Assembly (NCBI GenBank): GCA_904063045.1 | Contig: CAJFCJ010000005.1 | Span: 2,328,588-2,392,587 of the forward strand | Source: Dimorphilus gyrociliatus | Taxonomy: Eukaryota > Animalia > Annelida | Length of the DNA: 64,000 nt | Reading direction: 5' to 3' | Part shown: positions 1 to 64,000 of the stretch, piece by piece | How the letters are laid out: each line of letters starts with the position of its first letter | Numbering within the stretch: position 1 is the stretch's first letter | Made by a program: the position numbers and the translations under genes | The notes under the pieces: model-generated | Seen by the model: only the letters and a program-made list of their open reading frames with translations | Told to the model about the DNA's origin: nothing | Databases searched by the model: none

Positions 1-346
1 AATCGATTACATGTCGCTGTCGTGAAAGAGGGAAAAAGAAAGGGGAGAAATGGTAAAGAGAGTAAAGAGAGTGAAAAAAGGCAGGGAGAGAGAGAAAGCA
101 AGAGCGAGTTTGTATGTGAGTGAGAGGGGAAAATAGTATGAGGAAGAATAGCGTTTTAATTTCTCCACTGTAGGAATTTTGATTTGCAAAAATAACAAGG
201 TTGAAATAAGAATAGTTTGAGAAAAGGAATACAATATATAATGCAGATGTCGTTGTCTCAGGTTATCTATTTCTCTCTCAATTAAGGAGTGAGTTTTCTT
301 TCTTTGTAACTACTAAATGCAGCTTCCCTTTCCCCATCCCATCAAA

Positions 347-3300
347 TTAACAGGATCGGTTGTTGTTTTCTACCTTTAAAGATTTCATCTCCTTTCGTGC
401 TAAAAATCCTTTATAACTCGCTTGGATCTTAATAGCAGCTTTTTCCGTTTCCGGATCGTCCAGGTCTATATCGATTTCCTCGGCTTCTTCTACTTTTTCC
501 TTCTTTTCTGCATCATCAGCTACGTCTGATTGTTTTTGTTCAACATCTTCATGATGTTTTTCGGCATTTTGCTGTTTACAATATCGACTTTCATACAATT
601 TTTGTGCAGAGAGAAGTGTTACAAACAAGTATATGGATAATAATGGTGAAAATGGAAGGGCTGATGAAAGAGAAGGGGGAACAAAAACAAAATGTATGCA
701 TAAATGGGAAATAGCATAAAAAGAGGATAAATACGAGAAGAACAATATAATCATTTATTCGTTTAGGAATTGGGCCAGAAAGAATAGAATAAAGAATACA
801 ATGTTTACACGTAAAAGATAGTTTCGATGTATCGAACGGATGGATTTATAGTTAGGACCTGATACGAGAGAAAGCCATTTAGGCAAAAGGGTCGATTATA
901 TTAACGAAACTCGCCTAGGGAACAGAATAAAGAGTCGGTTCCCCGCTGGAATTTCGACCATAGAATAGTCCTTAGTCAAACGATAAAAAAAAGGACGACA
1001 AAGTTCCTTTTAAAAATTGTTTGCCTTTTTTTTTTAAATAAAACAAAGCAAACTCAAAAAATAAAAACTAATAGACATACAACAACTTTGAGTATTGATT
1101 GTTTTTTATATATATATACTGTATATACTATATAGTATATAAACTAATCAATAAGGTCTAGAGAGAAGAAACACATCTAATTTAAATACCTTTTATATCT
1201 CTTTTATTTTGCCTCAAAACCCATTCCAGTTGGAGAAATATATAAATATCTATTTATATATATATTACACAAATATTACAACTTAAACATAGTTCTTTGT
1301 TTCTTTTAGCGTTGTTTAAGCATTGCGGAAAAAAAGTAATAGTTTGTTTTTAATGTAAAAAATATATAGTTCTCTTTTACAAAATGGAAAACGGTATGAT
1401 ATTTAGAGAGAGAGAGAGAGAGAGAGACGTAGATGGAGGGGCCATTCAGAAATATAAGGAAGAGATAATCGTAAAAGTAGGAGGAAGTGGAGGACAGTTA
1501 TTGATTGTTTATTAATAATACTATTGTTATTATTCAAATTTCATTGATTGATTGATTGGTTGATTGATTGATTTGATTGATTTATAGTTTGTTTATTTGT
1601 TCTTCATTGTTTTTATTCGTTTTCTTGTCTAAATACAGTCTGGAAGAAGATAAAGTTTTCCTTTTTTTTTCTTTTATATGAAGATAAAACGTACAGAAGA
1701 GAAGAGGAAAAAAGAGTAAGCTGTGTGTGATCATGCATAACTACGAGATCCCGTGTAAACGACTGATGCTATTTTACTTCTTAGCACTACTATTTTCTCC
1801 TTGTTCGGTTTTCTTAACGGCATTATCACTCTTCTTTGCTCCGCCTTTAAAACCTCTAAATTTCGATTGAATCTTTAGAGCAGCTTTCTCAACTTCTGGA
1901 TCCTTTAAATCAATATCAATTTCTTCTTCGACCGCTCCTACTTTGTCCGTATCCGATTTTTTACCTGCTTCCGCCATTCCTTTTTTGTTTGTATAGAGAA
2001 AAACGAATAGTATCGATTCAACAAATAAATCTAAACGCAATTTTACCCAATTTAAGTTTTAGAAAGGGAAAAAAGCGTCTCCTTTTCCTAATACACTAAA
2101 ACGACTTTTAATTTTGTACCTTATCTCTCCGTACACGTACGCGATTATGCACTAAAGTCAATAAATCATCGGATAAGTCGCACGCAAATCAATTAGAACG
2201 GAAACGAACTAGAAACGCTGGCTATTCAGCCAATATAATTAAAAATCTGCAACGTATTGAATAAAAAACCAAGCTATAAACCCTATTCCTGCCAATAATC
2301 TAATGTACATCAAAGAAAACTGTCAAATTATTTCACTATGAACAATATCCTATATAATTAATACAATTATGGGTAGCAATAGCACAAAAAATCTGTAGTA
2401 AGGCGGCAAGGGCCAATGTAAAGAGTGACGGGAGCGATTTAAGCTACAAACAGTCGCTCAGCTTGGTTGCTGTGACCTAAAGCTAAAATGACGAACCTCT
2501 AAGCAACTAGCGACATTTGTCGATCGTGTTCGCTAATTAGAAATGATCAATAAGTGGCATTAGTCGTGGCGGGCGATCGCTTAGTAATATAAGCCTTTAA
2601 ATACACCTTTTTATACTGAAAAGGCGTCTGATCGATCGAAAAAGAATTTCCCTATTACGAATACCAGTACAGTAGAAATAGAGAGCGTAGCATCTGCATA
2701 TATATATATATATATATATACAGTATATATATTTTTTTTTAAAAGAAACGCTCTCGGCGAACTCATTGCTAAGGGACAAGGACGATAAACTATATATATT
2801 TAGAAAGAAGGAAGAGTATTGAATCGATTGGTTTTTTAGAAAATTCTCAAAAGCTTTTCAATAATGCAAGTTGCCATTTTTATTAAAATCGTTACAATTT
2901 CTCTCTGAAATTGCTATTGGCAATATAAGTGAACCTTTAAAATCAATTTTTTGTACCATCTTATCCGCAACGCCGCTCAATAAAACCGCCTTAATCAATT
3001 TTCACATAATAAAACATTTAGAAAGAAAACAACTCTAGTTGTGCAAGTTGGTATGCTGGGGAAAAAAGAGACAGGGTTCTTTCCGTGCTCGTCGAGGATA
3101 AAGGGAATGAATAGATGAGAGAAGGAGAAGGAAAAACCGGTAGTAAAGCGCATCAATCAATTCCTACTCCGAATTATTCCTATTGCTCATAAATAACATT
3201 TGCGTTTTCTCTCTTTCAATCTCGCTTGTTCCTTTTCGACTTTTCGCCTTTTCGACTTTTCACCCATTTCTCTTAATATGGATTTAATAATGCAAAAATT

Positions 3301-6300
3301 GTGCTGGCGAACAAACATACAAACTAGTCTCTAGGATAAGCCGATTAAATTTATTTCTAAGATATATTAGGGACTTGAAAACGGGCAGGCAAGTTGAAAG
3401 AGAAAGGGAAAAGAGAGAGAGAGAATGAGAGAGATAGACAGACAGAGAGACTGACAGAGAGGTATTGGGGAAAAACGGATGTAAAATTGGTTAAAGAAAA
3501 AAGAATTTACATAGCTTAGGAAAAGGAATATGTAAATTAACCATTTCGATCATCCCGATCATCTTTATTTATTTTTACGCTCGACGCCGCCTCTTCATAT
3601 TAATGCATAAGTAATAATTTGAATAATGCTAGACGTTCATTACATTGATTGAGTTCTGTCGTTAAGCCTCTTGCGTCTAGTTACGGCATAAACTTAACAA
3701 TTTTTTTAATCTATAAAATCCCCAATATAGACATAAAAAAGAGGGGGTGGGAAAAGGAAAGAAAGAAAGAAAGAGACAGAGATACAGAGAGGGGAAAAGA
3801 GAAAGAGAGAGTGACAGAGAGAGAGAGAGAGAAATAGGAGAGAAAATTGAAATAATGGACAAAAGGTAAGAAATGTTAGGCGTTTTCGCTTCAAAAGTTA
3901 ATGAAAAACAAACCTGCGTACGTGTACAGAGTCAATAAACTGCCTAAATATCTATTAAATACGTCTAAATGTACATCGAAAATAAATTTAACTATATAAT
4001 TATTAAATGCATTATAGAAATAATGCACTAAGATAAACCTGAGAAAATTATACTTACGTATTCTGAACTATCGAATTGATAGATGAAGAGTGTGAGAGAG
4101 AGAGAAAAGGAATGCCGATAGAGCTAACAAATCACCTGTTAGACGCCGAGTAGTGAATGACGCTTAGACGTCGGTTCTGCAACCAACCAGACACAACGCT
4201 CGTAGCCGTTCTGCTTAGAACGCCACACCTACGCGCAATAGAATAAACGAGCCAAACTTTGGTATACTTTGTTTTTGTCATAACCTTTTAGACAGGAGAA
4301 GAGGAGAAAAGGATAGGGGATGTTTAAATATTGTACCGGCAGATGTTCTTAGCTGTTCTATTATGAAAGCTTAATTCTTTAAGAACGGACGTCTCTCTAA
4401 ATTTTTTTTGACAAAATCCGATTTTACAAACGAATAGCATTATCTTAAAGAAGTGGGAATGCATAGTTTTTTTTTGCTCTCGTTTTTTTTTCACTTGGCA
4501 AGTTATTAAAACCGGAAGCGTAAAAAGAAAATGAAAATTACAGATTTTACAAACTACCAATTATTTTACTAATTATCCATCTAACGATCGTATGTCATCA
4601 AACTGGAATGGGGAAGATGGGAGAAAGAGGCAATTTTTCGAGAGAGATAGCTTTTAGCTACGGGGGCGTTATATATATTAGTTATACAGTAATTCATTCG
4701 TGCAATCACAAGATGGCGTTTTTGTGTGATTAATTAATTGGTAAAAAGCTAACTAAATACACTGAAAGTACAAAAAGACAAAATGTTACTTAAGGGGAGG
4801 GGCTGAGGAAATTTTTTCACATAATCGTTTATGATTTTTTAATCCAATTAAAATATCAATTAGTAGGGTGAAAACAGGATGGAACCAAAAAGGGACAAAG
4901 TTAAAAAATCCACCTACCTCATCACCTTGAGCCTGTTCTTCGTCTACTTTATCCTCAGACTGGATTTTAGCTGTTTCTCCGTCAGTTGAGTCTACTGGTG
5001 CTGGAAAACAAAACATCTATTGTACGATTGGTCTCTTTCTGTGTAGTTACTATTCACCTTCTGGTTCAGTAACTGGTTCAACATCTGGTTCAGCGTCGCG
5101 TTGAGAGTTTTCCGCTGCCTTACTCTCCCTATAATAATGATTTTTAGGCAATTAGAAAGAGAGAACGAGGGATGGGAGTGACAGACGTACTAATCTCATA
5201 TATTAAAACGTACCTGAGCTCTTTAACAACCTGACGATCATGATAGCCTCTATAAGAAGACTGAATCTTCGTTGCTGCTTTTTCTTGTCGTTTAGTGTCA
5301 ACAACCTATAATAAACACATGAATAATTGTACATAGAAATACATTCTTTTTCTGAATACTAGTTATTTGTGTCCTCTCCTTTCGAACGAAGAGAAAAACA
5401 ACCAAATAAAGGTAATATCTCCTAATAGTACTCTCACATACCTTCTTAGCGTTGTATTGTCTATACGAAGTCTGTATTTTGAGCGCTGCATCTTGTTGTT
5501 GTGGATTGCTTGGATCAATATCTGGTTTCTAAAAGGATTAATGAAAACAATAAAGATAAAAATATATATTCAAAAGTTGTATTACCTGGAAAGCTTTATT
5601 ATTATATTGACGATCTTCTAAAGAGGCTGCCTGAGCAGCAGGGTCTTTTCCGGTTTCTAATAGAGGAGAGGAAAGAAAAAAAAAACCAAAAATAAAAACA
5701 ATGAATAGATAATTTCAAATGAAAATTAATATCTTTCTCTTTTTGTTTTCCCTTTTTACTGTAGAAAGTATTATTTAATGTATCAATCCAATGGATAATT
5801 AAGCTAATTATAATAATAAAGGCCTATAATTAATTTATACAAATACAACAAATACACATACAAGAACACCAACAATACTGAATGTTATATTTATGTATAT
5901 ACTGTATATAGAATCTAGCTATATTTAAAGACATGCTAGGCCTAACATTTATAATTGTGAATATCGATCATGCAATTTGTTCACAACAAAGAATATCAAT
6001 GAACAACCTAGAAATAATAATAATAATAATATTTCATTCTTTTTCTCATGCTATAGGCCTCTCTGGAGACTTGTAACAAACTATACTGAATAGGCAAAAA
6101 TAAAGAAAGAGGGGAGAAATTATACATAGTTATTTTAATGAATGTAATAATTTCTAATAAAAATATATATATCTTATATATTCAATATCTATTTTTGGCG
6201 CTTGTTTTTTTTTTTAAAAAAAAAAAGAAAAGAAACTATTAATATGAAACTCTTTCTAATTATTACTATTACGACAGTTATAAATTATTACTATAATACC

Positions 6301-6953
6301 ATTTTTAGTATTACTATTCTTAATTGGCCCATTTCTAGAGTTCTCTCCTAAAATTGACATACTATTAGCATTATCATCCGTATGCTTTCCTAAAGCCATT
6401 GACGTCGGCGATGTTGTAACATCTCCTCTAGTTTCTTTCGACCATGAACTCTTTCCAGCTTTACTTATTGTATATCTTCTCGTAAACATACAAGGACATA
6501 ATGCTTGTCCCATGTTTAACAGTTCTTTTTTTTATCTCCTCTCTTTCTCTTGTAAAAGTTGAAGGTATAAGCTATAAGTCTCGTTTCGTATTATCCTTTA
6601 AACTACGGTCAATAGATAAAGAGGATAAAGTAGCGACAAGTAGAGAGAGAGAGAGAGGGAGGCAAAACAAGAGTTGAAAGATTACGAAAGAAAAGTAGAT
6701 AAGGATTCTACGTTTCTTTCCAAAATAATGCTCTCTTTGGACTTTTCCAATAAATTTTATATGTTTTAATTTCTTCAAACAATTCTTTTATCTTTAAAAG
6801 ATAATAGTCCTTCCTTTTAAAGTGTTCCTCTTTCCTTTACTTAAGTAAACTGATATTAGTCGCGAAATATCAGCAAAATAAAGGATCTTCTTTTCAATCT
6901 TTTATCATAAAATATTTTTATTACCAATGTAGAGCAGAGGTGAGAGAGAGAAT

Positions 6954-6987
<34 letters not shown>

Positions 6988-8841
6988 ATTATTCAATTCT
7001 TTTTCTTTTCTTTCATATACATATAGATATATAGATAAAAGATTGTGCGATGTCTTCTCTTTTAGTAAATTCTGTGGTAAAGTTCGTTATGAGAAAAAAA
7101 AGAAAAGAAAATTATTCAATCAACTCAGTTTATTTCGTATCCTAATTCTTTTTTTGTACAGTAACAAAATTTTGGTGTGAAAAATATTGTTATAAATGGA
7201 ATATGAGATAAAGAGAGATATATCTTGTGCTTGGAGGGTGAAGGAAGAGGGTAAAATAGACAGAGACTGAGAGACAATGAGGGGAAGGGGTGAGAGGAAA
7301 AGAGATAAATTAAAGAAAAGAATGAGTAAGTAAATAAATAAGAGAAACTATGTATGACAGAAAAGGTGAAGATTGTTATAAAAGAGATATTTTGTTTCAT
7401 AACAGCCTAGTAAGTGATAAGAAGTGTTTCCTCCCAATATATCTAATATTGTTATATGTATGCATATTTTGCTAAAATCAATATTTTACGAGCTAGTACA
7501 GTCTAGCGTTTATACTTGCATTTAACAGTGCAACTCAGCATGTCAATTGCTAAAATCTTAGGGTTAGTTTACAACCTATATATACATGTATACTTGTATT
7601 TAATTATTGTAATTATAAAAATATCTGTTTTTTAGTTTACTTTGCTAAAAAACCTGTCTCATATACACAAATACAAACACACATACACATGTATAATGGG
7701 AAATAAAGAGAGGGAGGGAGAGAGAGAGCGAGAGAGAGAGAGAAACAAACAAATAAAATGTAATATTTTGTTTCTTTTCTATCAATGTCTCTCTTTCATA
7801 TTTTCCAACGCTATATAAAAAAAATTAATATGCCACCGGTATCATATTTAGTTAATTTATTTATAAAAACCCTATTGAATTCTGAATGGCAAAATATTTT
7901 TAATGGCACTTTTTTGCATATAAATAGTTTACTTTATAGTTTTGTCAATTACATTATACTTTCTTTAGATAATAAACTGTATACAAAGCAAACCTTAGGA
8001 AATCTCTTATCACTTTATAGTTAGAGGAAAACTAATTATTATAAAGAAGAGAGTATTTTTTATTAATTATATCTCTTTGAAGACTAAAGGGTGATGGAGA
8101 GAGAAAAAAGGTTTAAACAAAATTTATATACAGCGTTCGTATATATAAATAGAAAAAAAAGAGAAAATGGATATATTAATTTTTTTCTAGGAGAACAAAT
8201 AGATATGGTTGAAGAAAAAAAAATTATACTAAAGATGATAGAGAGATGGAAAGAAAAGGAAAAGAATATAAGAAGAAAGAATAAGAGAAAAAGGATAACC
8301 TTTTTCTCCTTTTTTTTTCCTCAAATATAAATAGAAATTAATGAGTTGATCTATCTAAGTATTAAACAAAAAAAAACCTCCTAAAAACATAAAGGGAAGA
8401 ATTGAAATAAAACTTACGAATGCTATCTCAATAAAGCTGCGATATTAATGCGAAAAGTTTTAGCACTCTGACGGCTACGCTAACCAATTGATTGGTAAAG
8501 GTATACCAATAAATTCATACATAGTTAAAGGTAGAACGAATTGTTATTACAATGTGAATCGCGTTGATGTAAAGAACAAATACCGCATATAAACAGGTAA
8601 AAGCGAGTGACGTCACCATCCTCCTCCAGGTGTGCATATATGCATAAATATATGTGTATGCATACGTACTAAGATATATACATTGTATACATATACATAC
8701 ATACATACATACATACATACATACATACAATGCACACGAAAAGAGAAAGAGGTAGTTTAAGCAAACACTTAAGAGGGAAGGGCGGCGTCGCAAGCGTCAC
8801 TTTTATTTTTAGGTTGATTAAATTATTAAATTTGATATATG

Positions 8842-8879
<38 letters not shown>

Positions 8880-11800
8880 CATCCTTTTTTGATAAAGTGA
8901 TTGACTTATCAAAAGGAAAAAAGAACTTTAAAGTCTAAAGCCTTAAAAGAAAAAGATAAAGAAAGACATTTTCAATTCTTTTTCTTCAACTTTTTTAATT
9001 AACTTTCCTAAAAGTTAAATTAAAATTAAATTAGGTCTTTCTTTGTTGACAAATTAATTAAAATATAACAATTATACATATACGATTATATATGCCTAAT
9101 TTCATTCAAGCAAAAGCTACTCTTTATTAGTAGTAAATTTTAATTAGGGTTGGGCAATAAGACTACGAGGTAAAGAGATAAATATTTGGGGGAATAGGAC
9201 GTAAAATTTTGGGAATAGATTGATTTAATAGAAATCTCTCACTTTCGGTTCGTTCATTAAAGTTTACTAGATGGCGTATTAGAGCGTGTTAATAGAATAC
9301 AGTGCACAAAAAAAGCGCTGTTCTTCTATAAACATACAGCTATTGTTTCACCCACCATTCTCGTCTCCTTTACTGACCACGCCTTCATCGTCCGTTGCTT
9401 GAGTTACGATAATACCGATTTTATTGTTCTTTTCGGTAATATCATTTTCTTCGTCTTCTACATGCTCCCCATCAAATATCCTAGTAGAATGCTTATGTTC
9501 TTCCTTATCTCCTTCTTTAATCGTTTTATCCGTTTCGATGGTTACCCTTTTTTCTAATGTATCTTCATCGTCGCCTTTGGCTGTTCCCTCAGTTTTTATA
9601 ACCTGATGAACAATCGTTTCCTTACAAATACTCTCATCGTTTCCTTCCTCTCTTATAGTAGACTTCAACTCCTTTTCGCTGACAAACGATATTACTGTCT
9701 TCGACCCTTTTGCATCATTTATTCTTACTTCTTCCCCTTGCGAATCCTTGTTAACCGGGTTCCGTATAACGGTCACCTCCTGCGCTTGATTAGGTTTCTC
9801 TACTTTTCCATCTTCTTCAACATTCTCAGAAGGTTTTTCTTCTTTCTCATTAGTTGAATCGTTACAAATTTCTTCTACCGGTTTATCAATTTTCTCCTGT
9901 TTGCCGGCTTCCTCTGATTTTATTTGATCATCTTGAGGTTCGTTATCGTTAATATTCTTTTCATCAGCCTCTTTACTTCCCGTACAACCCATATTAATTT
10001 TCCGAAGTTATTACTAAAAACAGAAAATTACAAAAACTTGCCAGTATAAGTTCTCTGCCGCTCAGACTGCCTGCCTTTATGTTCTTGTAACAGGTGTTTC
10101 GAATAAAAAAAAACTTTTGTACAGAAGTTAGAATCCGCTCATATAAGTCAGTTTTCTATAATTTTTTGTTTTTGATAAATAGATTCTTTTCAAGGATAAT
10201 CTATCAAATAATCTTCTTTAGTCAGGAGATTTCAATAAAAATTTGTAATCTCCCCAAAATTACTTGCTATTTAAACTTTGATGAATAAGAATAAGGCTGT
10301 AAAACTAGTTATAAAACAAGACAGCACCAACAAAGTGCAGTGTGCAACTCGCAGCCGGCGGGGAAAATGATAGTAAACACTCCTTGTCTGACCAATCCGA
10401 GGCGCCACGCCTACCACCGCTTGTCTCCTCTCTTATCGCATAAATCACTTTAATTAGGCCTAATGTTTGCTCCAAACTTCCGTTTGTCTAGTTTAGATGT
10501 ATTAAAAAAAAAAACTTTTTCAACTCTCACTGCCTCCCTTCTTCTTTCTCCTCTCCCCTTTTCAATCTCTCTCTCACTCTTTCTCAATTCCTTATACTAT
10601 TAAATTGACATAAACTATATACTGTATGTATATATATATATATGAAAAGAATACGAATAAAAGAGGGAATGGGGCATTTTTTTTAACGATCCCGTCAAAT
10701 TCGTATCGTCCTTGAATAAAAAAAAACTCTATTTTTACAACGTGTTGGCGGCTATATGTTACGAAATCAATTAGTAATTGTTATAATAACTGTTAAAGAG
10801 CATTGGAATGAGGGAACAGAGGGAAGAAAATTAAGATAGGAATGACAGAAGGAGAGAGTAGGAAGATAGATTAACATGCAGTTAATACAAGTATACAAGA
10901 ATATATATATATATATATATTATTCTCCTCCTTTACTTCTTTCTCTCTATCTATCTATCTATCTCTCTCTCTCTCGCTCTCTCTAATCTCTTGGCTTTGT
11001 TTTATAATTATGGGAAAAAGAGAAATTATCGTATAGAGTTCTTATAAATCGTCTCGTTCTATTTTTCTTCGAAAAAGCAAAAGGATAAGACGTTGATAAA
11101 GAGGAGTCAGAAGTTGATTACAAACTAAAAGTGATTTAGTGCCGCTGTGTTGATTCCTCAATCGTCGTGGTACTCAAAACAGTTTAAACTAGAACAAAGA
11201 TAAATGGCAAATGGTTCCATTTTATCTTCTCTCCACTTCTATCTTTATATTCGTTTCGAAAAACATTTGAGATTACGTAACGCCAACGTTTTAACCCGCT
11301 GCCCTTAATCCCTGCAACCCCCATCTTACATTCGCAGATGCTTCGTATAAATAGTTGCACATTGGACGTAATATGAATCTTTCATTTATATTAGCCATCA
11401 TCGTAGAGTTAGACTTTATGGGCTTGCAGATGTAAAAAAAAAAGAAAAAAAAAAGAAAGGCCTCTATTGTGCTGGCCTCTGTCGTCAGTTTACACCACTT
11501 AAAACATTAAACCAAAAAGATTTGGGATTTTAGAGAATAGAATAATAAAACGAAAAATGCCTTTTATCTTAGGTTCTCCTTTTACATTTCGTCTTATGGT
11601 ACAACTGTATAGAATTGTATACTCTAAAATAAACACATACAGTATCTAGATAAACAATATCTGGTTACCGAATATTGGACAACACCATTTTTGAAACAAT
11701 ACAGAGAACTTTGTAATATAGTAAATTGGACTTACGTTTTCTCTCCTCTAATAATTTCTCGAAATATAATGCTGAAAATGCGCATATATCTTGTGGCTGA

Positions 11801-11996
11801 GTCCTTAGCACCTCTCTTGCCAATCCTTCTAGCAATGCTTGGAAACCGCGTGGGACTCGAACTTTACCCCTTACATTCGTAAAGGGTACACCCGCTGATG
11901 GACTTCTAATAAGATGTAAATATCTCCTTTAAATTGACTATATTTTCTCGCCAATTGATATACTCACGGATATTGTACTGATTGATTCTCAGACAT
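347..11996 (-). CDS. SPA17: Sp17 (sperm surface protein 17)-like protein, long isoform: RIIa D/D domain plus three IQ motifs, about 282 aa
   Basis: Hand-built exons 11996-11968, 11926-11736, 5656-5586, 5528-5442, 5305-5214, 5128-5058, 5000-4918 and 571-347 all have GT/AG sites and stay in frame. Exon 2 encodes VPFTNVRGKVRVPRGFQALLEGLAREVLRTQPQDICAFSALYFEKLLEER, matching the Sp17 RIIa domain (IPFSNTHYRIPQGFGNLLEGLTREILREQP). Exon 3 encodes TGKDPAAQAASLEDRQYNNKAF, matching Sp17 TNFDPAEWGSKVEDRFYNNHAF. IQ motifs: KIQTSYRQY, KIQSSYRGY, KIQASYKGF. The join from 4918 to 571 rests on phase only. Confidence 0.8.
1405..1427. repeat. (AG)n microsatellite, one of many AG/TA tracts in 1-15 kb
   Basis: Directly visible dinucleotide tract. 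Confidence 0.95.
1546..1581. repeat. (GATT)n tetranucleotide tract
   Basis: Imperfect GATT repeats. Confidence 0.85.
1774..1977 (-). CDS. PEP-19/PCP4-like acidic-IQ peptide, 67 aa, or an alternative terminal exon of the Sp17-like locus
   Basis: MAEAGKK...EEEIDIDLKDPEVEKAALKIQSKFRGFK resembles PEP-19 [26 protein letters not shown]. The exon starts at 1979 after a phase-1 AG; a non-coding donor (AG|GTACAA) lies at 2120/2119. Confidence 0.75.
   Translation of the reverse strand: MAEAGKKSDTDKVGAVEEEIDIDLKDPEVEKAALKIQSKFRGFKGGAKKSDNAVKKTEQGENSSAKK
3232..3263. repeat. Short 8-bp tandem repeat CTTTTCG(A/C), about 4 units
   Basis: cttttcga cttttcgc cttttcga cttttcac. Confidence 0.85.
6300..6513 (-). 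CDS. Alternative first coding exon with acylation signal (MGQALCPC)
   Basis: ATG at 6513, 71 codons plus 1 nt to donor ATG|GTATTA at 6300/6299. Phase 1, in frame with the exon at 5656. Unspliced, it reads through to a stop at 6256. Confidence 0.55.
8607..8616. promoter_or_regulatory. CRE/ATF-type palindrome GTGACGTCAC
   Basis: Perfect 10-bp palindrome inside the large Sp17 intron, between the two acylated exons. Confidence 0.45.
8693..8728. repeat. (ATAC)n microsatellite
   Basis: Directly visible tetranucleotide tract. Confidence 0.9.
9348..9992 (-). CDS. MGCxxS dual-acylated, acidic, disordered protein (214 aa ORF); probable alternative first exon of the Sp17-like locus
   Basis: ORF starts MGCTGSK and is E/K/D-rich low complexity. 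A phase-1 donor ATG|GTGGGT at 9356/9355 sits two codons before the stop and is in frame with the exon at 5656. Confidence 0.75.
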   Translation of the reverse strand: MGCTGSKEADEKNINDNEPQDDQIKSEEAGKQEKIDKPVEEICNDSTNEKEEKPSENVEEDGKVEKPNQAQEVTVIRNPVNKDSQGEEVRINDAKGSKTVISFVSEKELKSTIREEGNDESICKETIVHQVIKTEGTAKGDDEDTLEKRVTIETDKTIKEGDKEEHKHSTRIFDGEHVEDEENDITEKNNKIGIIVTQATDDEGVVSKGDENGG

Positions 11997-12464
11997 TATT
12001 CAAACTACATAAAAAATATAAAGGAAATCAGTCGTTACGAAATGTTTTTGGAAATTTAATTAAATAATCATTTTTTTTTATTTATTTTACATGCTAGTAT
12101 TAAAAATTGTACTTACATAACAAGTAACTTAATAAGTGACTTAGAGTTATCACCGTTGCCAAGATAATGTTTGGCCAAAAACAAGATTCTGCCGCTTTGC
12201 AATACGCATGCGTAGGACAGGTATTTTATAAACTGGTGTAAAAAATTTCGCAATATTATTAATATTCGCGCCAACTTTTCGAATAATTACTATATAATTA
12301 ACGCAAGTTAATTCACGAATTTTGTGTTTTTATCATATTATAAAAAACGTCGAAATACATAATCCCTTTAAAAGAGGTTACATTGATTTATAAACAGTCA
12401 CAAATCACACTAAAAATAGACAGAGAACGTCTTCCGTTCCAAAAAAAAACTATCAAAAAAAAAA

Positions 12465-13266
12465 TCAGTCATTTCCCTTCATTGTATCAAATTTCGACTT
12501 ATGATTCTTTGCTGAGTAGATAAAATAGGTTAGAGCTTCCTTTTCATTCACTCTAATTGAACGAAAATGCCTGGCAACTGACTGTGAAAAGAGAAAAAGA
12601 AAACAAAATATACACACGTGTTTTAATATTTAGATTTCAAACGCTTTTATAAAAAAGAAAATCTCTTATCGATATTTTCAAAGTTTTTAAAATGAAAATA
12701 GAAAGAGAAAGAAGAAATTCGACTACAAAATCAAAGAGATATCCTATAAACTTACGTCAGCCAGTTGAGATTTATTGCTCCCTTGTTTGATTGGAAGTTT
12801 AAAGTGACGTCGGTAACGTTTTAACATATTCATTGGCATGCTATTGAAGTCGACCTATATAAAGATAATTGATAATTTGATAAATGAAGAGGATAGGGAA
12901 CTTGGGTGAAATGCTATGAAAGATAAATACCACAGAAATTTCTTCCCTCGTGTGCAATTCGCTCTCTTTTCTCTTCCTTTTTACTCGGACGTTTTGGATC
13001 ATGTTTTTGTGGTGATCACAAATGTAGATGTGTCCGTGCTAAAATGATATTTGTAACGTTTACTTAAGGATTTACTTTATTATTTAAAGAAAACAACTTA
13101 CAGAATTGTCAATATTCAACTTCAAACGTTTTTGTAAAGCTTGTTTCTGTATACGCTTATTGTATACAGCATTACCAGCCGGCCGACGGCAATTCCTTCC
13201 ATCGTCCGTTAGGCAACAATATTGAACAGATGACCTCTGCTCTTCAGTACGAGAGTAACCATTCAT
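12465..13266 (-). CDS. SAP30: Sin3-associated protein SAP30/SAP30L, 4 exons
   Basis: Zinc finger [17 protein letters not shown]...[18 protein letters not shown], and Sin3-binding region [20 protein letters not shown]...VARHFRS...[10 protein letters not shown]. Exons join in frame at canonical sites. Confidence 0.95.
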
Positions 13267-14560
13267 ATCCCTACAAATATATGTCTTTGGATTAACATTC
13301 GATCAAGGAATAAGCAAACAACAATGTGATTATAATAGAAAATATTATTCAATTACGATCACGTATAGAAAAGCTTTAAAAACTTTCGTAAAAATAATTG
13401 TTTACCGTAGTTAGGATATAATTAAGACTGAATTTGGTTTGTAGTTATTTTTGTGCAATTTTCTGGTTAGTACGTTCCCTGATCGTTGTAAATCGCTCAA
13501 AAACCAAGATGCTAAACCAACTAGAATTCTAAACAATATGGCGTATGAGAGAATCCTAAATGACGTTATCTATTTTTAGAAACAAGGTATTTCCCAAACT
13601 TGAGGTAGAAGCTCCGACTAAGCTATTAGTGGTCATTTTTTGTTATGAGTAGTAACCACACTAATTCCTTGACCTTTTCTGTATCGTCGATAGGCTTTTA
13701 AAGAGATTTGGAAAAAGAACATATAAGAAATACAATATAGCCTACATACATGTGAACATATATTATCGGAAATTTAGCATTTGCCATTAATAAAATGAAG
13801 TATTAGCAATCACAAAGGGAAAGAAAATTTAAAATAGAACATTCTGTCAAAATCGATTACTTTTAAGTAGAGCGGCTATATTTTTGGATTATTTTGATAT
13901 TTAAGAAAGATATATAAGTTGATGCTATATTCGTAATTTGTCAAAAATTATCGATATTTCTCGCCTTAAAATAAAATGTAAAGGAAAGAAGAAAGAGAGG
14001 AAAAGAAACAAAGAAAGAATAAGATAAAACTCTTCTTTTTTCCCAAACTTAAAGAATGTTAACAATTTGATGTAACCTTATTTCTTTATTTATGAAAGTA
14101 TATCTTGTCTATATAAAGATCTGTGAAAGAGAAGAAGAAGAGATGGGAAAAGCAAACGGAAAAGATGTATAGGAAAGTGAACGAGAGAGAGAGAGAGAGA
14201 GATCTAGTGAAAGAACAAAAGAATTATTCTCATCTCTTCCTACCTTACATAGGAAGAGATGTAAGTTTTAATAGATGAAAGGCCGAGACTGAGACGAGTA
14301 GCTAATAAAATATAATATAAACTGGTGGAAAACGACATTAATATAATCTTATCATCCTATACACAGTCTTTATCCCCTTTTTAACTATATGAAGAGAATG
14401 AAATAAGGCGTATACAACCTTACATATAAATTTTTATATGTTGTTATATACTGTATATAGAGATAGATAGATGGATATTGATGTGTAAAATTCTGCAGCT
14501 GTATTATCTCTCAAGTAGTTTATACTTTGTAACTAATAATAAAATAAATTTTATCTATAA

Positions 14561-17484
14561 TCAAGCAGAAGATGGCATCAGAGTTGCGTTGCAGAGAGGT
14601 AAATTATTAGATGAAATAGTTGAATTGTTCCATACACATAATTTTGTCCATTTAATATCTACGTGAAAATTTCGACGGATAATATAGCCACAAATAGGCA
14701 AACATGCAAATATAACGAATATTAATAGGCGTAGGGCTATCAATTTCACTTTAGATTCTTCGTTGTTACTATTTAATAGTGCTATATAGAGAATTGAAAT
14801 GAAAAAAATCTTTTACTATAATAAACAACAGGAAAATAAACGTTAATTCGAAGACTTACGTATATTTTCATTAATATCATTTACTGATGCTACTGGTTCC
14901 TCATTTATTATGTTACTTATATTGCTTCTTTCAGCAGCTTTGGCCGCTTCCTTCTCAAAGTTCAGTTTTGCGACAAATATTAAGACAAATAAATCTTCGG
15001 CAAATATTCCAATTATATATCCAAGCCATAAGCCTATAAGTGTATATGTGTATAATAATATATTTTATCTCTTATAAACACTAAATAAATAAGTATTTTA
15101 ATAGAAAAAATTGATGGTAATAGTTACATAGTGCTGCCATCTAATGGCTTTTTTCCCAAATAATTTCTCTACAAGTGTGAATAATAGTTATATAGTTTTT
15201 ATTTAGATACTGATTAGATTTTCTACAAATTTGCACTAGTTATGAGATTACATAATTAGTTATATATATATATATATATCTTATCAAAATACTTACCAAG
15301 AAGCGCTAGTTTCGTTTTAAACATTAGAACTATTCCTATTGGTAGAGCTAATACGTAGTAGGCCGTGAATATTAATATAGCTCCTAAACCCTGACGACCT
15401 GTCCCTCTTATTATTCCTATACCAACGCCCTGTAAAATTGCCAATAAAAAAAAATATAGTAATAATTCCATTATTTTTCAATTTCCTATCTAACTAATAA
15501 ATAGGATTTGCTTCTATTTTATAGATCTATATACTTGTATATTAAAATTAAGTTTTCTATTTCGATGAAGGCCTACTTACCCCAACTCCTTCAAGTAGAA
15601 TAAATATGCAAACTAAGTACATCATACTTGCAGTATAGTTGGCAGTTTCCCTGCAATAAAATTTATATTTGTTTTTTTTTCCTTTAGAATAAAGAGGTTT
15701 TTCTTCTTGGAGAAGATAGGCACTTACTGATTTGAAGTAAACGCTTTGGGAATGTAATCTTTTAACATGTAAACAGCCATTGCAAATATCAGGGAGATAG
15801 CACCTTGCACTATTAAGGATACCCTACAAGATACTTTTGCCCAATTTGGATTATTTGAACCCAAATGCTGTCCAACTCTCGCTGTACATGCACCTCCTAA
15901 ACCCAAAGGAACCATAAAGGCAAAGCCTTCCAATTGGAACATTATTGAAAATGTGGCAATAGCCTCTTTACTATTTGGTAATCCGCCTACCAAAATGTGA
16001 TACTTTCATTTTATGAATAAATTTGGGTATAATTAACGAAAATATTTATTTACCCGCCAAAAACGTTCCGCATTCAGTGCACAGCCAGAATAAAACTGTC
16101 ATAAATATAGATAAAGCAGCAGTTTTTGAAATTGGACCCCATTTTTTCAAGCAGTCCCAAGTCCATCCTTAATAGATTAAAAGTTAAATTGGTAGAGTCA
16201 TTTTATCGAAATTACTAATTATAAACAATTTTGATTTACCGTCCCAAGTTTCCCTGTATATTCTACAGCCCCAAATGTAGGCGAATAATTGAAAAGTTGT
16301 CAAATAGTATGTTAAAGCAAGTGATATTGCTGATCCACTGCAATAGATTTTTAAACATTACTGTTTAGTTAAAGGGTTCAATTTGAAATTTAAACTAACA
16401 TAATGCCCATTTTAGCTTGATAAACCAATCCATAATGGAGTATGGCATTAATTACACAGCTTATAATGCAGATGATCAAATTGGCAATAACACGGTTCTG
16501 GAAAGATTAAATCTCATGAAACCAACTAAAAAATAAAGAAGAGATAATTTATTTTCTACGGATAAATACCTGACAAAGTAAATATCGCATGAGTGTGAAT
16601 AGACAGCAGTAGGCCTGTATACAGATATTCATTTAAATATATATTTATTAGAGAAACATAATAGAAATATATCCTATTCAAACTTAAGAATAACAAACCA
16701 AAATGCCAGGTGAAAAGTAAAGGACGTATTGTTGAACTTTGGCAGAAACTTCGGCATCTTGCTTGAGCAAAAGCAACAACGATTGAATGTTCAAGAATAT
16801 TGCAACAATTGGGAAGCATGTGAGTAAAATTAAAAAGAAGCATTTTTGCAGATAAAGACCAACAAGTTTCTTGTTTGTTCCCCCGTATAACTGGGAAAAA
16901 TATGTGTCTGCTCCAAAAGCTAAACCCCTGCCAACACTAACACAAACGATGTAAATGACCTATTGAAATGAGGATTGTCAATCTCTTGAATAGAAATTTT
17001 TTATATATAATAAATTAAGCCTACCGAAATTGCTAGGGAGGCGGCAGCCAAGTCCGTTTTACCCAGGTGACCGCAGAACATTAAGCTAATTGGTTGTATT
17101 AGGTAATGGAATAGCATAGATAAGGACTGGAAAGATATAAGAAAAAACAAAAAGATTTATATAAAAAAATAGCCCAAGAAACTAATGAACCGTGAGATGG
17201 CGTCTCTCTAATGCGTTCTATGATATGAATAAAAGAAAGAAAATATGAATATCTCCTTCAATGGTTATTATTTTCCCTACTGAAGAAAACTTAATGATAA
17301 AAGATAAATGAATAGAGAAGATTCTAATGAATAAAATTTAATTATAAAACTTAAATAAAAATCATTTGCAAACCGTGGGCCATGCCAAACTTAATATCTT
17401 TTTGAATTCCAACCAGTAGAATGTTGGGAAGAGGCCAGTTGATACTTGTACCTCATCATCTGTTTCATTTTCTTCTGCTTGCAT
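14561..17484 (-). CDS. MATE family (SLC47A-like) multidrug/cation antiporter, multi-exon
   Basis: Starts MQAEENE...FKKILSLAWPT. Contains FMVPLGLGGACTARVGQHLGSNNP and LQGVGIGIIRGTGRQGLGA, many hydrophobic helices and an extra C-terminal TM segment. Confidence 0.9.
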
Positions 17485-17766
17485 ACTGGGGAAAAAAATC
17501 AATTGCAAATCCTTAAGCTATGTTCTGCTTATTCGGTTCCATTTTTTAGAATGCAGAGATAAATTGAAACCTTTAATCGCTAACATTTCATACGAATATG
17601 AGACGATTAAAAATCGATCAATGTAACTGCGCAGTAAATAGAAACTGTCGAACCAATTCAACAATTGGCAACATCATTCTTCTATTGAAGAGTGAGGTTT
17701 TGTAGGCCTATGCCTGATACCATCCGTAGTGCCCTCTAAATATTTTTTTGATACAGATATTGGTTG

Positions 17767-17797
<31 letters not shown>

Positions 17798-18329
17798 GAA
17801 TATAAGCATAAAATTCACGCCATCTTTGAACTAATACTGTAGTAAAAATGGAGAAGGTTTGAAATCGATAAAATATTATTTTTTATGTTGACAAGATTAA
17901 TTCGACAATTTTAATTCGTTCATACGTAAACTAGTCACGTTTTTAAGTTTTCATTCAGCTTTATTAATCTATTTAAGTTGAATATGGAACGTAATTATTG
18001 ATCATGTGGTTTTTTGTTAATAATCTTATAAATTAGCTTGAAATTGATAGTAACGCTTTTCTCCCTAATAAAATAAATTATAATCAAATAAACTCAATTT
18101 AATATCTTAATTAATAGTTAATTAACTTCTTTATTCTTTTATAAATTACAGTTTTATTCGATTATTGACTTGTCAAATGCTTTAGCATTGAAAGTTTACT
18201 GGAATCACATTGAATGCAAAATATGGGACTACTAACAATGTTTTTATTCTTTTATCGTTTCCTTTCCAAGTTTAGGCATACCTAATTTATCGTCTGCTCC
18301 AACTCTAAAATTATATTAACCACATAACT

Positions 18330-20300
18330 ATGGCTGGTTCTTTGCGGATTTACGACAAACCTAGTGAAGAAAAACTTCAAGAAGAAGTTGAAAAGTTTAA
18401 AACAAGCCAATATTTTTATGGTAAAACATACTTTAAAAGAAATTACAATTTCGTCAATGATATTACATTTAGGTTCAATAATTCGGACAATACAGCTAAA
18501 TAATGACAGTGTAACAACCATGACATCAACACTTTTACCTTCACCCTTTCCAAAAGACTTATATGAGAAAGCCTTAAAAGTTCAACAGCCGTTTAACGAA
18601 TTAATGATAAAAGTTGCACATGATAAAGAATTTTTATACGAATGCTTGAAAAAGTAAACATATCAAAGATATAAAAACACTTGAATGTTTAAATTTAATT
18701 TTCATTTTTAGTACAATAGAAGTAGATAGTTTTACAAGACGTTTATGGAATATTGCCAATAAAGTTATTGAAATGGAAACAACACAAGTTGATTATCATT
18801 ATTTTCATATTTTAAAATAAAATTATTAATTAATTCTTTTTTTACAACTCCATAGAAAGTAAGTTTAGGATTGTTCAGATCAGATTATATGATTAATGAA
18901 AAAGATAACGGACTACAATTGGCACAAGTTGAATTTAATACAATCTCCTCGAGTTTTGGAGGTCTAGCTACTCGGATTAGAAAGTGTCATGAACATACTT
19001 TGTACAGATGGAAATTGAATCATTTGGCGAAATGTGTAATTATTTAACAATTTAATAATTCAATTCTACATTTTACAAGTATTTTCGTATTTTTCATTTT
19101 TTACTAACAGTTACCAGAAAATTTGGCAATTCCAACTCTAAGCCAAGGCATAAAAGCAGCATATGATTATTATAATTCTGAAAAGTATGGTTATTTTCTT
19201 TATGCATATATATTAAAATGATTTTTAAACATTAGAGCCGTTGTACTATTTTTGGTTCAAGACACCGAAAGGAATGAATTTGATCAGAGAGCTTTAGAGT
19301 ATGGTGTTATAGAGTTGAATTCTTCAATAGAAATTATCAGAGTATGCTGGCTTGACTTAAAAACTCAAGCAAGGGTTGCGAATGATGGAAAATATTTCTT
19401 GTACGTTTATTAATACACTTAATTTTCACTTGTGAATATAATAATGAAAAAACATCTTTTAAATAGCAAAGATCGGGAAGTTGCGGTTATCTATTTGAGG
19501 GATGGCTATATGCCAGACCAATATAATGAAGAGGTTTATATATTTATTAATTTATTCATGAATGAAATGAAGAAATCTTTTTTAGAATTGGAATATTAGA
19601 TTCGACATGGAGAGATCTCAAGCAGTAAAATGCCCATCTGTTCACCTTCAGTTAGCTGGGACTAAGCGTGTTCAACAGAAATTGGCAGAACCTAATGTAT
19701 TACAAAGATTTATTAAAGACCAAGAAGTTATCGAACAACTAAAGGAAACATTTGTGGGACTTTATAGTTTGGATATTGGAGAAGAGTCGAATAAAATGGT
19801 AGAGATAGCTATTGCATCACCAAATAAGTACGTGTTGAAACCGCAGAGAGAAGGCGGAGGTAAAATACAATTATTAATAAAGAAGCTTTTTGTCACGTTC
19901 TTATTATAAATTCCCCATAGGTAACAACTTTTATGGTGATGAGTTGGTTGCTCAATTACGCAAATTAACGCCAAAAGAGAGGGAAGCCTATATTCTAATG
20001 GAAAGAATATTTCCTCCAACTTTTAATAATTGTCTGGTTAAATTAAATACCACACCTCAATGGCTATCAATGATACATGAATTGGGAATATTTGGCTGTG
20101 CATTGGGGTAAAAAAAAATAAGAGACTATTCAAATACTTTTTTCCTACTTGTTAATTATATCTTTTTTTCGTGTAGAAATGGACAAAATATAATATTAAA
20201 TAATCACGGAGGACATCTATTAAGAACTAAAGCAGAAAAAGTAGATGAAGGTGGCGTTGCCAGTGGACATTCTGGTATAGATTCTCCCCTATTGATTTAA
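18330..20300 (+). CDS. GSS: Glutathione synthetase, eukaryotic type, multi-exon
   Basis: Motifs LGLFRSDYM, VEFNTISSSFGGL, VKCPSVHLQLAGTKRVQQ, VLKPQREGGG, YILMERIFP and GGVASGHSGIDSPLLI*. Confidence 0.95.
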
Positions 20301-21183
20301 TCTTTAAACGATTAAAAACTAACTTCGTAGCCAACAATTTAAGCTCACAAACTGTATTAGTTTCATTTTATTCGGGTTATAAAATTATTTTATGAATACA
20401 TCTGAATTTTCTTTATCTACACTTTTATTTTTACAATAATTGCTGGCTTCTTAGCTATTCTATTTCAAAGAGATAAAAGAATTGCAAATCTATGCCTTTT
20501 CAATAGAATTTAATGTCATTTTTCTTTAAGAAATTAAATGCAATCCCCATAATCTACTCCTCTGATTTGGTCTTTTAATGCGTTAAAAAAAGAACAGAAT
20601 AGATAAAAGTCAGACCAAGAATCAGGTCTGCAAACCTTAATTGAGATGCGTAAATTCTTTGCAAAACTTGCTCTTTTCACCTTGATAAAATACTAAAAGT
20701 ATAATTTAAACAAATAGAGAAGATATTAGAAATCAATTAATTACTATTTAAATTATCTATAGACAACTCCTACTTGTGTTTTTCTTTCATTTATCCTCCT
20801 ACGATAACATTCCTCTTCAATAAATGTCTTGAAATTCGCTAAGCGAACAAATTAAGATCCATTTCTGCCCCACCTCTTCTTTTGAAAGTTCCTTCAATGG
20901 ATAGGCTAATAGTTTATTCGAGTGTTATTTCAATAACTTTTAACAAAAAAAAGAACATTTTTATTAATATTATTTTTTTTTATTAAAAAAACTAATACTG
21001 ATTTATATTTAAAGTTATTTATAAAGTTTTATACTTTAAATCATTCTATATCTGTTTTTTTTTTAATGTTTACTCTTTTAAATGTCAAAAGTAAGTAAAG
21101 TTAATTGGGTGGTTCGGAATATTGCGCGATATTTGCGGTTATTTACCAATTATCGCTCACTATTTCATATATACCAAAAGAGT

Positions 21184-22720
21184 ATGTTTTTAAGGAATTG
21201 TGCGCGAATTAACAACCTACAAGTTAAAAATCTTCTTTGTAGAGGATTAAAATCATCAAAAGAACTAAGCAGTCTCAGATTTTTATCGTCCAAATCTGAT
21301 GAAGGTCAGCAGTTTATGATGACATTCTTTCACAAATCGTATTATCGTACTTTCTTAAATATTATCGTATTTCCGTTAGTTTGTATCGAATTGAATTGTT
21401 TTATTTGCTTATGAATTAGGAGCCAAAATCTATGATGCTGTTGTTTGCGGAGGTGGAATGGTAGGAAATGCTGCTGCAGCCGCATTTGGGAAAACAAGCA
21501 TGCTCAATCATCTCAACATTCTCTTACTAGAATCGCAGGCCTACAAACCTACTGAAAAAGTTCAAAATGTATTCTCTAATAGGGTATCAGCGATCAGTCC
21601 GGCTTCCATAGAATTATTGAAGAGTGTAGGAGCTTGGGAAAGAATTGAAAAGACCTCCAGATATCAACCTGTAAAGCGAATGCAAGTTTGGGACTTTGCT
21701 TCAGATTCTACTATAACATTTAATAACCCGAATCCAGAACATAATCTTGCTTTCATAGTAGAGAACGACGTTATTGTCGATGCCTTAGTTGAACAAATAA
21801 AAGAATGTGAGAATGTATCCATGAGGAGTGGAACAAGGGTTGAAAAGTTCGCTATACCATCTAACGAAAGTACTGATCTGGTCGAATTAACTTTAGAGGA
21901 TGGGGAAAAAATCCTAACAAGGCTTTTAATTGGTGCCGACGGCGCTAAATCGCAGATTAGGGAAGAATGTGACTTGCACACAACTGGCTGGGATTATCAT
22001 CAAAGGGCAATTGTTGCGACATTAAAGCTACGTGATCCGACTGATAACAACGTAGCTTGGCAGCGCTTCCTTAAAAATGGTCCTATCGCCATGTTACCCT
22101 TATCCAACGAATATAGTTCTCTAGTCTGGTCAACATCTGTCAGCGAATCCAAAAGATTAATGGAATTGGATGACGACTGCTTCAAGGATGCCATAAATGA
22201 AGCTTTTTGGTCAAATGAGAATAGAGATGACGCTGCTCAAAATTTATTGGAGACCCTAAATCAGATTATTAGCAACCTTGGAGTAAATAAACCAAGCTCT
22301 ACTAGAATTCTTCCACCATCCGTTATAGAAGTCAATCAAAGGGCATCATTTCCTCTTGGCGTTACTCACACGACACATTACGTAAAACCTAGAGTAGCTT
22401 TGATTGGAGATGCCGCCCATAGAATCCATCCTCTCGCCGGACAAGGGGTCAATTTGGGATTTGGCGATGTACGTGTTTTGATTGACCATCTATCAGAAAG
22501 TGTTTACAACGGTAGCGAACTACCAGATTATAAAAGTTTACTAAAGTACGAAACCGATAGGCAGAGGCACGTTTTGCCGACGATTGCTCTAGTTGACTTT
22601 TTAAATAGATTATATAGTACGGATTTTGCTCCTTCTGTTTTGGCAAGAACCTTCGGCTTAACAAGTGTTGAGGCTTTAGAACCAGTGAAAAAACTATTTA
22701 TGGAGCATGCCATGAATTAA
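21184..22720 (+). CDS. COQ6: Ubiquinone biosynthesis monooxygenase COQ6
   Basis: Exon 21184-21304 encodes a mitochondrial-type leader; exon 21420-22720 has YDAVVCGGGMVG (FAD binding), LLIGADG, AWQRFL and ALIGDAAHRIHPLAGQGVNLGFGD. Confidence 0.95.
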
Positions 22721-22780
22721 ATAACAAATAAATAAATCCATTACATATAATCAATTGTTACAAATATTCTTGCGACAGTT

Positions 22781-23954
22781 TTAAATTGTGGTGTTTCTTG
22801 GGCGAAAAGTAGGCCGTATTTCGTATCGTTCTGTATATTATCAAAGCATAAGAAGTAAAAAGAAACTCATTAGAAAGAGACGATAAAAGAATGTTTTTTC
22901 GTTTTAAAAAGCTTATACCTGCTGCAAATATTATAGCAACACTCATTGCCAACAGAAAGGCAGTTAGGACAAACCAAAATATAAGTTTTTGAGGATCAAG
23001 TTTGTCGGCTCTAAACCTTTCAACATCTTCTATACCGTAAATTAACTTTTCCACTACACCAACTTTGTTGCCGAATGGATGAACGTATGTTGAACGCCTC
23101 AATTCGGCCAATTCTTTGAGAGTTTGTTCTGAGAATTTTATTCTATCTTCAGAGCTAGTGGATTTGTCACACTCAATGTTAAATGCTGGATTGTCGTATT
23201 CAGTGACTTTCAACTGCAAAAGAAAAGGGTGTGTAACAGAGAGATAGAGAGAGGAAGAGAGAAATAGAGCTAGAGAAAGAAAGAATGGGAGAAACATAGA
23301 AACTAGAGAGATGAAAATATGATTAAATATCATAATTATATTTTAAAAAAAACATTCAAGCTTGTTAAGTTCAGACTGAAATTCTTATAATTTATTAAAC
23401 CTTGAAATCGTTATTTCTTAAACCGATATCTCCTGCCTCGTCTGCCGAAGTCATTTTTCATACTGAAAAATGTTTCTGTTATTGTGACGTCACTTGCTTT
23501 TGTTATTGCCAATAATCTTGCGGAATATTTTATGAAGAGGAACGAGAAAGAAGAGAGGAAACGTATCGTTTACAAATAACCAATTAAACTATGTATAGGT
23601 GCGTCTAATTCCAACTCAGGTAGACAAGTTAACAAGGGACGAAAGTAAATTGCGACAGTTGAAAAGTGAAAATTTGCGTATTTGAAGACGATACACGAAT
23701 GATTCTTCGAAATACTATGTATTGCACGAATTGAAAACACCTCTTTATGATTAATAAATGTACATAAATTCTTAATAAATAGGACAAAATATATGATTTA
23801 AAAGTTTACGTACGCTTTGCGGTCTGTGGCCACTTTCCATACTGCTTTCAATATCAGTTTGTTCGGGTGAAGTCATTTCATTCCTGTCTTCTGAACCTGA
23901 TGTGAAAGAGGAGCTCACCCATTCTTTCATTCTTCTCAAAATGCTTTTGGACAT
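22781..23954 (-). CDS. Orphan single-pass membrane protein, HPFG family, copy A (3 exons)
   Basis: Exons 23954-23814, 23213-22919 and 22830-22781 join in frame. Contains YVHPFG...DKLDPQKLIFWFVLTAFLLAMSVAIIFAA and is homologous to 28422-29006. The unspliced ORF would end at 22758. Confidence 0.7.
23484..23493. promoter_or_regulatory. CRE/ATF-type palindrome GTGACGTCAC
   Basis: Lies in intron 1 of HPFG gene copy A. Confidence 0.45.
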
Positions 23955-24158
23955 GTTTTTGATCGATATCAAACAGCATTAATGGAAGAAAAAATATTAA
24001 AGAAAAAGAACAAGAGAGAGAGAAACAAAACAAGGCCACGCCTATAATTCATTTGTTTATAGATTGAACACGAAATTGATACACGATCTGTCTCAGCAAA
24101 AATCTTCGTGTTTATTAATACAGACAAATAAACCAAGAGGAAATAATTACCTACAAGC

Positions 24159-24686
24159 CTAAAAGTCCGGCTCTGGTTTAGATATAACGTCACTCAGACC
24201 AGAGAATTTTCTGGGTAAAGATTCGATCCATTTCCAGCATTTCTCGAATGTTTCCTGACTGCAAACAGAATCAGCATCTGATCTCCTGATTTCAGGCGAA
24301 CGTTCTACAGGTTTCACACTTTTCGTTCGACTAGCTAACGATTCTTCTGATAATCTTGGACTCGCTTTTGGCGTTAGATTTAAATTGAAAGGTGGAAGAA
24401 AAGCAACGGTCGAATAATCATAACTTTTAGATCTAGGTCTAGGGGGTGGCTCCTTACTCTTCGTAAATGATATTTTCGGTAGACATTTCAGTACGTCTTT
24501 TTCTTTTCCATCATTATGTTCTTTACCATTTCTTCCGTTGGATACCTGCCGAATTATTGGTGGTAGTAGTTTGGAGGTTGGCCAAGAATTCCAGTGATGT
24601 AGTTGTCGAGATTGTTTAGTTTTCGAAGTTGTAATTAGCCCACCGTAGTGCGAACGCAGCTTGTCTTTCTTCGACATAACATACAT
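24159..24686 (-). CDS. Orphan basic protein with C-terminal KCxxWIxSLP motif, copy A (175 aa, intronless)
   Basis: ATG-initiated ORF ending QETFEKCWKWIESLPRKFS; paralogue at 29364-29849. Confidence 0.75.
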   Translation of the reverse strand: MYVMSKKDKLRSHYGGLITTSKTKQSRQLHHWNSWPTSKLLPPIIRQVSNGRNGKEHNDGKEKDVLKCLPKISFTKSKEPPPRPRSKSYDYSTVAFLPPFNLNLTPKASPRLSEESLASRTKSVKPVERSPEIRRSDADSVCSQETFEKCWKWIESLPRKFSGLSDVISKPEPDF

Positions 24687-26604
24687 TGGCCAAATATTGG
24701 TGTTATTCGCTTGTTATTCGTCCGCTACTCCTATACCACCAGTGTTTTTTTCCTAATATTTCAAAGTAGAAATGCCAAGTGGTTTTTTGCTATCACAAAA
24801 GGAAACAATATGTAATGAAAGATTAAGAAAAAGAAAATGGCAGTGTGACAATAATCCAATGAAAGGAGGGAAAAGGAGAATCTTAGGAATCGGCAAATCT
24901 ACTCTAGTCAGGTTCGTTAATCCTGTAAACTTTCTCGTAGTGCCAATAAAAAAAGGTGCGATTCATAAGCGGACAAAACCGACAGTGCCGCTGTCATAAG
25001 TGGCAATGTTTGTTTATGTATAATTATCAATCGTTCGTAAACTTTCTTGTAAGCGCTCAAGACCAATCTTACTTGCCAATTTATTTCAAAATAATTACAT
25101 TATGTTATATATGACCATAAGCTCTTTTCTAGATTCTCATTTAATTGCAATAAGTTAGAATAAACTAGTAATAGGCCTATTTTATATGTATTTTTTTGTT
25201 CAAGTGTAATGATTGAGGTAATTCTCTATCTGTCTTTCGCTATTTCACTCTACTCATTCTACGTAAATTTTAGAATTAACTCTGTTCAAGGGTTATTTAT
25301 ATTCATTAGAAAAAAATTGGATTGAATCAATCACTTGAACTAACAGATTCCTCTTATTCAAATTATAATAGGTAAAAAGAAAATGTAGCATTACCACGTT
25401 AGACTTTTAGCTAATTTATATTTGTGCAAACATTTGAAGCTGTTCTACTACCTTTATTGTTTATAAAGAGATTACTGTTTTTTTAAGCCTATACATTATA
25501 TATTTGTTGTTCAAACTATTCAAGAAAAGAAAAAGAAAAATTTTTCCCTTCTCTCTAACCATTCTTCTAATATTCTTGGTAGTCTTGTTTTTACATTCAT
25601 TTTCTTTTTTTAACTCTTTAATTTTAGATTAAAACTTGTATAGGCTTGTAAATGTAAGAGTAAATAAAAAGAGGTCAGTATGGTTTTTATTTTAATTATT
25701 ATCAAGAACATAACAAATAAAATAGAAAGGTAAAAGTGTTCTAAAATTAAGCCTATAGAAATTAATTAATCAATAAAAAATGTTTTAATTATAGAATATT
25801 TAAATAAGTAAGTTAATTTAGTATAAATCCTATAACTTCCTTTATTTTATCAAATGTGGAAAGCAGATAAGGTCAATAGAGTAATAAAAATATTGTTATT
25901 ACACATCATTGAAATGTGTAGGAGTATATAAATACATCTTGCTATACTTTTATATAAAGTCAAAAGTTTCCGAGAAGTATGATAATATTTTATGGAATAG
26001 TTCATTCTTTATTACTTTATTCTAATATCCAATAGGAAACTTCATTCTAATTACTAATATTTTACTTATTAGAAAGATATAAAAGAATAATTAAATGTTC
26101 AAAATTCTAGAAAATTTATAGTGAATAGAACAAAAAAGAAAAAAAGTTCCATGAATAGGCCTATTTACCCGCAATGGATATCTATCATTATTCGTTATTC
26201 AGCCTGCGTCTAATCATCCTCAGTCATTCTAAAGGAAATGAGAAATTTTCTGGTCTCTTTTTGTTAAATGATTTTAAGGTTAGCGGATTTCCGTGTTAAA
26301 TGTTGAACTTTTATCGAACTTAACAAAACAGGGGGGGAGGTAAAGTATATTAGGAATGGGGGGGGGGAGGATGAAAGAACAACTAGGAAAGGCTATTATG
26401 GCTCCACCTAGGCAACGAGTTTTTGAGAGATTATGCGATAAAATACGAGATTTGTGATTTCAGCATGGATATTTACTTGTAAAAAACTCGTTGATATACT
26501 AGCGTACAGTGTAAAAGAATATATCGATTAAATCAACAAATTAAGCAATTACCAACTTCCGTTGATTATATATTTGTCAGCTAAGTCCTACCGTTAATAG
26601 AAAG

Positions 26605-27609
26605 ATGGCCTCTAGTTTTTCCAATTTCTTTTCGAGGGATAAGGTATCGTATTATAGTGTTCTCTTATCTATTTGTAGTGAATAATAAACAACTTAATAT
26701 TTATTATCGCGTTTAGACATTTAAACAAAAGAAGAAAAATATAATCGAAGGAACACTTCGATATGATCTTCATAAACGAGCCAACGCCTCCCTAAATCAA
26801 GGATTCAACTTAAGATCCGTTGTGAAATTGCCAGACAGCGAAGATCTGAATGATTGGATAGCGGTTCATGTCGTCGATTTCTTTAATCGGATAAACGTTA
26901 TATACGGTATTGTAAATGAATATTGCACACCGGAGACGTGTCCTACAATGTCCGGTGGACAAAAATACGAGTATAAATGGTGTGATGGGGTTAAATATAA
27001 GAAACCGACATCCTTGCCAGCACCAACTTATATCTCCTACTTGATGGACTGGGTAGAATCGCAGATAAATAATGAAAATATTTTTCCTGTTGAAGTTGGT
27101 TAGTAAACAGTTTATAACGTGTTCTATTAAATACACAACATGTAGTATAAAATTACGTTCTATATCTATTAATAAAACATTCTATATTCGAATATTTTTT
27201 TATCTTTATTATGTTTTTTTCTATATTTTTCAACAGGTGTGGCTTTCCCTAAAAATTACAATTCAATCGTTAAGAAAATACTAACAAGACTATTCCGTGT
27301 TTTCGTTCACGTATACATACATCATTTTGATGTTTTAACAGATATGGGAGCGGTATGTATCTTTAAAAAAGTTATCTAGTTTATACTTGGGTAAAACATT
27401 CTTTTTATTCTATTTGTACATTTACCTAAACAGGAACCACATATCAATACTTGCTATAAACATTTTTACTATTTCGTTGCCGAATTCAATTTGGTTGAAA
27501 AGAAAGAACTTGAACCTTTGGTATATATACTTCCTTTATTATCAATACCCATTGAATTTTTGACTTTTATCCTGAACAGAAAGAGTTAACATGCCGAATT
27601 TGTAGTTAA
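26605..27609 (+). CDS. MOB3: MOB kinase activator, MOB3 subfamily
   Basis: DKTF...[40 protein letters not shown] and [13 protein letters not shown]. The [10 protein letters not shown] and SGGxKYEY signature fits MOB3 rather than MOB1. Confidence 0.9.
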
Positions 27610-28057
27610 AATTGGAGAAAAGTGATGGAAAACTTACGAAAAACAAAAGAAAACGAAAATATGAAAGACATTCTGAAATTTACAATCAAATAGATAGAAC
27701 AGGGGATTTAAAAACAAACAAACAAACGCGTAATTGAAATTTGCCAAAACAGAAAAATCATTTCAATATTTCAATAACGGTTCTACAAAATATGAAATTC
27801 TATTTCATATAATTAATTTTATAAGTAAATTGTCGACCAATAGTTGTGTGAACAAGAAACAAGTGTATTTATATATTGATGATGTTTTTCTTGTTTTTTT
27901 TGATAAGCTAAATGTATAAAATTGTATCACTTTCATTACGTTTTGCTATATCTAGTCGGATAAAAAGAAATCAACCGATATTTTTACCTCTTTATTCTCT
28001 TCTTTATCCTCCTCCTTATTCTCTTCCCCTATCTCTTTATCTATAGCCTATATATAA

Positions 28058-28092
<35 letters not shown>

Positions 28093-28421
28093 CTGTATTG
28101 ATATATTTTTAGGTTGAGAGAAATAAAAGAAAGGTGAAAATCTTTTTGTATATATATATATATTTATTTGTATTTTGGCTATGTAAATATTTATATCATT
28201 AATAGGTCTTCTATCAGTTCGAGAATTATTTTTAGAACATTTTATAGCTGTCTAACCACTTTATTTCAATTGAAGGGTAATATAAACACGTGTTATAAAT
28301 TTACTCCGAAACCTTTCTTTTCCAACGTCACTCTTCCCTCTATTAACTTTTAAACAAAGATCGTATCAAGAAGCAAACTACTTCTCTTGCTATTTCCGGT
28401 TTTTGTTTCTTTTTTTTTTTG

Positions 28422-29006
28422 CTAACGTTTGCTCGTACTATTCTTCTTTAGTATAGATATAATGTCGTGGGTTTCTAAAGAAGAGTATAAGACTGACCAT
28501 TACTTTTGATGAATTATCAAACAACAACAACAAGACTTTAATTAATATGTTCTTTTACCTGCACTGAATATTATGACTCCACTAATAGCAACCATAAATA
28601 ACGTCAAAAATAGCCAAAATAGTAATTTTCTTGGATCGATTTTTTCAGCTTTACAGAAAGTTTCATTTGGTCCGTTTAGTAGCGCCTCAATTATATTATC
28701 ATTTGTACCAAAAGGATGAATGAATTTCTTATGTACTTCCCGTCGATCATTAGGTGGTGATGGGTAGTTATATTCGTCCGGAAAATCATATTCTATAACT
28801 TGCCACTGAATTGTTTAGAGGGGGGAAACAGCTTGTTTTTAACCCGTAAAATATAACTAATGCAGATTTAATAATAAACAAACTTGAAATATTGGTTCTT
28901 GTAAGGATGCTTGGTTCAAATTTGCTCCAATACCTGAATCTAAACTTGTAAGTTTTGTCTTATTTACTACGTCTACGTGAGAGTCCTGCTCATTTGCTTC
29001 GTTCAT
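28422..29006 (-). CDS. Orphan single-pass membrane protein, HPFG family, copy B (3 exons; missed by the ORF track)
   Basis: Exons 29006-28884 and 28805-28559, plus a last exon ending at 28422 whose acceptor is uncertain. Encodes WQVIEYD...FIHPFG...EKIDPRKLLFWLFLTLFMVAISGVIIFSA, with the same intron phases (0, 1) as copy A. Confidence 0.75.
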
Positions 29007-29177
29007 GACGCCGTACTGCTGAGAGTGACAGCTGTTGTCGACGCTATTCCATTGGGAATTGCGAGGTTATCAAGTTAATTTTTACTCGACTCTATATATA
29101 GTATGAATTATTCATGCGACGCTCTTTCTACCCGTTAACGCCACTTTCCAATACACACATTCACAATATTTTCGTAT

Positions 29178-29187
29178 GTGACGTCAC
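29178..29187. promoter_or_regulatory. CRE/ATF-type palindrome GTGACGTCAC
   Basis: About 170 nt upstream of the ATG of HPFG gene copy B, with a TATA-like TATATATA in between. Confidence 0.5.
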
Positions 29188-29363
29188 AATAATGTAAAAC
29201 ATTTAGAACTGATAAATAATAATGAATCGAATATACATTGTATAAATTTATGACAATATCGCCGACTATTCTATAAATAGGAATAAGAGAGAAAAGAGCC
29301 GAATATAATTCATTTCGGTTTTATTGAGATAAAGCATTTGAAAGTTAGTTCCAAAATGTGAGT

Positions 29364-29849
29364 CTATTCGGCGAGAAGAAAACTATCAGCTGAAGAAAAT
29401 TCTCTCGGTAAAGAATTTATCCATTCGGAACATTTTTTAAAAACATCCTGTTCGGCTATTCGATCTTGATGAACTAAAATTCTTTTCCGGTTCTTAACTT
29501 TAGCCGGTCCAAGATAACGATTCGTTAACGATTCAGCTGATAGTTGAGGGCTCGAATAGCCTTGAAGGTTTCTAACAACACGATTCCCATATCTATAATC
29601 ATTCAATTCGTTAATTAGATTAGTATTCAATATATACGAAGGTGTTAGAAATCGGTTGGGCGTTGTTATTGAACTATTCGAACCAGAATTGATTTTCGGC
29701 AACTTGTTAGAAAAGCCAATTGTCTCCCTTTTCTTTCTTCCTCGATAAATATCGTTGATCGCTTGTGATTTCACAGGCGTTAAATTGTTATTTCTTAACG
29801 TCGATAATCCCTTGTAAATTCTTCTAGGAGATTTATTACTATTTAACAT
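29364..29849 (-). CDS. Orphan basic protein with C-terminal KCxxWIxSLP motif, copy B (161 aa, intronless)
   Basis: ATG-initiated ORF ending QDVFKKCSEWINSLPREFS; shares LPKI with copy A. Confidence 0.75.
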   Translation of the reverse strand: MLNSNKSPRRIYKGLSTLRNNNLTPVKSQAINDIYRGRKKRETIGFSNKLPKINSGSNSSITTPNRFLTPSYILNTNLINELNDYRYGNRVVRNLQGYSSPQLSAESLTNRYLGPAKVKNRKRILVHQDRIAEQDVFKKCSEWINSLPREFSSADSFLLAE

Positions 29850-32174
29850 TATCTTTATTATAAAATCGATTAAATATTTCCCTTATTTAATTATCTCTAA
29901 TTAACATATCCAATTTCCAAACATAAAAATAACAACAGGCAATAAACATGAAATAGAATAAGCAATATTTCTTTATATCCTGTATATATCTCTTTATTTC
30001 TTGTTGTTTGTTTGGTGTATAAAGTTCGACTGCTAATCCTAAAAGAACTTTCTTGCTTTTTTTTTACCAATTGTCCTTTATTCAACAAAAAAATATGGGA
30101 GGAAGGGGGAGTGGGGCGGAGAGTAGAAAGGAGGGGGGAGGGGGGGGGCAGGTTTTTGAAACGAACAAAAGGTCCACTTATATATATTAATGAATGGTAT
30201 AAAGTGAGTTCGATTCTTCAATGCATATTATAGCTAAATACAATTGTACAGCTATTTAAACATTCATTGATAGAAATTAATTATAATATTTTACGAATAA
30301 CAGGTTGATAATGCAGGATATAGACGTATTAAAAAGAAGTATATTATATATATATTTATACATAAAAAATGTACTAATGTATTCGTATAAACTATGAATT
30401 TACTAATAATAATAATAAGATAAAGTTACTTATGAAATATTTTCTATTTGATTTATAAATCTACTACTTAATCCAATAATCCATGAAGAAAAATTATTCA
30501 ATTCTTTTCATCGAATGATTAGCTATGATTATTAAAACTAATAGTTTTATAGAATATTATTTATTTGATTTGTTTACATAATAACTTGTTCCTGTTTGTT
30601 CATTTATTATATTCTTTTTCATAATTTGCATTAGATGCGATAATCTTTCTTTGCTTTAGGCGTTCTTATCAATTTATGTGTAATTTAGGATAATATATAG
30701 ACATATTAATAATGCTAATTAGTTTTTAATATCGATAATTAATTGGGAGTTAGCTAATCCCTTATTCTCCAATATGGTTAAAGCTTCATTATTATGACTT
30801 ATCGGCAAATAAGAATGATAAATTGAGGCATTACGCTGGAAATCGACCTTGTAGATATAGAGCGAGGTAAAGAAATTGCCTTATTTGTACAGATTTCCCT
30901 CTAAACGAACTTTTTCCTTCGATTCAGATCACGTCCAGTATATAGATTATTGTACAGGAAAGCGGATGACGTCTGGACAATTAGGCGTTGTCCCTGAATT
31001 CTTTTATTCAAGCTTCCCGTTGAGGGGGATTTCTTTTGTTTTCGTCGATACACATCGATTACTTCCGCCTAATGAATTTGATAGAATATAATGCAAATGA
31101 CAAAGTTCAATAGACTAGAATGAGACTAAACTTGATAAACAGCATACATAGTAAAAAAGAAAGATTATCTTAATAGCTCTATAGACAGAAATCATACAAA
31201 AGAACAATAAAAGCATTAGTTAAATAAGAAAGATGGATGAGAGATTTTTCAAATATAGTACAGTCAGTGAAACATTCTTAATAAACTCTCAATAGAGGGA
31301 ATAAATTGTCAGATTATATGAGATAAAAGAGAAACTTTACAACAGTCCTTTAAACAAGATTGTCTCAAACCTTCCCTCCCTCCTCCCCCTGTTTGCATTC
31401 TCGCTTCCCATTAAGACATTCTTTCTTTCATAACCGTGAAATAAATATCTAAAATGATATTTTTCTATTATTTTCTTTACCACTTTATATAATAGGTGCA
31501 TTTCTAATGATATTTGATAAGTCAGTAATAGAAATATGTAAATTAAATTGTTGCCTGGGATACAAAGTGCATTCTAGGTTTAATATGAATTTATCTATAT
31601 ATATATATACAGCATATATACTGTATACATACTGTATATATATTGTATACAATTTTATATAAATTAATTATAAATAAAAATAGCTAATTAAAAAAACAGA
31701 CTGCTTTCAAGGAATAAAAAAATAGCTGTACATGTACAGTATATCTATTTATAGTTACAAATGTATAATATAAGGCTTTGTACAAATACACGTATATTGC
31801 TGTCAGTATTTAATATAATATACTATATAAAAAAATAGCTATTGATTCATATTCCTAAGTGATTTATGTATGATAAGGGTCTTAATTATTTTGAAAACTG
31901 TTGAATAGGATATTAGAGTAAGGGGGTATAATTGTCTTCCGATATTCGCTTATTCATAGTGTATCAGTAACATTAGTGAATAACAGTTACAACGGTCATA
32001 ACAAGATAGTTTTATTAGTCTCCCTCTTGTGGATATTTTTCTCTGTATATTCATTAAATAATAAAGATAGATTATTTTAAATGTTAATGAAGTATCAAAG
32101 ATAACTAACCGCATTAATAGAAAAGAAACAAAATATAAAAAAGTCTATTAGTTTTTAATTGTAGCAGAAGATTT

Positions 32175-34257
32175 CTAAGACGGTTTTGTTGTACATTTCT
32201 TTAATATACCTTGCGCTGTAATTAGTCTTTCTTGTAGGAGATTAATTGTCTAAGATGAAATAAAAATATAAGAATAAACATCAAATTATAAAATAAATAT
32301 GGAAATATTTTATATGAATTATATCAAATATTATATATATAATCATATACATATATACAGTATATATATCTATATATACATTATTCATTATGTCGATTTG
32401 ATTAGCCAATTTTTTTAAAGAGTTAATAGCTTTGCTTTCATTCTGTGGAATTTCATTTGAAAAATGATTAGCTGTAAAAGTCTCATTTCGTCTGATATTC
32501 TGTTAAAAAATAGATTAAAGTTTATAATTAAAAAACTCTTTCAAATTAAAGTATTACATCACTATTTTCTTTTGTAATTCTTACGGGAATTAGTGTACTA
32601 CCGTCATGTTTCTATAATGGAGTAAAAAGGGATTATTAGTATCTTTAAACAAGGAAACACGTTCATCTTACGAAGCGAGTAGTACTACTTGTAGGGTCGT
32701 TTGTTAAAGAAAATCTTTCTTGAGTGAGATTGCTAGGAATAATACTATCTCTGTCCGTATTTCCATCAAAGTTAGTTTTCCAAATAAGAATTTTCTCATC
32801 TGTTCCACTCGTAGCAAAATAACCGCCATTAGGATTAAAAGAAACAGACGTTGTAGGTCCCTTATGGTGCATAATTGCGAATGAGATAATAGCACAATCA
32901 GATTAAGCAAAGAGTACAACACTAGTTTATTTTAGCCTAACCTTATGACCTTGAACGTTAAATAAGACTTTCTCCTTCATTAGGTCTAGAACTTTAAAAG
33001 TTGAATCGTCAGAAGCCGATAATAAATATTTACCAGATATATGGAAAGAAATACTATTAACTGGCCCTGAATGACTTTTAAAGTATTGTAATAATTTATT
33101 TCTCATCCTACAATCCCATATTCTAACTGAACAATCGGCAGATGCGGCCGCAACTAACATTCCACTTGGATGGAAAGCAACGTCGTTAATGTAGCTAATA
33201 AAAAAGTCATTAAGAATTTTGTTAACAAAGAACTGATCAATAAAAATGTGGATAAAGTTGTCTTACTCTGATAAATTGGTTAGTGTTTGAATGCAGTCTC
33301 CATTATCCCGATCCCATAATTTAACTGTTAAATCATCACTTCCGGATACAATCATACGTGCATCAGGTGAAAATCTTTATTCAATTCGAAATGTAAATAC
33401 TAAGGTCTATATATTAAGGGAAGAAAGGAAAATTGAACCTTGCACGTCGTACCCAGTTTCCATGACCTGATAAAGTCAATAATGAGCTATATCTTTCAAC
33501 CGACCAAATCTAAACATTAAGAAAGAAAAACAAGACTTTAAAGTAGAAAAATTAATATTTGTTATTTAATATTTATTTAAGAAATATATGAATGACCTTG
33601 ACTGTCGAATCGTCGGAAGCTGTGCATAGCGTTTGATCCTCCAGTGCAAAGTCAACACTTCGAATTGTAGCACTATGAACTCTGCAGATTTTCGGATCTA
33701 AAGTTCTTCAATTAAAAAGGTATTTCTTAATCTTGCTTTTAAGAATACTAATTCACTATAACATACACATTAGGCAACCATAATCTTAATGTCTTATCCC
33801 TTGACGATGATGCAATTAGACGACCCGAAGGTGAGAATGTAACAGATGTAATTGTATCCTTAAAAGTGATTACATATATTATTTAGCATTCTAAATGAAT
33901 TTAAATGAATACCGTATGGCCAATGTATTTATGAACAGCAGTTTTCAAGCCTAAATTCCAAAGAAATACAGAACAATCCATTCCACCAGATACTGTTTTC
34001 AAATTACTTCAATAATGAAAAAATGACTTTTCTATAACTTAACCAAACTTTTACCTAGTTGTTTCATAAAAGGATGAAAATTAACGGATTGAACTGCCTC
34101 TCTATGCTCTTTATATATTTGTACCAAAGAAGGGTTAGCCTGCGAAATATTGAACCATACAAAAACTAGATTACAATTCAAAAGTTTTACAAGTTTTAGC
34201 ACACTTTTTACATTATTTCAATATAAATAAGCACATTTATATAAAACTGACAACCAT
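32175..34257 (-). CDS. POC1: Centriolar WD40 protein POC1
   Basis: N-terminus [30 protein letters not shown]40 repeats include [23 protein letters not shown] and [29 protein letters not shown]-terminal Poc1 coil [22 protein letters not shown]. Confidence 0.9.
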
Positions 34258-35441
34258 TTCTTCCTTTAAGCTGAGGTCAAAATTTCTAAAACAACCTCCA
34301 AATAGATCGTTTTCTAAGTGAAAAGAAGTAGCACGTGCTTTTCAAAGAGTACTCAATAAAATATCTCAATAACTATATTTTATTTATTTTTCATGTTTTC
34401 TTAACATTCACGAAGAAATAATCTATCTTCATAAGAAATATGTTGTAAATTTGTTATAATTTTAGGTGAAATTTCCAGAAAGTTTTACCTCCAATTATTG
34501 AAATGAAAAATTCGGGCTGAAATCTGATGCATTTATTCAAAGATTATCAAAAGTATTATAATTGATTACTTGATGAAAAAGCAGATTTTGAAATTGCAAC
34601 AAAAAATCTTGGTTAAATGTGAAAGATTATACTTTATACTCCTTCTTCATATTTCCTCTTCCGGTCTTTGAAAAATATCATTTTTGGAGCAAATTTTATA
34701 ATTATTTTATAGATTATAAGCAATTTGTAATGTACATTGAAGGAAACTGTCTAAATGGTAAAGATTAAAGGAAGAAATATCAGTACTTTGAAAATCGTGT
34801 TCTGAATTACGGCCAATGTTTGTGTATTAAGATCTCTTTTCAGATCTTTTTTGTACTTTAAAAAATAAATGTAGAATAAGTAATTCATCTGAATTGCTAT
34901 TTGTTGTTAAAACATTTGCAAAGTTGTAATATATAAAAAATTTGACGCAGTCATATTGTTGTATAAGTTTTTTTCACCAAAACAATAATGGCGGATGAAA
35001 AATGAATTTCTTTGAAAATGCAACACTTTAAAGTAGAATTTTCAAATATTTCAAGAAGATTTAAATACAATATGAACTAAATTATGTATAGTTTGAGAAA
35101 AATCTTGGAATAAGCTTTAATTATGGATTTTATTAATTTTTCACTTGTTCATAAAGACGCTCGAAAAGTTTTTTCAAAAATATTTTCATAATTTTCAAGA
35201 ATTTTTCATTAAAAAATTTTCAATGCTGATTTCATTTTTTTAAAAAGATTTCATTATTTATTCATGTATTACGAAAATGTTTCAATTGAGAAAACAGGAT
35301 ATCCTCTCCAAGAAGTAATAAATTGCTCAACGCGAAAGCCTCTTGGCCATACTTGTTTTGAGAGCAAAACGAAACGTTTCAAAAATCTTTTGAAAACCTT
35401 CTCGTCTTCAAATTTATCATCTACCGATCCTATTCTTAACT

Positions 35442-38400
35442 ATGAACAACAACGAGCAACAGCTTCAATTGCAAAGACAGCAACAAAAATCGCTGTCTTT
35501 CTTGGAAGAGCAATTCTTAATGTCTGAAGAATTGAAAGAAATTAAGGACGCAATTTTCGACTATTTGACAAAAAAAACAATGAGACCCATTTTACTAGCT
35601 GGTCTAAACTTGAGGACGTATTTGGGAAGAATGGGTCGATCGGTAGTAATTGCCGGGCAAAGAACAAGGGCCAAGAAACGCAGAAGTGAAACTGAAAGTA
35701 ACTATTCGAATTCTTATACTGAATATAATAATTATTAATAATATTTGTCCACATAAAGGTGGCGACGGAAATGAAACACCGGAAGGCCTGGATTCTGCCA
35801 GACGAGGTAAGTCAAGTTTGATCCAGAGCCGTATGAAACAAGTATTTGACAATATCCAAGCTCACCGTACGAAAGATACCGAAGGACACAAGAAAAGATC
35901 CGGAGGTTCCGTCGCTGAAGGTAGGTTAGAAATGAGAGACGGAAAAGTAAAACCAGGTTTCCAAGCTGGCAAAGCGTCTTCTGCTGACATAGAGGATCTG
36001 GAGGAAACTGTGACTCTTATCCGGTATAGTTCACCTGAGGATGTTGATGAATTGATTAGACAATCTGGAGGTAAATGACATTCCTATACAATTAAGATGT
36101 AAAACACAGATTGAAACAGGGAGGGCGTCTATTGTAAAACGTGCCAAGACGCATTTTCCACCTCGTAAGATCAAGTCTATCCTGAAAACACGTAAACGTT
36201 GCATATCCAACGATTCGGACGATGATGAACGAGCAATCACATACTCCCAGTCTACTGGGGATGAAAATCGGAGATCACGAGATGCTATGGGTAAGTTAAC
36301 GCGTAACATAACTATCTCCAATAGGTAAATACAATTTTTTTTTCATAGCTGATGACAGTGAAGATGAAGAAGTCTTGGGGGAGAGGGTGGTTTACACGCA
36401 GATGTCTGTACCTAGAAATCCTGACAAATTTATAAACAAAGCGGTTCAGTTGAATGTAGTTGAAGGTAAATATATGAACATATGTGTAAATACAAATTAT
36501 CATGTAAATAATGATTGAATGTTTTTTCAAGCTGCTCCCATGGAGGATCCTCAACTTCATAACTTGGTTTTTACCGAAATTTCTACATCTAAACCATTTG
36601 ATGACTCGTCTAATGCATCACAAGACATCTATACGTCAGAAGGTAGGCGAGAGTTTTAACATTTTGAAGTAGCAAAAAACTGATTGAGCATTTTCTACAG
36701 AATTGCAGACAACCATTCAAGAGAGCACACTGGGATCTGAACAAGTTAGTGAAACTAACAGAGACAGTCAATCTGATGAATCGAAGAGTAATTTGCCAGG
36801 ATGTAAGCTAAACAAGACATTTAAGCAATCAATTACTAATGATTTTTCACATTTAGCTATCATCAATAAACGATCAGAGCCTCAGAAGAAGTTCTGGATG
36901 TGTATGCAACATAACGGTAAGCTAATATTCTACATTCTTTTTATTAGCAATGATTATTCAATATAAATACTATTTTTACAGAGAAAAAAGAGTTCACTTT
37001 GACTTTACCCAAAGTCGTGATAGCATCCAACGATCGAGAGAAACAAAAACACTGGGTAATATCAGCTGATATGATAAAGCCCGGGATAAAGCGAACTGCG
37101 GGCGTTTCGAAAGAAATGTCTTCTCAAATCGAAGAAAAAAGAAGTCGATTTATTTCTTCAGAGGATGCGAAGCTTTTGAACAGACTACAAAGATATCCAG
37201 CATCCGATAATTCTGACAGCTCTGATTATGATTCCGAAAAGGAAACGTATTTGTCGTCCGACGATGATTTCGTTTCAACTGATGATGAAGGACTCGTCAT
37301 ACAGGTAGATGATGATCTGGTTACTGACGAGGAAGAATTTATACCTTTTGGCGCACAGGATCCTGCCACATACGACGACAAGCAAACGTCTCGTGTGGTA
37401 GTTCCACATATTCTCGATGAGAACGACTCTGACATTTTACCTAGGGAATATGTGGAAATGGTAGGATCAGAGCTTTTGACACTTGAGCATGAAAGTGAGG
37501 TGGCAGTGGGTGGTCTTCGGGCTCAATTATCAATTATAACCAACCATCTGCGCCAAGGTAAAAAGACAATTAAAGACCAGCTTAAAACCGACACAAGAAT
37601 AAAGAAAAAAGCTTTAAAGCACCGATGTAGAAGAGCGACAGCTTTGTATGACTTTTTCAAAATGGACGAGAATCGTGCATTTTCCCGAGAACTTGGAAGA
37701 ATGGCAGAAAAGCTGAAGCAGTCATGTGTGCATCATCAACCAGCGTTTGTTAATCTAATAACACCAGAGATAGATATGGAAAACGTTGGTTCATTAAATT
37801 ATACATCCTGGCTTACTCCAATAGAGGAACACCAGTTTCAGTTAAAAGATAAATTAGGGCGGGTTGAAGGCAATGTCAAAGGCTTTTATGCCATATCTGA
37901 AACTGGGAGATTCCTCTCGATTGACAAGAAACTGGTAAATTATACAAAGAAATTTGAAAGTTTATCAGTTGCTTGGAATGGAAAGCTGGCACTATTATCA
38001 ACAGGGAAGACAGACATTGCCAAAATAAGTATTCTAACCGACCATTTCGCGGAATATGAAAATCTTAAAGTCCTTTCCGAAGTGAAAATATGTACCCCAT
38101 TTTTCAGTGTGTTTGAGCACACTATTGCTTTCGTTACGAATGATCAAGTCAGATTCTACTTAAAAAATTCGAAGAACGTTTGGAACTATGAATTGAAAAC
38201 CTTCAAGCCGGAGAACTGCATGGTTATTGATGACAACATGTATTTGGTACAGAATGATAGAATATTGGAAATCAATAGCGAGACGAGAGACACTATGATA
38301 TACGAAAGCGTACTGAGAACTGACACCTTCTCAGTAGAAAAGCTAATTCACTTCGTTCGAAATGGGTTTAGAATACTTACAACTACAGAAAACTTACACG

Positions 38401-38576
38401 TATTTAATCCTGATAAAAAAGATTGTTCCTACTACTTGATGAATTCGACTTTTGAAGATAAAATTTTGCTGAGTTACTACATCACTCAAGCCAGCATCAT
38501 CTTTTGCTTAAGGAGCAAAGATGACTTTAAAGATTTATCTATTCAAAAATTTCCCTTAGAGGAGTCGTATTTCTGA
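35442..38576 (+). CDS. Cluster family member 1: long disordered N-terminus, coiled coil and C-terminal domain, about 907 aa, at least 8 exons
   Basis: Exons 35442-35697, 35759-36070, 36120-36290, 36349-36465, 36532-36642, 36701-36802, 36857-36916 and 36982-38576 join in frame. The last exon has the family motifs GFYAIS, SLSVAWNGKLAL and SIIFCL. Confidence 0.7.
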
Positions 38577-39143
38577 TATGATAAGTTTTCTGTAGATTGT
38601 TTATTTGTACATATTACATTAATACTCTACTTTTTATGAAATTTATGTAGAGAAACACTTGAATAATTGATATATGTATATAAATATATATAGTTTTTTT
38701 GTGTACAGTATGATATTATGTATATTGTTGCATACATGTAAACTTTGATAACTTTATTTCTTGAATACTTTATGATAAATGTAAATTTTACTGTATTTTT
38801 TTCTATATATATATAAATGTAAATATGTACTGAATAAAAAACAAACTTCAACATGAAGGAGTTTGATGAAACATAAAAACTTATTAAAAAACAAGTATCT
38901 AATCGTGTAGTTGATAGATTTTCCCTACCCCATTCGATAAAGCAAATCGTTGATATGTTAAACTAGAGTACTTTCATAATAAAAAGTTGACACTTCTCGA
39001 AAAATATAGCAGCGCAACGTGTAAGTCACTAGATCTGGTCTTCTAGGCGCATTAGCAATTTAAATTTCACTGAGGTAAGTTCAAGTTTATTCTTTATAGG
39101 TCATAAAAGTAATAATTTCATATAGTTAGCTTATTAAGAAAAA

Positions 39144-40430
39144 ATGGAAAATGAAACTGTATCAAATGAAGTTGAAATTACTACAATCGGCAGTTTTATA
39201 ATCAGTAAACCGTCCAATCTGCGCAAGAGAGATTTTGATTTGTCAAGTGTTTTAAAGAAGCATGGTCTTGATAAATCCTTTGTTTTAAATATTAAGAACA
39301 AAACTGAGTCTAACTATATAGAACTTCTTACTGCCAGTAAACGAGAACTGGAGAAACTCGATGACTTTGTTGCTAATTTAATGAATGGTATTAAAAAGCA
39401 TGAATATAACACTGAGAAAAAGATAGCTAGGTTCTATCATAATAAAAGACTAAAGTTAATTAGATTATTAAACGAAGTGAAGCATATAAACGAGTTTTCA
39501 AGAAGATGTAAGAATAAAGCGTTTCAAGAAGAACTATCCAAAATGGCGGACAAAATTAAATATTCCATTAAGTATACTTGCTCGAAGCATTTAACGTATG
39601 AAAAGAACGAAGTGAATGATCTAGATATTGGTTGTGTATCTCTTCCTGATTTTGAGTCGCCATTAAAAAGTTATGAGATTTGTACAAATGATGAATTAAC
39701 ATCAATTATTTCAAGTTCAAGAGGGTTCTATGGCCTTTTTGCAACAGGAGAAATCCTATGCGTGAATAGTAATGATTTAATTTGTTCAAAAGAAAATTCT
39801 GTTGCAAATATTCTTGTTACAAGCGATGAACAACTATGCTACGTAGTAAAGGATGGAAATACGTCTGTAACGCTAACGATTCTATCAAGTCACTATCATA
39901 TATTCGAAAGCTTTACTATCTATTCAGATACGAGACCTTGTACTTTTTCACAATTTGGCGTGTTTAAAGATGTGATATTCTTAACAACGAAGAACCAAGT
40001 AAGATGCTACGAGAAAAACGATATGGTTCATTGGGTTGAATGGAGTCTACTTGATTCCAAGCCCGTTGTACTAGAAACAAAAGATTGTAATGCTTATGTT
40101 GCTTCCGAAGATTACGTCATGATTATTAATTCAATCGACAAGACGACTACAACTCTTACTAGTAAAAGATGCGTTGAAAATATTTCTATTGCAAGAGATA
40201 TTGTTGGAAAAATTAACGATGATTGCGTAATATTGATAATGGAACAGATTATTCACGTGGTCGATCCAGTTAGAGAAACAGATAAAACGTACCATATGGA
40301 GACACTTTTTCCGGGTGAACAACTTAGAACGTATCGTATTCTTGGGAAGCAAGTTATTTTTTGTCTAACTAGTAAGACCGATCGAATGAAGCTAAGCTTT
40401 AGACATTACCCTCTTAATCCCAACGATTAA
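39144..40430 (+). CDS. Cluster family member 2: RING-less, coiled coil plus C-terminal domain
   Basis: 428 aa ORF without coding introns; motifs DIGCVSLPDFESP, RGFYG, ISIARDIV and VIFCL. Confidence 0.85.
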   Translation: MENETVSNEVEITTIGSFIISKPSNLRKRDFDLSSVLKKHGLDKSFVLNIKNKTESNYIELLTASKRELEKLDDFVANLMNGIKKHEYNTEKKIARFYHNKRLKLIRLLNEVKHINEFSRRCKNKAFQEELSKMADKIKYSIKYTCSKHLTYEKNEVNDLDIGCVSLPDFESPLKSYEICTNDELTSIISSSRGFYGLFATGEILCVNSNDLICSKENSVANILVTSDEQLCYVVKDGNTSVTLTILSSHYHIFESFTIYSDTRPCTFSQFGVFKDVIFLTTKNQVRCYEKNDMVHWVEWSLLDSKPVVLETKDCNAYVASEDYVMIINSIDKTTTTLTSKRCVENISIARDIVGKINDDCVILIMEQIIHVVDPVRETDKTYHMETLFPGEQLRTYRILGKQVIFCLTSKTDRMKLSFRHYPLNPND

Positions 40431-41409
40431 TGCGCTGAAGATGATTGATTTCTTAATAATATATTTTTTAGATCATGAGACATTTCACCTGAAAGAGTTG
40501 AAGATGAAAAAATTCAACTTATTCATGATTATTAACTTGATTATTGTGCTGATAACATATATGTATGTATGTTTGTATGTATGTATATTTGTTTGTTAGT
40601 TTAAGGTTAAAGGTTTTGTTTGAATGAAAGTATGGAAATATTTGGTTGATGATTGTAGCTTTTGTAATATATTAAACAGAAATAAACATTTGAAATGAAT
40701 ATATTTCTCTGTATTCTTTGAATTTAAAAGACACTTACGACTGAAATGATTGGACAATAAACTTGAAACAATTAGTCTAATCCCTTGCTGTAGATAGGCC
40801 TTTGTTAGTTATGAGATAATGATATGAAATGATACATTTATTGTTCTTCTAATTTTAAGTGCTTAACACGAAATTACTAAACATATAAATAGTATGATCG
40901 TATGACTTGACTATAAATAACAAAGTCAAAAAGCCCAATACGAAATTAGGTTAAAGAAAATAATAAAAACCCCGTGTTTAGAATCGATAGAAAAGTAAAC
41001 TTTCTTATCTATTCTCCCTACTCAATTATTTGTTTTTAAAAAAAGCTTTCTTTGTACTTTTTCAACAAATGTAAAAAAGAGATGAACCAACAAAACACTA
41101 AATAAAAGACCTAAAAATATAGAATATAAACAATATGTTGTTCAATACTGCTCAGAATTGAGATGTTGGTGTTATTCATTACTTTCGCGAATAATGTTAA
41201 AAAGAAGGACTATTTAAGAAAAAAGTGTGCTATATGTATAAAGTAACATTAATGTAGAGTAGGTGTTACAGCATATATCTAAGAGTTTAGTATTAGGCTT
41301 TAAAGTCAATTAATTCGTTAAGATAATATAGAGTTGAAAGAAAAAAGATAAATGTATTGAAAGTATTTGAAACATGAAATATTGAAATTGATTAGATCGT
41401 TATTATTAT

Positions 41410-42699
41410 TCATTCAGAGCAAATGCAACGGCGGAAATATCTTCGAAACTTGAAAAGTTTTTCATTTGTCGATGTACCAAGGCAAAAGATTACTTCTTCT
41501 TCAGTCATTCTATAGGAGACAAGATATTCTTCTCCAAAAATCGTTTGAGTTTCGTAAACTTCAGCCGAATTCTCTGATGGATCGACGATAAAGATAAAGC
41601 ATTTGGTCGATAATAGAAATTTGCCCTTATTTAGTTCATTAATTAGATTTCTCACAACGGATATCTGACGTTTTCCAATATAGCAGGTAATGTAGGCTTT
41701 TCTATCATCAGAAGTTGCGCTAATGTAGGAACCAACTTCGGTAGTTTCGTACAAAACATTATCAATGATTTTTGAATCCTCCGGAATTTTAGCAGGTTGA
41801 CATTTAGATAATAATCTTGTCCTGTTACTCTTCATCGACAGTTTATATTCAGTGTCGTACAACACCAAATCATCCTTTAGAATATGAAAGTAGGGTAGAT
41901 AATTGGTATAGGTTTTGTTTAATTGGTCAATTAGAGTTAGTTCTTTAAAGCAGTGAGTACTATTAGAGTAAATAAATACTGCAGGAATAGCCGAAACAGA
42001 ATGAGCTATAAACGCCAATTTTCCATCGTAAGTTATTGATATATCTCCAATAGCAAAAGTATTACTCAGAACAATTTGTTTCTTTTCAATATCTATAATT
42101 GATAGTCTCGATTCGCTTGTACAGTAAAATCCATCATCATTCGCTACAATCTTTTTGGGAACAAACTCTAAATCGACAATCTGTTCACCAATAGGATTTT
42201 CAAAAGGTGGAATAATCATTTTACCAATTTCAACGCCTTTAACCGGTTCACATTTTTCATAATAGGCTTTCATTTTCAAAATATTACCAATACAATAAAT
42301 CAGTTTTTCAGCCATTTTTTTAATATCATTCTGAAGATTCTTATTAGTTGTTCTATCGTAATATTCTTTAAGCATTTTCATTTCTTTTACCAGTTTATTC
42401 AACGTAGATAATTTTTCATCGAAAACATTTTCAAGATCCATACGTAAGTTTGTAAATTCCCTACAAACATGAGTTTGAATATTAAATACCTCATCTTTCA
42501 AATTATTAATTTGATTGTATTTATCATTCGTAATATCAATTTTCGCTTTTTCCATATTATCATCTAATATCTTTACAAAATCGTTTGTAAAGAAACCGTT
42601 AAATATTTCCATATTAAATCCATTAGACTCTCCAGAATTTACAACAGTATTCGTAGATTGTTGAGGAGTTTGTTCGTTCATAGATTCAATAGTTTCCAT
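41410..42699 (-). CDS. Cluster family member 3: RING-less
   Basis: First ATG at 42699; motifs EIGKMIIPPFENP, DGFYC, DISITYDGKLAF and VIFCL. Confidence 0.85.
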   Translation of the reverse strand: METIESMNEQTPQQSTNTVVNSGESNGFNMEIFNGFFTNDFVKILDDNMEKAKIDITNDKYNQINNLKDEVFNIQTHVCREFTNLRMDLENVFDEKLSTLNKLVKEMKMLKEYYDRTTNKNLQNDIKKMAEKLIYCIGNILKMKAYYEKCEPVKGVEIGKMIIPPFENPIGEQIVDLEFVPKKIVANDDGFYCTSESRLSIIDIEKKQIVLSNTFAIGDISITYDGKLAFIAHSVSAIPAVFIYSNSTHCFKELTLIDQLNKTYTNYLPYFHILKDDLVLYDTEYKLSMKSNRTRLLSKCQPAKIPEDSKIIDNVLYETTEVGSYISATSDDRKAYITCYIGKRQISVVRNLINELNKGKFLLSTKCFIFIVDPSENSAEVYETQTIFGEEYLVSYRMTEEEVIFCLGTSTNEKLFKFRRYFRRCICSE

Positions 42700-43095
42700 C
42701 TTTTCGTTTGAAAATATTCGCCAAATGTATTCGACCAAATTTCAAAAAGAACTGTAATTAGACGATGGAAAGACGCGGCTATTTATTGAGAAAATTGAGT
42801 TGATCAGTTTTTAACTAGACGAGTAGTTATAAGCGTTTTTTATTATTAGTTAAGTACAGTAATATTTAATGAATGTTTTCTCTATTAGTGCAAAGTACTT
42901 AACTTTTTACCAGTAACCTTTTTTTTGTTGTCTTTTTTATCTCATTAATATTCATAGACAATTAAAAATTATTAATAATGACAAGGTAATATTCATTTCA
43001 AAAAAAGAAATAGAAAATATCTCGTTCATAAGTTTTTCATTTGAATGTTAATTTAAAAAATCCTCCTTTAAAGGAATAGTTGTAGAAGGGAGAAT

Positions 43096-43530
43096 ATGAA
43101 ATCATTTGTTATCTTTATCCTTATCTATTACGCTTTTCTTTCTTTGGGGGAAGAAACAATAATTATGGGTAATAATGTCACATATATAAGCTCTAATCGG
43201 ATTAGAACTCTATTGCCTTTAAACGAGAGTACTTCCACGAGTCACTCGGTAGCACCTTCCATAGGAAAGAGAAGGAAATTAATGACATTCTCTGAAAGGT
43301 TCGCCAAGCTAATGGAAGGTGTGAGACGGCCAAGAAAGAGTTATACTCCTGTTCTTGCCGGTTCTATAAGCGTTTTTGTAGCCGTTCTATTAGGTATTGT
43401 TATTTTTGTATTGGTAAAAAAACGGAGAAGATCTACTAGTACAACAGATGATAATTGCACAAGAGATGTTACTCAAACATTATCTATATCATCCGATTCA
43501 AACGAAACAATAAACGATACCAGTACATAG
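43096..43530 (+). CDS. Small orphan type-I membrane protein, 144 aa
   Basis: Signal-peptide-like MKSFVIFILIYYAFLSLG, sequons NVT and NES, TM segment PVLAGSISVFVAVLLGIVIFVLV followed by KKRRRS, and an S/T-rich tail. Confidence 0.7.
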   Translation: MKSFVIFILIYYAFLSLGEETIIMGNNVTYISSNRIRTLLPLNESTSTSHSVAPSIGKRRKLMTFSERFAKLMEGVRRPRKSYTPVLAGSISVFVAVLLGIVIFVLVKKRRRSTSTTDDNCTRDVTQTLSISSDSNETINDTST

Positions 43531-43612
43531 TTTATTAATTTATCTGTTTGTTTGTTTGTTTGTTTTCATTTATATGTTTTTTATTATTATACATAAATTG
43601 TTTGTATTCATA

Positions 43613-44434
43613 TTAAAATGAAGAGAATTCTTTAAATTTTTGAAATTTTGAACATATTTCACACCAATTATTATTATTATTTCTTAATGATCTAAACAGT
43701 TGGCAGACGACGGCACCGTAACGTCCTTTATTATTCTTAGCAATTAGGACATTCTGAGTACAAATTTGAACGCCATTCAACCTATGAAAGTCATCTTGAA
43801 TAGTTTTAAATAGTTTTTTTGTTAGGTTAATTTTTGTTGAGTCGTTTTGTAAGTCTGAAAGTTTACAAACAGCTGGAATATATTCTGTAACAATTGCTAT
43901 TTGTCTAAAAGTGGGAGATACTAAAGGAACAATTAACAATCCGTAGAATTTAGTAATAATCTCCGATTCATAAGAATGTATAGCTAATAGTGAGGCGTCT
44001 TCCAACACATGTCTAACCTCTCTATGATGAGCCTTAATAAATTTAATAGCAACTGGTTTATCATTAAAACTTGCTAGAAACACTTGATAAAAGGCTCCAT
44101 TACCGATACAAATTGCCGAATTATCATTATTAGAAAGTACTAAATTAATATCAGAATTTATTAAGATATTGAATTTATCATTAAATTCTGGTAGATAATT
44201 ATTAATTAACTGTTCAATACTACTTATAGCTTCATTTTTAATATAATCAGGTAGTTTTATATTTGGAACATTTAGTTCATTTTCCATGTGTAGCTTATTT
44301 AAATTTATTACACAATTATCACTTTTAACATTATAATTGGAATATTTCAATTGTTTATATAGATAAGAAATTGCTATTAATCCAGTAATAGTTATAATAG
44401 TAAATTGATCTAAGTCATTTAAATAGCTATTCAT
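43613..44434 (-). CDS. Truncated protein-kinase-like (pseudokinase) protein with an N-terminal hydrophobic anchor, 273 aa
   Basis: Contains IGNGAFYQVF, VAIK, AIVTEYIP and NVLI. There is no catalytic HRD Asp, DFG is replaced by QLF, and the ORF ends about 25 aa later. Confidence 0.7.
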   Translation of the reverse strand: MNSYLNDLDQFTIITITGLIAISYLYKQLKYSNYNVKSDNCVINLNKLHMENELNVPNIKLPDYIKNEAISSIEQLINNYLPEFNDKFNILINSDINLVLSNNDNSAICIGNGAFYQVFLASFNDKPVAIKFIKAHHREVRHVLEDASLLAIHSYESEIITKFYGLLIVPLVSPTFRQIAIVTEYIPAVCKLSDLQNDSTKINLTKKLFKTIQDDFHRLNGVQICTQNVLIAKNNKGRYGAVVCQLFRSLRNNNNNWCEICSKFQKFKEFSSF

Positions 44435-44485
44435 ACTGTAAAATATTAATAAATAAACAAATCAACAAATAAACAAATGTTTAAT

Positions 44486-46504
44486 TTAAAAAATCGTCAT
44501 TTTCTTCTTATTATTTCTCTTTTCTTTGTGAGCATTTATTGTTTTATTTGATTGTTCTAATCTTCTTTTATAATCTTGAGTTTCCTTTAATTTTTCAATC
44601 ATATGTTTATAGACTCTTGTATCTTTTCCTTCGTTTCTTTTTATAGAATTCTCTAATCTATCTATTTCTTTATTTACAACTCTTAACTCTTGTTCAGTTT
44701 TGAACATCTGTCAAAAGAGAATAAAAGAAAAAAACGTATTTGAAATTAATTGAGTAACTGTTTTTTTAAAAAAAAAATAATTACTTGAACATTTAATGAT
44801 TTATCATTTCTCTGCTCTAGATCTTTTTCACTAATTTCTCTTCTGGTTTTATGAGCGGACGGAAGTGTCGTAGTTTTATCTAATTAAAAATTAATATTAG
44901 AATAATATTTACAACTTAGAATAAGAAAAGACATTACCTTTTTTATGTTTAGTACTTAATTTCTTATTAAGAAATTTAAAAACGTCCTTTTGAAGGGGAT
45001 TTTTCTTTTTTATTCGTGTATTAGTAGTATCGACGTTACCTAATTTCCTTTCTTTCATATTCATTATTCTATCTAGAGATTTACCTAGAAAATAGCATAG
45101 TTCAATTATACTTATTATTATTTTTTAACAATAATATAACCTGGTGGTAATACAACTATTGGAACAGGTTCAGATCTTCCTTTATTACTCTTTCCTAATC
45201 CTTCGCCTACTACGTAACCCATTTTAAGCATTAACTTTGAACCGATACCCTTTAATTTATAATATATTGTATTAGTAAGTATTATTAATTTTATACTCTT
45301 ACTAACCTTTGTATATTTTTCCCAATAGCCTATTTGAGAGTTGTCTACATTCTCCTCCTTAATTGTACGTGTTGGACACCACGTTTCGTTACCTTCGTTA
45401 TCTGAATTTTCACTTTCTTCTTCAAAGTCTTAAATAAGAATTACAATGTATATATAATGAAAGAATTATCAACACAAAAAATATTCAATATAACCATGAT
45501 GAAGAGGAAAAATTTGCTGTCTTTCCAATCTTCTTACAACTTTAGGATGTTCTTGATCGAACGTTATTGATATTGAACTATCTTCGTGTAAATCAACAAC
45601 TGTTGCAAGATACCACAATTCATCTGTGGTATCAATTGCAAGACATTTTGATTCTATAGAAACAAAACTAAAAGAAAATCAATAGAACACAAATGATTGC
45701 TATCATGATAATTATTTACTCAAAATCTGGCTCTTCGTATACGTTCAATTCGTTTACTTTAACAGAATAACCATGATTGAATCTATGTATCGTAGGCAAA
45801 GTTTAGATTAATATATAGTTTGTTTAAAATGTCATTAATTTCTTTACCTGCACTTATCTTCTTCTTCGTATCTACATTTATTATTCATAAAATGTGGACA
45901 TGTTCGCATTTTAGGATATTTTGGTGTACAGAATATAACGATAACTTTTGGATCATCTAAATCTGCTGATTCGTCTACGTGCATTATTATTGCATTTGCG
46001 TACTCTAAAGCTCCCCATGATGATCTGAAAGGTGCCTTACACTTTGTACCAGATATATCATTATCTTCATCCGTTTCATCTTTCTTTTTTGGACTGGATG
46101 TCTCTCCCTCATCAACATATAAAGACATTAATTGCTTCTTTTTCAGTGATAATAGACTTTCTATTTAAATATAAAATATTGGTTCAAAATTCAAAGTTAA
46201 TTTCAATTGCAAAACCAAACCTTCAGTTATTTTAACTAATTCTTTTAAGTTTGTTTGCAATTCATTTAGATCCTCATTCTCTTCAGTAGACACCTCGATT
46301 GCCTGATTAACTTGATCGAGCTAGTTTATACAACATATTATCGCTCAGAGAATTTTACTTATTAGATAATAAATACACAGTTAATTTAAATTTTTAAAAA
46401 GAAATGAAATAGAAAGGAAACTGATTTAAGCTTTCAGTAATAATTTTTACCTGTGATTTATATGTTTGTAAACTTGCTTCAGTTTCAATTATTTCGGAAT
46501 CCAT
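44486..46504 (-). CDS. ZGPAT: Zinc finger CCCH-type with G-patch domain protein, multi-exon
   Basis: Starts MDSEIIETEASLQTYKSQ. Has GTKCKAPF..WGALEYANAII, CCCH finger CPHFMNNKCRYEEEDKC, G-patch GIGSKLMLKMGYVVGEGLGK and C-terminus KKMTIF. Confidence 0.9.
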
Positions 46505-47029
46505 AGTTAATAGTAAATATAAATTTGAAACAGTTTCGTTAAGCAAAAACCGGAACCGGAAACTAGCACAATAACGAGTGAATAAAAAGTGGGATTAGAC
46601 AATTTGAAAGATTTGTTAAACTACTCCACGTAGCTTTTCATTTGAAAGGAGTAATTCTAAAACTATAATTAAATTAGTATATTTAAAAGAGAAAGTAAAG
46701 ATAAAAAAATTCAAAGACAATTAGAGATTTATTTTTAAATATACATATACTGTAGATGTAGAAATGGGTTGTTAATAATAGTCATTTAGTTTAAAGACAA
46801 AAAAAAAATAATTAAAGCACTAACATTTATATTATTGATAGATGAAACAACAAGGTCATTTAGAGGTAAAAAAAAAAAAACAACACAGACAAACGCATAT
46901 AATTCTAGTTTTTTGTCTGAAAGTCAAAGGTCGATATATTTTATTGTTGTTGTTCTACAAGACTATATTAAGCATCGCATAAATATTAGATAAAAAAGAA
47001 GAGAACACACCATATAATATTTAAATTAT

Positions 47030-48250
47030 TCATGTAAGATAATACTCTAGAGGAAAATGCTTTAAAGTGACCTTTTCTTGATCTTTAGGATTAATTAGAC
47101 AAAATATAATTTCATTTTCCGTTTTCATATAATTTAATAATCGTTGATCTCGAAAGAATTTATCCATTTGAAAACATTTTCCATTCTTCTCTTTTGAATT
47201 GATAACAAATATATAATATTGATTTATTAAGAGGAAATAATGATCACTTTTCAATTTATCAATAATATTTGATCCAATTGAGAAATTATCATATTCTTCC
47301 TGAATCTGAATAATTTCAAGTTGATCTTCAATTATATTAAACCATATAACATTTTTATTATTATCGGCGGCAAAAAATGTATTCTTATCAATTTTTACGT
47401 CAGTAAAATCAAGTATTCTATTTTCGTAAATTGATAATTTAGAAGAAATTTTACTTGTTAATTTCGAATAGAATATAATCTCTTGATTAGTTTTAATGGC
47501 GATAAAATCTTGAAGAATGAAAAAATGATCGTATATAGGCTTCTCATCTTTAATAGCAATCTTAACAGATTCATACTTTGTATTCGAACCTTCACCAATG
47601 TAAATTTTTATACGATTCTTTCGAGGTGTTTCCATGAAAGCCATTCTTCCGTTATAAGTAATAGATACATTAGTAATAGCACCCTTCCATAGGGATAATT
47701 TATTAAAGTTGTTTATATTAATAATCTGACCGTTATAATCAAATGAAAAGAATCCATCTTCATTAGCTAAAATCTTTTTTGGCCTTTCGTCTAAAAGTAT
47801 TGAATAATCTTTAAATGGTTTTTCAAAACACGGAACTACAATTGAACCAATTTCAAAATTTTCTAATGAATTCGACTTCTCGTATATCGCTCTCTTTGAT
47901 ATAAAATTTTCTAATGAATATTTTACCATATCCATCATATTTGTTACGTCATTTTGAAACATTTTACTACAAGTTTTAGATTGAACATCCTTAAACATTT
48001 TCGTTTCTTTCAATACTCTCCTTATCGTTAGTCTCTTCTCTTCGTAGAAATCCTCTAATTTATCACGAAGAATACCTTGTTTTCTATTGAAAATTTTCAT
48101 AAACTTACAAGTTTCTTCATCTAATTTATTCAATTCGCAATGTTTCTGCTTTTCAATTTTTTCCATCTCTTCAAATATTTTCTTTTCAAAATCTTGAAAG
48201 CATATTTCACTCTGGACTTTTATATCAGTTTTCTCTTCTTTTTCCGCCAT
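47030..48250 (-). CDS. Cluster family member 4: RING-less
   Basis: Probable ATG at 48250 (MAEKEE); motifs EIGSIVVPCFEKP, DGFFS, NVSITYNGRMAF and IIFCL. Confidence 0.85.
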   Translation of the reverse strand: MAEKEEKTDIKVQSEICFQDFEKKIFEEMEKIEKQKHCELNKLDEETCKFMKIFNRKQGILRDKLEDFYEEKRLTIRRVLKETKMFKDVQSKTCSKMFQNDVTNMMDMVKYSLENFISKRAIYEKSNSLENFEIGSIVVPCFEKPFKDYSILLDERPKKILANEDGFFSFDYNGQIININNFNKLSLWKGAITNVSITYNGRMAFMETPRKNRIKIYIGEGSNTKYESVKIAIKDEKPIYDHFFILQDFIAIKTNQEIIFYSKLTSKISSKLSIYENRILDFTDVKIDKNTFFAADNNKNVIWFNIIEDQLEIIQIQEEYDNFSIGSNIIDKLKSDHYFLLINQYYIFVINSKEKNGKCFQMDKFFRDQRLLNYMKTENEIIFCLINPKDQEKVTLKHFPLEYYLT

Positions 48251-48653
48251 TTTATAAACGAAAGAGTAAAGATATTCAGTTGAAGATAATCTTACTCTTT
48301 TAAGGATGTAACTATATATATATATATATATATCTATAGATACACGTATATATTCGTTTTGGCCTGACAAGAACCTCATATTCTACAATATGCAATTACA
48401 TCTCTATACTATAATAACAAATATATGTGTCTATTCAATATTGTCGCAACCTTAACAATAGTAGAATAATAAGATATTAAGTCAAATGTTTTCTTTAAAT
48501 ATTACGTAATTGTATTAAAATAATTAATAATTCTGTAAAGTTTATTGCAGAGGATGCTCCCTCTAAATGACATAGTTTAAAAAGAAAAGTATTAATAAAG
48601 TAATGATAAAAGGAATTAAAAGCGTAAAGTTGTTGTTTCTTTCTTTTTGCAGT

Positions 48654-49886
48654 TTACATTGAATAATCAATAAAATCAAGTCTAAAATGTTTAAATGTAA
48701 AAATTCTATTGGATTGAAGAGAACTATAGCAAAAGATTACTTTTTGATTAGTAATTCGATAATCTAGTAGATTTTCATTACGGAATATTCTATTAGTTTG
48801 ATAGGACGAAGCTGATTTTTTAATAGGATCAATAACGTACAAGTCAGTTGGATTTGATAGGAGAAATTGTCCATTTTTAATTTTTTCAACAATAGCTCTT
48901 CGAAGGTTGAAGTTTTCAGATTTCATATTAATGATAACATCCTCTCTTATTAACGAATCGAGTTTAATTGTAATAATCCTGTCTTGAAGAGAAATGAACA
49001 TAGAATCTCCAAAGATTCTATGATTATAGAATCTTGTATCATTTAGTTCCAATTTTCTTAATTGTTTTCCATTTGAAAGGCTAACGAATGTTATTAAATT
49101 CGATTCGTAAAGTATAAATTCCCTTTCTAGAACGTCGTAGGAGAAACGCTTTTTATCGGTTGGAATAGCTATTGTATGAGTAATATGATTACAATCCGAA
49201 AGGATGTAGAGGGTAAGTCTACCCGAACGAGAATTAGCGATAAATGATAATTTTCCATTATAAGTTATACATATATCCTTAATTAAATGCGATGTTCTAT
49301 AGAACGTTTTCATAGTTAGATCAAAGATGTTACCCATTTGAGATAATCCAAAGAATGTTATTGAATTTGAAATGATTTTTTTCATATTAATATTTAATGT
49401 ATAACATTCCTCATCGTCTGGATTGTTTAATATTGGAAAACAAATATTTCCAATTTGGAAATTATCCACCAAATTATCAATTTTCTCAAAAATAGCCTTA
49501 TTTTTAATGCAAAATTTTAAAGATTTCTCAAGTTTTTCGTGTAGTTCATTAATTGTTATATCGTTTATTATATTTGTTTGATTCTCTTCATATTCTTCTA
49601 AAGTAGTTATTTCATCTAAAAACATATTTAATAACGATTTTTTATTGGTGTAGAATTTCTCTATTTCATCTTTTAAACTGTTCTCTTTACCTTGTAGTTT
49701 CTCTATTAAATTCATCTTTTCATTATTAATTTTAGACAATTCAGTTTGTTTTACAATATCTATCGTTTGTAACGTTTCTATAGCCATTTGTCTAAGAATC
49801 GTATAGCTTTCGAGTTTTGGTAAATCCCTATAATTGATTAATTGCCTTACATTCATTTCTATTAAATTTTCATGTATTTCCGCCAT
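48654..49886 (-). CDS. Cluster family member 5: RING-less
   Basis: 410 aa; motifs QIGNICFP, DICITYNGKLSF, GQFLLSN and VIFCY. Confidence 0.85.
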   Translation of the reverse strand: MAEIHENLIEMNVRQLINYRDLPKLESYTILRQMAIETLQTIDIVKQTELSKINNEKMNLIEKLQGKENSLKDEIEKFYTNKKSLLNMFLDEITTLEEYEENQTNIINDITINELHEKLEKSLKFCIKNKAIFEKIDNLVDNFQIGNICFPILNNPDDEECYTLNINMKKIISNSITFFGLSQMGNIFDLTMKTFYRTSHLIKDICITYNGKLSFIANSRSGRLTLYILSDCNHITHTIAIPTDKKRFSYDVLEREFILYESNLITFVSLSNGKQLRKLELNDTRFYNHRIFGDSMFISLQDRIITIKLDSLIREDVIINMKSENFNLRRAIVEKIKNGQFLLSNPTDLYVIDPIKKSASSYQTNRIFRNENLLDYRITNQKVIFCYSSLQSNRIFTFKHFRLDFIDYSM

Positions 49887-50085
49887 GTTTTTTTGATGAA
49901 GAATATGAATTATGTTTTTTTCAATTCTATTTTTCAGAAAATATTGTAAACGTTCTCTTCGAAAAGACTTGAAAGTATTAAAATTGAGTACTTTTTTAAT
50001 ACTCTAGACAGAGTTGTATTATATATCCAGGTTAAAGAAACTTCACTTTGTGGCTGGTCTGGCTACCAACAATTTTGAAATAGAT

Positions 50086-50790
50086 ATGGCAGGAAACCGT
50101 CAACAGCGTTCTGACGCTGGCCCTAGAAATTCAAAGAAACGAAAATCTAGAGCTAACGAATTGAAATCTGGAAATGACGGACCTCCTCCTACAAAAATCT
50201 ATTTTCAGGAGTCCGCTCAGAAGTCAAACAAATACCAAAACGTTGCAGCAGCAGCCACATCACCTATGGTCCAACCGCAAATAGCAACAGAAGGAGACGA
50301 TGATTTAAATAATTTCACTGATGTATTCTTTGACGAAGAATTAGATGAAAAGTTAATTGAACTGGAGAAAGAGAAGGAAAAGGAGTTGAAAGAAATTGAT
50401 AATACTTATCGGGAAGTTAAAGATTTACTCTTTAAGAAAAGTGAATTACTACAAGAGAATCTTAAATATCTAAACGAAGAGAAGAAGAGGAGAATGCAAA
50501 ATCTATTGGATGAAACTTATAACCATTTCAGCCAACGCTACAACATCCGCGAAACAACTTTACACGAATTGGCCGAAAATGAAGAACCAGTTGATCTTCA
50601 AGTTGCTAAGAATCTTATTGTGAAAATGTCTTATTCGGAAAAAGATGGCGTAAAAGAAGTTGAAATTGAACAAGTTACATTACCAGATTGTCTTATGGCT
50701 ACTCCTAGAGCTTCACAATCCAATTCGTCAAAAGCTACAACAACCCGACGTCCCAAGCAATCATCATCAACACCAATCAGTAAAAAGTAA
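50086..50790 (+). CDS. Cluster family member 6: coiled coil only, with basic NLS-like N-terminus
   Basis: MAGNRQQR...SKKRKSR, then the family coil ELDEKLIELEKEKEKELKEID...EEKKRRMQNLLDE. No C-terminal domain. The 3' end may be spliced. Confidence 0.65.
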   Translation: MAGNRQQRSDAGPRNSKKRKSRANELKSGNDGPPPTKIYFQESAQKSNKYQNVAAAATSPMVQPQIATEGDDDLNNFTDVFFDEELDEKLIELEKEKEKELKEIDNTYREVKDLLFKKSELLQENLKYLNEEKKRRMQNLLDETYNHFSQRYNIRETTLHELAENEEPVDLQVAKNLIVKMSYSEKDGVKEVEIEQVTLPDCLMATPRASQSNSSKATTTRRPKQSSSTPISKK

Positions 50791-51144
50791 GTAAAATAAC
50801 CACTAAAATTCGACTTTAATACAATTAACTAAACGTAAATATATAATTGCAGTTAACCTATTCAACATATCACCAGTCTACTTCCGGTATGGTTTTTCTA
50901 ATCAGACTTGGTAGTATATTTTTTTATGAAGAATGGATTAAATTTCATTAACGGATCAATTAGTTAATTAATAATATTAATTTAAGAGTATTATGAAGGA
51001 TTTGAATAATTTGATTATTCCCAAATTATTTAATAATAGATTAATTACATTCCAGAAATAATAAAATCAAATATATAAATTAATAGTTCGCTATCATTTG
51101 TTTTATTCTCATTCTTTTTTCTAGGTCATTATTATCTGCTCTGA

Positions 51145-52542
51145 TTAATTTATTTTCCTTTCATAGTGCTTGAAGATTAATTCGCCGGGTTTTATTTTAT
51201 TTCTTAGACAAAAGATTACTTTGTCGTCGGTTAACAAATAGCTGGTAATACGCCCATCCTCAAAGATTTTCTGATGATGATAATAACGGGCTAAGTTAGC
51301 TATTGGATCAACGATAAAAACGTAATCGATATCGGTGAGGAGTATATTTCCAATATCCAATTTATTAATGATATCTTCTCTAATTGAAAAATCACCAATA
51401 GATAGCATAACGTCAATTGTAGAAGTTAATTTATTTTCGCTATCGATTCTATATACTTTCTTATCTTGTTGAAGAATATAGGCGTTATCTCCTATTATCT
51501 TGAAATTTTGTATCCAATTTGAAAATTTCAATAATTTTAAAGATCTTTCTTTTTTATTAAATATCCAAAAGTTTTCAAATGTTGAAAAGCAAATTGAATT
51601 TTTAAACTGTACATTCTTAAACGATTCTAAAGTTGAAAATGTCTTAAAAACAACTATTTCCGGTCTCTTTTCCAATGCTCCTACTTTTAATAATATTTTA
51701 TCTCTTTGATAATTGTTTTGTAACATTGGACAAAGGAAATATATATCTTCATTTTCTTCATCAATACTAAGATCTTCAACTGCGCATTTAACGCAATAGT
51801 TTGATTCGTTATTTGATAATTTATATATTCTATTCCTCCATGGTTCTATTTCGGATGTAAAGGCGTAAAATTCATTTTTTGATACTATGACTTTTCTTGG
51901 AAATTTATTCAAATAGATCTTAGTTTCGATTATAGGCTGTTGGTAATCAATTATAGAAACTGTACTATTTTTAAATTTATTCCTTTTATGATCTCTTTGA
52001 TAAAAAACTCTGTTTTCTAATATCTCTTTTTGGAGGTCGTGAAGACGTTTTTGAAACTTAGAAATTAACTCTGAACATTCTGAATCGTTCTTCCCCGATT
52101 TCGACTCTGTAAACTTCTTACTAGACGATGTTATATTGTCCAATAATTCTTGAGCGTTTCTACCTCTTTTATTAAAGAATTCAATTATTTCGGCTCTTTG
52201 AACTGCTTGACGTTCCATTATTATTTTCAATTCATCAGCGGCTTCCGTGTTCAATTTTCTCAATTCTCTATTCATATCGAGCTTATTTTTGTCTAGATGT
52301 GTTAAGACTTCAAGTTTAAGTTGTTCGCTTGCCTTTATATAATAGTGTTCCGCATTTTGATCGTTATCTTGACTATCGGAAGGTTTATTACACGTAGGAC
52401 AAACAAAATGATCAACAGAGATCTCATTGCTTTCGTGATTGCTCGTAAGGCAATCTATACAAACATTATGACCATTTTTACAAATAACATATTTAACATG
52501 CTTATCCATGGTACTTTGAAATCTAGTATCAGAATGATCCAT
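51145..52542 (-). CDS. Cluster family member 7: degenerate RING, coiled coil and C-terminal domain
   Basis: First ATG at 52542. Contains ICKNGHNVCIDC...CPTC, FSIREDIINKL and VIFCL. Confidence 0.8.
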   Translation of the reverse strand: MDHSDTRFQSTMDKHVKYVICKNGHNVCIDCLTSNHESNEISVDHFVCPTCNKPSDSQDNDQNAEHYYIKASEQLKLEVLTHLDKNKLDMNRELRKLNTEAADELKIIMERQAVQRAEIIEFFNKRGRNAQELLDNITSSSKKFTESKSGKNDSECSELISKFQKRLHDLQKEILENRVFYQRDHKRNKFKNSTVSIIDYQQPIIETKIYLNKFPRKVIVSKNEFYAFTSEIEPWRNRIYKLSNNESNYCVKCAVEDLSIDEENEDIYFLCPMLQNNYQRDKILLKVGALEKRPEIVVFKTFSTLESFKNVQFKNSICFSTFENFWIFNKKERSLKLLKFSNWIQNFKIIGDNAYILQQDKKVYRIDSENKLTSTIDVMLSIGDFSIREDIINKLDIGNILLTDIDYVFIVDPIANLARYYHHQKIFEDGRITSYLLTDDKVIFCLRNKIKPGELIFKHYERKIN

Positions 52543-53623
52543 ACATTTATGCCAACTAACCAAACCAGTCAAAATCCATCTAATAAATAAAGAACAATAC
52601 AAGATAATACAATAGATCTATTTCGTTTAGAGCAAAAATATCCTATCAGTTACTTTCATTTCTTCTTATCTCTTTCCATTGTCTTAAGCTTTTATTTCTC
52701 AAAAAGTATCTTTTGTATAAAAAAAGAAAAAGAAGCTACAACCAGATGATAAGAGCTATTATTTTCTTTATTTGTAATCTACCTCCCTTTGCCTCGATTC
52801 AATAGCGATGAAATTAGAAGCAATTCTATAGTTTTACTAATGAAATTAATCGCACAAATTCAGTTGATATAGTTGTAATTTATACAATATAGATGGATTA
52901 ATTTGGATTGAAAGAGTTATCAGGAGATTATTCTTGTAGGATATTAGTCAATTGGCAAGGAGAAGGAAAAATAAATTTAGCATTTTTCTAGAAATCCTCT
53001 AGAACTGATTGGAAAACTGATTTTCATGAGAAGAATCTATTATGGTGTGCCTCGTTTTAATCCTCGATTAGTGTAGTTACACTAACCACCATTTAGTACA
53101 ATTCTTTATATGTTTCGAAGCAACTCAATGTTATACTTCGAACTGATTTAGAGAGAAATTTGATGAAATCAAATAACAATACTGAAAAGAATGTGAGAGG
53201 GGAGGATCAGATAGTAAATTGATAGAATGTTACCTACTCTCCAGAAAGGAAGAGATTGATAAGTCATTGCATAAACGTTTATCTATAGATTTATATAATA
53301 TAACTACTGTATAATACATCATCAACAAGACTTTTAATCTAGACCTATTTTAAATTTTATCCAACATCTAAGTCGACAATAATAAAAACAACTTGACAAA
53401 TACTTAGGCAGGTATAGCTATATCCTCTGAGAAGAATATGACGCTGAGTACTTTCATCATTGTATATAAAAGAAAGCGGAATTACAACACAAGTAAATTT
53501 AGGTTTGAACCTACGTCTGAACAGTTTATTAAATATTGCATCATAGTGAATTAAAGTAAGTAATTTCAATAAATGATAAATTGATTTTTATTCATTTTGA
53601 CCAATTTTTCATATAGAGTTGCT

Positions 53624-53992
53624 ATGGCAAGATTTAGTGATTATTGTGACGTATTGGAGAAAAGTAAAAACAGCAATAAACAAGAATTATTGCAGTTGGC
53701 AAAACAAATTCAAGAGAAGATTGCGTTAATTGAACAACAGAAGAAGATAGAATTGGAAAATTTAAATAATACAATTATGTCTATTATACAAACGATTCTT
53801 TTGCATACGAATTTGTTTGACGACGACGATGACGACGAAGAAGAAGAAGAAGAAGACGATGATGAGGAGGAAGGTGAAGACGATTATGAATATTATTACA
53901 ATGACGAAGAAGGTAATGATAATGATCATGATCATGATGACGACGACGACGACGACGATGATGATGATGATGATGGGAACTTTTCTCTATAA
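53624..53992 (+). CDS. Cluster family member 8: partial coiled coil fused to a poly-Asp/Glu tail
   Basis: LAKQIQEKIALIEQQKKIELENLNNTIMSII matches the family coil; it is followed by about 55 mostly D/E codons. Confidence 0.6.
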   Translation: MARFSDYCDVLEKSKNSNKQELLQLAKQIQEKIALIEQQKKIELENLNNTIMSIIQTILLHTNLFDDDDDDEEEEEEDDDEEEGEDDYEYYYNDEEGNDNDHDHDDDDDDDDDDDDDGNFSL

Positions 53993-54672
53993 AAAAGAAA
54001 AAGAATATTAAAAATTAGTTGTCTTAAAGTTGATTAATTCATTTTGTTTTTTTTCTCGTCTTCATAAATAAACATATTTCTATAAATCATATATATATTC
54101 GAATAATTATCTTTTCTTTTAGCCTAATTAGAACTATAAAAACAACCAGACAGACAGTATTGTAACTTATTTAGCGACATTTGTGAGTTGTTGTAATTGA
54201 GCAGTAATACCCATACATAGTAACATAAAACGCCAATCTTTTAAAGATATTCGATATTTGGAGTAAAATAATAATAAAAATAATAAAGAATTCCAAGAAA
54301 ACAACTATATTAATAAACTTTTAAAAGTTTATTAATTAAATTGAAAAATGAAAATGATCTTTTAATAAAATGGAAATAAAAGTCTTTTAAAATTATTATA
54401 ATACTATTAATGAAGATAATTAGGCCCTTTATCTGATAAATAGTCATCTCTTTAAAATAAATTATTAGTATTCGTTCAATTTTTATATCAAAAGTCGCCA
54501 TTTTGATTAAATTGTTTTTTTTTTAGTGTTGCGCCTGATATGATCGGGCCTGAACGAGAATAATAATTCGGCGTAACTAAAAAAATCTACTTCCGCTTCA
54601 ACTCACACTAAAACTGGTATGACTATTTTGCCCCATACATAACTTCTTTTTACTATATCAAATCTTATTGAA

Positions 54673-55536
54673 ATGGAAAATAGCGAAAGTAAGAATAACT
54701 CGAACGTTTTGAAAGAGAGAGAGGAGAGAAAGGCTAAGGCTAAGGAAGAGTATGATAATTTATCCGAAAAATTAAATACATATATCAGCCAGTTAGACGA
54801 TCAAAAGGACAAAGAAATAAATAAACTTAATCACGAAGTAACTTCGCTGATAGCGAAAATTAAGAAGCAAGAAAATGCCCTTCAAGATGAAATTGAAATA
54901 TATTTCGCTGACAAAAAGTCCACCTTGAACCAATTGTTGAACGATGCTAAGAAATTATATGAAATTCAAGATCAAATTTTTACGTTACAACTTCAAAGTG
55001 ATTTAACAACGGCAATGAGCAATTTAAGGCGAGAATGTACTGTTCTGATGGACAAAACCGGTGTATTTCAAAAGAGCTTGGCTTTTGAACAGTTTGATAT
55101 TGGAATATTTACGGGAAACAGGAAGCCACTTTTCGACCTGAATGATATATTATCATCAGACAAAGATAATAAAAGCTTAGCGAATTCAGGTAAATTTAAA
55201 TGAACATATAATTTAATGTATTAAAAAGCTTTTCTTTTTTTTTACTATATTAATATTATAGAGAATAAGAGTGAGTGTGAACAAGCAAATAACATGTTCT
55301 CTACATCCCCGGATAAACAACCTTTGTCAAAGGAATTAATTTCTACTGCACCTAGGAAGAAAAAAATTGAAAAAGTTGCTAAGAATTTTGAAGGAGTAAA
55401 ATTTGGTAAATTATTTATTATATTTGTTTATAAATAAACAAATATTAATATTTGTTTATTTGTATTTATAGCAGGATTTGGATCAGGATTTACTTTCGGT
55501 AACGCAGAGCCGAAAAATTCGTTTACATTCAAATAG
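54673..55536 (+). CDS. Cluster family member 9: coiled coil with a spliced FxFG-like tail, 3 exons
   Basis: Family coil up to FEQFDIGIF, then two phase-1 introns leading to VKFAGFGSGFTFGNAEPKNSFTFK*. Confidence 0.7.
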
Positions 55537-55651
55537 GAGCAGTAAGAAATAAAGAGTTAATCAAAATATGTAAAGTTATTGAGAGAGTAGGAAACAAGTT
55601 TATAATTGTTTTTATTGTATATTTCTTCAATTTTTTATCGGTTTTTATATA

Positions 55652-56881
55652 TTAAACAAAGTTATAATTGAGGTTAATTGGAAAATATTTGAATATTAAT
55701 CTAGATTCATCCTCTAAACAGGATAGGCAAAAGATAATTTGTTCGTTATCAATTCTATAGTTTAATAATCTTTCTTGAGGGAATACTCTCTCCATTTTGA
55801 TTGTCATTGCCAATAGACTTTGAGGACAGATAAGAATAATATTTTCATTAGCGCATACAACAAGAAATCCTTTTGTTGTTATATAATCAATTATCTTTCG
55901 TAATACTGATTTATTACCTCCTTCGTCTAATTCTTGAATGATAATATCTTTCCATTCGTTCTTCTCTAAATCAGCAAATACTAATAGATTGTCAGATATA
56001 TTGTATAAAACATTTTCCATAACAATATTATGTTCAAATTTCATTATTCTACTTGATAAGGATACAGTTTCCGTTGTTTTTTTATGTCTTTTGACAATTG
56101 TTGAATTTTGATAGAGAAGGATAAAATCTTTTAAAACTGCAAATTGTTCAGTAAATCTCTCATTAGATTGTTTTTGAATAGTATAATATTCAGAACTGTA
56201 GAAAGGTTTTGTTATAATTGATACAGTTGCTGAAGATTTCAATAATTGAATATAAGATATTCTATTATCGTTTGTCATTGTTATACTATCAATTTTACCA
56301 TCAACACTATAAATAACCTGATTTCTTTGTAATTCAACAATTTCGCATGAATTTCTAAGAACATAAAATCCATTTTCGTTCGATATTACTTTATCAATTT
56401 TATCATGAAATTCTATGAATTCTTCTTTAATTGGATTTTCAAAATTTGGTATTTTAAGATTGCCAATTTCAAGGCCATTTAAAGAATCGGATTTTTGGAA
56501 AACGCCCTTCTTTCTCATTAGGTTATCGGCGTAGTATTTAACGTTTTCAATCATCTTTGAAAAATCACTTTTTAATATCTTATCTGGAATTTTCTTACGA
56601 TTTTCGTATAATCTTTCAATATACGATACAATATTTTTAAGATTATCCTTCTTTTCCGAGTAGAATAATTCAATTTCAGTTCGAATATCTTCCTGTCTAT
56701 CGTGTATGCTTATCATTAATGACGTAATCTCCGTATTAAGTTTATGTAAGGCTATCCGCTTTTCTTCGTCGATTTTCTCAATTTTACCTTGAATTTTATT
56801 GATAAATAATGAAAAATCATCTTCAGAGAATTCTATTTCATCGTTCAATCGCTTATCAGAAGGATGAACAACTTCCCCCAT
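55652..56881 (-). CDS. Cluster family member 10: RING-less
   Basis: Probable ATG at 56881; motifs EIGNLKIPNFENP, NGFYV and IIFCL. Confidence 0.85.
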   Translation of the reverse strand: MGEVVHPSDKRLNDEIEFSEDDFSLFINKIQGKIEKIDEEKRIALHKLNTEITSLMISIHDRQEDIRTEIELFYSEKKDNLKNIVSYIERLYENRKKIPDKILKSDFSKMIENVKYYADNLMRKKGVFQKSDSLNGLEIGNLKIPNFENPIKEEFIEFHDKIDKVISNENGFYVLRNSCEIVELQRNQVIYSVDGKIDSITMTNDNRISYIQLLKSSATVSIITKPFYSSEYYTIQKQSNERFTEQFAVLKDFILLYQNSTIVKRHKKTTETVSLSSRIMKFEHNIVMENVLYNISDNLLVFADLEKNEWKDIIIQELDEGGNKSVLRKIIDYITTKGFLVVCANENIILICPQSLLAMTIKMERVFPQERLLNYRIDNEQIIFCLSCLEDESRLIFKYFPINLNYNFV

Positions 56882-57265
56882 TTTTCGTTTGATAATGAAA
56901 CAAAATAAAAATGAAACACGTGTTTCCATAGATGTTATTCAGCAAAAAAATGACAACACATGTACTCAATAATTATAATAAAAGTTAAAATATAAAATTC
57001 TGTATTTTTTAATGGAAGTATCAGAAAAAAAAATCAATTTTGAATACAAATTAGGCCTAAACAAAGCAGTTTGCCTTTCCCATTTAATAAATAGTCTAAC
57101 ACCTTGTTCTGTTTTTTTTTAAAAAAACAAAAGTTTTAACAATTTCTTTTTATTGTTCTTTTTTTTTGTTACGAAATAGACTTTGCTGTGTGTTGTTCTG
57201 CATTGAGTACTGATTTTTTTTAATATACAAATATTGAAACAAGATATTATATAAATAATAGAAAA

Positions 57266-58495
57266 ATGTCTAAAGTAAACGCCGATTATTTATGTAATAC
57301 TTTCTTTAATAGAAATAATAATTATAAAATAATAGATAGGAATGAATTCTCAAAGTTTAAATTGCGTTTAATAGAACGAATTAATAGTATTGACGTAAAT
57401 ATGGAGAATGAAATACAAAATTTAAGAGATTCAATTGATATTTTAAATAATGAACTTAGCAGACAGAAAATTGAGATGGAGACGAAACTTAAGGATTTTT
57501 ATGATAATAAGAAGAAGATATTAGAACAATATCTATCCGATGTTAATATTTTACAAGAGACTTATGATAAAATTTCAACTGATTTTCTTAAAGATGAACT
57601 ATTGACAATGATTGATTGCATAAAGGAACTATCTAAGAAGATTTCAAATGAGAAAGGCGTATTTAGACCATCAGAATATTTAGATGATATAAAAATTGGT
57701 AAATTTTCAGTATCGATTGACGAAAAACCTTTTAAAGAATATTCAATTCAGTTGAAAACTCCAATCGAAAAGATTATTGGCAATAAAAATGAATTTTTTA
57801 CTATTCTTAATGGAAATCAAATATTCGAATTAAAGGATAATAAGGTTATATTAACAACTAAAGATAGAATTGATGATCTATCAATTACATTTGATAAAAT
57901 GATATCGTATTGTCAATTTTCAAAGGAGAAAATCAAAATTTTCATCCTAAATGAGAATAATTATGCTGTTGAAGACAATTTTGAGATAAATTTTCAACAT
58001 TTCACTGCGGATTACGCAACATTTTCAGTATTGAAAGATACTATATTAATTCACGATAAATCTCAAGTATTAATGTTTAATAAGGAAACAATAGAATTAT
58101 TCTTCTGTTGGACTTATGGAGAAAATAGGAGTGGAGAAATTTCCAATAGGATTAACGAGAACACGTGCTATCAATATTTCAATCAAACTGGCCTAATATT
58201 CGAAAGTTTTAATGAAAGTAATAAGAATTTTCAAATTAACTCAAATAGAAAATTAATTAAATCTATTAAAGATATTATAACTGAGTTAAGGAACGGAAAG
58301 GTTCTCTTCTGTCATGGAGGAAAGTTAATTATTTTAAATCCTTTTACTTTAGAAAGTTATTTTATAATTATGTCAAAGATTTTCCCTGAAGAGAAGCTCT
58401 TAGATTATTCTATATCTAATAATGAGATAATCTTTTGCTTTTGTAATAGAATTAATCAATTATCTATTACTTTTAAACATTTCTATATTGATTAA
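57266..58495 (+). CDS. Cluster family member 11: RING-less
   Basis: 409 aa; motifs KIGKFSV, DLSITFD, IKDIITELRNGKVL and IIFCF. Confidence 0.85.
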   Translation: MSKVNADYLCNTFFNRNNNYKIIDRNEFSKFKLRLIERINSIDVNMENEIQNLRDSIDILNNELSRQKIEMETKLKDFYDNKKKILEQYLSDVNILQETYDKISTDFLKDELLTMIDCIKELSKKISNEKGVFRPSEYLDDIKIGKFSVSIDEKPFKEYSIQLKTPIEKIIGNKNEFFTILNGNQIFELKDNKVILTTKDRIDDLSITFDKMISYCQFSKEKIKIFILNENNYAVEDNFEINFQHFTADYATFSVLKDTILIHDKSQVLMFNKETIELFFCWTYGENRSGEISNRINENTCYQYFNQTGLIFESFNESNKNFQINSNRKLIKSIKDIITELRNGKVLFCHGGKLIILNPFTLESYFIIMSKIFPEEKLLDYSISNNEIIFCFCNRINQLSITFKHFYID

Positions 58496-58756
58496 TACAA
58501 AAATTAAAGATGCTTAAAATGTTGGTTAAACTGCGGGAATATTCTTCAATACGACATTTATGATTCAGTACAGTTTTTCAATAATAAATATATCGAATAC
58601 AATAGGCAAGTAGGCCGATTTGCTGTAGAAGCATTGCCTGCTATGAGATTTGGCATTCTTTTTTCTCCAACTATCTTATAAGTTAATTCCGAATTTTCAT
58701 TGGTTAAAGTAGCTGATAGAGTAACGGATTATAAGCTAAATAATAAATCTTGGAAT

Positions 58757-60133
58757 ATGGCTTCTGATTGTGCGATCTGTATGGAGAGTTTAAACGATAA
58801 GGATGTTAGACAGTTGCCCTGTCATTCTAGTCATCTGTTCTGCTATCAGTGCCTATTTAAATACGCCGAATCAAATAGGATTCGATTTGGGGATTCTTTG
58901 CCATGTCCGATATGTAAAACGGAAATAGTATGGCCAAAAAATGGGGTAGAATCATTGAAAAGAGTATTTCTAAGAAGATCTCTATCGGAAAGTGATTTTG
59001 GTTCAATGTTAGCAAACGAAAGAAGGAAAACCTTACAAGAGCGGAAGAAAAATTTTGATCTATTAGAAGAACAAACGAATTATTTAATAAAGAAACTTTT
59101 AGATAAGAAAGCTTGTATTGAACAGCAATTGAATAGATTTTATGATGAGAAAATTGAAAATCTTGAACGATTAGAGAAGGAAGCTGAGGAATTGAACAAT
59201 ACACAACTAATCGATTTACCAAATCTAGGTAAATTGTCTAAAGAGGACAGAGAAAGAGATTTGAATATTTCTATAAAAGATATATTAAGGCAGAAGATTT
59301 CTGTTGAAAAGAGAAATTCTCACTCAGAACTATGTAAGGTTACCTACTCGAAGGAGGAAGAGCCAGCCTTTCAATACGGACTTGTTCAACAAGGTCCTCA
59401 TTATATAATTGGAGGTAATTATTGTTTCTTTCTTCAAACTGTTTCCGGTTTTTACGAATGTTCAAATTCTAACGCTCTCCTCTACGATGCAATTAATTTT
59501 TCAAGCGCTAATATAAGCAACGATTCATCATTATTCACTTTCACACAAGACGAAACTGCTCTGCTACATAGTCAAATTTGTAAATGGGATAAGAATACTA
59601 AACTATTCTATAAATATCCAACAACTGGAGCGTCAATTGACGAAATTGATTGGGATGATTTCGTCTATTTCCGCCATAAAAACGACATTATCATTTACGA
59701 TATAAGATCAGCTAAACTTGTTCGTCAACCATTATACGACCAATTCAAAAACAGTTGCCATACCAAATTCAAAAATGGTACTTGGTTTATACTTAAAAAT
59801 GGATACGATTTCCGATATTATCCAATGAAAAATCTAATTACAACAAGAAATTATCAAGGTCATAATGTCCTTATTCAAATACAAGATGGAAAGATCTCAA
59901 TTAGACAAGATATAATTAATGAATTAAGAAATGGTAAAATACTATTTTCCAATGAAAAATACGTCTTTTTATTGGATGAGAATTTAAAAAGTGCTAAAGC
60001 CTATTTACAAAAGAATCTTTTTAGAGAAGGTCAATTAAAAGCTCATTTTCAATCATTAACCGAAATTCATTTTTGTATATTAACAAATATTTCACAAAGC
60101 ACTCAATATTTAATGAAATGCTATAAATTTTAA
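58757..60133 (+). CDS. Cluster family member 12: RING, coiled coil and C-terminal domain; putative E3 ligase
   Basis: CAIC..LPCHSSHLFCYQC..CPIC..WPKNGVESL, the family coil, ISIRQDIINELRNGKILFSN and IHFCI. Confidence 0.9.
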   Translation: MASDCAICMESLNDKDVRQLPCHSSHLFCYQCLFKYAESNRIRFGDSLPCPICKTEIVWPKNGVESLKRVFLRRSLSESDFGSMLANERRKTLQERKKNFDLLEEQTNYLIKKLLDKKACIEQQLNRFYDEKIENLERLEKEAEELNNTQLIDLPNLGKLSKEDRERDLNISIKDILRQKISVEKRNSHSELCKVTYSKEEEPAFQYGLVQQGPHYIIGGNYCFFLQTVSGFYECSNSNALLYDAINFSSANISNDSSLFTFTQDETALLHSQICKWDKNTKLFYKYPTTGASIDEIDWDDFVYFRHKNDIIIYDIRSAKLVRQPLYDQFKNSCHTKFKNGTWFILKNGYDFRYYPMKNLITTRNYQGHNVLIQIQDGKISIRQDIINELRNGKILFSNEKYVFLLDENLKSAKAYLQKNLFREGQLKAHFQSLTEIHFCILTNISQSTQYLMKCYKF

Positions 60134-60901
60134 ATAAAAAATAAAGATAGAAGGACCAAAATAAAAAACATAAAAGAAATTTTTATTTAAATACTTTTGT
60201 TTTTTTAAAAAAAAAAAATTAGCCGGTTTTTTTTTTTCTATTCTTATCTTCTTAATCAACGTAAATTTTTTTTTTGCAAAAATGCATTATTAATGAAAAA
60301 TAATATAAAAACAATAAAAAGTTTTATTAAGTGAATTTTAAAAAAAAAGAAAAAAAACACAAAAGAAAATTGAATTATTACACAAAGAACAATTGAAACA
60401 ATTAAACAATTTTAGTCAATTATTCATTTTTAAACAGGTAGAAATATTTTCATTTAGATAAAGTATAAAAAAAATTATAGGAAGATAAAATTTAATATGG
60501 CTACCGGTTTGATTTGAAATTAAAACGAGCGGAGAAGGAAATGAGATGGGAAAAACCACAGTAATCCGTGAGTCATTTAGCTATAACCTCCTTGAAAAGG
60601 GGTTAACCACGTGGGTTTTTCTTATATATATATATATTACTAAATAGCTGAGCCTAATCAGATAGTATCTTCTATTTAAAGGTAGGTGGGTTTATTCTAT
60701 ATATTCTACTAGAAAATAAGAGAATTTAACCTATTTTACACTCTTTATTAATTTAATTGTTTGTTTTCCTATTACGTGACATTACAATGTATTAGCTGTT
60801 ATTAAGTATTCATTAAGATTACTGGGAAATCTCGTATTGACCACTTTCTAATCAATATATGCACTTTAGTAACCGATAAATATTGGTTTCATATATTTTC
60901 T

Positions 60902-62332
60902 ATGAAAAATTTACTATTTAACCTAGATAATTTGCCAAGGACTTTTGCAATGGAATGCAGTATTTGCTTAGAGAATCTCTGCTCTTCTAAAGAAACAAAG
61001 AGACTACCTTGCTATTGGTCTCATGTATTCTGTACAACCTGTTTAAAAGATATTATAGAAAGAAAGGATATAGGCGGATATTTCTCGTGTCCAATTTGTC
61101 AACACCCGATAAAATATCCTGAAGGTGGCATTGAAACATTTAGGAGTATTGATACAAAAAAGACTTGTATGGAAAATTACAAAGATGAGATTAATAGAGA
61201 GACTGAAAGACTGAATTTAAAAAGGAAAGCGGATATTGATGAATTAAATAAACATGTTAAATGTTTAAAACAATCAATTGATAATGATGAGACACGTATT
61301 AGTTATAAAATATGCAATTTCTACAATGGTATGAAAGAAAGCTATCGTCAAATTGCAGAGAATATTACAGATTATTTAAAATCGGAGGCTCTCTATACAA
61401 ACTCTGTTCAAAATAGAAAATTAATAACTTTCAAGGAGACAATAATTAGTTCAGTAGATAATAATATATCGAAGAACATTGTATTAAACTTCTCGGAGCC
61501 TAGACTTAATTATGTAAAATTACAATTCCAACACGAGGAAAAACCTGTTAAAGAATACTTTAGAGAAATGCCAGAGTCTTTTCGAATATTTGGTGGTGAT
61601 AATTGTTTTTTGGTTGTGTACGATAGGCAAATTTTTGAGTGGAATAGCAACGAATATATTCGTCATGCAGGTGGCGTTGAATTTACCGATGGTGCTATAA
61701 ATAGTAATAAGGAATTTTATGTTTATAAAACGCTTCCTCAAAACAGAGAGGAACGGGGAACGGTTGTGCAATGGTGTTACAAAGATAAATCTTTTCAGTC
61801 AATCTACAATAAGAGAAACGAGGAGGAGGTTAAAATAAATGGTAAAAAGTTCTTAGTCTTTACAAATCAAACAAGTCTTGTCCTATTCGATTTACAAACT
61901 GGTCAACTAATAAACATTGATCTGCATTACGACCTTTCCTGCTGGAAGACGAAATACATTAGTCATGGGGATATTTACTTTCTACGAGATAGCATAAATC
62001 TTCAATACTTTCCTATTAGTAAGTTAATTGACGATAAAATATTACCTGGAAATAACATACTCATAAATATTCATCACGAACAAATATCTATAAGAAACGA
62101 TATAATAGAAGAAATTGTTATGAATGAAAGAGTTTTACTATCTAATGAACAATTTGTATTCATCTTGAATGAGAACAATAAATCTGCTATTGCCTATCCC
62201 CAAAGAAATGTATTTCAGGAAGGTCAAATAATAAGCTATTTTGTTACCGACAATGATATCCACTTTTGCATTTTGTGCGAATCGTTAGCAGGTAAACATT
62301 GTTTAATTAAGAGCTATCTTCTCAAAGTATAA
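60902..62332 (+). CDS. Cluster family member 13: RING, coiled coil and C-terminal domain; putative E3 ligase
   Basis: CSIC..LPCYWSHVFCTTC..CPIC..YPEGGIETF, ISIRNDII and IHFCI. The start may instead be the ATG at 60950. Confidence 0.9.
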   Translation: MKNLLFNLDNLPRTFAMECSICLENLCSSKETKRLPCYWSHVFCTTCLKDIIERKDIGGYFSCPICQHPIKYPEGGIETFRSIDTKKTCMENYKDEINRETERLNLKRKADIDELNKHVKCLKQSIDNDETRISYKICNFYNGMKESYRQIAENITDYLKSEALYTNSVQNRKLITFKETIISSVDNNISKNIVLNFSEPRLNYVKLQFQHEEKPVKEYFREMPESFRIFGGDNCFLVVYDRQIFEWNSNEYIRHAGGVEFTDGAINSNKEFYVYKTLPQNREERGTVVQWCYKDKSFQSIYNKRNEEEVKINGKKFLVFTNQTSLVLFDLQTGQLINIDLHYDLSCWKTKYISHGDIYFLRDSINLQYFPISKLIDDKILPGNNILINIHHEQISIRNDIIEEIVMNERVLLSNEQFVFILNENNKSAIAYPQRNVFQEGQIISYFVTDNDIHFCILCESLAGKHCLIKSYLLKV

Positions 62333-62912
62333 CTGATTTGTTATATAAACATATAGATACAAATACAGCCGAAAAATTATTTTCAACACATTTTGTCAAT
62401 TTTATATTGTCTAGAAAATAAAGTAACAACTGCGCCATCTAACGATGAACCAGAAAAAAGTTTTGTCATTTTCATTAAAAATGAAAAAGCAAAGAAAAAT
62501 TGTTTTTTATTTTTTTTTTAAAAAAACAAAAGCAAACCAAAAAAACTTTCTCTTTCAATTGTCCTTTTATCCTTTAGAAAACAAAATATTCCTTTTCAAA
62601 AAACTTTCGAAAAGCTATAAAGATAAAAACAAACAATTAGAGGATAATGTACAAAAAAAAACAAACAACAACAACCAGTTTTAGACCAAATTTGTGTATT
62701 TTTAAGGATTATCTAGTCATGTTTATTACGTATGATTTGTTTTTACTAAAAAAAAAAAGAATGAAATAAAATAGAGGTTATAGGCTTAAAAAAAATCATT
62801 AAAAGTTATAAATAAGTATATATTGCATAGTTATATACATTGGATACAGTACATAAATAATAGATAGTCGGTATGTAAAAATCGTTATATTCCACTTTTG
62901 ATTAATCTAAAT

Positions 62913-63431
62913 TTATCTAAAGAATCCTCTAAGGTCGTTTAAAAGACTAGCAAAAAAGTTTACATGATAATGAAAACTTTCTAAACGATCTTGCCGATTT
63001 GAATGGCGTATATTATAATCGTCATTTTCATTGTAATCGTCCTCATCGTTATCACGACTTCCGTTAAATGATGAAGTATTTTGCCTTCCGTATTCATTAA
63101 GAGTAGAAACATTTTTAATGATAACGTTCTTTCGTTTTTTTCGCTGATAAGAGCGAGTACTATCAGAATTCTCCTTGGATATTTCTCTATTATTTAATAT
63201 ACGAAGTGAAATTGAATAAAACATTGAATTTTTTATCTTTTCAAAAGATTTAATTCCTTTTTTAGGCCATTCGAGTTCCCTTTGACAAAGTGGGCATAGG
63301 AAATAACTTCCAGCCTTTATATCTTTTAATCTAGCGTATTTTTGAAGACATTTATCACAAAATATATGCTTCGAATGACAGGGTAGACATCTTCCATTCC
63401 TGAAAGGATCTTTACAAATTGGGCATTCCAT
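62913..63431 (-). CDS. Cluster family member 14: RING-only protein, 172 aa
   Basis: CPIC..LPCHSKHIFCDKC..CPLC..WPKKGIKSF, then RKKRK and a low-complexity tail. No coil or C-terminal domain. Confidence 0.85.
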   Translation of the reverse strand: MECPICKDPFRNGRCLPCHSKHIFCDKCLQKYARLKDIKAGSYFLCPLCQRELEWPKKGIKSFEKIKNSMFYSISLRILNNREISKENSDSTRSYQRKKRKNVIIKNVSTLNEYGRQNTSSFNGSRDNDEDDYNENDDYNIRHSNRQDRLESFHYHVNFFASLLNDLRGFFR

Positions 63432-63812
63432 TCTTGAGTAAATTTTTAATCAATCAAAAATAATCTATCTTTGTTTTTTTTTTAAAAGACAAAAAGAATG
63501 TGTTGACAAGAATGCTAAGAGAGCAACTGCGAGACTAACACCTTCGAAAACAGTAAAACACGATATCTTGGATCGTAAACTGCTATGAATCATACGTTGT
63601 TTATATGGCAAGATGACAAAAATAGTATGAAAACAAATCTTAATCCTTTACTAACAAAGATTAATGATGTTAAATTCGCTATATTCTTTGCCAAAATCTT
63701 GATAAAATGTTATCGTCATCTCACCAATAGCATCTTAACTAACGGAATTCAATTAATCTCATTTTACTTAATAATTTTATTGAAGTAATAAATTATAGAA
63801 AAAAAAGACATA

Positions 63813-63883
63813 TGCATTGGCCGGGAGTTGAACCCGGGTCTAGTGCTTGGAAGGCACCAATGCTACCGCTACACCACCAATGC
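63813..63883 (-). tRNA. trnG-TCC: tRNA-Gly, anticodon TCC
   Basis: 71 nt cloverleaf GCATTGG..GGTGC-CTTCCAA-GCACT..CCGGG-TTCAACT-CCCGG-CCAATGCA with A and B boxes, and a T-run Pol III terminator just downstream (about 63800-63807). Confidence 0.95.
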
Positions 63884-64000
63884 TCGTGTACCAAAGGGGT
63901 TCTAAAATATTAACTTAATTGAAAAAGAAGGGTTAAGAAACGATAGAGAAAATTTGGTTAAGGTGAATAAATAGTATAATTACAGATTTCGGGGATTAAC

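Follow-up and report, generated by a model that had tools for sequence, protein, structure and literature searches.

The locus between positions 35442 and 63431 of the window (the whole 64-kb stretch of Dimorphilus gyrociliatus DNA analysed here) raises the question of what a crowded row of divergent RING, coiled-coil and beta-domain genes is derived from, and whether it represents, as the first-pass annotation supposed, a fast-evolving defence system. A six-frame search with the family HMM matched exactly 14 segments, all within 36954-63449, with the next-best segment of the window at E 0.3, and the 14 genes were thus confirmed as one family. Ten ORFs with a full coil and C-terminal domain scored between E 1e-41 and 1e-98; the RING-only gene at 62913 reached E 4e-19, and the coil-only genes at 54673, 50086 and 53624 reached E 8e-23, 1e-08 and 3e-05. 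Family HMM and Pfam together reproduced the domain counts proposed before, namely 13 coils, 10 C-terminal domains and four genes with a RING (three intact) or a degenerate RING remnant. The high divergence of the paralogues was also borne out, the ten full members displaying pairwise identities of 13-29% (mean 20%), and no recent duplicates, close paralogue pairs or conversion tracts were found in the array. It is broken up by three unrelated genes at 43096-46500 and continues past the window edge, the 4.55-Mb scaffold bearing family accessions that run from CAD5114567 to CAD5114642. Searches, folding and trees used the single-exon parts of database proteins, and the stored proteins served for exon mapping alone.

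Most members are RING-less and combine a coil with the C-terminal domain, identified below as a propeller. Member 1 (35442-38576, forward strand; DgyrCDS3671, 889 aa) carries both in its last exon (36981-38576), after a long, acidic, low-complexity N-terminal part spread over several exons in the database model. The same layout is found in member 2 (39144-40430, forward; 428 aa, a single ORF), member 3 (41410-42699, reverse; 429 aa), member 4 (47030-48250, reverse; 406 aa, propeller model pLDDT 92.7, L005 orthologue with 54% identity), member 5 (48654-49886, reverse; 410 aa, the L005 gene at the equivalent place being only a distant family member), member 10 (55652-56881, reverse; 409 aa, L001 orthologue with 58% identity, coil 76%, propeller 50%) and member 11 (57266-58495, forward; 409 aa, L001 orthologue P0014 with 38% identity). 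Member 7 (51145-52509, reverse; 454 aa) adds a degenerate RING, which has lost its first Cys pair, keeps a partial Cys/His set without a Pfam match and is identically degenerate in the orthologue P0023. Intact RINGs precede coil and propeller in member 12 (58757-60133, forward; 458 aa, C3HC4 type, full-length model pLDDT 91.7), whose orthologue P0002 is 65% identical (RING 85%, coil 43%, propeller 71%), and in member 13 (60950-62332, forward; 460 aa, L012 orthologue P0012 with 52% identity).

The remaining genes are single-domain forms. Member 6 (50086-50790, forward; 234-aa ORF) is coil-only and has a syntenic L005 orthologue with 59% identity and a dN/dS of about 0.03, while the short coil-only member 8 (53624-53992, forward; 122 aa, acidic tail) has one in L014 with 47% identity over 68 codons and a dN/dS of about 0.04. 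The third coil-only gene, member 9 (54673-55536, forward), has the L014 orthologue P0055 (39% identity) and is spliced, both introns (55190-55261 and 55406-55474) lying 3' of the coil. Member 14 (62913-63431, reverse; 172 aa) is RING-only with a conserved amphipathic C-terminal end, and its syntenic L012 orthologue (167 aa) has a 68% identical RING and a dN/dS of about 0.02. Transcripts were found for four of the four genes tested (members 9-12) among RNA contigs from unchallenged animals.

A family HMM search covering 1.84 billion representatives revealed about 80 relatives, and all assigned ones belong to Dimorphilus or to Logan runs that share its gene order (SRR23372216/28/29 and ERR14224704, treated as other Dimorphilus-like lineages on gene order alone). 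P0075, P0077 and P0083, long bacterial-looking proteins at E 1e-5 or worse, were left out as false matches. A scan of JGI metagenomes gave no relative. Word-indexed searches for homologues, run from three alignments, each yielded only two Dimorphilus/Logan proteins, which is uninformative on longer or shorter kin. Our literature searches found no description of the family, and its characterisation as lineage-restricted and undescribed is supported.

The RING gives a hint at the ancestry. Pfam recognised it at 58757, 60950 and 62913, and it is absent from 10 of the 14 genes. Compared with PDB sequences, the RING profile ranked TRIM2 (E 1e-13), TRIM56, TRIM3 and TRIM32 above all other RINGs, and the family RING includes the TRIM2-type tail 'P..G...L/F'. 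Among the 29 sequences with an intact C3HC4 pattern, the linchpin, a position essential in TRIM2 (PMC9732051), is Arg or Lys in 21. Member 12 has Lys there. The activity of members 12-14 is nevertheless uncertain, because their proteins start directly with the RING and lack the preceding helix that TRIM RING dimers use, and because Gln occupies the linchpin in members 13 and 14. As proposed earlier, no B-box separates RING and coil: Pfam found none, the motif occurs in none of 83 sequences except one mis-called RING, and in the model of member 12 the RING leads directly into a long helix. This model shows helices at 78-148 and 162-177, the coil helix comprising only about 70 residues, with about 20 residues between the last helix and the propeller; no filamin domain was matched by Pfam. 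The long coil is common to 13 genes, but a coil-only profile gave only generic helical matches and the coil cannot be typed as TRIM by itself; its best match, Borealin (E 0.009), was taken as chance.

The C-terminal domain, annotated at first as 230-250 aa long, in fact measures about 255-270 aa (269 profile positions) and folds in two AlphaFold2 models (pLDDT about 92) into a distorted six-bladed beta-propeller, in which a helix replaces the inner strand of blade 5. Among 48,161 chains, TRIM-NHL domains were four of the best five structural matches (Brat NHL Z 14.1, NHL-2 13.3, TRIM2 13.1, Mei-P26 13.0); the second member's model retrieved the same set at Z 11-12, and six-bladed propellers fill the match lists of both. 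Could a TRIM-type RING-coil head rather have been fused to an unrelated six-bladed propeller, much as other TRIM heads of this genome are reportedly joined to LRR arrays? The NHL matches lie within 1 Z unit of phytase and other six-bladed propellers (rmsd about 4 A, 7-13% identity), PDB sequence-profile matches are of PQQ/WD40 type and not NHL, and the blade-5 helix is compatible with such a fusion. A Pfam scan of the domain in 72 members gave no NHL match and nothing consistent; it is a domain family without a Pfam model. Against a fusion, the RING points independently to the same TRIM class as the leading structural matches, and domain length and last-strand closure fit NHL, which makes this origin rather improbable. 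Foldseek searches of PDB and viral libraries returned generic WD40/Kelch propellers (rmsd 6-12 A), with no specific relative and no sign of a viral donor. Shape and feature searches of the ESM Atlas gave bacterial propellers at TM about 0.6, which we do not consider evidence of transfer. A further reading takes the best matches, RNA-binding NHL domains, at face value: the proteins would be Brat-, NHL-2- or Mei-P26-like germline or developmental regulators, each propeller reading its own RNA motif, and RING loss would mirror the RING-less Brat (PMC4015489). In RNA-binding NHL domains, however, the d-a and b-c loops form an electropositive top face (PMC4015489), whereas the same loops here are neutral to acidic and average a net charge of -1.5 (sd 3.7), a value obtained by counting residues in loops set by model secondary structure and not from an electrostatic map. 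No position reaches 40% Lys/Arg, and 5 of the 72 members have a basic face (+4 or more). Because the top face is not basic, Brat-like RNA binding is argued against, and we rate this reading as slightly less probable again than a fusion.

Taken together, the TRIM2/3/56/32-type RING and the Brat, NHL-2, TRIM2 and Mei-P26 propeller matches indicate that the family most likely arose from the class VII TRIM-NHL proteins, as a branch without B-box and filamin domains. The first-pass annotation was right about a TRIM-like family without a B-box, though not in leaving it unplaced, and the products are likely E3 ligases and adaptors. With class VII (TRIM2, TRIM3, TRIM32, TRIM56, TRIM71/LIN-41, Brat, Mei-P26 and NHL-2) the family shares the RING type with its tail motif, a long coil, a six-bladed propeller of some 270 aa at the C-terminus and RING-less variants, as in Brat. 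It differs in lacking the B-box, the NHL sequence signature and the filamin domain, which precedes the propeller in all class VII proteins but TRIM32, in its coil helix of about 70 residues and its blade-5 helix, in maintaining RING-only and coil-only genes, and, compared with the RNA-binding members including LIN-41, in its top face. Tens of copies in arrays also contrast with three to five class VII genes per genome (PMC4015489).

The comparison with a second lineage bears on the function of the array. Ten of the 14 genes, fragments included, have one-to-one syntenic orthologues, with whole-gene dN/dS of 0.01-0.07 and domain-wide values of 0.01-0.15, both at saturated synonymous sites and the latter averaged over domains. 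The divergence of the paralogues reflects age, for the orthologues correspond one to one, keep their order and evolve under purifying selection, and at the level of whole domains the expected positive selection in the C-terminal domain was not found. The propeller evolves faster than the coil in two window pairs, slower in three and equally in one, its top and bottom faces are 57% and 54% identical (p 0.27), and in most pairs conservation is highest in the RING (61-98%). These results do not support a fast-evolving defence system or an arms race; the genes look like a stable panel of paralogues in fixed roles, without quick turnover. An innate-immune arsenal of sensors and E3 ligases, whose propellers recognise pathogen molecules and were diversified by host-pathogen conflict like the finTRIM B30.2, is accordingly unlikely, though the most serious alternative. 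It would suit a large, clustered, mostly single-exon family whose members vary widely in orthologue identity (37-86%), and some turnover is seen, as L005 has a full RING member with no counterpart at the equivalent place in the window, and for member 5 no clear orthologue was identified. For the D. gyrociliatus genome only nine family expansions are reported, most of them local and immune-related (PMC7854359), and they may or may not include this family; TRIM56 and TRIM32, whose RINGs rank close to that of the family, have antiviral roles. The finTRIMs, fish clusters of RING-B-box-coil-B30.2 genes (PMC2657112), resemble the array as a large clustered expansion of one lineage, in which the C-terminal recognition domain varies and truncated forms occur. 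Yet they keep the B-box, are virus-induced, have near-identical N-termini, expanded in bursts specific to single species and evolve under strong positive selection (PMC2657112). A near-identical RING/B-box, such bursts and such selection are not seen in the array, with its 20% paralogue identity, stable synteny and purifying selection. The propellers might instead act as conserved pattern sensors under purifying selection. Neutral birth-and-death, in which the single-domain genes would be duplicates in decay and the majority of members redundant, might explain the fragmented architectures and the low-complexity tails of members 6, 8, 9 and 14. It is largely refuted, since all four fragments have syntenic orthologues truncated in the same form (dN/dS 0.01-0.04, synonymous distance saturated), and member 9 is spliced and transcribed; being conserved in a second lineage, these genes are not debris.

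The preferred reading combines a Dimorphilus-restricted expansion derived from TRIM-NHL with RING subunits shared by adaptors, a joint model to which we assign a probability of roughly 0.6 and whose descriptive side (architecture, fold, RING type, conservation and transcription of four genes) was observed directly. A TRIM2/3/32/56-like ancestor would have expanded long ago and lost its B-box and filamin domains, while the six-bladed propeller drifted past sequence recognition. The long helix may form antiparallel dimers of TRIM type, and different propellers may bind different protein targets. A few RING subunits, members 12 and 13 in this array, could recruit E2-ubiquitin, and the RING-less majority would either deliver targets to these subunits through coil heterodimers or sequester targets on their own; RING-only and coil-only genes would be maintained as modulators of coil pairing. 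On the tree, a branch (94/96) sets off most RING-less members, whose expansion followed RING loss, and two RING-less members show much stronger conservation of the coil than of the propeller (76 vs 50%, 72 vs 44%). A precedent is TRIM2-TRIM3 heterodimerisation, which restores ligase activity, but that contact relies on the filamin domain (PMC9732051) absent from the present family. Only tentatively do we extend the model to a 'split' TRIM system, a cullin-like combinatorial ligase in which few catalytic RING subunits are shared by dozens of RING-less propeller adaptors via coil heterodimers and tuned by RING-only and coil-only parts, with recognition by a helix-modified propeller and possibly a role in the innate immunity of an animal whose genome is compact.

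The usual TRIM-NHL layout is a fixed RING-B-box-coil-propeller order, and D. gyrociliatus is known for gene loss. Tens of derivatives without a B-box are retained in this gene-losing animal, over half of them RING-less, together with single-domain genes under purifying selection. If the parts assemble via the coil, they offer a natural test of heteromeric TRIM ligases with exchangeable adaptors and of whether the B-box is dispensable; otherwise the array would be a lineage-specific expansion of the ordinary kind, and of modest interest. Malin (NHLRC1) likewise unites a RING and an NHL propeller without a B-box in a single coding exon, but it is single-copy and has no long coiled coil. By model features, the nearest named ESM Atlas clusters (scores 0.84-0.87, leads only) are marine-invertebrate proteins of 530-730 aa from Cnidaria, Echinodermata and Mollusca, with a RING, with or without a B-box, and an NHL or Kelch propeller (50-170 members each). 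Unlike the array family they have Pfam-recognisable NHL, Kelch or B-box domains, and none was matched by the family HMM among the representatives searched. With regard to the gene models, DgyrCDS3676 (1204 aa), which joins members 11-13, is a gene-model fusion, as RNA contigs cross its supposed splice points. The C>T differences in run X6 fit a bisulfite-type library, and editing was rejected.

Searched in all six frames with a family profile, the window gave 14 matching segments and no other notable match, which bears out the earlier count of 14 genes. Ten carry a coil and a C-terminal domain (members 1-5, 7 and 10-13), three are coil-only (members 6, 8 and 9, at 50086, 53624 and 54673) and one is RING-only (member 14, at 62913); members 12, 13 and 14 have intact RINGs, and that of member 7 retains a partial ligand set only. 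Domain scan, motif search and the model of member 12 all revealed no B-box, as the first-pass annotation had stated, and the high divergence noted there also held: the ten full members share 13-29% identity and, beyond one 54-base match, no recent DNA-level repeat. The first family gene of the window corresponds to database protein DgyrCDS3671 on a scaffold of 4,546,684 bases.

A HMMER search of 1.84 billion representatives, proposed beforehand for copy number and taxonomic range, gave 83 matches; three were discarded as weak false matches, leaving 80 family members and none in other named animals. All 27 family rows looked up were D. gyrociliatus database proteins or Logan contigs. The D. gyrociliatus proteins are spread over five scaffolds (4.55, 4.60, 3.79, 3.61 and 1.72 Mb), and the Logan loci fetched, taken as related worm lineages, carry tandem family runs, several in the gene order of the reference. 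Judged from these sequences, the family is lineage-restricted.

Modelling of the C-terminal domain from a 72-sequence alignment (pLDDT 92.7) predicted a six-bladed propeller closed by its N-terminal strand, and the full-length model of member 12 (pLDDT 91.7) displayed a RING and the beta domain with two helices in between, the first of 71 residues and the second short. Among 48,161 solved chains, the best structural matches were the NHL domain of Brat (Z 14.1, rmsd 4.1, 233 aligned), a phytase (Z 13.4) and the NHL domains of NHL-2 (Z 13.3), TRIM2 (Z 13.1) and Mei-P26 (Z 13.0); with member 12, the same NHL domains reached Z 11-12, behind an unrelated propeller. Since these scores are tied and Pfam NHL matches no family member, the fold alone is no proof of NHL. 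Both models place a predicted helix at the expected site of the blade 5 inner strand (residues 196-204 and 382-391), and few parts of the family are better conserved.

The RING provides a pointer to TRIM-NHL proteins independent of the propeller fold, as its profile ranked TRIM2 (E 1e-13), TRIM56, TRIM3 and TRIM32 above all other PDB RINGs and also aligned the tail after the TRIM2 RING. A C-terminal NHL domain is the defining feature of the class comprising TRIM2, 3, 32 and 71 (PMC9732051). Because RING type and NHL-like fold point the same way, the simplest reading, and in our view a likely one, is descent from a TRIM-NHL protein whose B-box and filamin domains were lost. The suggestion that the family falls outside well-described ones stands in part: this descent would lead to a known class, but lacking a B-box and any Pfam NHL match the family is neither a formal TRIM nor recognisable as NHL by sequence; most plausibly, it operates like a class VII TRIM. 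Marine invertebrates commonly have expansions of RING + propeller proteins (going by leads only), and the kind is already known; what is new is the B-box-less, helix-modified and modular form, of which literature searches found no published description, in line with the claim of an undescribed family.

For ten of the 14 genes, a second lineage has one-to-one orthologues with order and orientation kept (members 4, 6 and 7 in locus L005; 8 and 9 in L014; 10, 11 and 12 in L001; 13 and 14 in L012), the full-length pairs being the starred sisters in the tree. Orthologues of this kind had been expected to argue against a specific expansion if found across phyla; they exist in the second lineage, and no other named animal yielded the family. 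Per gene, dN/dS is 0.01-0.07, with equality to 1 rejected in every case; as dS is mostly >3 and synonymous sites are saturated, these figures describe average constraint, under which a few selected sites could hide. A second array on another scaffold, of six genes with 55-86% identity, gives the same picture; in the least saturated pair there (dS 1.3), dN/dS is 0.03 for the gene as a whole and 0.026 for the propeller. At the level of whole domains, the positive selection predicted for the C-terminal domain was not seen. Propeller/coil identities of 50/76 (member 10), 44/72 (member 4), 71/43 (member 12), 43/31 (member 11), 44/25 (member 7) and 50/49 (member 13) indicate that the propeller is not consistently the fastest part. 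Some turnover occurred: next to the member 7 orthologue, L005:1683-3866 holds a complete RING-bearing member together with an unrelated ORF (262 aa, no Pfam match), both absent beside member 7 in the window, and no clear partner of member 5 was found in the second lineage. One exceptionally slow member on another scaffold (L011:10001-11596, L009:10001-11596, L010:3292-4887) shows 86-92% identity among three lineages, 97-98% in the RING, and is a candidate for the ancestral-function copy.

What the window adds on the family is its conserved RING-only and coil-only genes. The member 14 orthologue, 167 aa long and downstream of the member 13 orthologue, has a RING 68% identical, with its last residues conserved too, and the three coil-only genes are likewise conserved in truncated form; such fragment genes are kept. 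The second array contains a RING-coil ORF with a separate propeller ORF downstream, and the split is identical in both lineages (L011:19104-21283 and L003:7458-9626); both halves are under purifying selection, and a joining intron is possible. On the propeller tree, RING absence takes about five changes. Most RING-less members, seven of the window among them, fall together on one side of a branch supported at 94/96, so the RING-less genes multiplied once the RING had been lost, as opposed to decaying singly.

In TRIM proteins, dimers form antiparallel through the coil and substrate is recruited by the C-terminal domain; TRIM2 depends on an Arg linchpin, and pairing with an active paralogue can activate an inactive one (PMC9732051). 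At the linchpin, after the last Cys pair, 21 of 29 intact RINGs have Arg or Lys; member 12 has Lys and member 13 Gln. Building on the domain layout, fold, RING type, transcription and constraint of the array, we favour a stable panel of ligases and adaptors (probability about 0.6), in which members 12 and 13 would supply catalysis, RING-less members would dock through the coil and contribute different propellers, and coil-only and RING-only proteins may tune pairing. The heterodimer step, which we infer, is its weakest link.

An immune arms race seems unlikely. In finTRIMs, near-identical heads go with bursts confined to single species and with strong positive selection (PMC2657112); unlike them, and contrary to the fast-evolving expansion first proposed, the array has syntenic one-to-one orthologues under average constraint, with some turnover. 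NHL domains bind ligands through top-face loops (PMC4015489), and in the family these (loops d-a and b-c) keep 57% identity, as compared with 54% in the bottom loops (p 0.27). RNA regulation by the propellers is more doubtful still: RNA-binding NHL domains are basic at the top loops (PMC4015489), whereas here these average a net charge of -1.5 without a conserved basic position, which makes proteins the more likely ligands. The array is real and lineage-restricted, its role in defence no more than a possibility; the ligase/adaptor panel would leave room for a conserved role in immunity outside any arms race. The genome paper counts nine expanded families, for the most part local and related to immunity, and its text and available supplements name no TRIM, RING or NHL family (PMC7854359).

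Contigs of sequencing runs X2 and X3 are spliced at the GT-AG introns of member 9 and end between genes, and hence represent RNA. They cover members 9, 10, 11 and 12 (5,990 bases of window compared) and extend into the stretch upstream of member 13. As they run through the supposed joins, the model DgyrCDS3676 (1204 aa, 57266-62332), uniting members 11, 12 and 13, is a fusion error. The convergent members 9 (+) and 10 (-) are covered by a single RNA contig (54641-56973), pointing to a probable overlap at their 3' ends. Run X6 showed near-complete C>T / G>A conversion over 54601-60590 (714 and 246 places), a pattern that unmethylated DNA would give in a bisulfite-type library; editing was rejected as its cause.

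Three unrelated genes interrupt the array at 43096-46500. A 273-aa ORF (43613-44434, minus strand) has a hydrophobic N-terminal segment and aligns with the leading half of a protein kinase profile (Pfam PK_Tyr_Ser-Thr at E 6e-05, covering positions 7-105 of 258). Neither the HRD nor the DFG catalytic motif can be recognised, and the product is likely a membrane-anchored pseudokinase. Convergent with this half-kinase lies a 144-aa single-pass membrane protein (43096-43530, plus strand) with a signal-like N-terminus, a transmembrane helix, a basic stop-transfer and no significant Pfam match. The third, a multi-exon gene (about 44440-46510, minus strand) with a CCCH finger (weak Pfam match) and a G-patch-like segment, has its end about 50 bases or less from where the half-kinase begins. 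Outside the array, a 420-aa FAD-dependent monooxygenase ORF (21458-22720, plus strand; Pfam FAD_binding_3, E 1.5e-23) is presumably a COQ6-like, ordinary housekeeping gene, and a tRNA-Gly(TCC) gene (63813-63883, minus strand) lies just past member 14.

Follow-up and report, generated by a model that had tools for sequence, protein, structure and literature searches.

TRIM ubiquitin ligases have usually been studied as fixed units of RING, B-box, coil and substrate domain, and RING-less or truncated forms have commonly been treated as oddities or splice variants. The TRIM coiled coils form antiparallel dimers; a filamin repeat is found in TRIM2, TRIM3 and TRIM71 and is missing in TRIM32. To our knowledge, the documented TRIM heteromers are between close paralogs. 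TRIM16, which has no RING of its own, heterodimerises with other TRIMs (PMC3357404). The RING of TRIM3 is inactive alone and regains activity by heterodimerising with the TRIM2 RING, the two proteins associate in cells, and dimerisation of the TRIM2 RING is driven by an N-terminal helix (PMC9732051). Brat, a RING-less TRIM-NHL protein of Drosophila, works without a ligase partner (PMC4015489).

Here we describe a packed cluster of 14 paralogs at positions 35442-63431 of a 64,000-nucleotide stretch of Dimorphilus gyrociliatus DNA (the window), which draw on three modules: a ubiquitin-ligase RING, a long coiled coil and a six-bladed propeller. RING, coil and propeller occur together in two genes, and one more has half a RING; of the rest, seven lack the RING, three are coil-only genes and one is a RING-only gene (Table 1). 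Among the copies that miss one or two parts, most are living genes that are preserved in a related worm. In this one compact animal genome each module combination is a gene of its own, and most of the forms are also present in the relative.

Modules of the cluster

All 14 ORFs are present at the positions given in an earlier note on this DNA, and the module split that the note had claimed is real and not an artefact of gene models.

Table 1. Members of the gene family in the window
Gene	Position	Strand	Form	Evidence or record
35442	35442..38576	+	RING-less; long disordered N-terminal extension, coil and propeller in last exon 36999-38576	HMMs, deposited models
39144	39144..40430	+	RING-less (coil and six-bladed propeller), 428 aa	HMMs; identical protein deposited (P0003)
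42699	41410..42699	-	RING-less, 429 aa	HMMs; deposited (P0005)
48250	47030..48250	-	RING-less, 406 aa	HMMs; deposited
49886	48654..49886	-	RING-less, 410 aa; deposited model has 400 aa from a later Met	HMMs
50086	50086..50856	+	coil-only, 234 aa	coil HMM, 85 bits; deposited (P0063)
52542	51145..52542	-	half-RING, then coil and propeller	RING, coil and propeller HMMs
53624	53624..53992	+	short ORF, weakest family member	coil HMM, 16 bits, E 0.001
54673	54673..55536	+	coil-only, 240 aa; exons 54673-55189, 55262-55405, 55475-55536	coil HMM, 111 bits
56881	55652..56881	-	RING-less, 409 aa	HMMs
57266	57266..58495	+	RING-less, 409 aa, fast-evolving	HMMs
58757	58757..60133	+	full, 458 aa: RING, post-RING motif, coil, six-bladed propeller	Pfam, model
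60902	60902..62332	+	full, 476 aa	Pfam zf-RING_2
63431	62913..63431	-	RING-only, 172 aa	Pfam and family RING HMM; coil and propeller HMMs without match

Only two genes, 58757 (31.9 bits) and 60902 (31.1 bits), exceeded the cut-off of the Pfam model zf-RING_2; the RING-only ORF scored 24.9 bits with it and 21.7 bits with zf-C3HC4, against a cut-off of 21 for the latter. A family-specific RING HMM, run on all six-frame stop-to-stop fragments of the window, matched only these three and the fragment 51145-52602(-), and therefore there is no hidden RING exon upstream of the seven RING-less genes. The N-terminal C3HC4 RING, a hallmark of TRIM/RBCC proteins, keeps 8/8 zinc ligands in 58757, 60902 and 63431, is half-degenerate in 52542 (6/8 ligands) and is missing in seven members. 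In 52542 the first Cys pair (C1, C2) and the post-RING motif are gone and C3-H4-C5-C6-C7-C8 are kept. When the N-terminus of 58757 was compared with PDB sequences, 7/7 matches were TRIMs, led by TRIM2 at 2e-6 and followed by TRIM56, TRIM32 and TRIM3, and the alignment extended through a post-RING "P..GV..L" motif. The RING begins at residue 3-5 of the protein, which therefore has no N-terminal helix of the TRIM2 type. No B-box was found between RING and coil in any member (Pfam zf-B_box, E up to 1), and the gap from RING to helix is about 20 residues in the full-length model of 58757. Since its ortholog starts at MEC, 60902 probably begins at the ATG at 60950, giving 460 aa.

The model of 58757 (pLDDT 83.6) places the RING at residues 1-60, helices at 78-147 and 156-178, and the propeller at 181-457. 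Its stalk of about 100 residues is thus predicted as one 70-residue helix, with block-mean pLDDT mostly 80-93, and a shorter return helix. One coil HMM is common to 12 members, and their alignment is nearly gapless across RING-bearing, RING-less and coil-only proteins, a prerequisite of mixed dimers; the stalk may dimerise as TRIM coils do.

The propeller HMM matches exactly ten genes of the window, and the six-frame scan with it found no propeller relics beside the short genes. The propeller model of 41410-42699 (pLDDT 80.7, pTM 0.82) has about 24 strands, and its structural matches include the NHL domains of Brat (Z 12.5), Mei-P26 (12.0), TRIM2 (11.9) and NHL-2 (11.6), which rank 1, 2, 4 and 6 and are tied with phytase and other unrelated six-bladed propellers. 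There was no Pfam NHL match, and the propeller profile also drew a blank against PDB sequences; the suggested NHL link is one of fold and architecture only. Likewise, no Pfam match to a filamin/ABP280 repeat precedes the propeller, which follows directly on the stalk in the model. Propeller pI varies from 4.9 to 9.1 across members, so a uniform Brat-like RNA-binding role is not indicated. Together, the RING profile and PDB matches and the structural matches of the propeller bear out the TRIM analogy of the earlier note: the family descends from TRIM-type proteins.

Among 1.84 billion proteins, an exhaustive profile search turned up only 60 representatives of the family. The origin of ten was looked up: five are D. 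gyrociliatus deposits, and five come solely from Logan assemblies; this worm and those assemblies are so far the only sources from which this large gene family is known. About a third of the representatives carry a RING, and the ratio of many sensors to few executors, drawn by the earlier note from this cluster, is thus a local one only.

Transcription, conservation and age

The transcript evidence is one run kept as contigs, of a kind not on record and without strand, level or tissue; 63431 is not covered. The contigs, taken as transcripts, are identical to the window and skip GT..AG introns, and the spacer between the genes 53624 and 54673 is uncovered (no depth at 54000-54599). All three coil-only genes lie within spliced transcript contigs; these genes are transcribed and spliced.

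The protein of 50086 has a basic N-terminus with an NLS-like KKRK, a full coil and a Ser/Thr/Lys-rich tail. An intron at 50787-50852, with its GT..AG joint in a transcript contig, lies at the stop codon and changes only the last residue. The 176-aa ORF initially assigned to 54673 was replaced by a three-exon gene, with two GT..AG joints in a transcript contig; its product matches the deposited DgyrCDS3675 (241 aa) and extends the coil by a new tail that contains KKK and FG-like repeats. In 53624, a stretch of some 40 residues that is similar to the beginning of the coil precedes a poly-Asp/Glu tail, and a 5' UTR intron (53556-53616) has its GT..AG joint, seen in a transcript contig, just upstream of the ATG. 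In the protein of 63431 the RING and the post-RING motif are followed by a low-complexity middle of poor conservation and, at the C-terminus, by a conserved motif; none of the deposited proteins of 95-301 aa was found to match it.

Syntenic copies of the coil-only 50086, the RING-only 63431 and the half-RING 52542 exist in the related worm; dN/dS was estimated by NG86 at a saturated dS of 1.1-1.8, so that all values are rough. The ortholog of 50086 (L006:6128-6934) is 56% identical overall, with dN/dS 0.22; the coil is 76% identical, with dN 0.154. That of 63431 (P0065) has 167 aa, is 44% identical and stands tail-to-tail with the ortholog of 60902; dN/dS is 0.28 overall, with 0.08 for the RING and 0.53 for the tail. 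A run of 167 codons would stay open in random sequence of equal composition with a probability of 5e-7. The ortholog of 52542 (P0018; dN/dS 0.41) lacks the same Cys pair and keeps the same six ligands, and the two are sisters in the tree (support 100/99). For 54673 the ortholog is seen solely as its last two small exons, at a contig end: the end of exon 2 is recognisable at L001:164-214, with an FG-like exon 3 just downstream. No ortholog of 53624 was found; its syntenic place in L006 holds a full-length RING gene.

The full members are conserved as well, 58757 in P0001 (65% identical, dN/dS 0.23) and 60902 at L005:1935-3332 (52% identical; dN/dS 0.20, RING 0.10). Three RING-less genes have orthologs, syntenic and likewise RING-less for the last two: 48250 (L006:9227-10486; 54% identical, dN/dS 0.21), 56881 (L001:359-1651; 58-59%, 0.22-0.24) and 57266 (L001:2369-3667; 38%, 0.46). 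The syntenic place of 49886 holds only a divergent 321-aa propeller ORF.

The genes are thus under purifying selection, strongest in the module that each short gene kept, the coil of 50086 and the RING of 63431. The earlier note had allowed that the truncated members might be unexpressed and evolving neutrally; of the four short genes, at least three are at odds with this, given the GT..AG-joined transcript contigs and the orthologs that are syntenic, have intact ORFs and show low dN/dS. The coil-only, coil-plus-new-tail, RING-only and half-RING states predate the split of D. gyrociliatus from the related worm (dS >1), and the short genes are old: no full-length relative in the set is more than 32% identical to any of them. 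The members with and without a RING form two old subfamilies, separated in the tree with support 91/81, on which the RING state changes 4 times as against 15.3 in shuffles.

Origin of the parts and how they may act

The explanation that we favour, and hold to be probably correct, is that the family descends, as a B-box-less derivative, from the TRIM-NHL kind. A ligase of this type would have lost its B-box, leaving a full four-part form, with a TRIM2/3-type RING right at the N-terminus and, after it, the short post-RING motif, the stalk and the propeller. An early split gave the RING-bearing and RING-less subfamilies, and shorter derivatives arose as well: the coil-only, coil-plus-new-tail, RING-only and half-RING genes, which were kept. 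The stalk would dimerise, the propeller would present a ligand-binding face, and the RING-bearing members would be E3 ligases. RING-less members would act without catalysis of their own, either in the manner of Brat, which uses its NHL domain, or by competing or partnering with ligase members, and coil-only proteins through association of their coils, with the NLS-like and FG-like tails suggesting that these set location.

That the split reflects faulty gene models, the modules being exons of larger genes or the RING-less genes holding unrecognised RING exons, is scarcely credible. Deposited models do merge neighbours (the 1204-aa DgyrCDS3676, P0002, joins 57266, 58757 and 60902) or attach upstream exons to 36999 (DgyrCDS3671/2). 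However, the window holds no other RING-like fragment in six frames, every gene has a start and a stop of its own and is complete as an ORF, and in the related worm the same ORFs are likewise separate, with RING-less N-termini. The intervals after the short genes (355-680 bp) are too small for a propeller and hold no relic of one, and the transcript contig finishes 54673 in small exons of its own rather than in a propeller. DgyrCDS3676 most likely fuses three separate genes, and the deposited models of the region are corrected accordingly; the 35442 ORF is the first exon of the multi-exon DgyrCDS3671/3672, all of DgyrCDS3671/3672/3673 (889/907/662 aa) start at it, and the first 400 aa of the gene hold no Pfam domain. 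Functionless decay is also improbable, that is, short and RING-less genes as birth-and-death by-products of a tandem array, without a function of their own and transcribed only through the compactness of the genome. It would account for the gene content around 53624 and 49886, which differs between the two worms, for the marginal coil signal, repeat-derived acidic tail and missing ortholog of 53624, and for the fast evolution of 57266 and 52542 (dN/dS 0.41-0.46); moreover, contigs cannot tell a gene's own transcript from read-through. Yet orthologs of 50086, 63431, 52542, 56881, 57266 and 48250 have intact ORFs at dS >1, with a chance of about 1e-7 or less in random sequence, and it is the retained module that is most strongly selected. 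The GT..AG introns on the + strand are those of the short genes, and the two coding exons acquired by 54673 are seen in the relative too.

The earlier note proposed instead that RING-less sensors form mixed antiparallel dimers with a few catalytic RING members, coil-only proteins being decoys or localisation adaptors. The nearly gapless homology of the coil across all three forms, its place as the most conserved part of 50086, the motifs in the coil-only tails and the precedents of TRIM16 (PMC3357404) and the TRIM2/TRIM3 RINGs (PMC9732051) speak for it. Nevertheless we think it unlikely: the subfamilies are old, the full RING members of the window being only about 14-19% identical overall to its RING-less members; RING members are no small minority in the family; the RING-only protein lacks the coil that the proposed route requires; there is no sign of sensing or immunity; and RING-less TRIM-NHL proteins such as Brat need no ligase partner (PMC4015489). 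Autonomous, Brat-like action of the RING-less members would be at least as likely as heterodimers. Unlikely, too, is a combinatorial split ubiquitin ligase, in which separately encoded, conserved modules (RING-only, coil-only with targeting tails, coil-propeller and RING-coil-propeller) assemble in trans via the shared coil and a docking motif; if true, a few catalytic and localisation subunits would serve a large set of propeller "readers". The cluster is a natural set of "deletion constructs" that asks what a TRIM-type coil does alone, whether a RING can be supplied in trans and whether RING-less propeller proteins need a ligase partner.

Comparison with TRIM and TRIM-NHL proteins

TRIM16 and the TRIM2/TRIM3 pair are precedents for mixed assemblies; in the present family the divergence between the RING-bearing and RING-less subfamilies is deep. 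Brat, which like the seven RING-less members combines a coiled coil with a six-bladed propeller and has no RING, works without ligase activity of its own (PMC4015489) and is thus a model for how those members might function independently, but it has kept two B-boxes and a basic RNA-binding NHL surface, whereas the present family has no B-box and a propeller of widely varying pI. TRIM2, TRIM56, TRIM32 and TRIM3 are the best PDB matches of the N-terminal RING, post-RING motif included. With the Class VII TRIM-NHL proteins (TRIM2, TRIM3, TRIM32, TRIM71/LIN-41, Mei-P26, NHL-2) the family shares, as modelled, a long helical stalk and a C-terminal six-bladed propeller of about 270 aa. It differs from them in having no B-box, no filamin domain, no sequence-detectable NHL repeat and no helix ahead of the RING, in being intronless or nearly so and arranged in large tandem arrays, and in being so far confined to D. 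gyrociliatus and Logan assemblies.

Modular composition of the cluster

Within this AT-rich window (GC 26-38%, with the maximum of 38% at 36001-38000, just downstream of 35442-36999), 14 ORFs between 35442 and 63431 could be aligned as one family. In ten of these, a coil of some 110 residues precedes a C-terminal domain of some 270; the other four are short. The module count proposed in the earlier note, comprising 2 full, 1 degenerate, 7 RING-less, 3 coil-only and 1 RING-only gene, was borne out by Pfam and by six-frame scans with family HMMs. Among the long members, the Pfam RING scored above cut-off in 58757 and 60902 only (genes are named by their ORF start in the window). Introns in D. 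gyrociliatus are short, so that a RING exon could be concealed 5' of a RING-less gene; family-derived HMMs for the RING, the coil and the C-terminal domain were therefore run on all stop-to-stop fragments of the window in six frames. The RING HMM matched 58757, 60902, 63431 and 52602 only, with every other fragment at E > 0.4, which rules out concealed RING exons 5' of RING-less genes in the window. The C-terminal-domain HMM matched precisely the ten long genes; no match adjoins the short genes, which excludes frameshifted remnants of a propeller behind them, and the downstream spacers of 355-680 bp are too small to hold one. The coil HMM additionally matched 50086 (85 bits), 54673 (111 bits) and, faintly, 53624 (16 bits, E 0.001). 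The degenerate member 52542 has no upstream in-frame ATG; its first RING Cys pair is absent and the other six ligands are present.

By exact look-up, window proteins were found among deposits as DgyrCDS3671-3676. The last of these, DgyrCDS3676 (1204 aa, window 57266-62332), fuses 57266, 58757 and 60902 with the end of each spliced out. As a related worm has the three genes as separate ORFs, the fusion most likely arose in annotation from the dense packing. Operons and trans-splicing were set aside as causes of the packing, since neither is reported in the D. gyrociliatus genome paper (PMC7854359). The head-to-head pairs 49886/50086 (49886-50086) and 52542/53624 (52542-53555) each have a very short divergent promoter region in common, and transcript contigs run together across the opposite-strand neighbours. 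The first member (35442-36999) carries an acidic, Ser-rich N-terminal extension of about 360 aa, with three deposited isoforms and no Pfam domain. Unrelated small genes also lie within the cluster, at 43096-44434 and 45844-46128. One encodes a single-pass membrane protein, another is an ORF of 273 aa that partially matches protein kinases (E 6e-5), and a CCCH-like fragment is present as well.

Features of the cluster, with dN/dS against orthologs in the related worm (NG86; dS of 1.1-1.8 is saturated, so all dN/dS values are rough and indicative only)
Feature	Window coordinates	Strand	Evidence	dN/dS
RING-only ORF 63431, 172 aa	62913-63431	-	zf-C3HC4 21.7 bits vs cut-off 21	0.28
Intron at stop codon of 50086	50787-50852	+	GT..AG joint in transcript contig	
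5' UTR intron of 53624	53556-53616	+	GT..AG joint in transcript contig	
Introns after first exon of 54673	55190-55261, 55406-55474	+	GT..AG joints in transcript contig	
56881		-	ortholog	0.22-0.24
57266		+	ortholog	0.46
58757		+	ortholog	0.23
60902			ortholog	0.20
48250			ortholog	0.21
52542			ortholog	0.41
50086			ortholog	0.22

Identity and descent of the family

When the N-terminus of 58757 was compared with all PDB sequences, seven chains were matched, every one from a TRIM. TRIM2 accounted for three of them, including the best at 2e-6, followed by TRIM56, by two chains of TRIM32 and by TRIM3. The alignment extends through the post-RING motif (WPKNGVESL in 58757, LPEKGVAAL in TRIM2), and the family profile gave an agreeing picture. 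The full-length 58757 model (pLDDT 83.6) comprises a RING at 1-60, a 70-residue helix at 78-147, a return helix at 156-178 and a propeller at 181-457. No B-box was detected by Pfam, and the model has no space for one.

The C-terminal domain was modeled confidently as all-beta (pLDDT 80.7, pTM 0.82, about 24 strands). Foldseek against the PDB returned only generic propellers for it (TM 0.4-0.5), and a shape search of the ESM Atlas was no more specific. In an all-against-all structural search, NHL domains took ranks 1, 2, 4 and 6 (Brat, Z 12.5; Mei-P26, 12.0; TRIM2, 11.9; NHL-2, 11.6), with Z-scores tied with those of unrelated six-bladed propellers. Neither Pfam nor a profile search against PDB sequences gave the propeller an NHL or WD40 identity. 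Members do not show the uniformly basic propeller that RNA-binding NHL domains have. Given the TRIM-type RING matches, the propeller fold and the lack of a B-box, the family is best interpreted as a derivative of TRIM-NHL-type ligases that lacks the B-box; by definition it is not a TRIM.

The family became visible when 1.84 billion representatives were searched exhaustively with a profile, which returned only 60 relatives; word-index protein searches gave one relative each. Ten of the 60 were looked up, five being D. gyrociliatus deposits and five present in Logan assemblies only. We found no literature on this family in Dimorphilus or on B-box-less TRIM-NHL expansions. The family RING is present in about 22 of the 60 representatives (14 by Pfam alone). 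A maximum-likelihood tree of 50 propeller rows, from which fused or duplicate models and fragments < 225 residues were excluded, resolved two groups (support 91/81), one of 21 rows with a RING or RING remnant in 18, the other of 29 rows, 28 of them RING-less. All seven RING-less window genes fell in the RING-less group, and 52542, 58757 and 60902 in the RING group. RING state required 4 changes on the tree vs 15.3 in shuffles, with three rows relabelled after their N-termini were re-read by eye; raw HMM labels gave 7 changes. Two of these database proteins, P0019 and P0022, have divergent Cys patterns, and the third, P0041, begins at the post-RING motif and so is a 5'-cut model. Thus RING loss was mostly one old event with expansion afterwards, rather than repeated recent decay.

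Conservation and transcription of the reduced genes

Logan contigs of the related worm are syntenic with the window, and their coding DNA is 66-77% identical to it. On one contig, L001, the orthologs of 56881, 57266 and 58757 are ordered and oriented as in the window, those of 56881 and 57266 being RING-less there too. On L005, a 167-aa RING-only ortholog of 63431 is placed tail-to-tail with the ortholog of 60902, which matches the window arrangement. L006 contains orthologs of 48250 and of 52542, the latter with the identical Cys pair absent and the identical six ligands retained, and convergent with it a 268-aa coil-only ortholog of 50086. In each of these short genes, the retained module is the most constrained: the coil of 50086 is 76% identical to that of its ortholog (dN 0.154) vs 41-43% for the ends, and the RING of 63431 has a rough NG86 dN/dS of 0.08 vs 0.53 for its tail. 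The probability that 167 codons stay open in random sequence of this composition is 5e-7. No full-length relative in the set shares more than 32% identity with a short gene; the short genes are thus old, and a recent pseudogene origin was rejected.

Two further observations concern individual loci. Gene turnover is seen at the place of 49886, where the related worm has a divergent propeller ORF of 321 aa that lacks a coil signal. At the end of the RING-only protein (window 62913-62960, and the end of its ortholog P0065 in L005), the motif FFasLLNDlrGfFR is kept in both worms and could be a docking site.

Transcript evidence came from contigs of the only public sequencing run that contains the stretch, a run of a kind not on record; the analysis covered window 50000-55999. 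The run was taken as cDNA because its contigs match the window with zero mismatches, skip four GT..AG introns and are missing from the spacer that separates 53624 from 54673 (zero depth at 54000-54599). All four joints are on one strand and all fall in the three coil-only genes (Table). Three of the four short genes (50086, 53624 and 54673) are therefore transcribed, the contigs being without strand, level or tissue.

The spliced 54673 product of 240 aa consists of the coil and a tail in which a KKK patch and an FG-like run (FGFGSGFTFG) occur, in agreement with deposited DgyrCDS3675 (241 aa), whose acceptor lies 3 nt upstream. The last intron ends in a tandem acceptor, TAGCAG (window 55469-55477), of which the contig takes the downstream AG and the deposited model the upstream one, adding a single Ala. 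A 67-residue tail peptide (the end of exon 1 plus exons 2 and 3) was searched by tblastn against L001. The gene is probably also present in the related worm, because the end of exon 2 and the FG-like exon 3 are recognisable downstream of the 56881 ortholog.

The weakest member is 53624, whose coil signal is marginal and whose tail is poly-Asp/Glu; it has no ortholog that could be found. In the related worm, the place syntenic with window 53556-53992 holds a full-length RING-coil-propeller gene (L006:2475-3929). Orthology between the two was rejected, as they have no detectable similarity, and the locus represents gene turnover between the two worms. Although transcribed, 53624 may be in decay or of recent origin. 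The reduced modules as a whole are real, mostly conserved genes.

Working of the RING-less members

To the architecture, TRIM-type ancestry, two subfamilies and conserved reduced forms observed here, TRIM biology (PMC9732051) would add a stalk that dimerises, a propeller that serves as the ligand-binding part and RING members that transfer ubiquitin. RING-less members could then act alone, in the manner of Brat, or with ligase partners, in the manner of TRIM16 or TRIM2/TRIM3. The earlier note suggested a network in which RING-less sensors would be paired through their coils with a few RING executors, the coil-only proteins being decoys or adaptors. Strong constraint on a coil that stands without any other module indicates that association through the coil is important, and the NLS-like and FG-like tails of the coil-only proteins would be compatible with an adaptor role. 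However, a deep divergence separates the RING-bearing from the RING-less subfamily, and across the genome RING members are not rare. In addition, the RING-only protein lacks a coil, and there is no sign of sensing. For these reasons, we consider an autonomous or regulatory route for the RING-less members more likely than a sensor/executor network.

The RING of the family begins at residue 3-5, without an N-terminal helix, whereas TRIM2 needs such a helix for RING dimerisation. For the RING-less members, Brat offers the precedent of a TRIM-NHL protein without RING that works via its NHL domain (PMC4015489). Partnership has precedents in TRIM16, which is RING-less and heterodimerises with other TRIMs (PMC3357404), and in TRIM3, whose RING activity is restored by heterodimerisation with the TRIM2 RING (PMC9732051).
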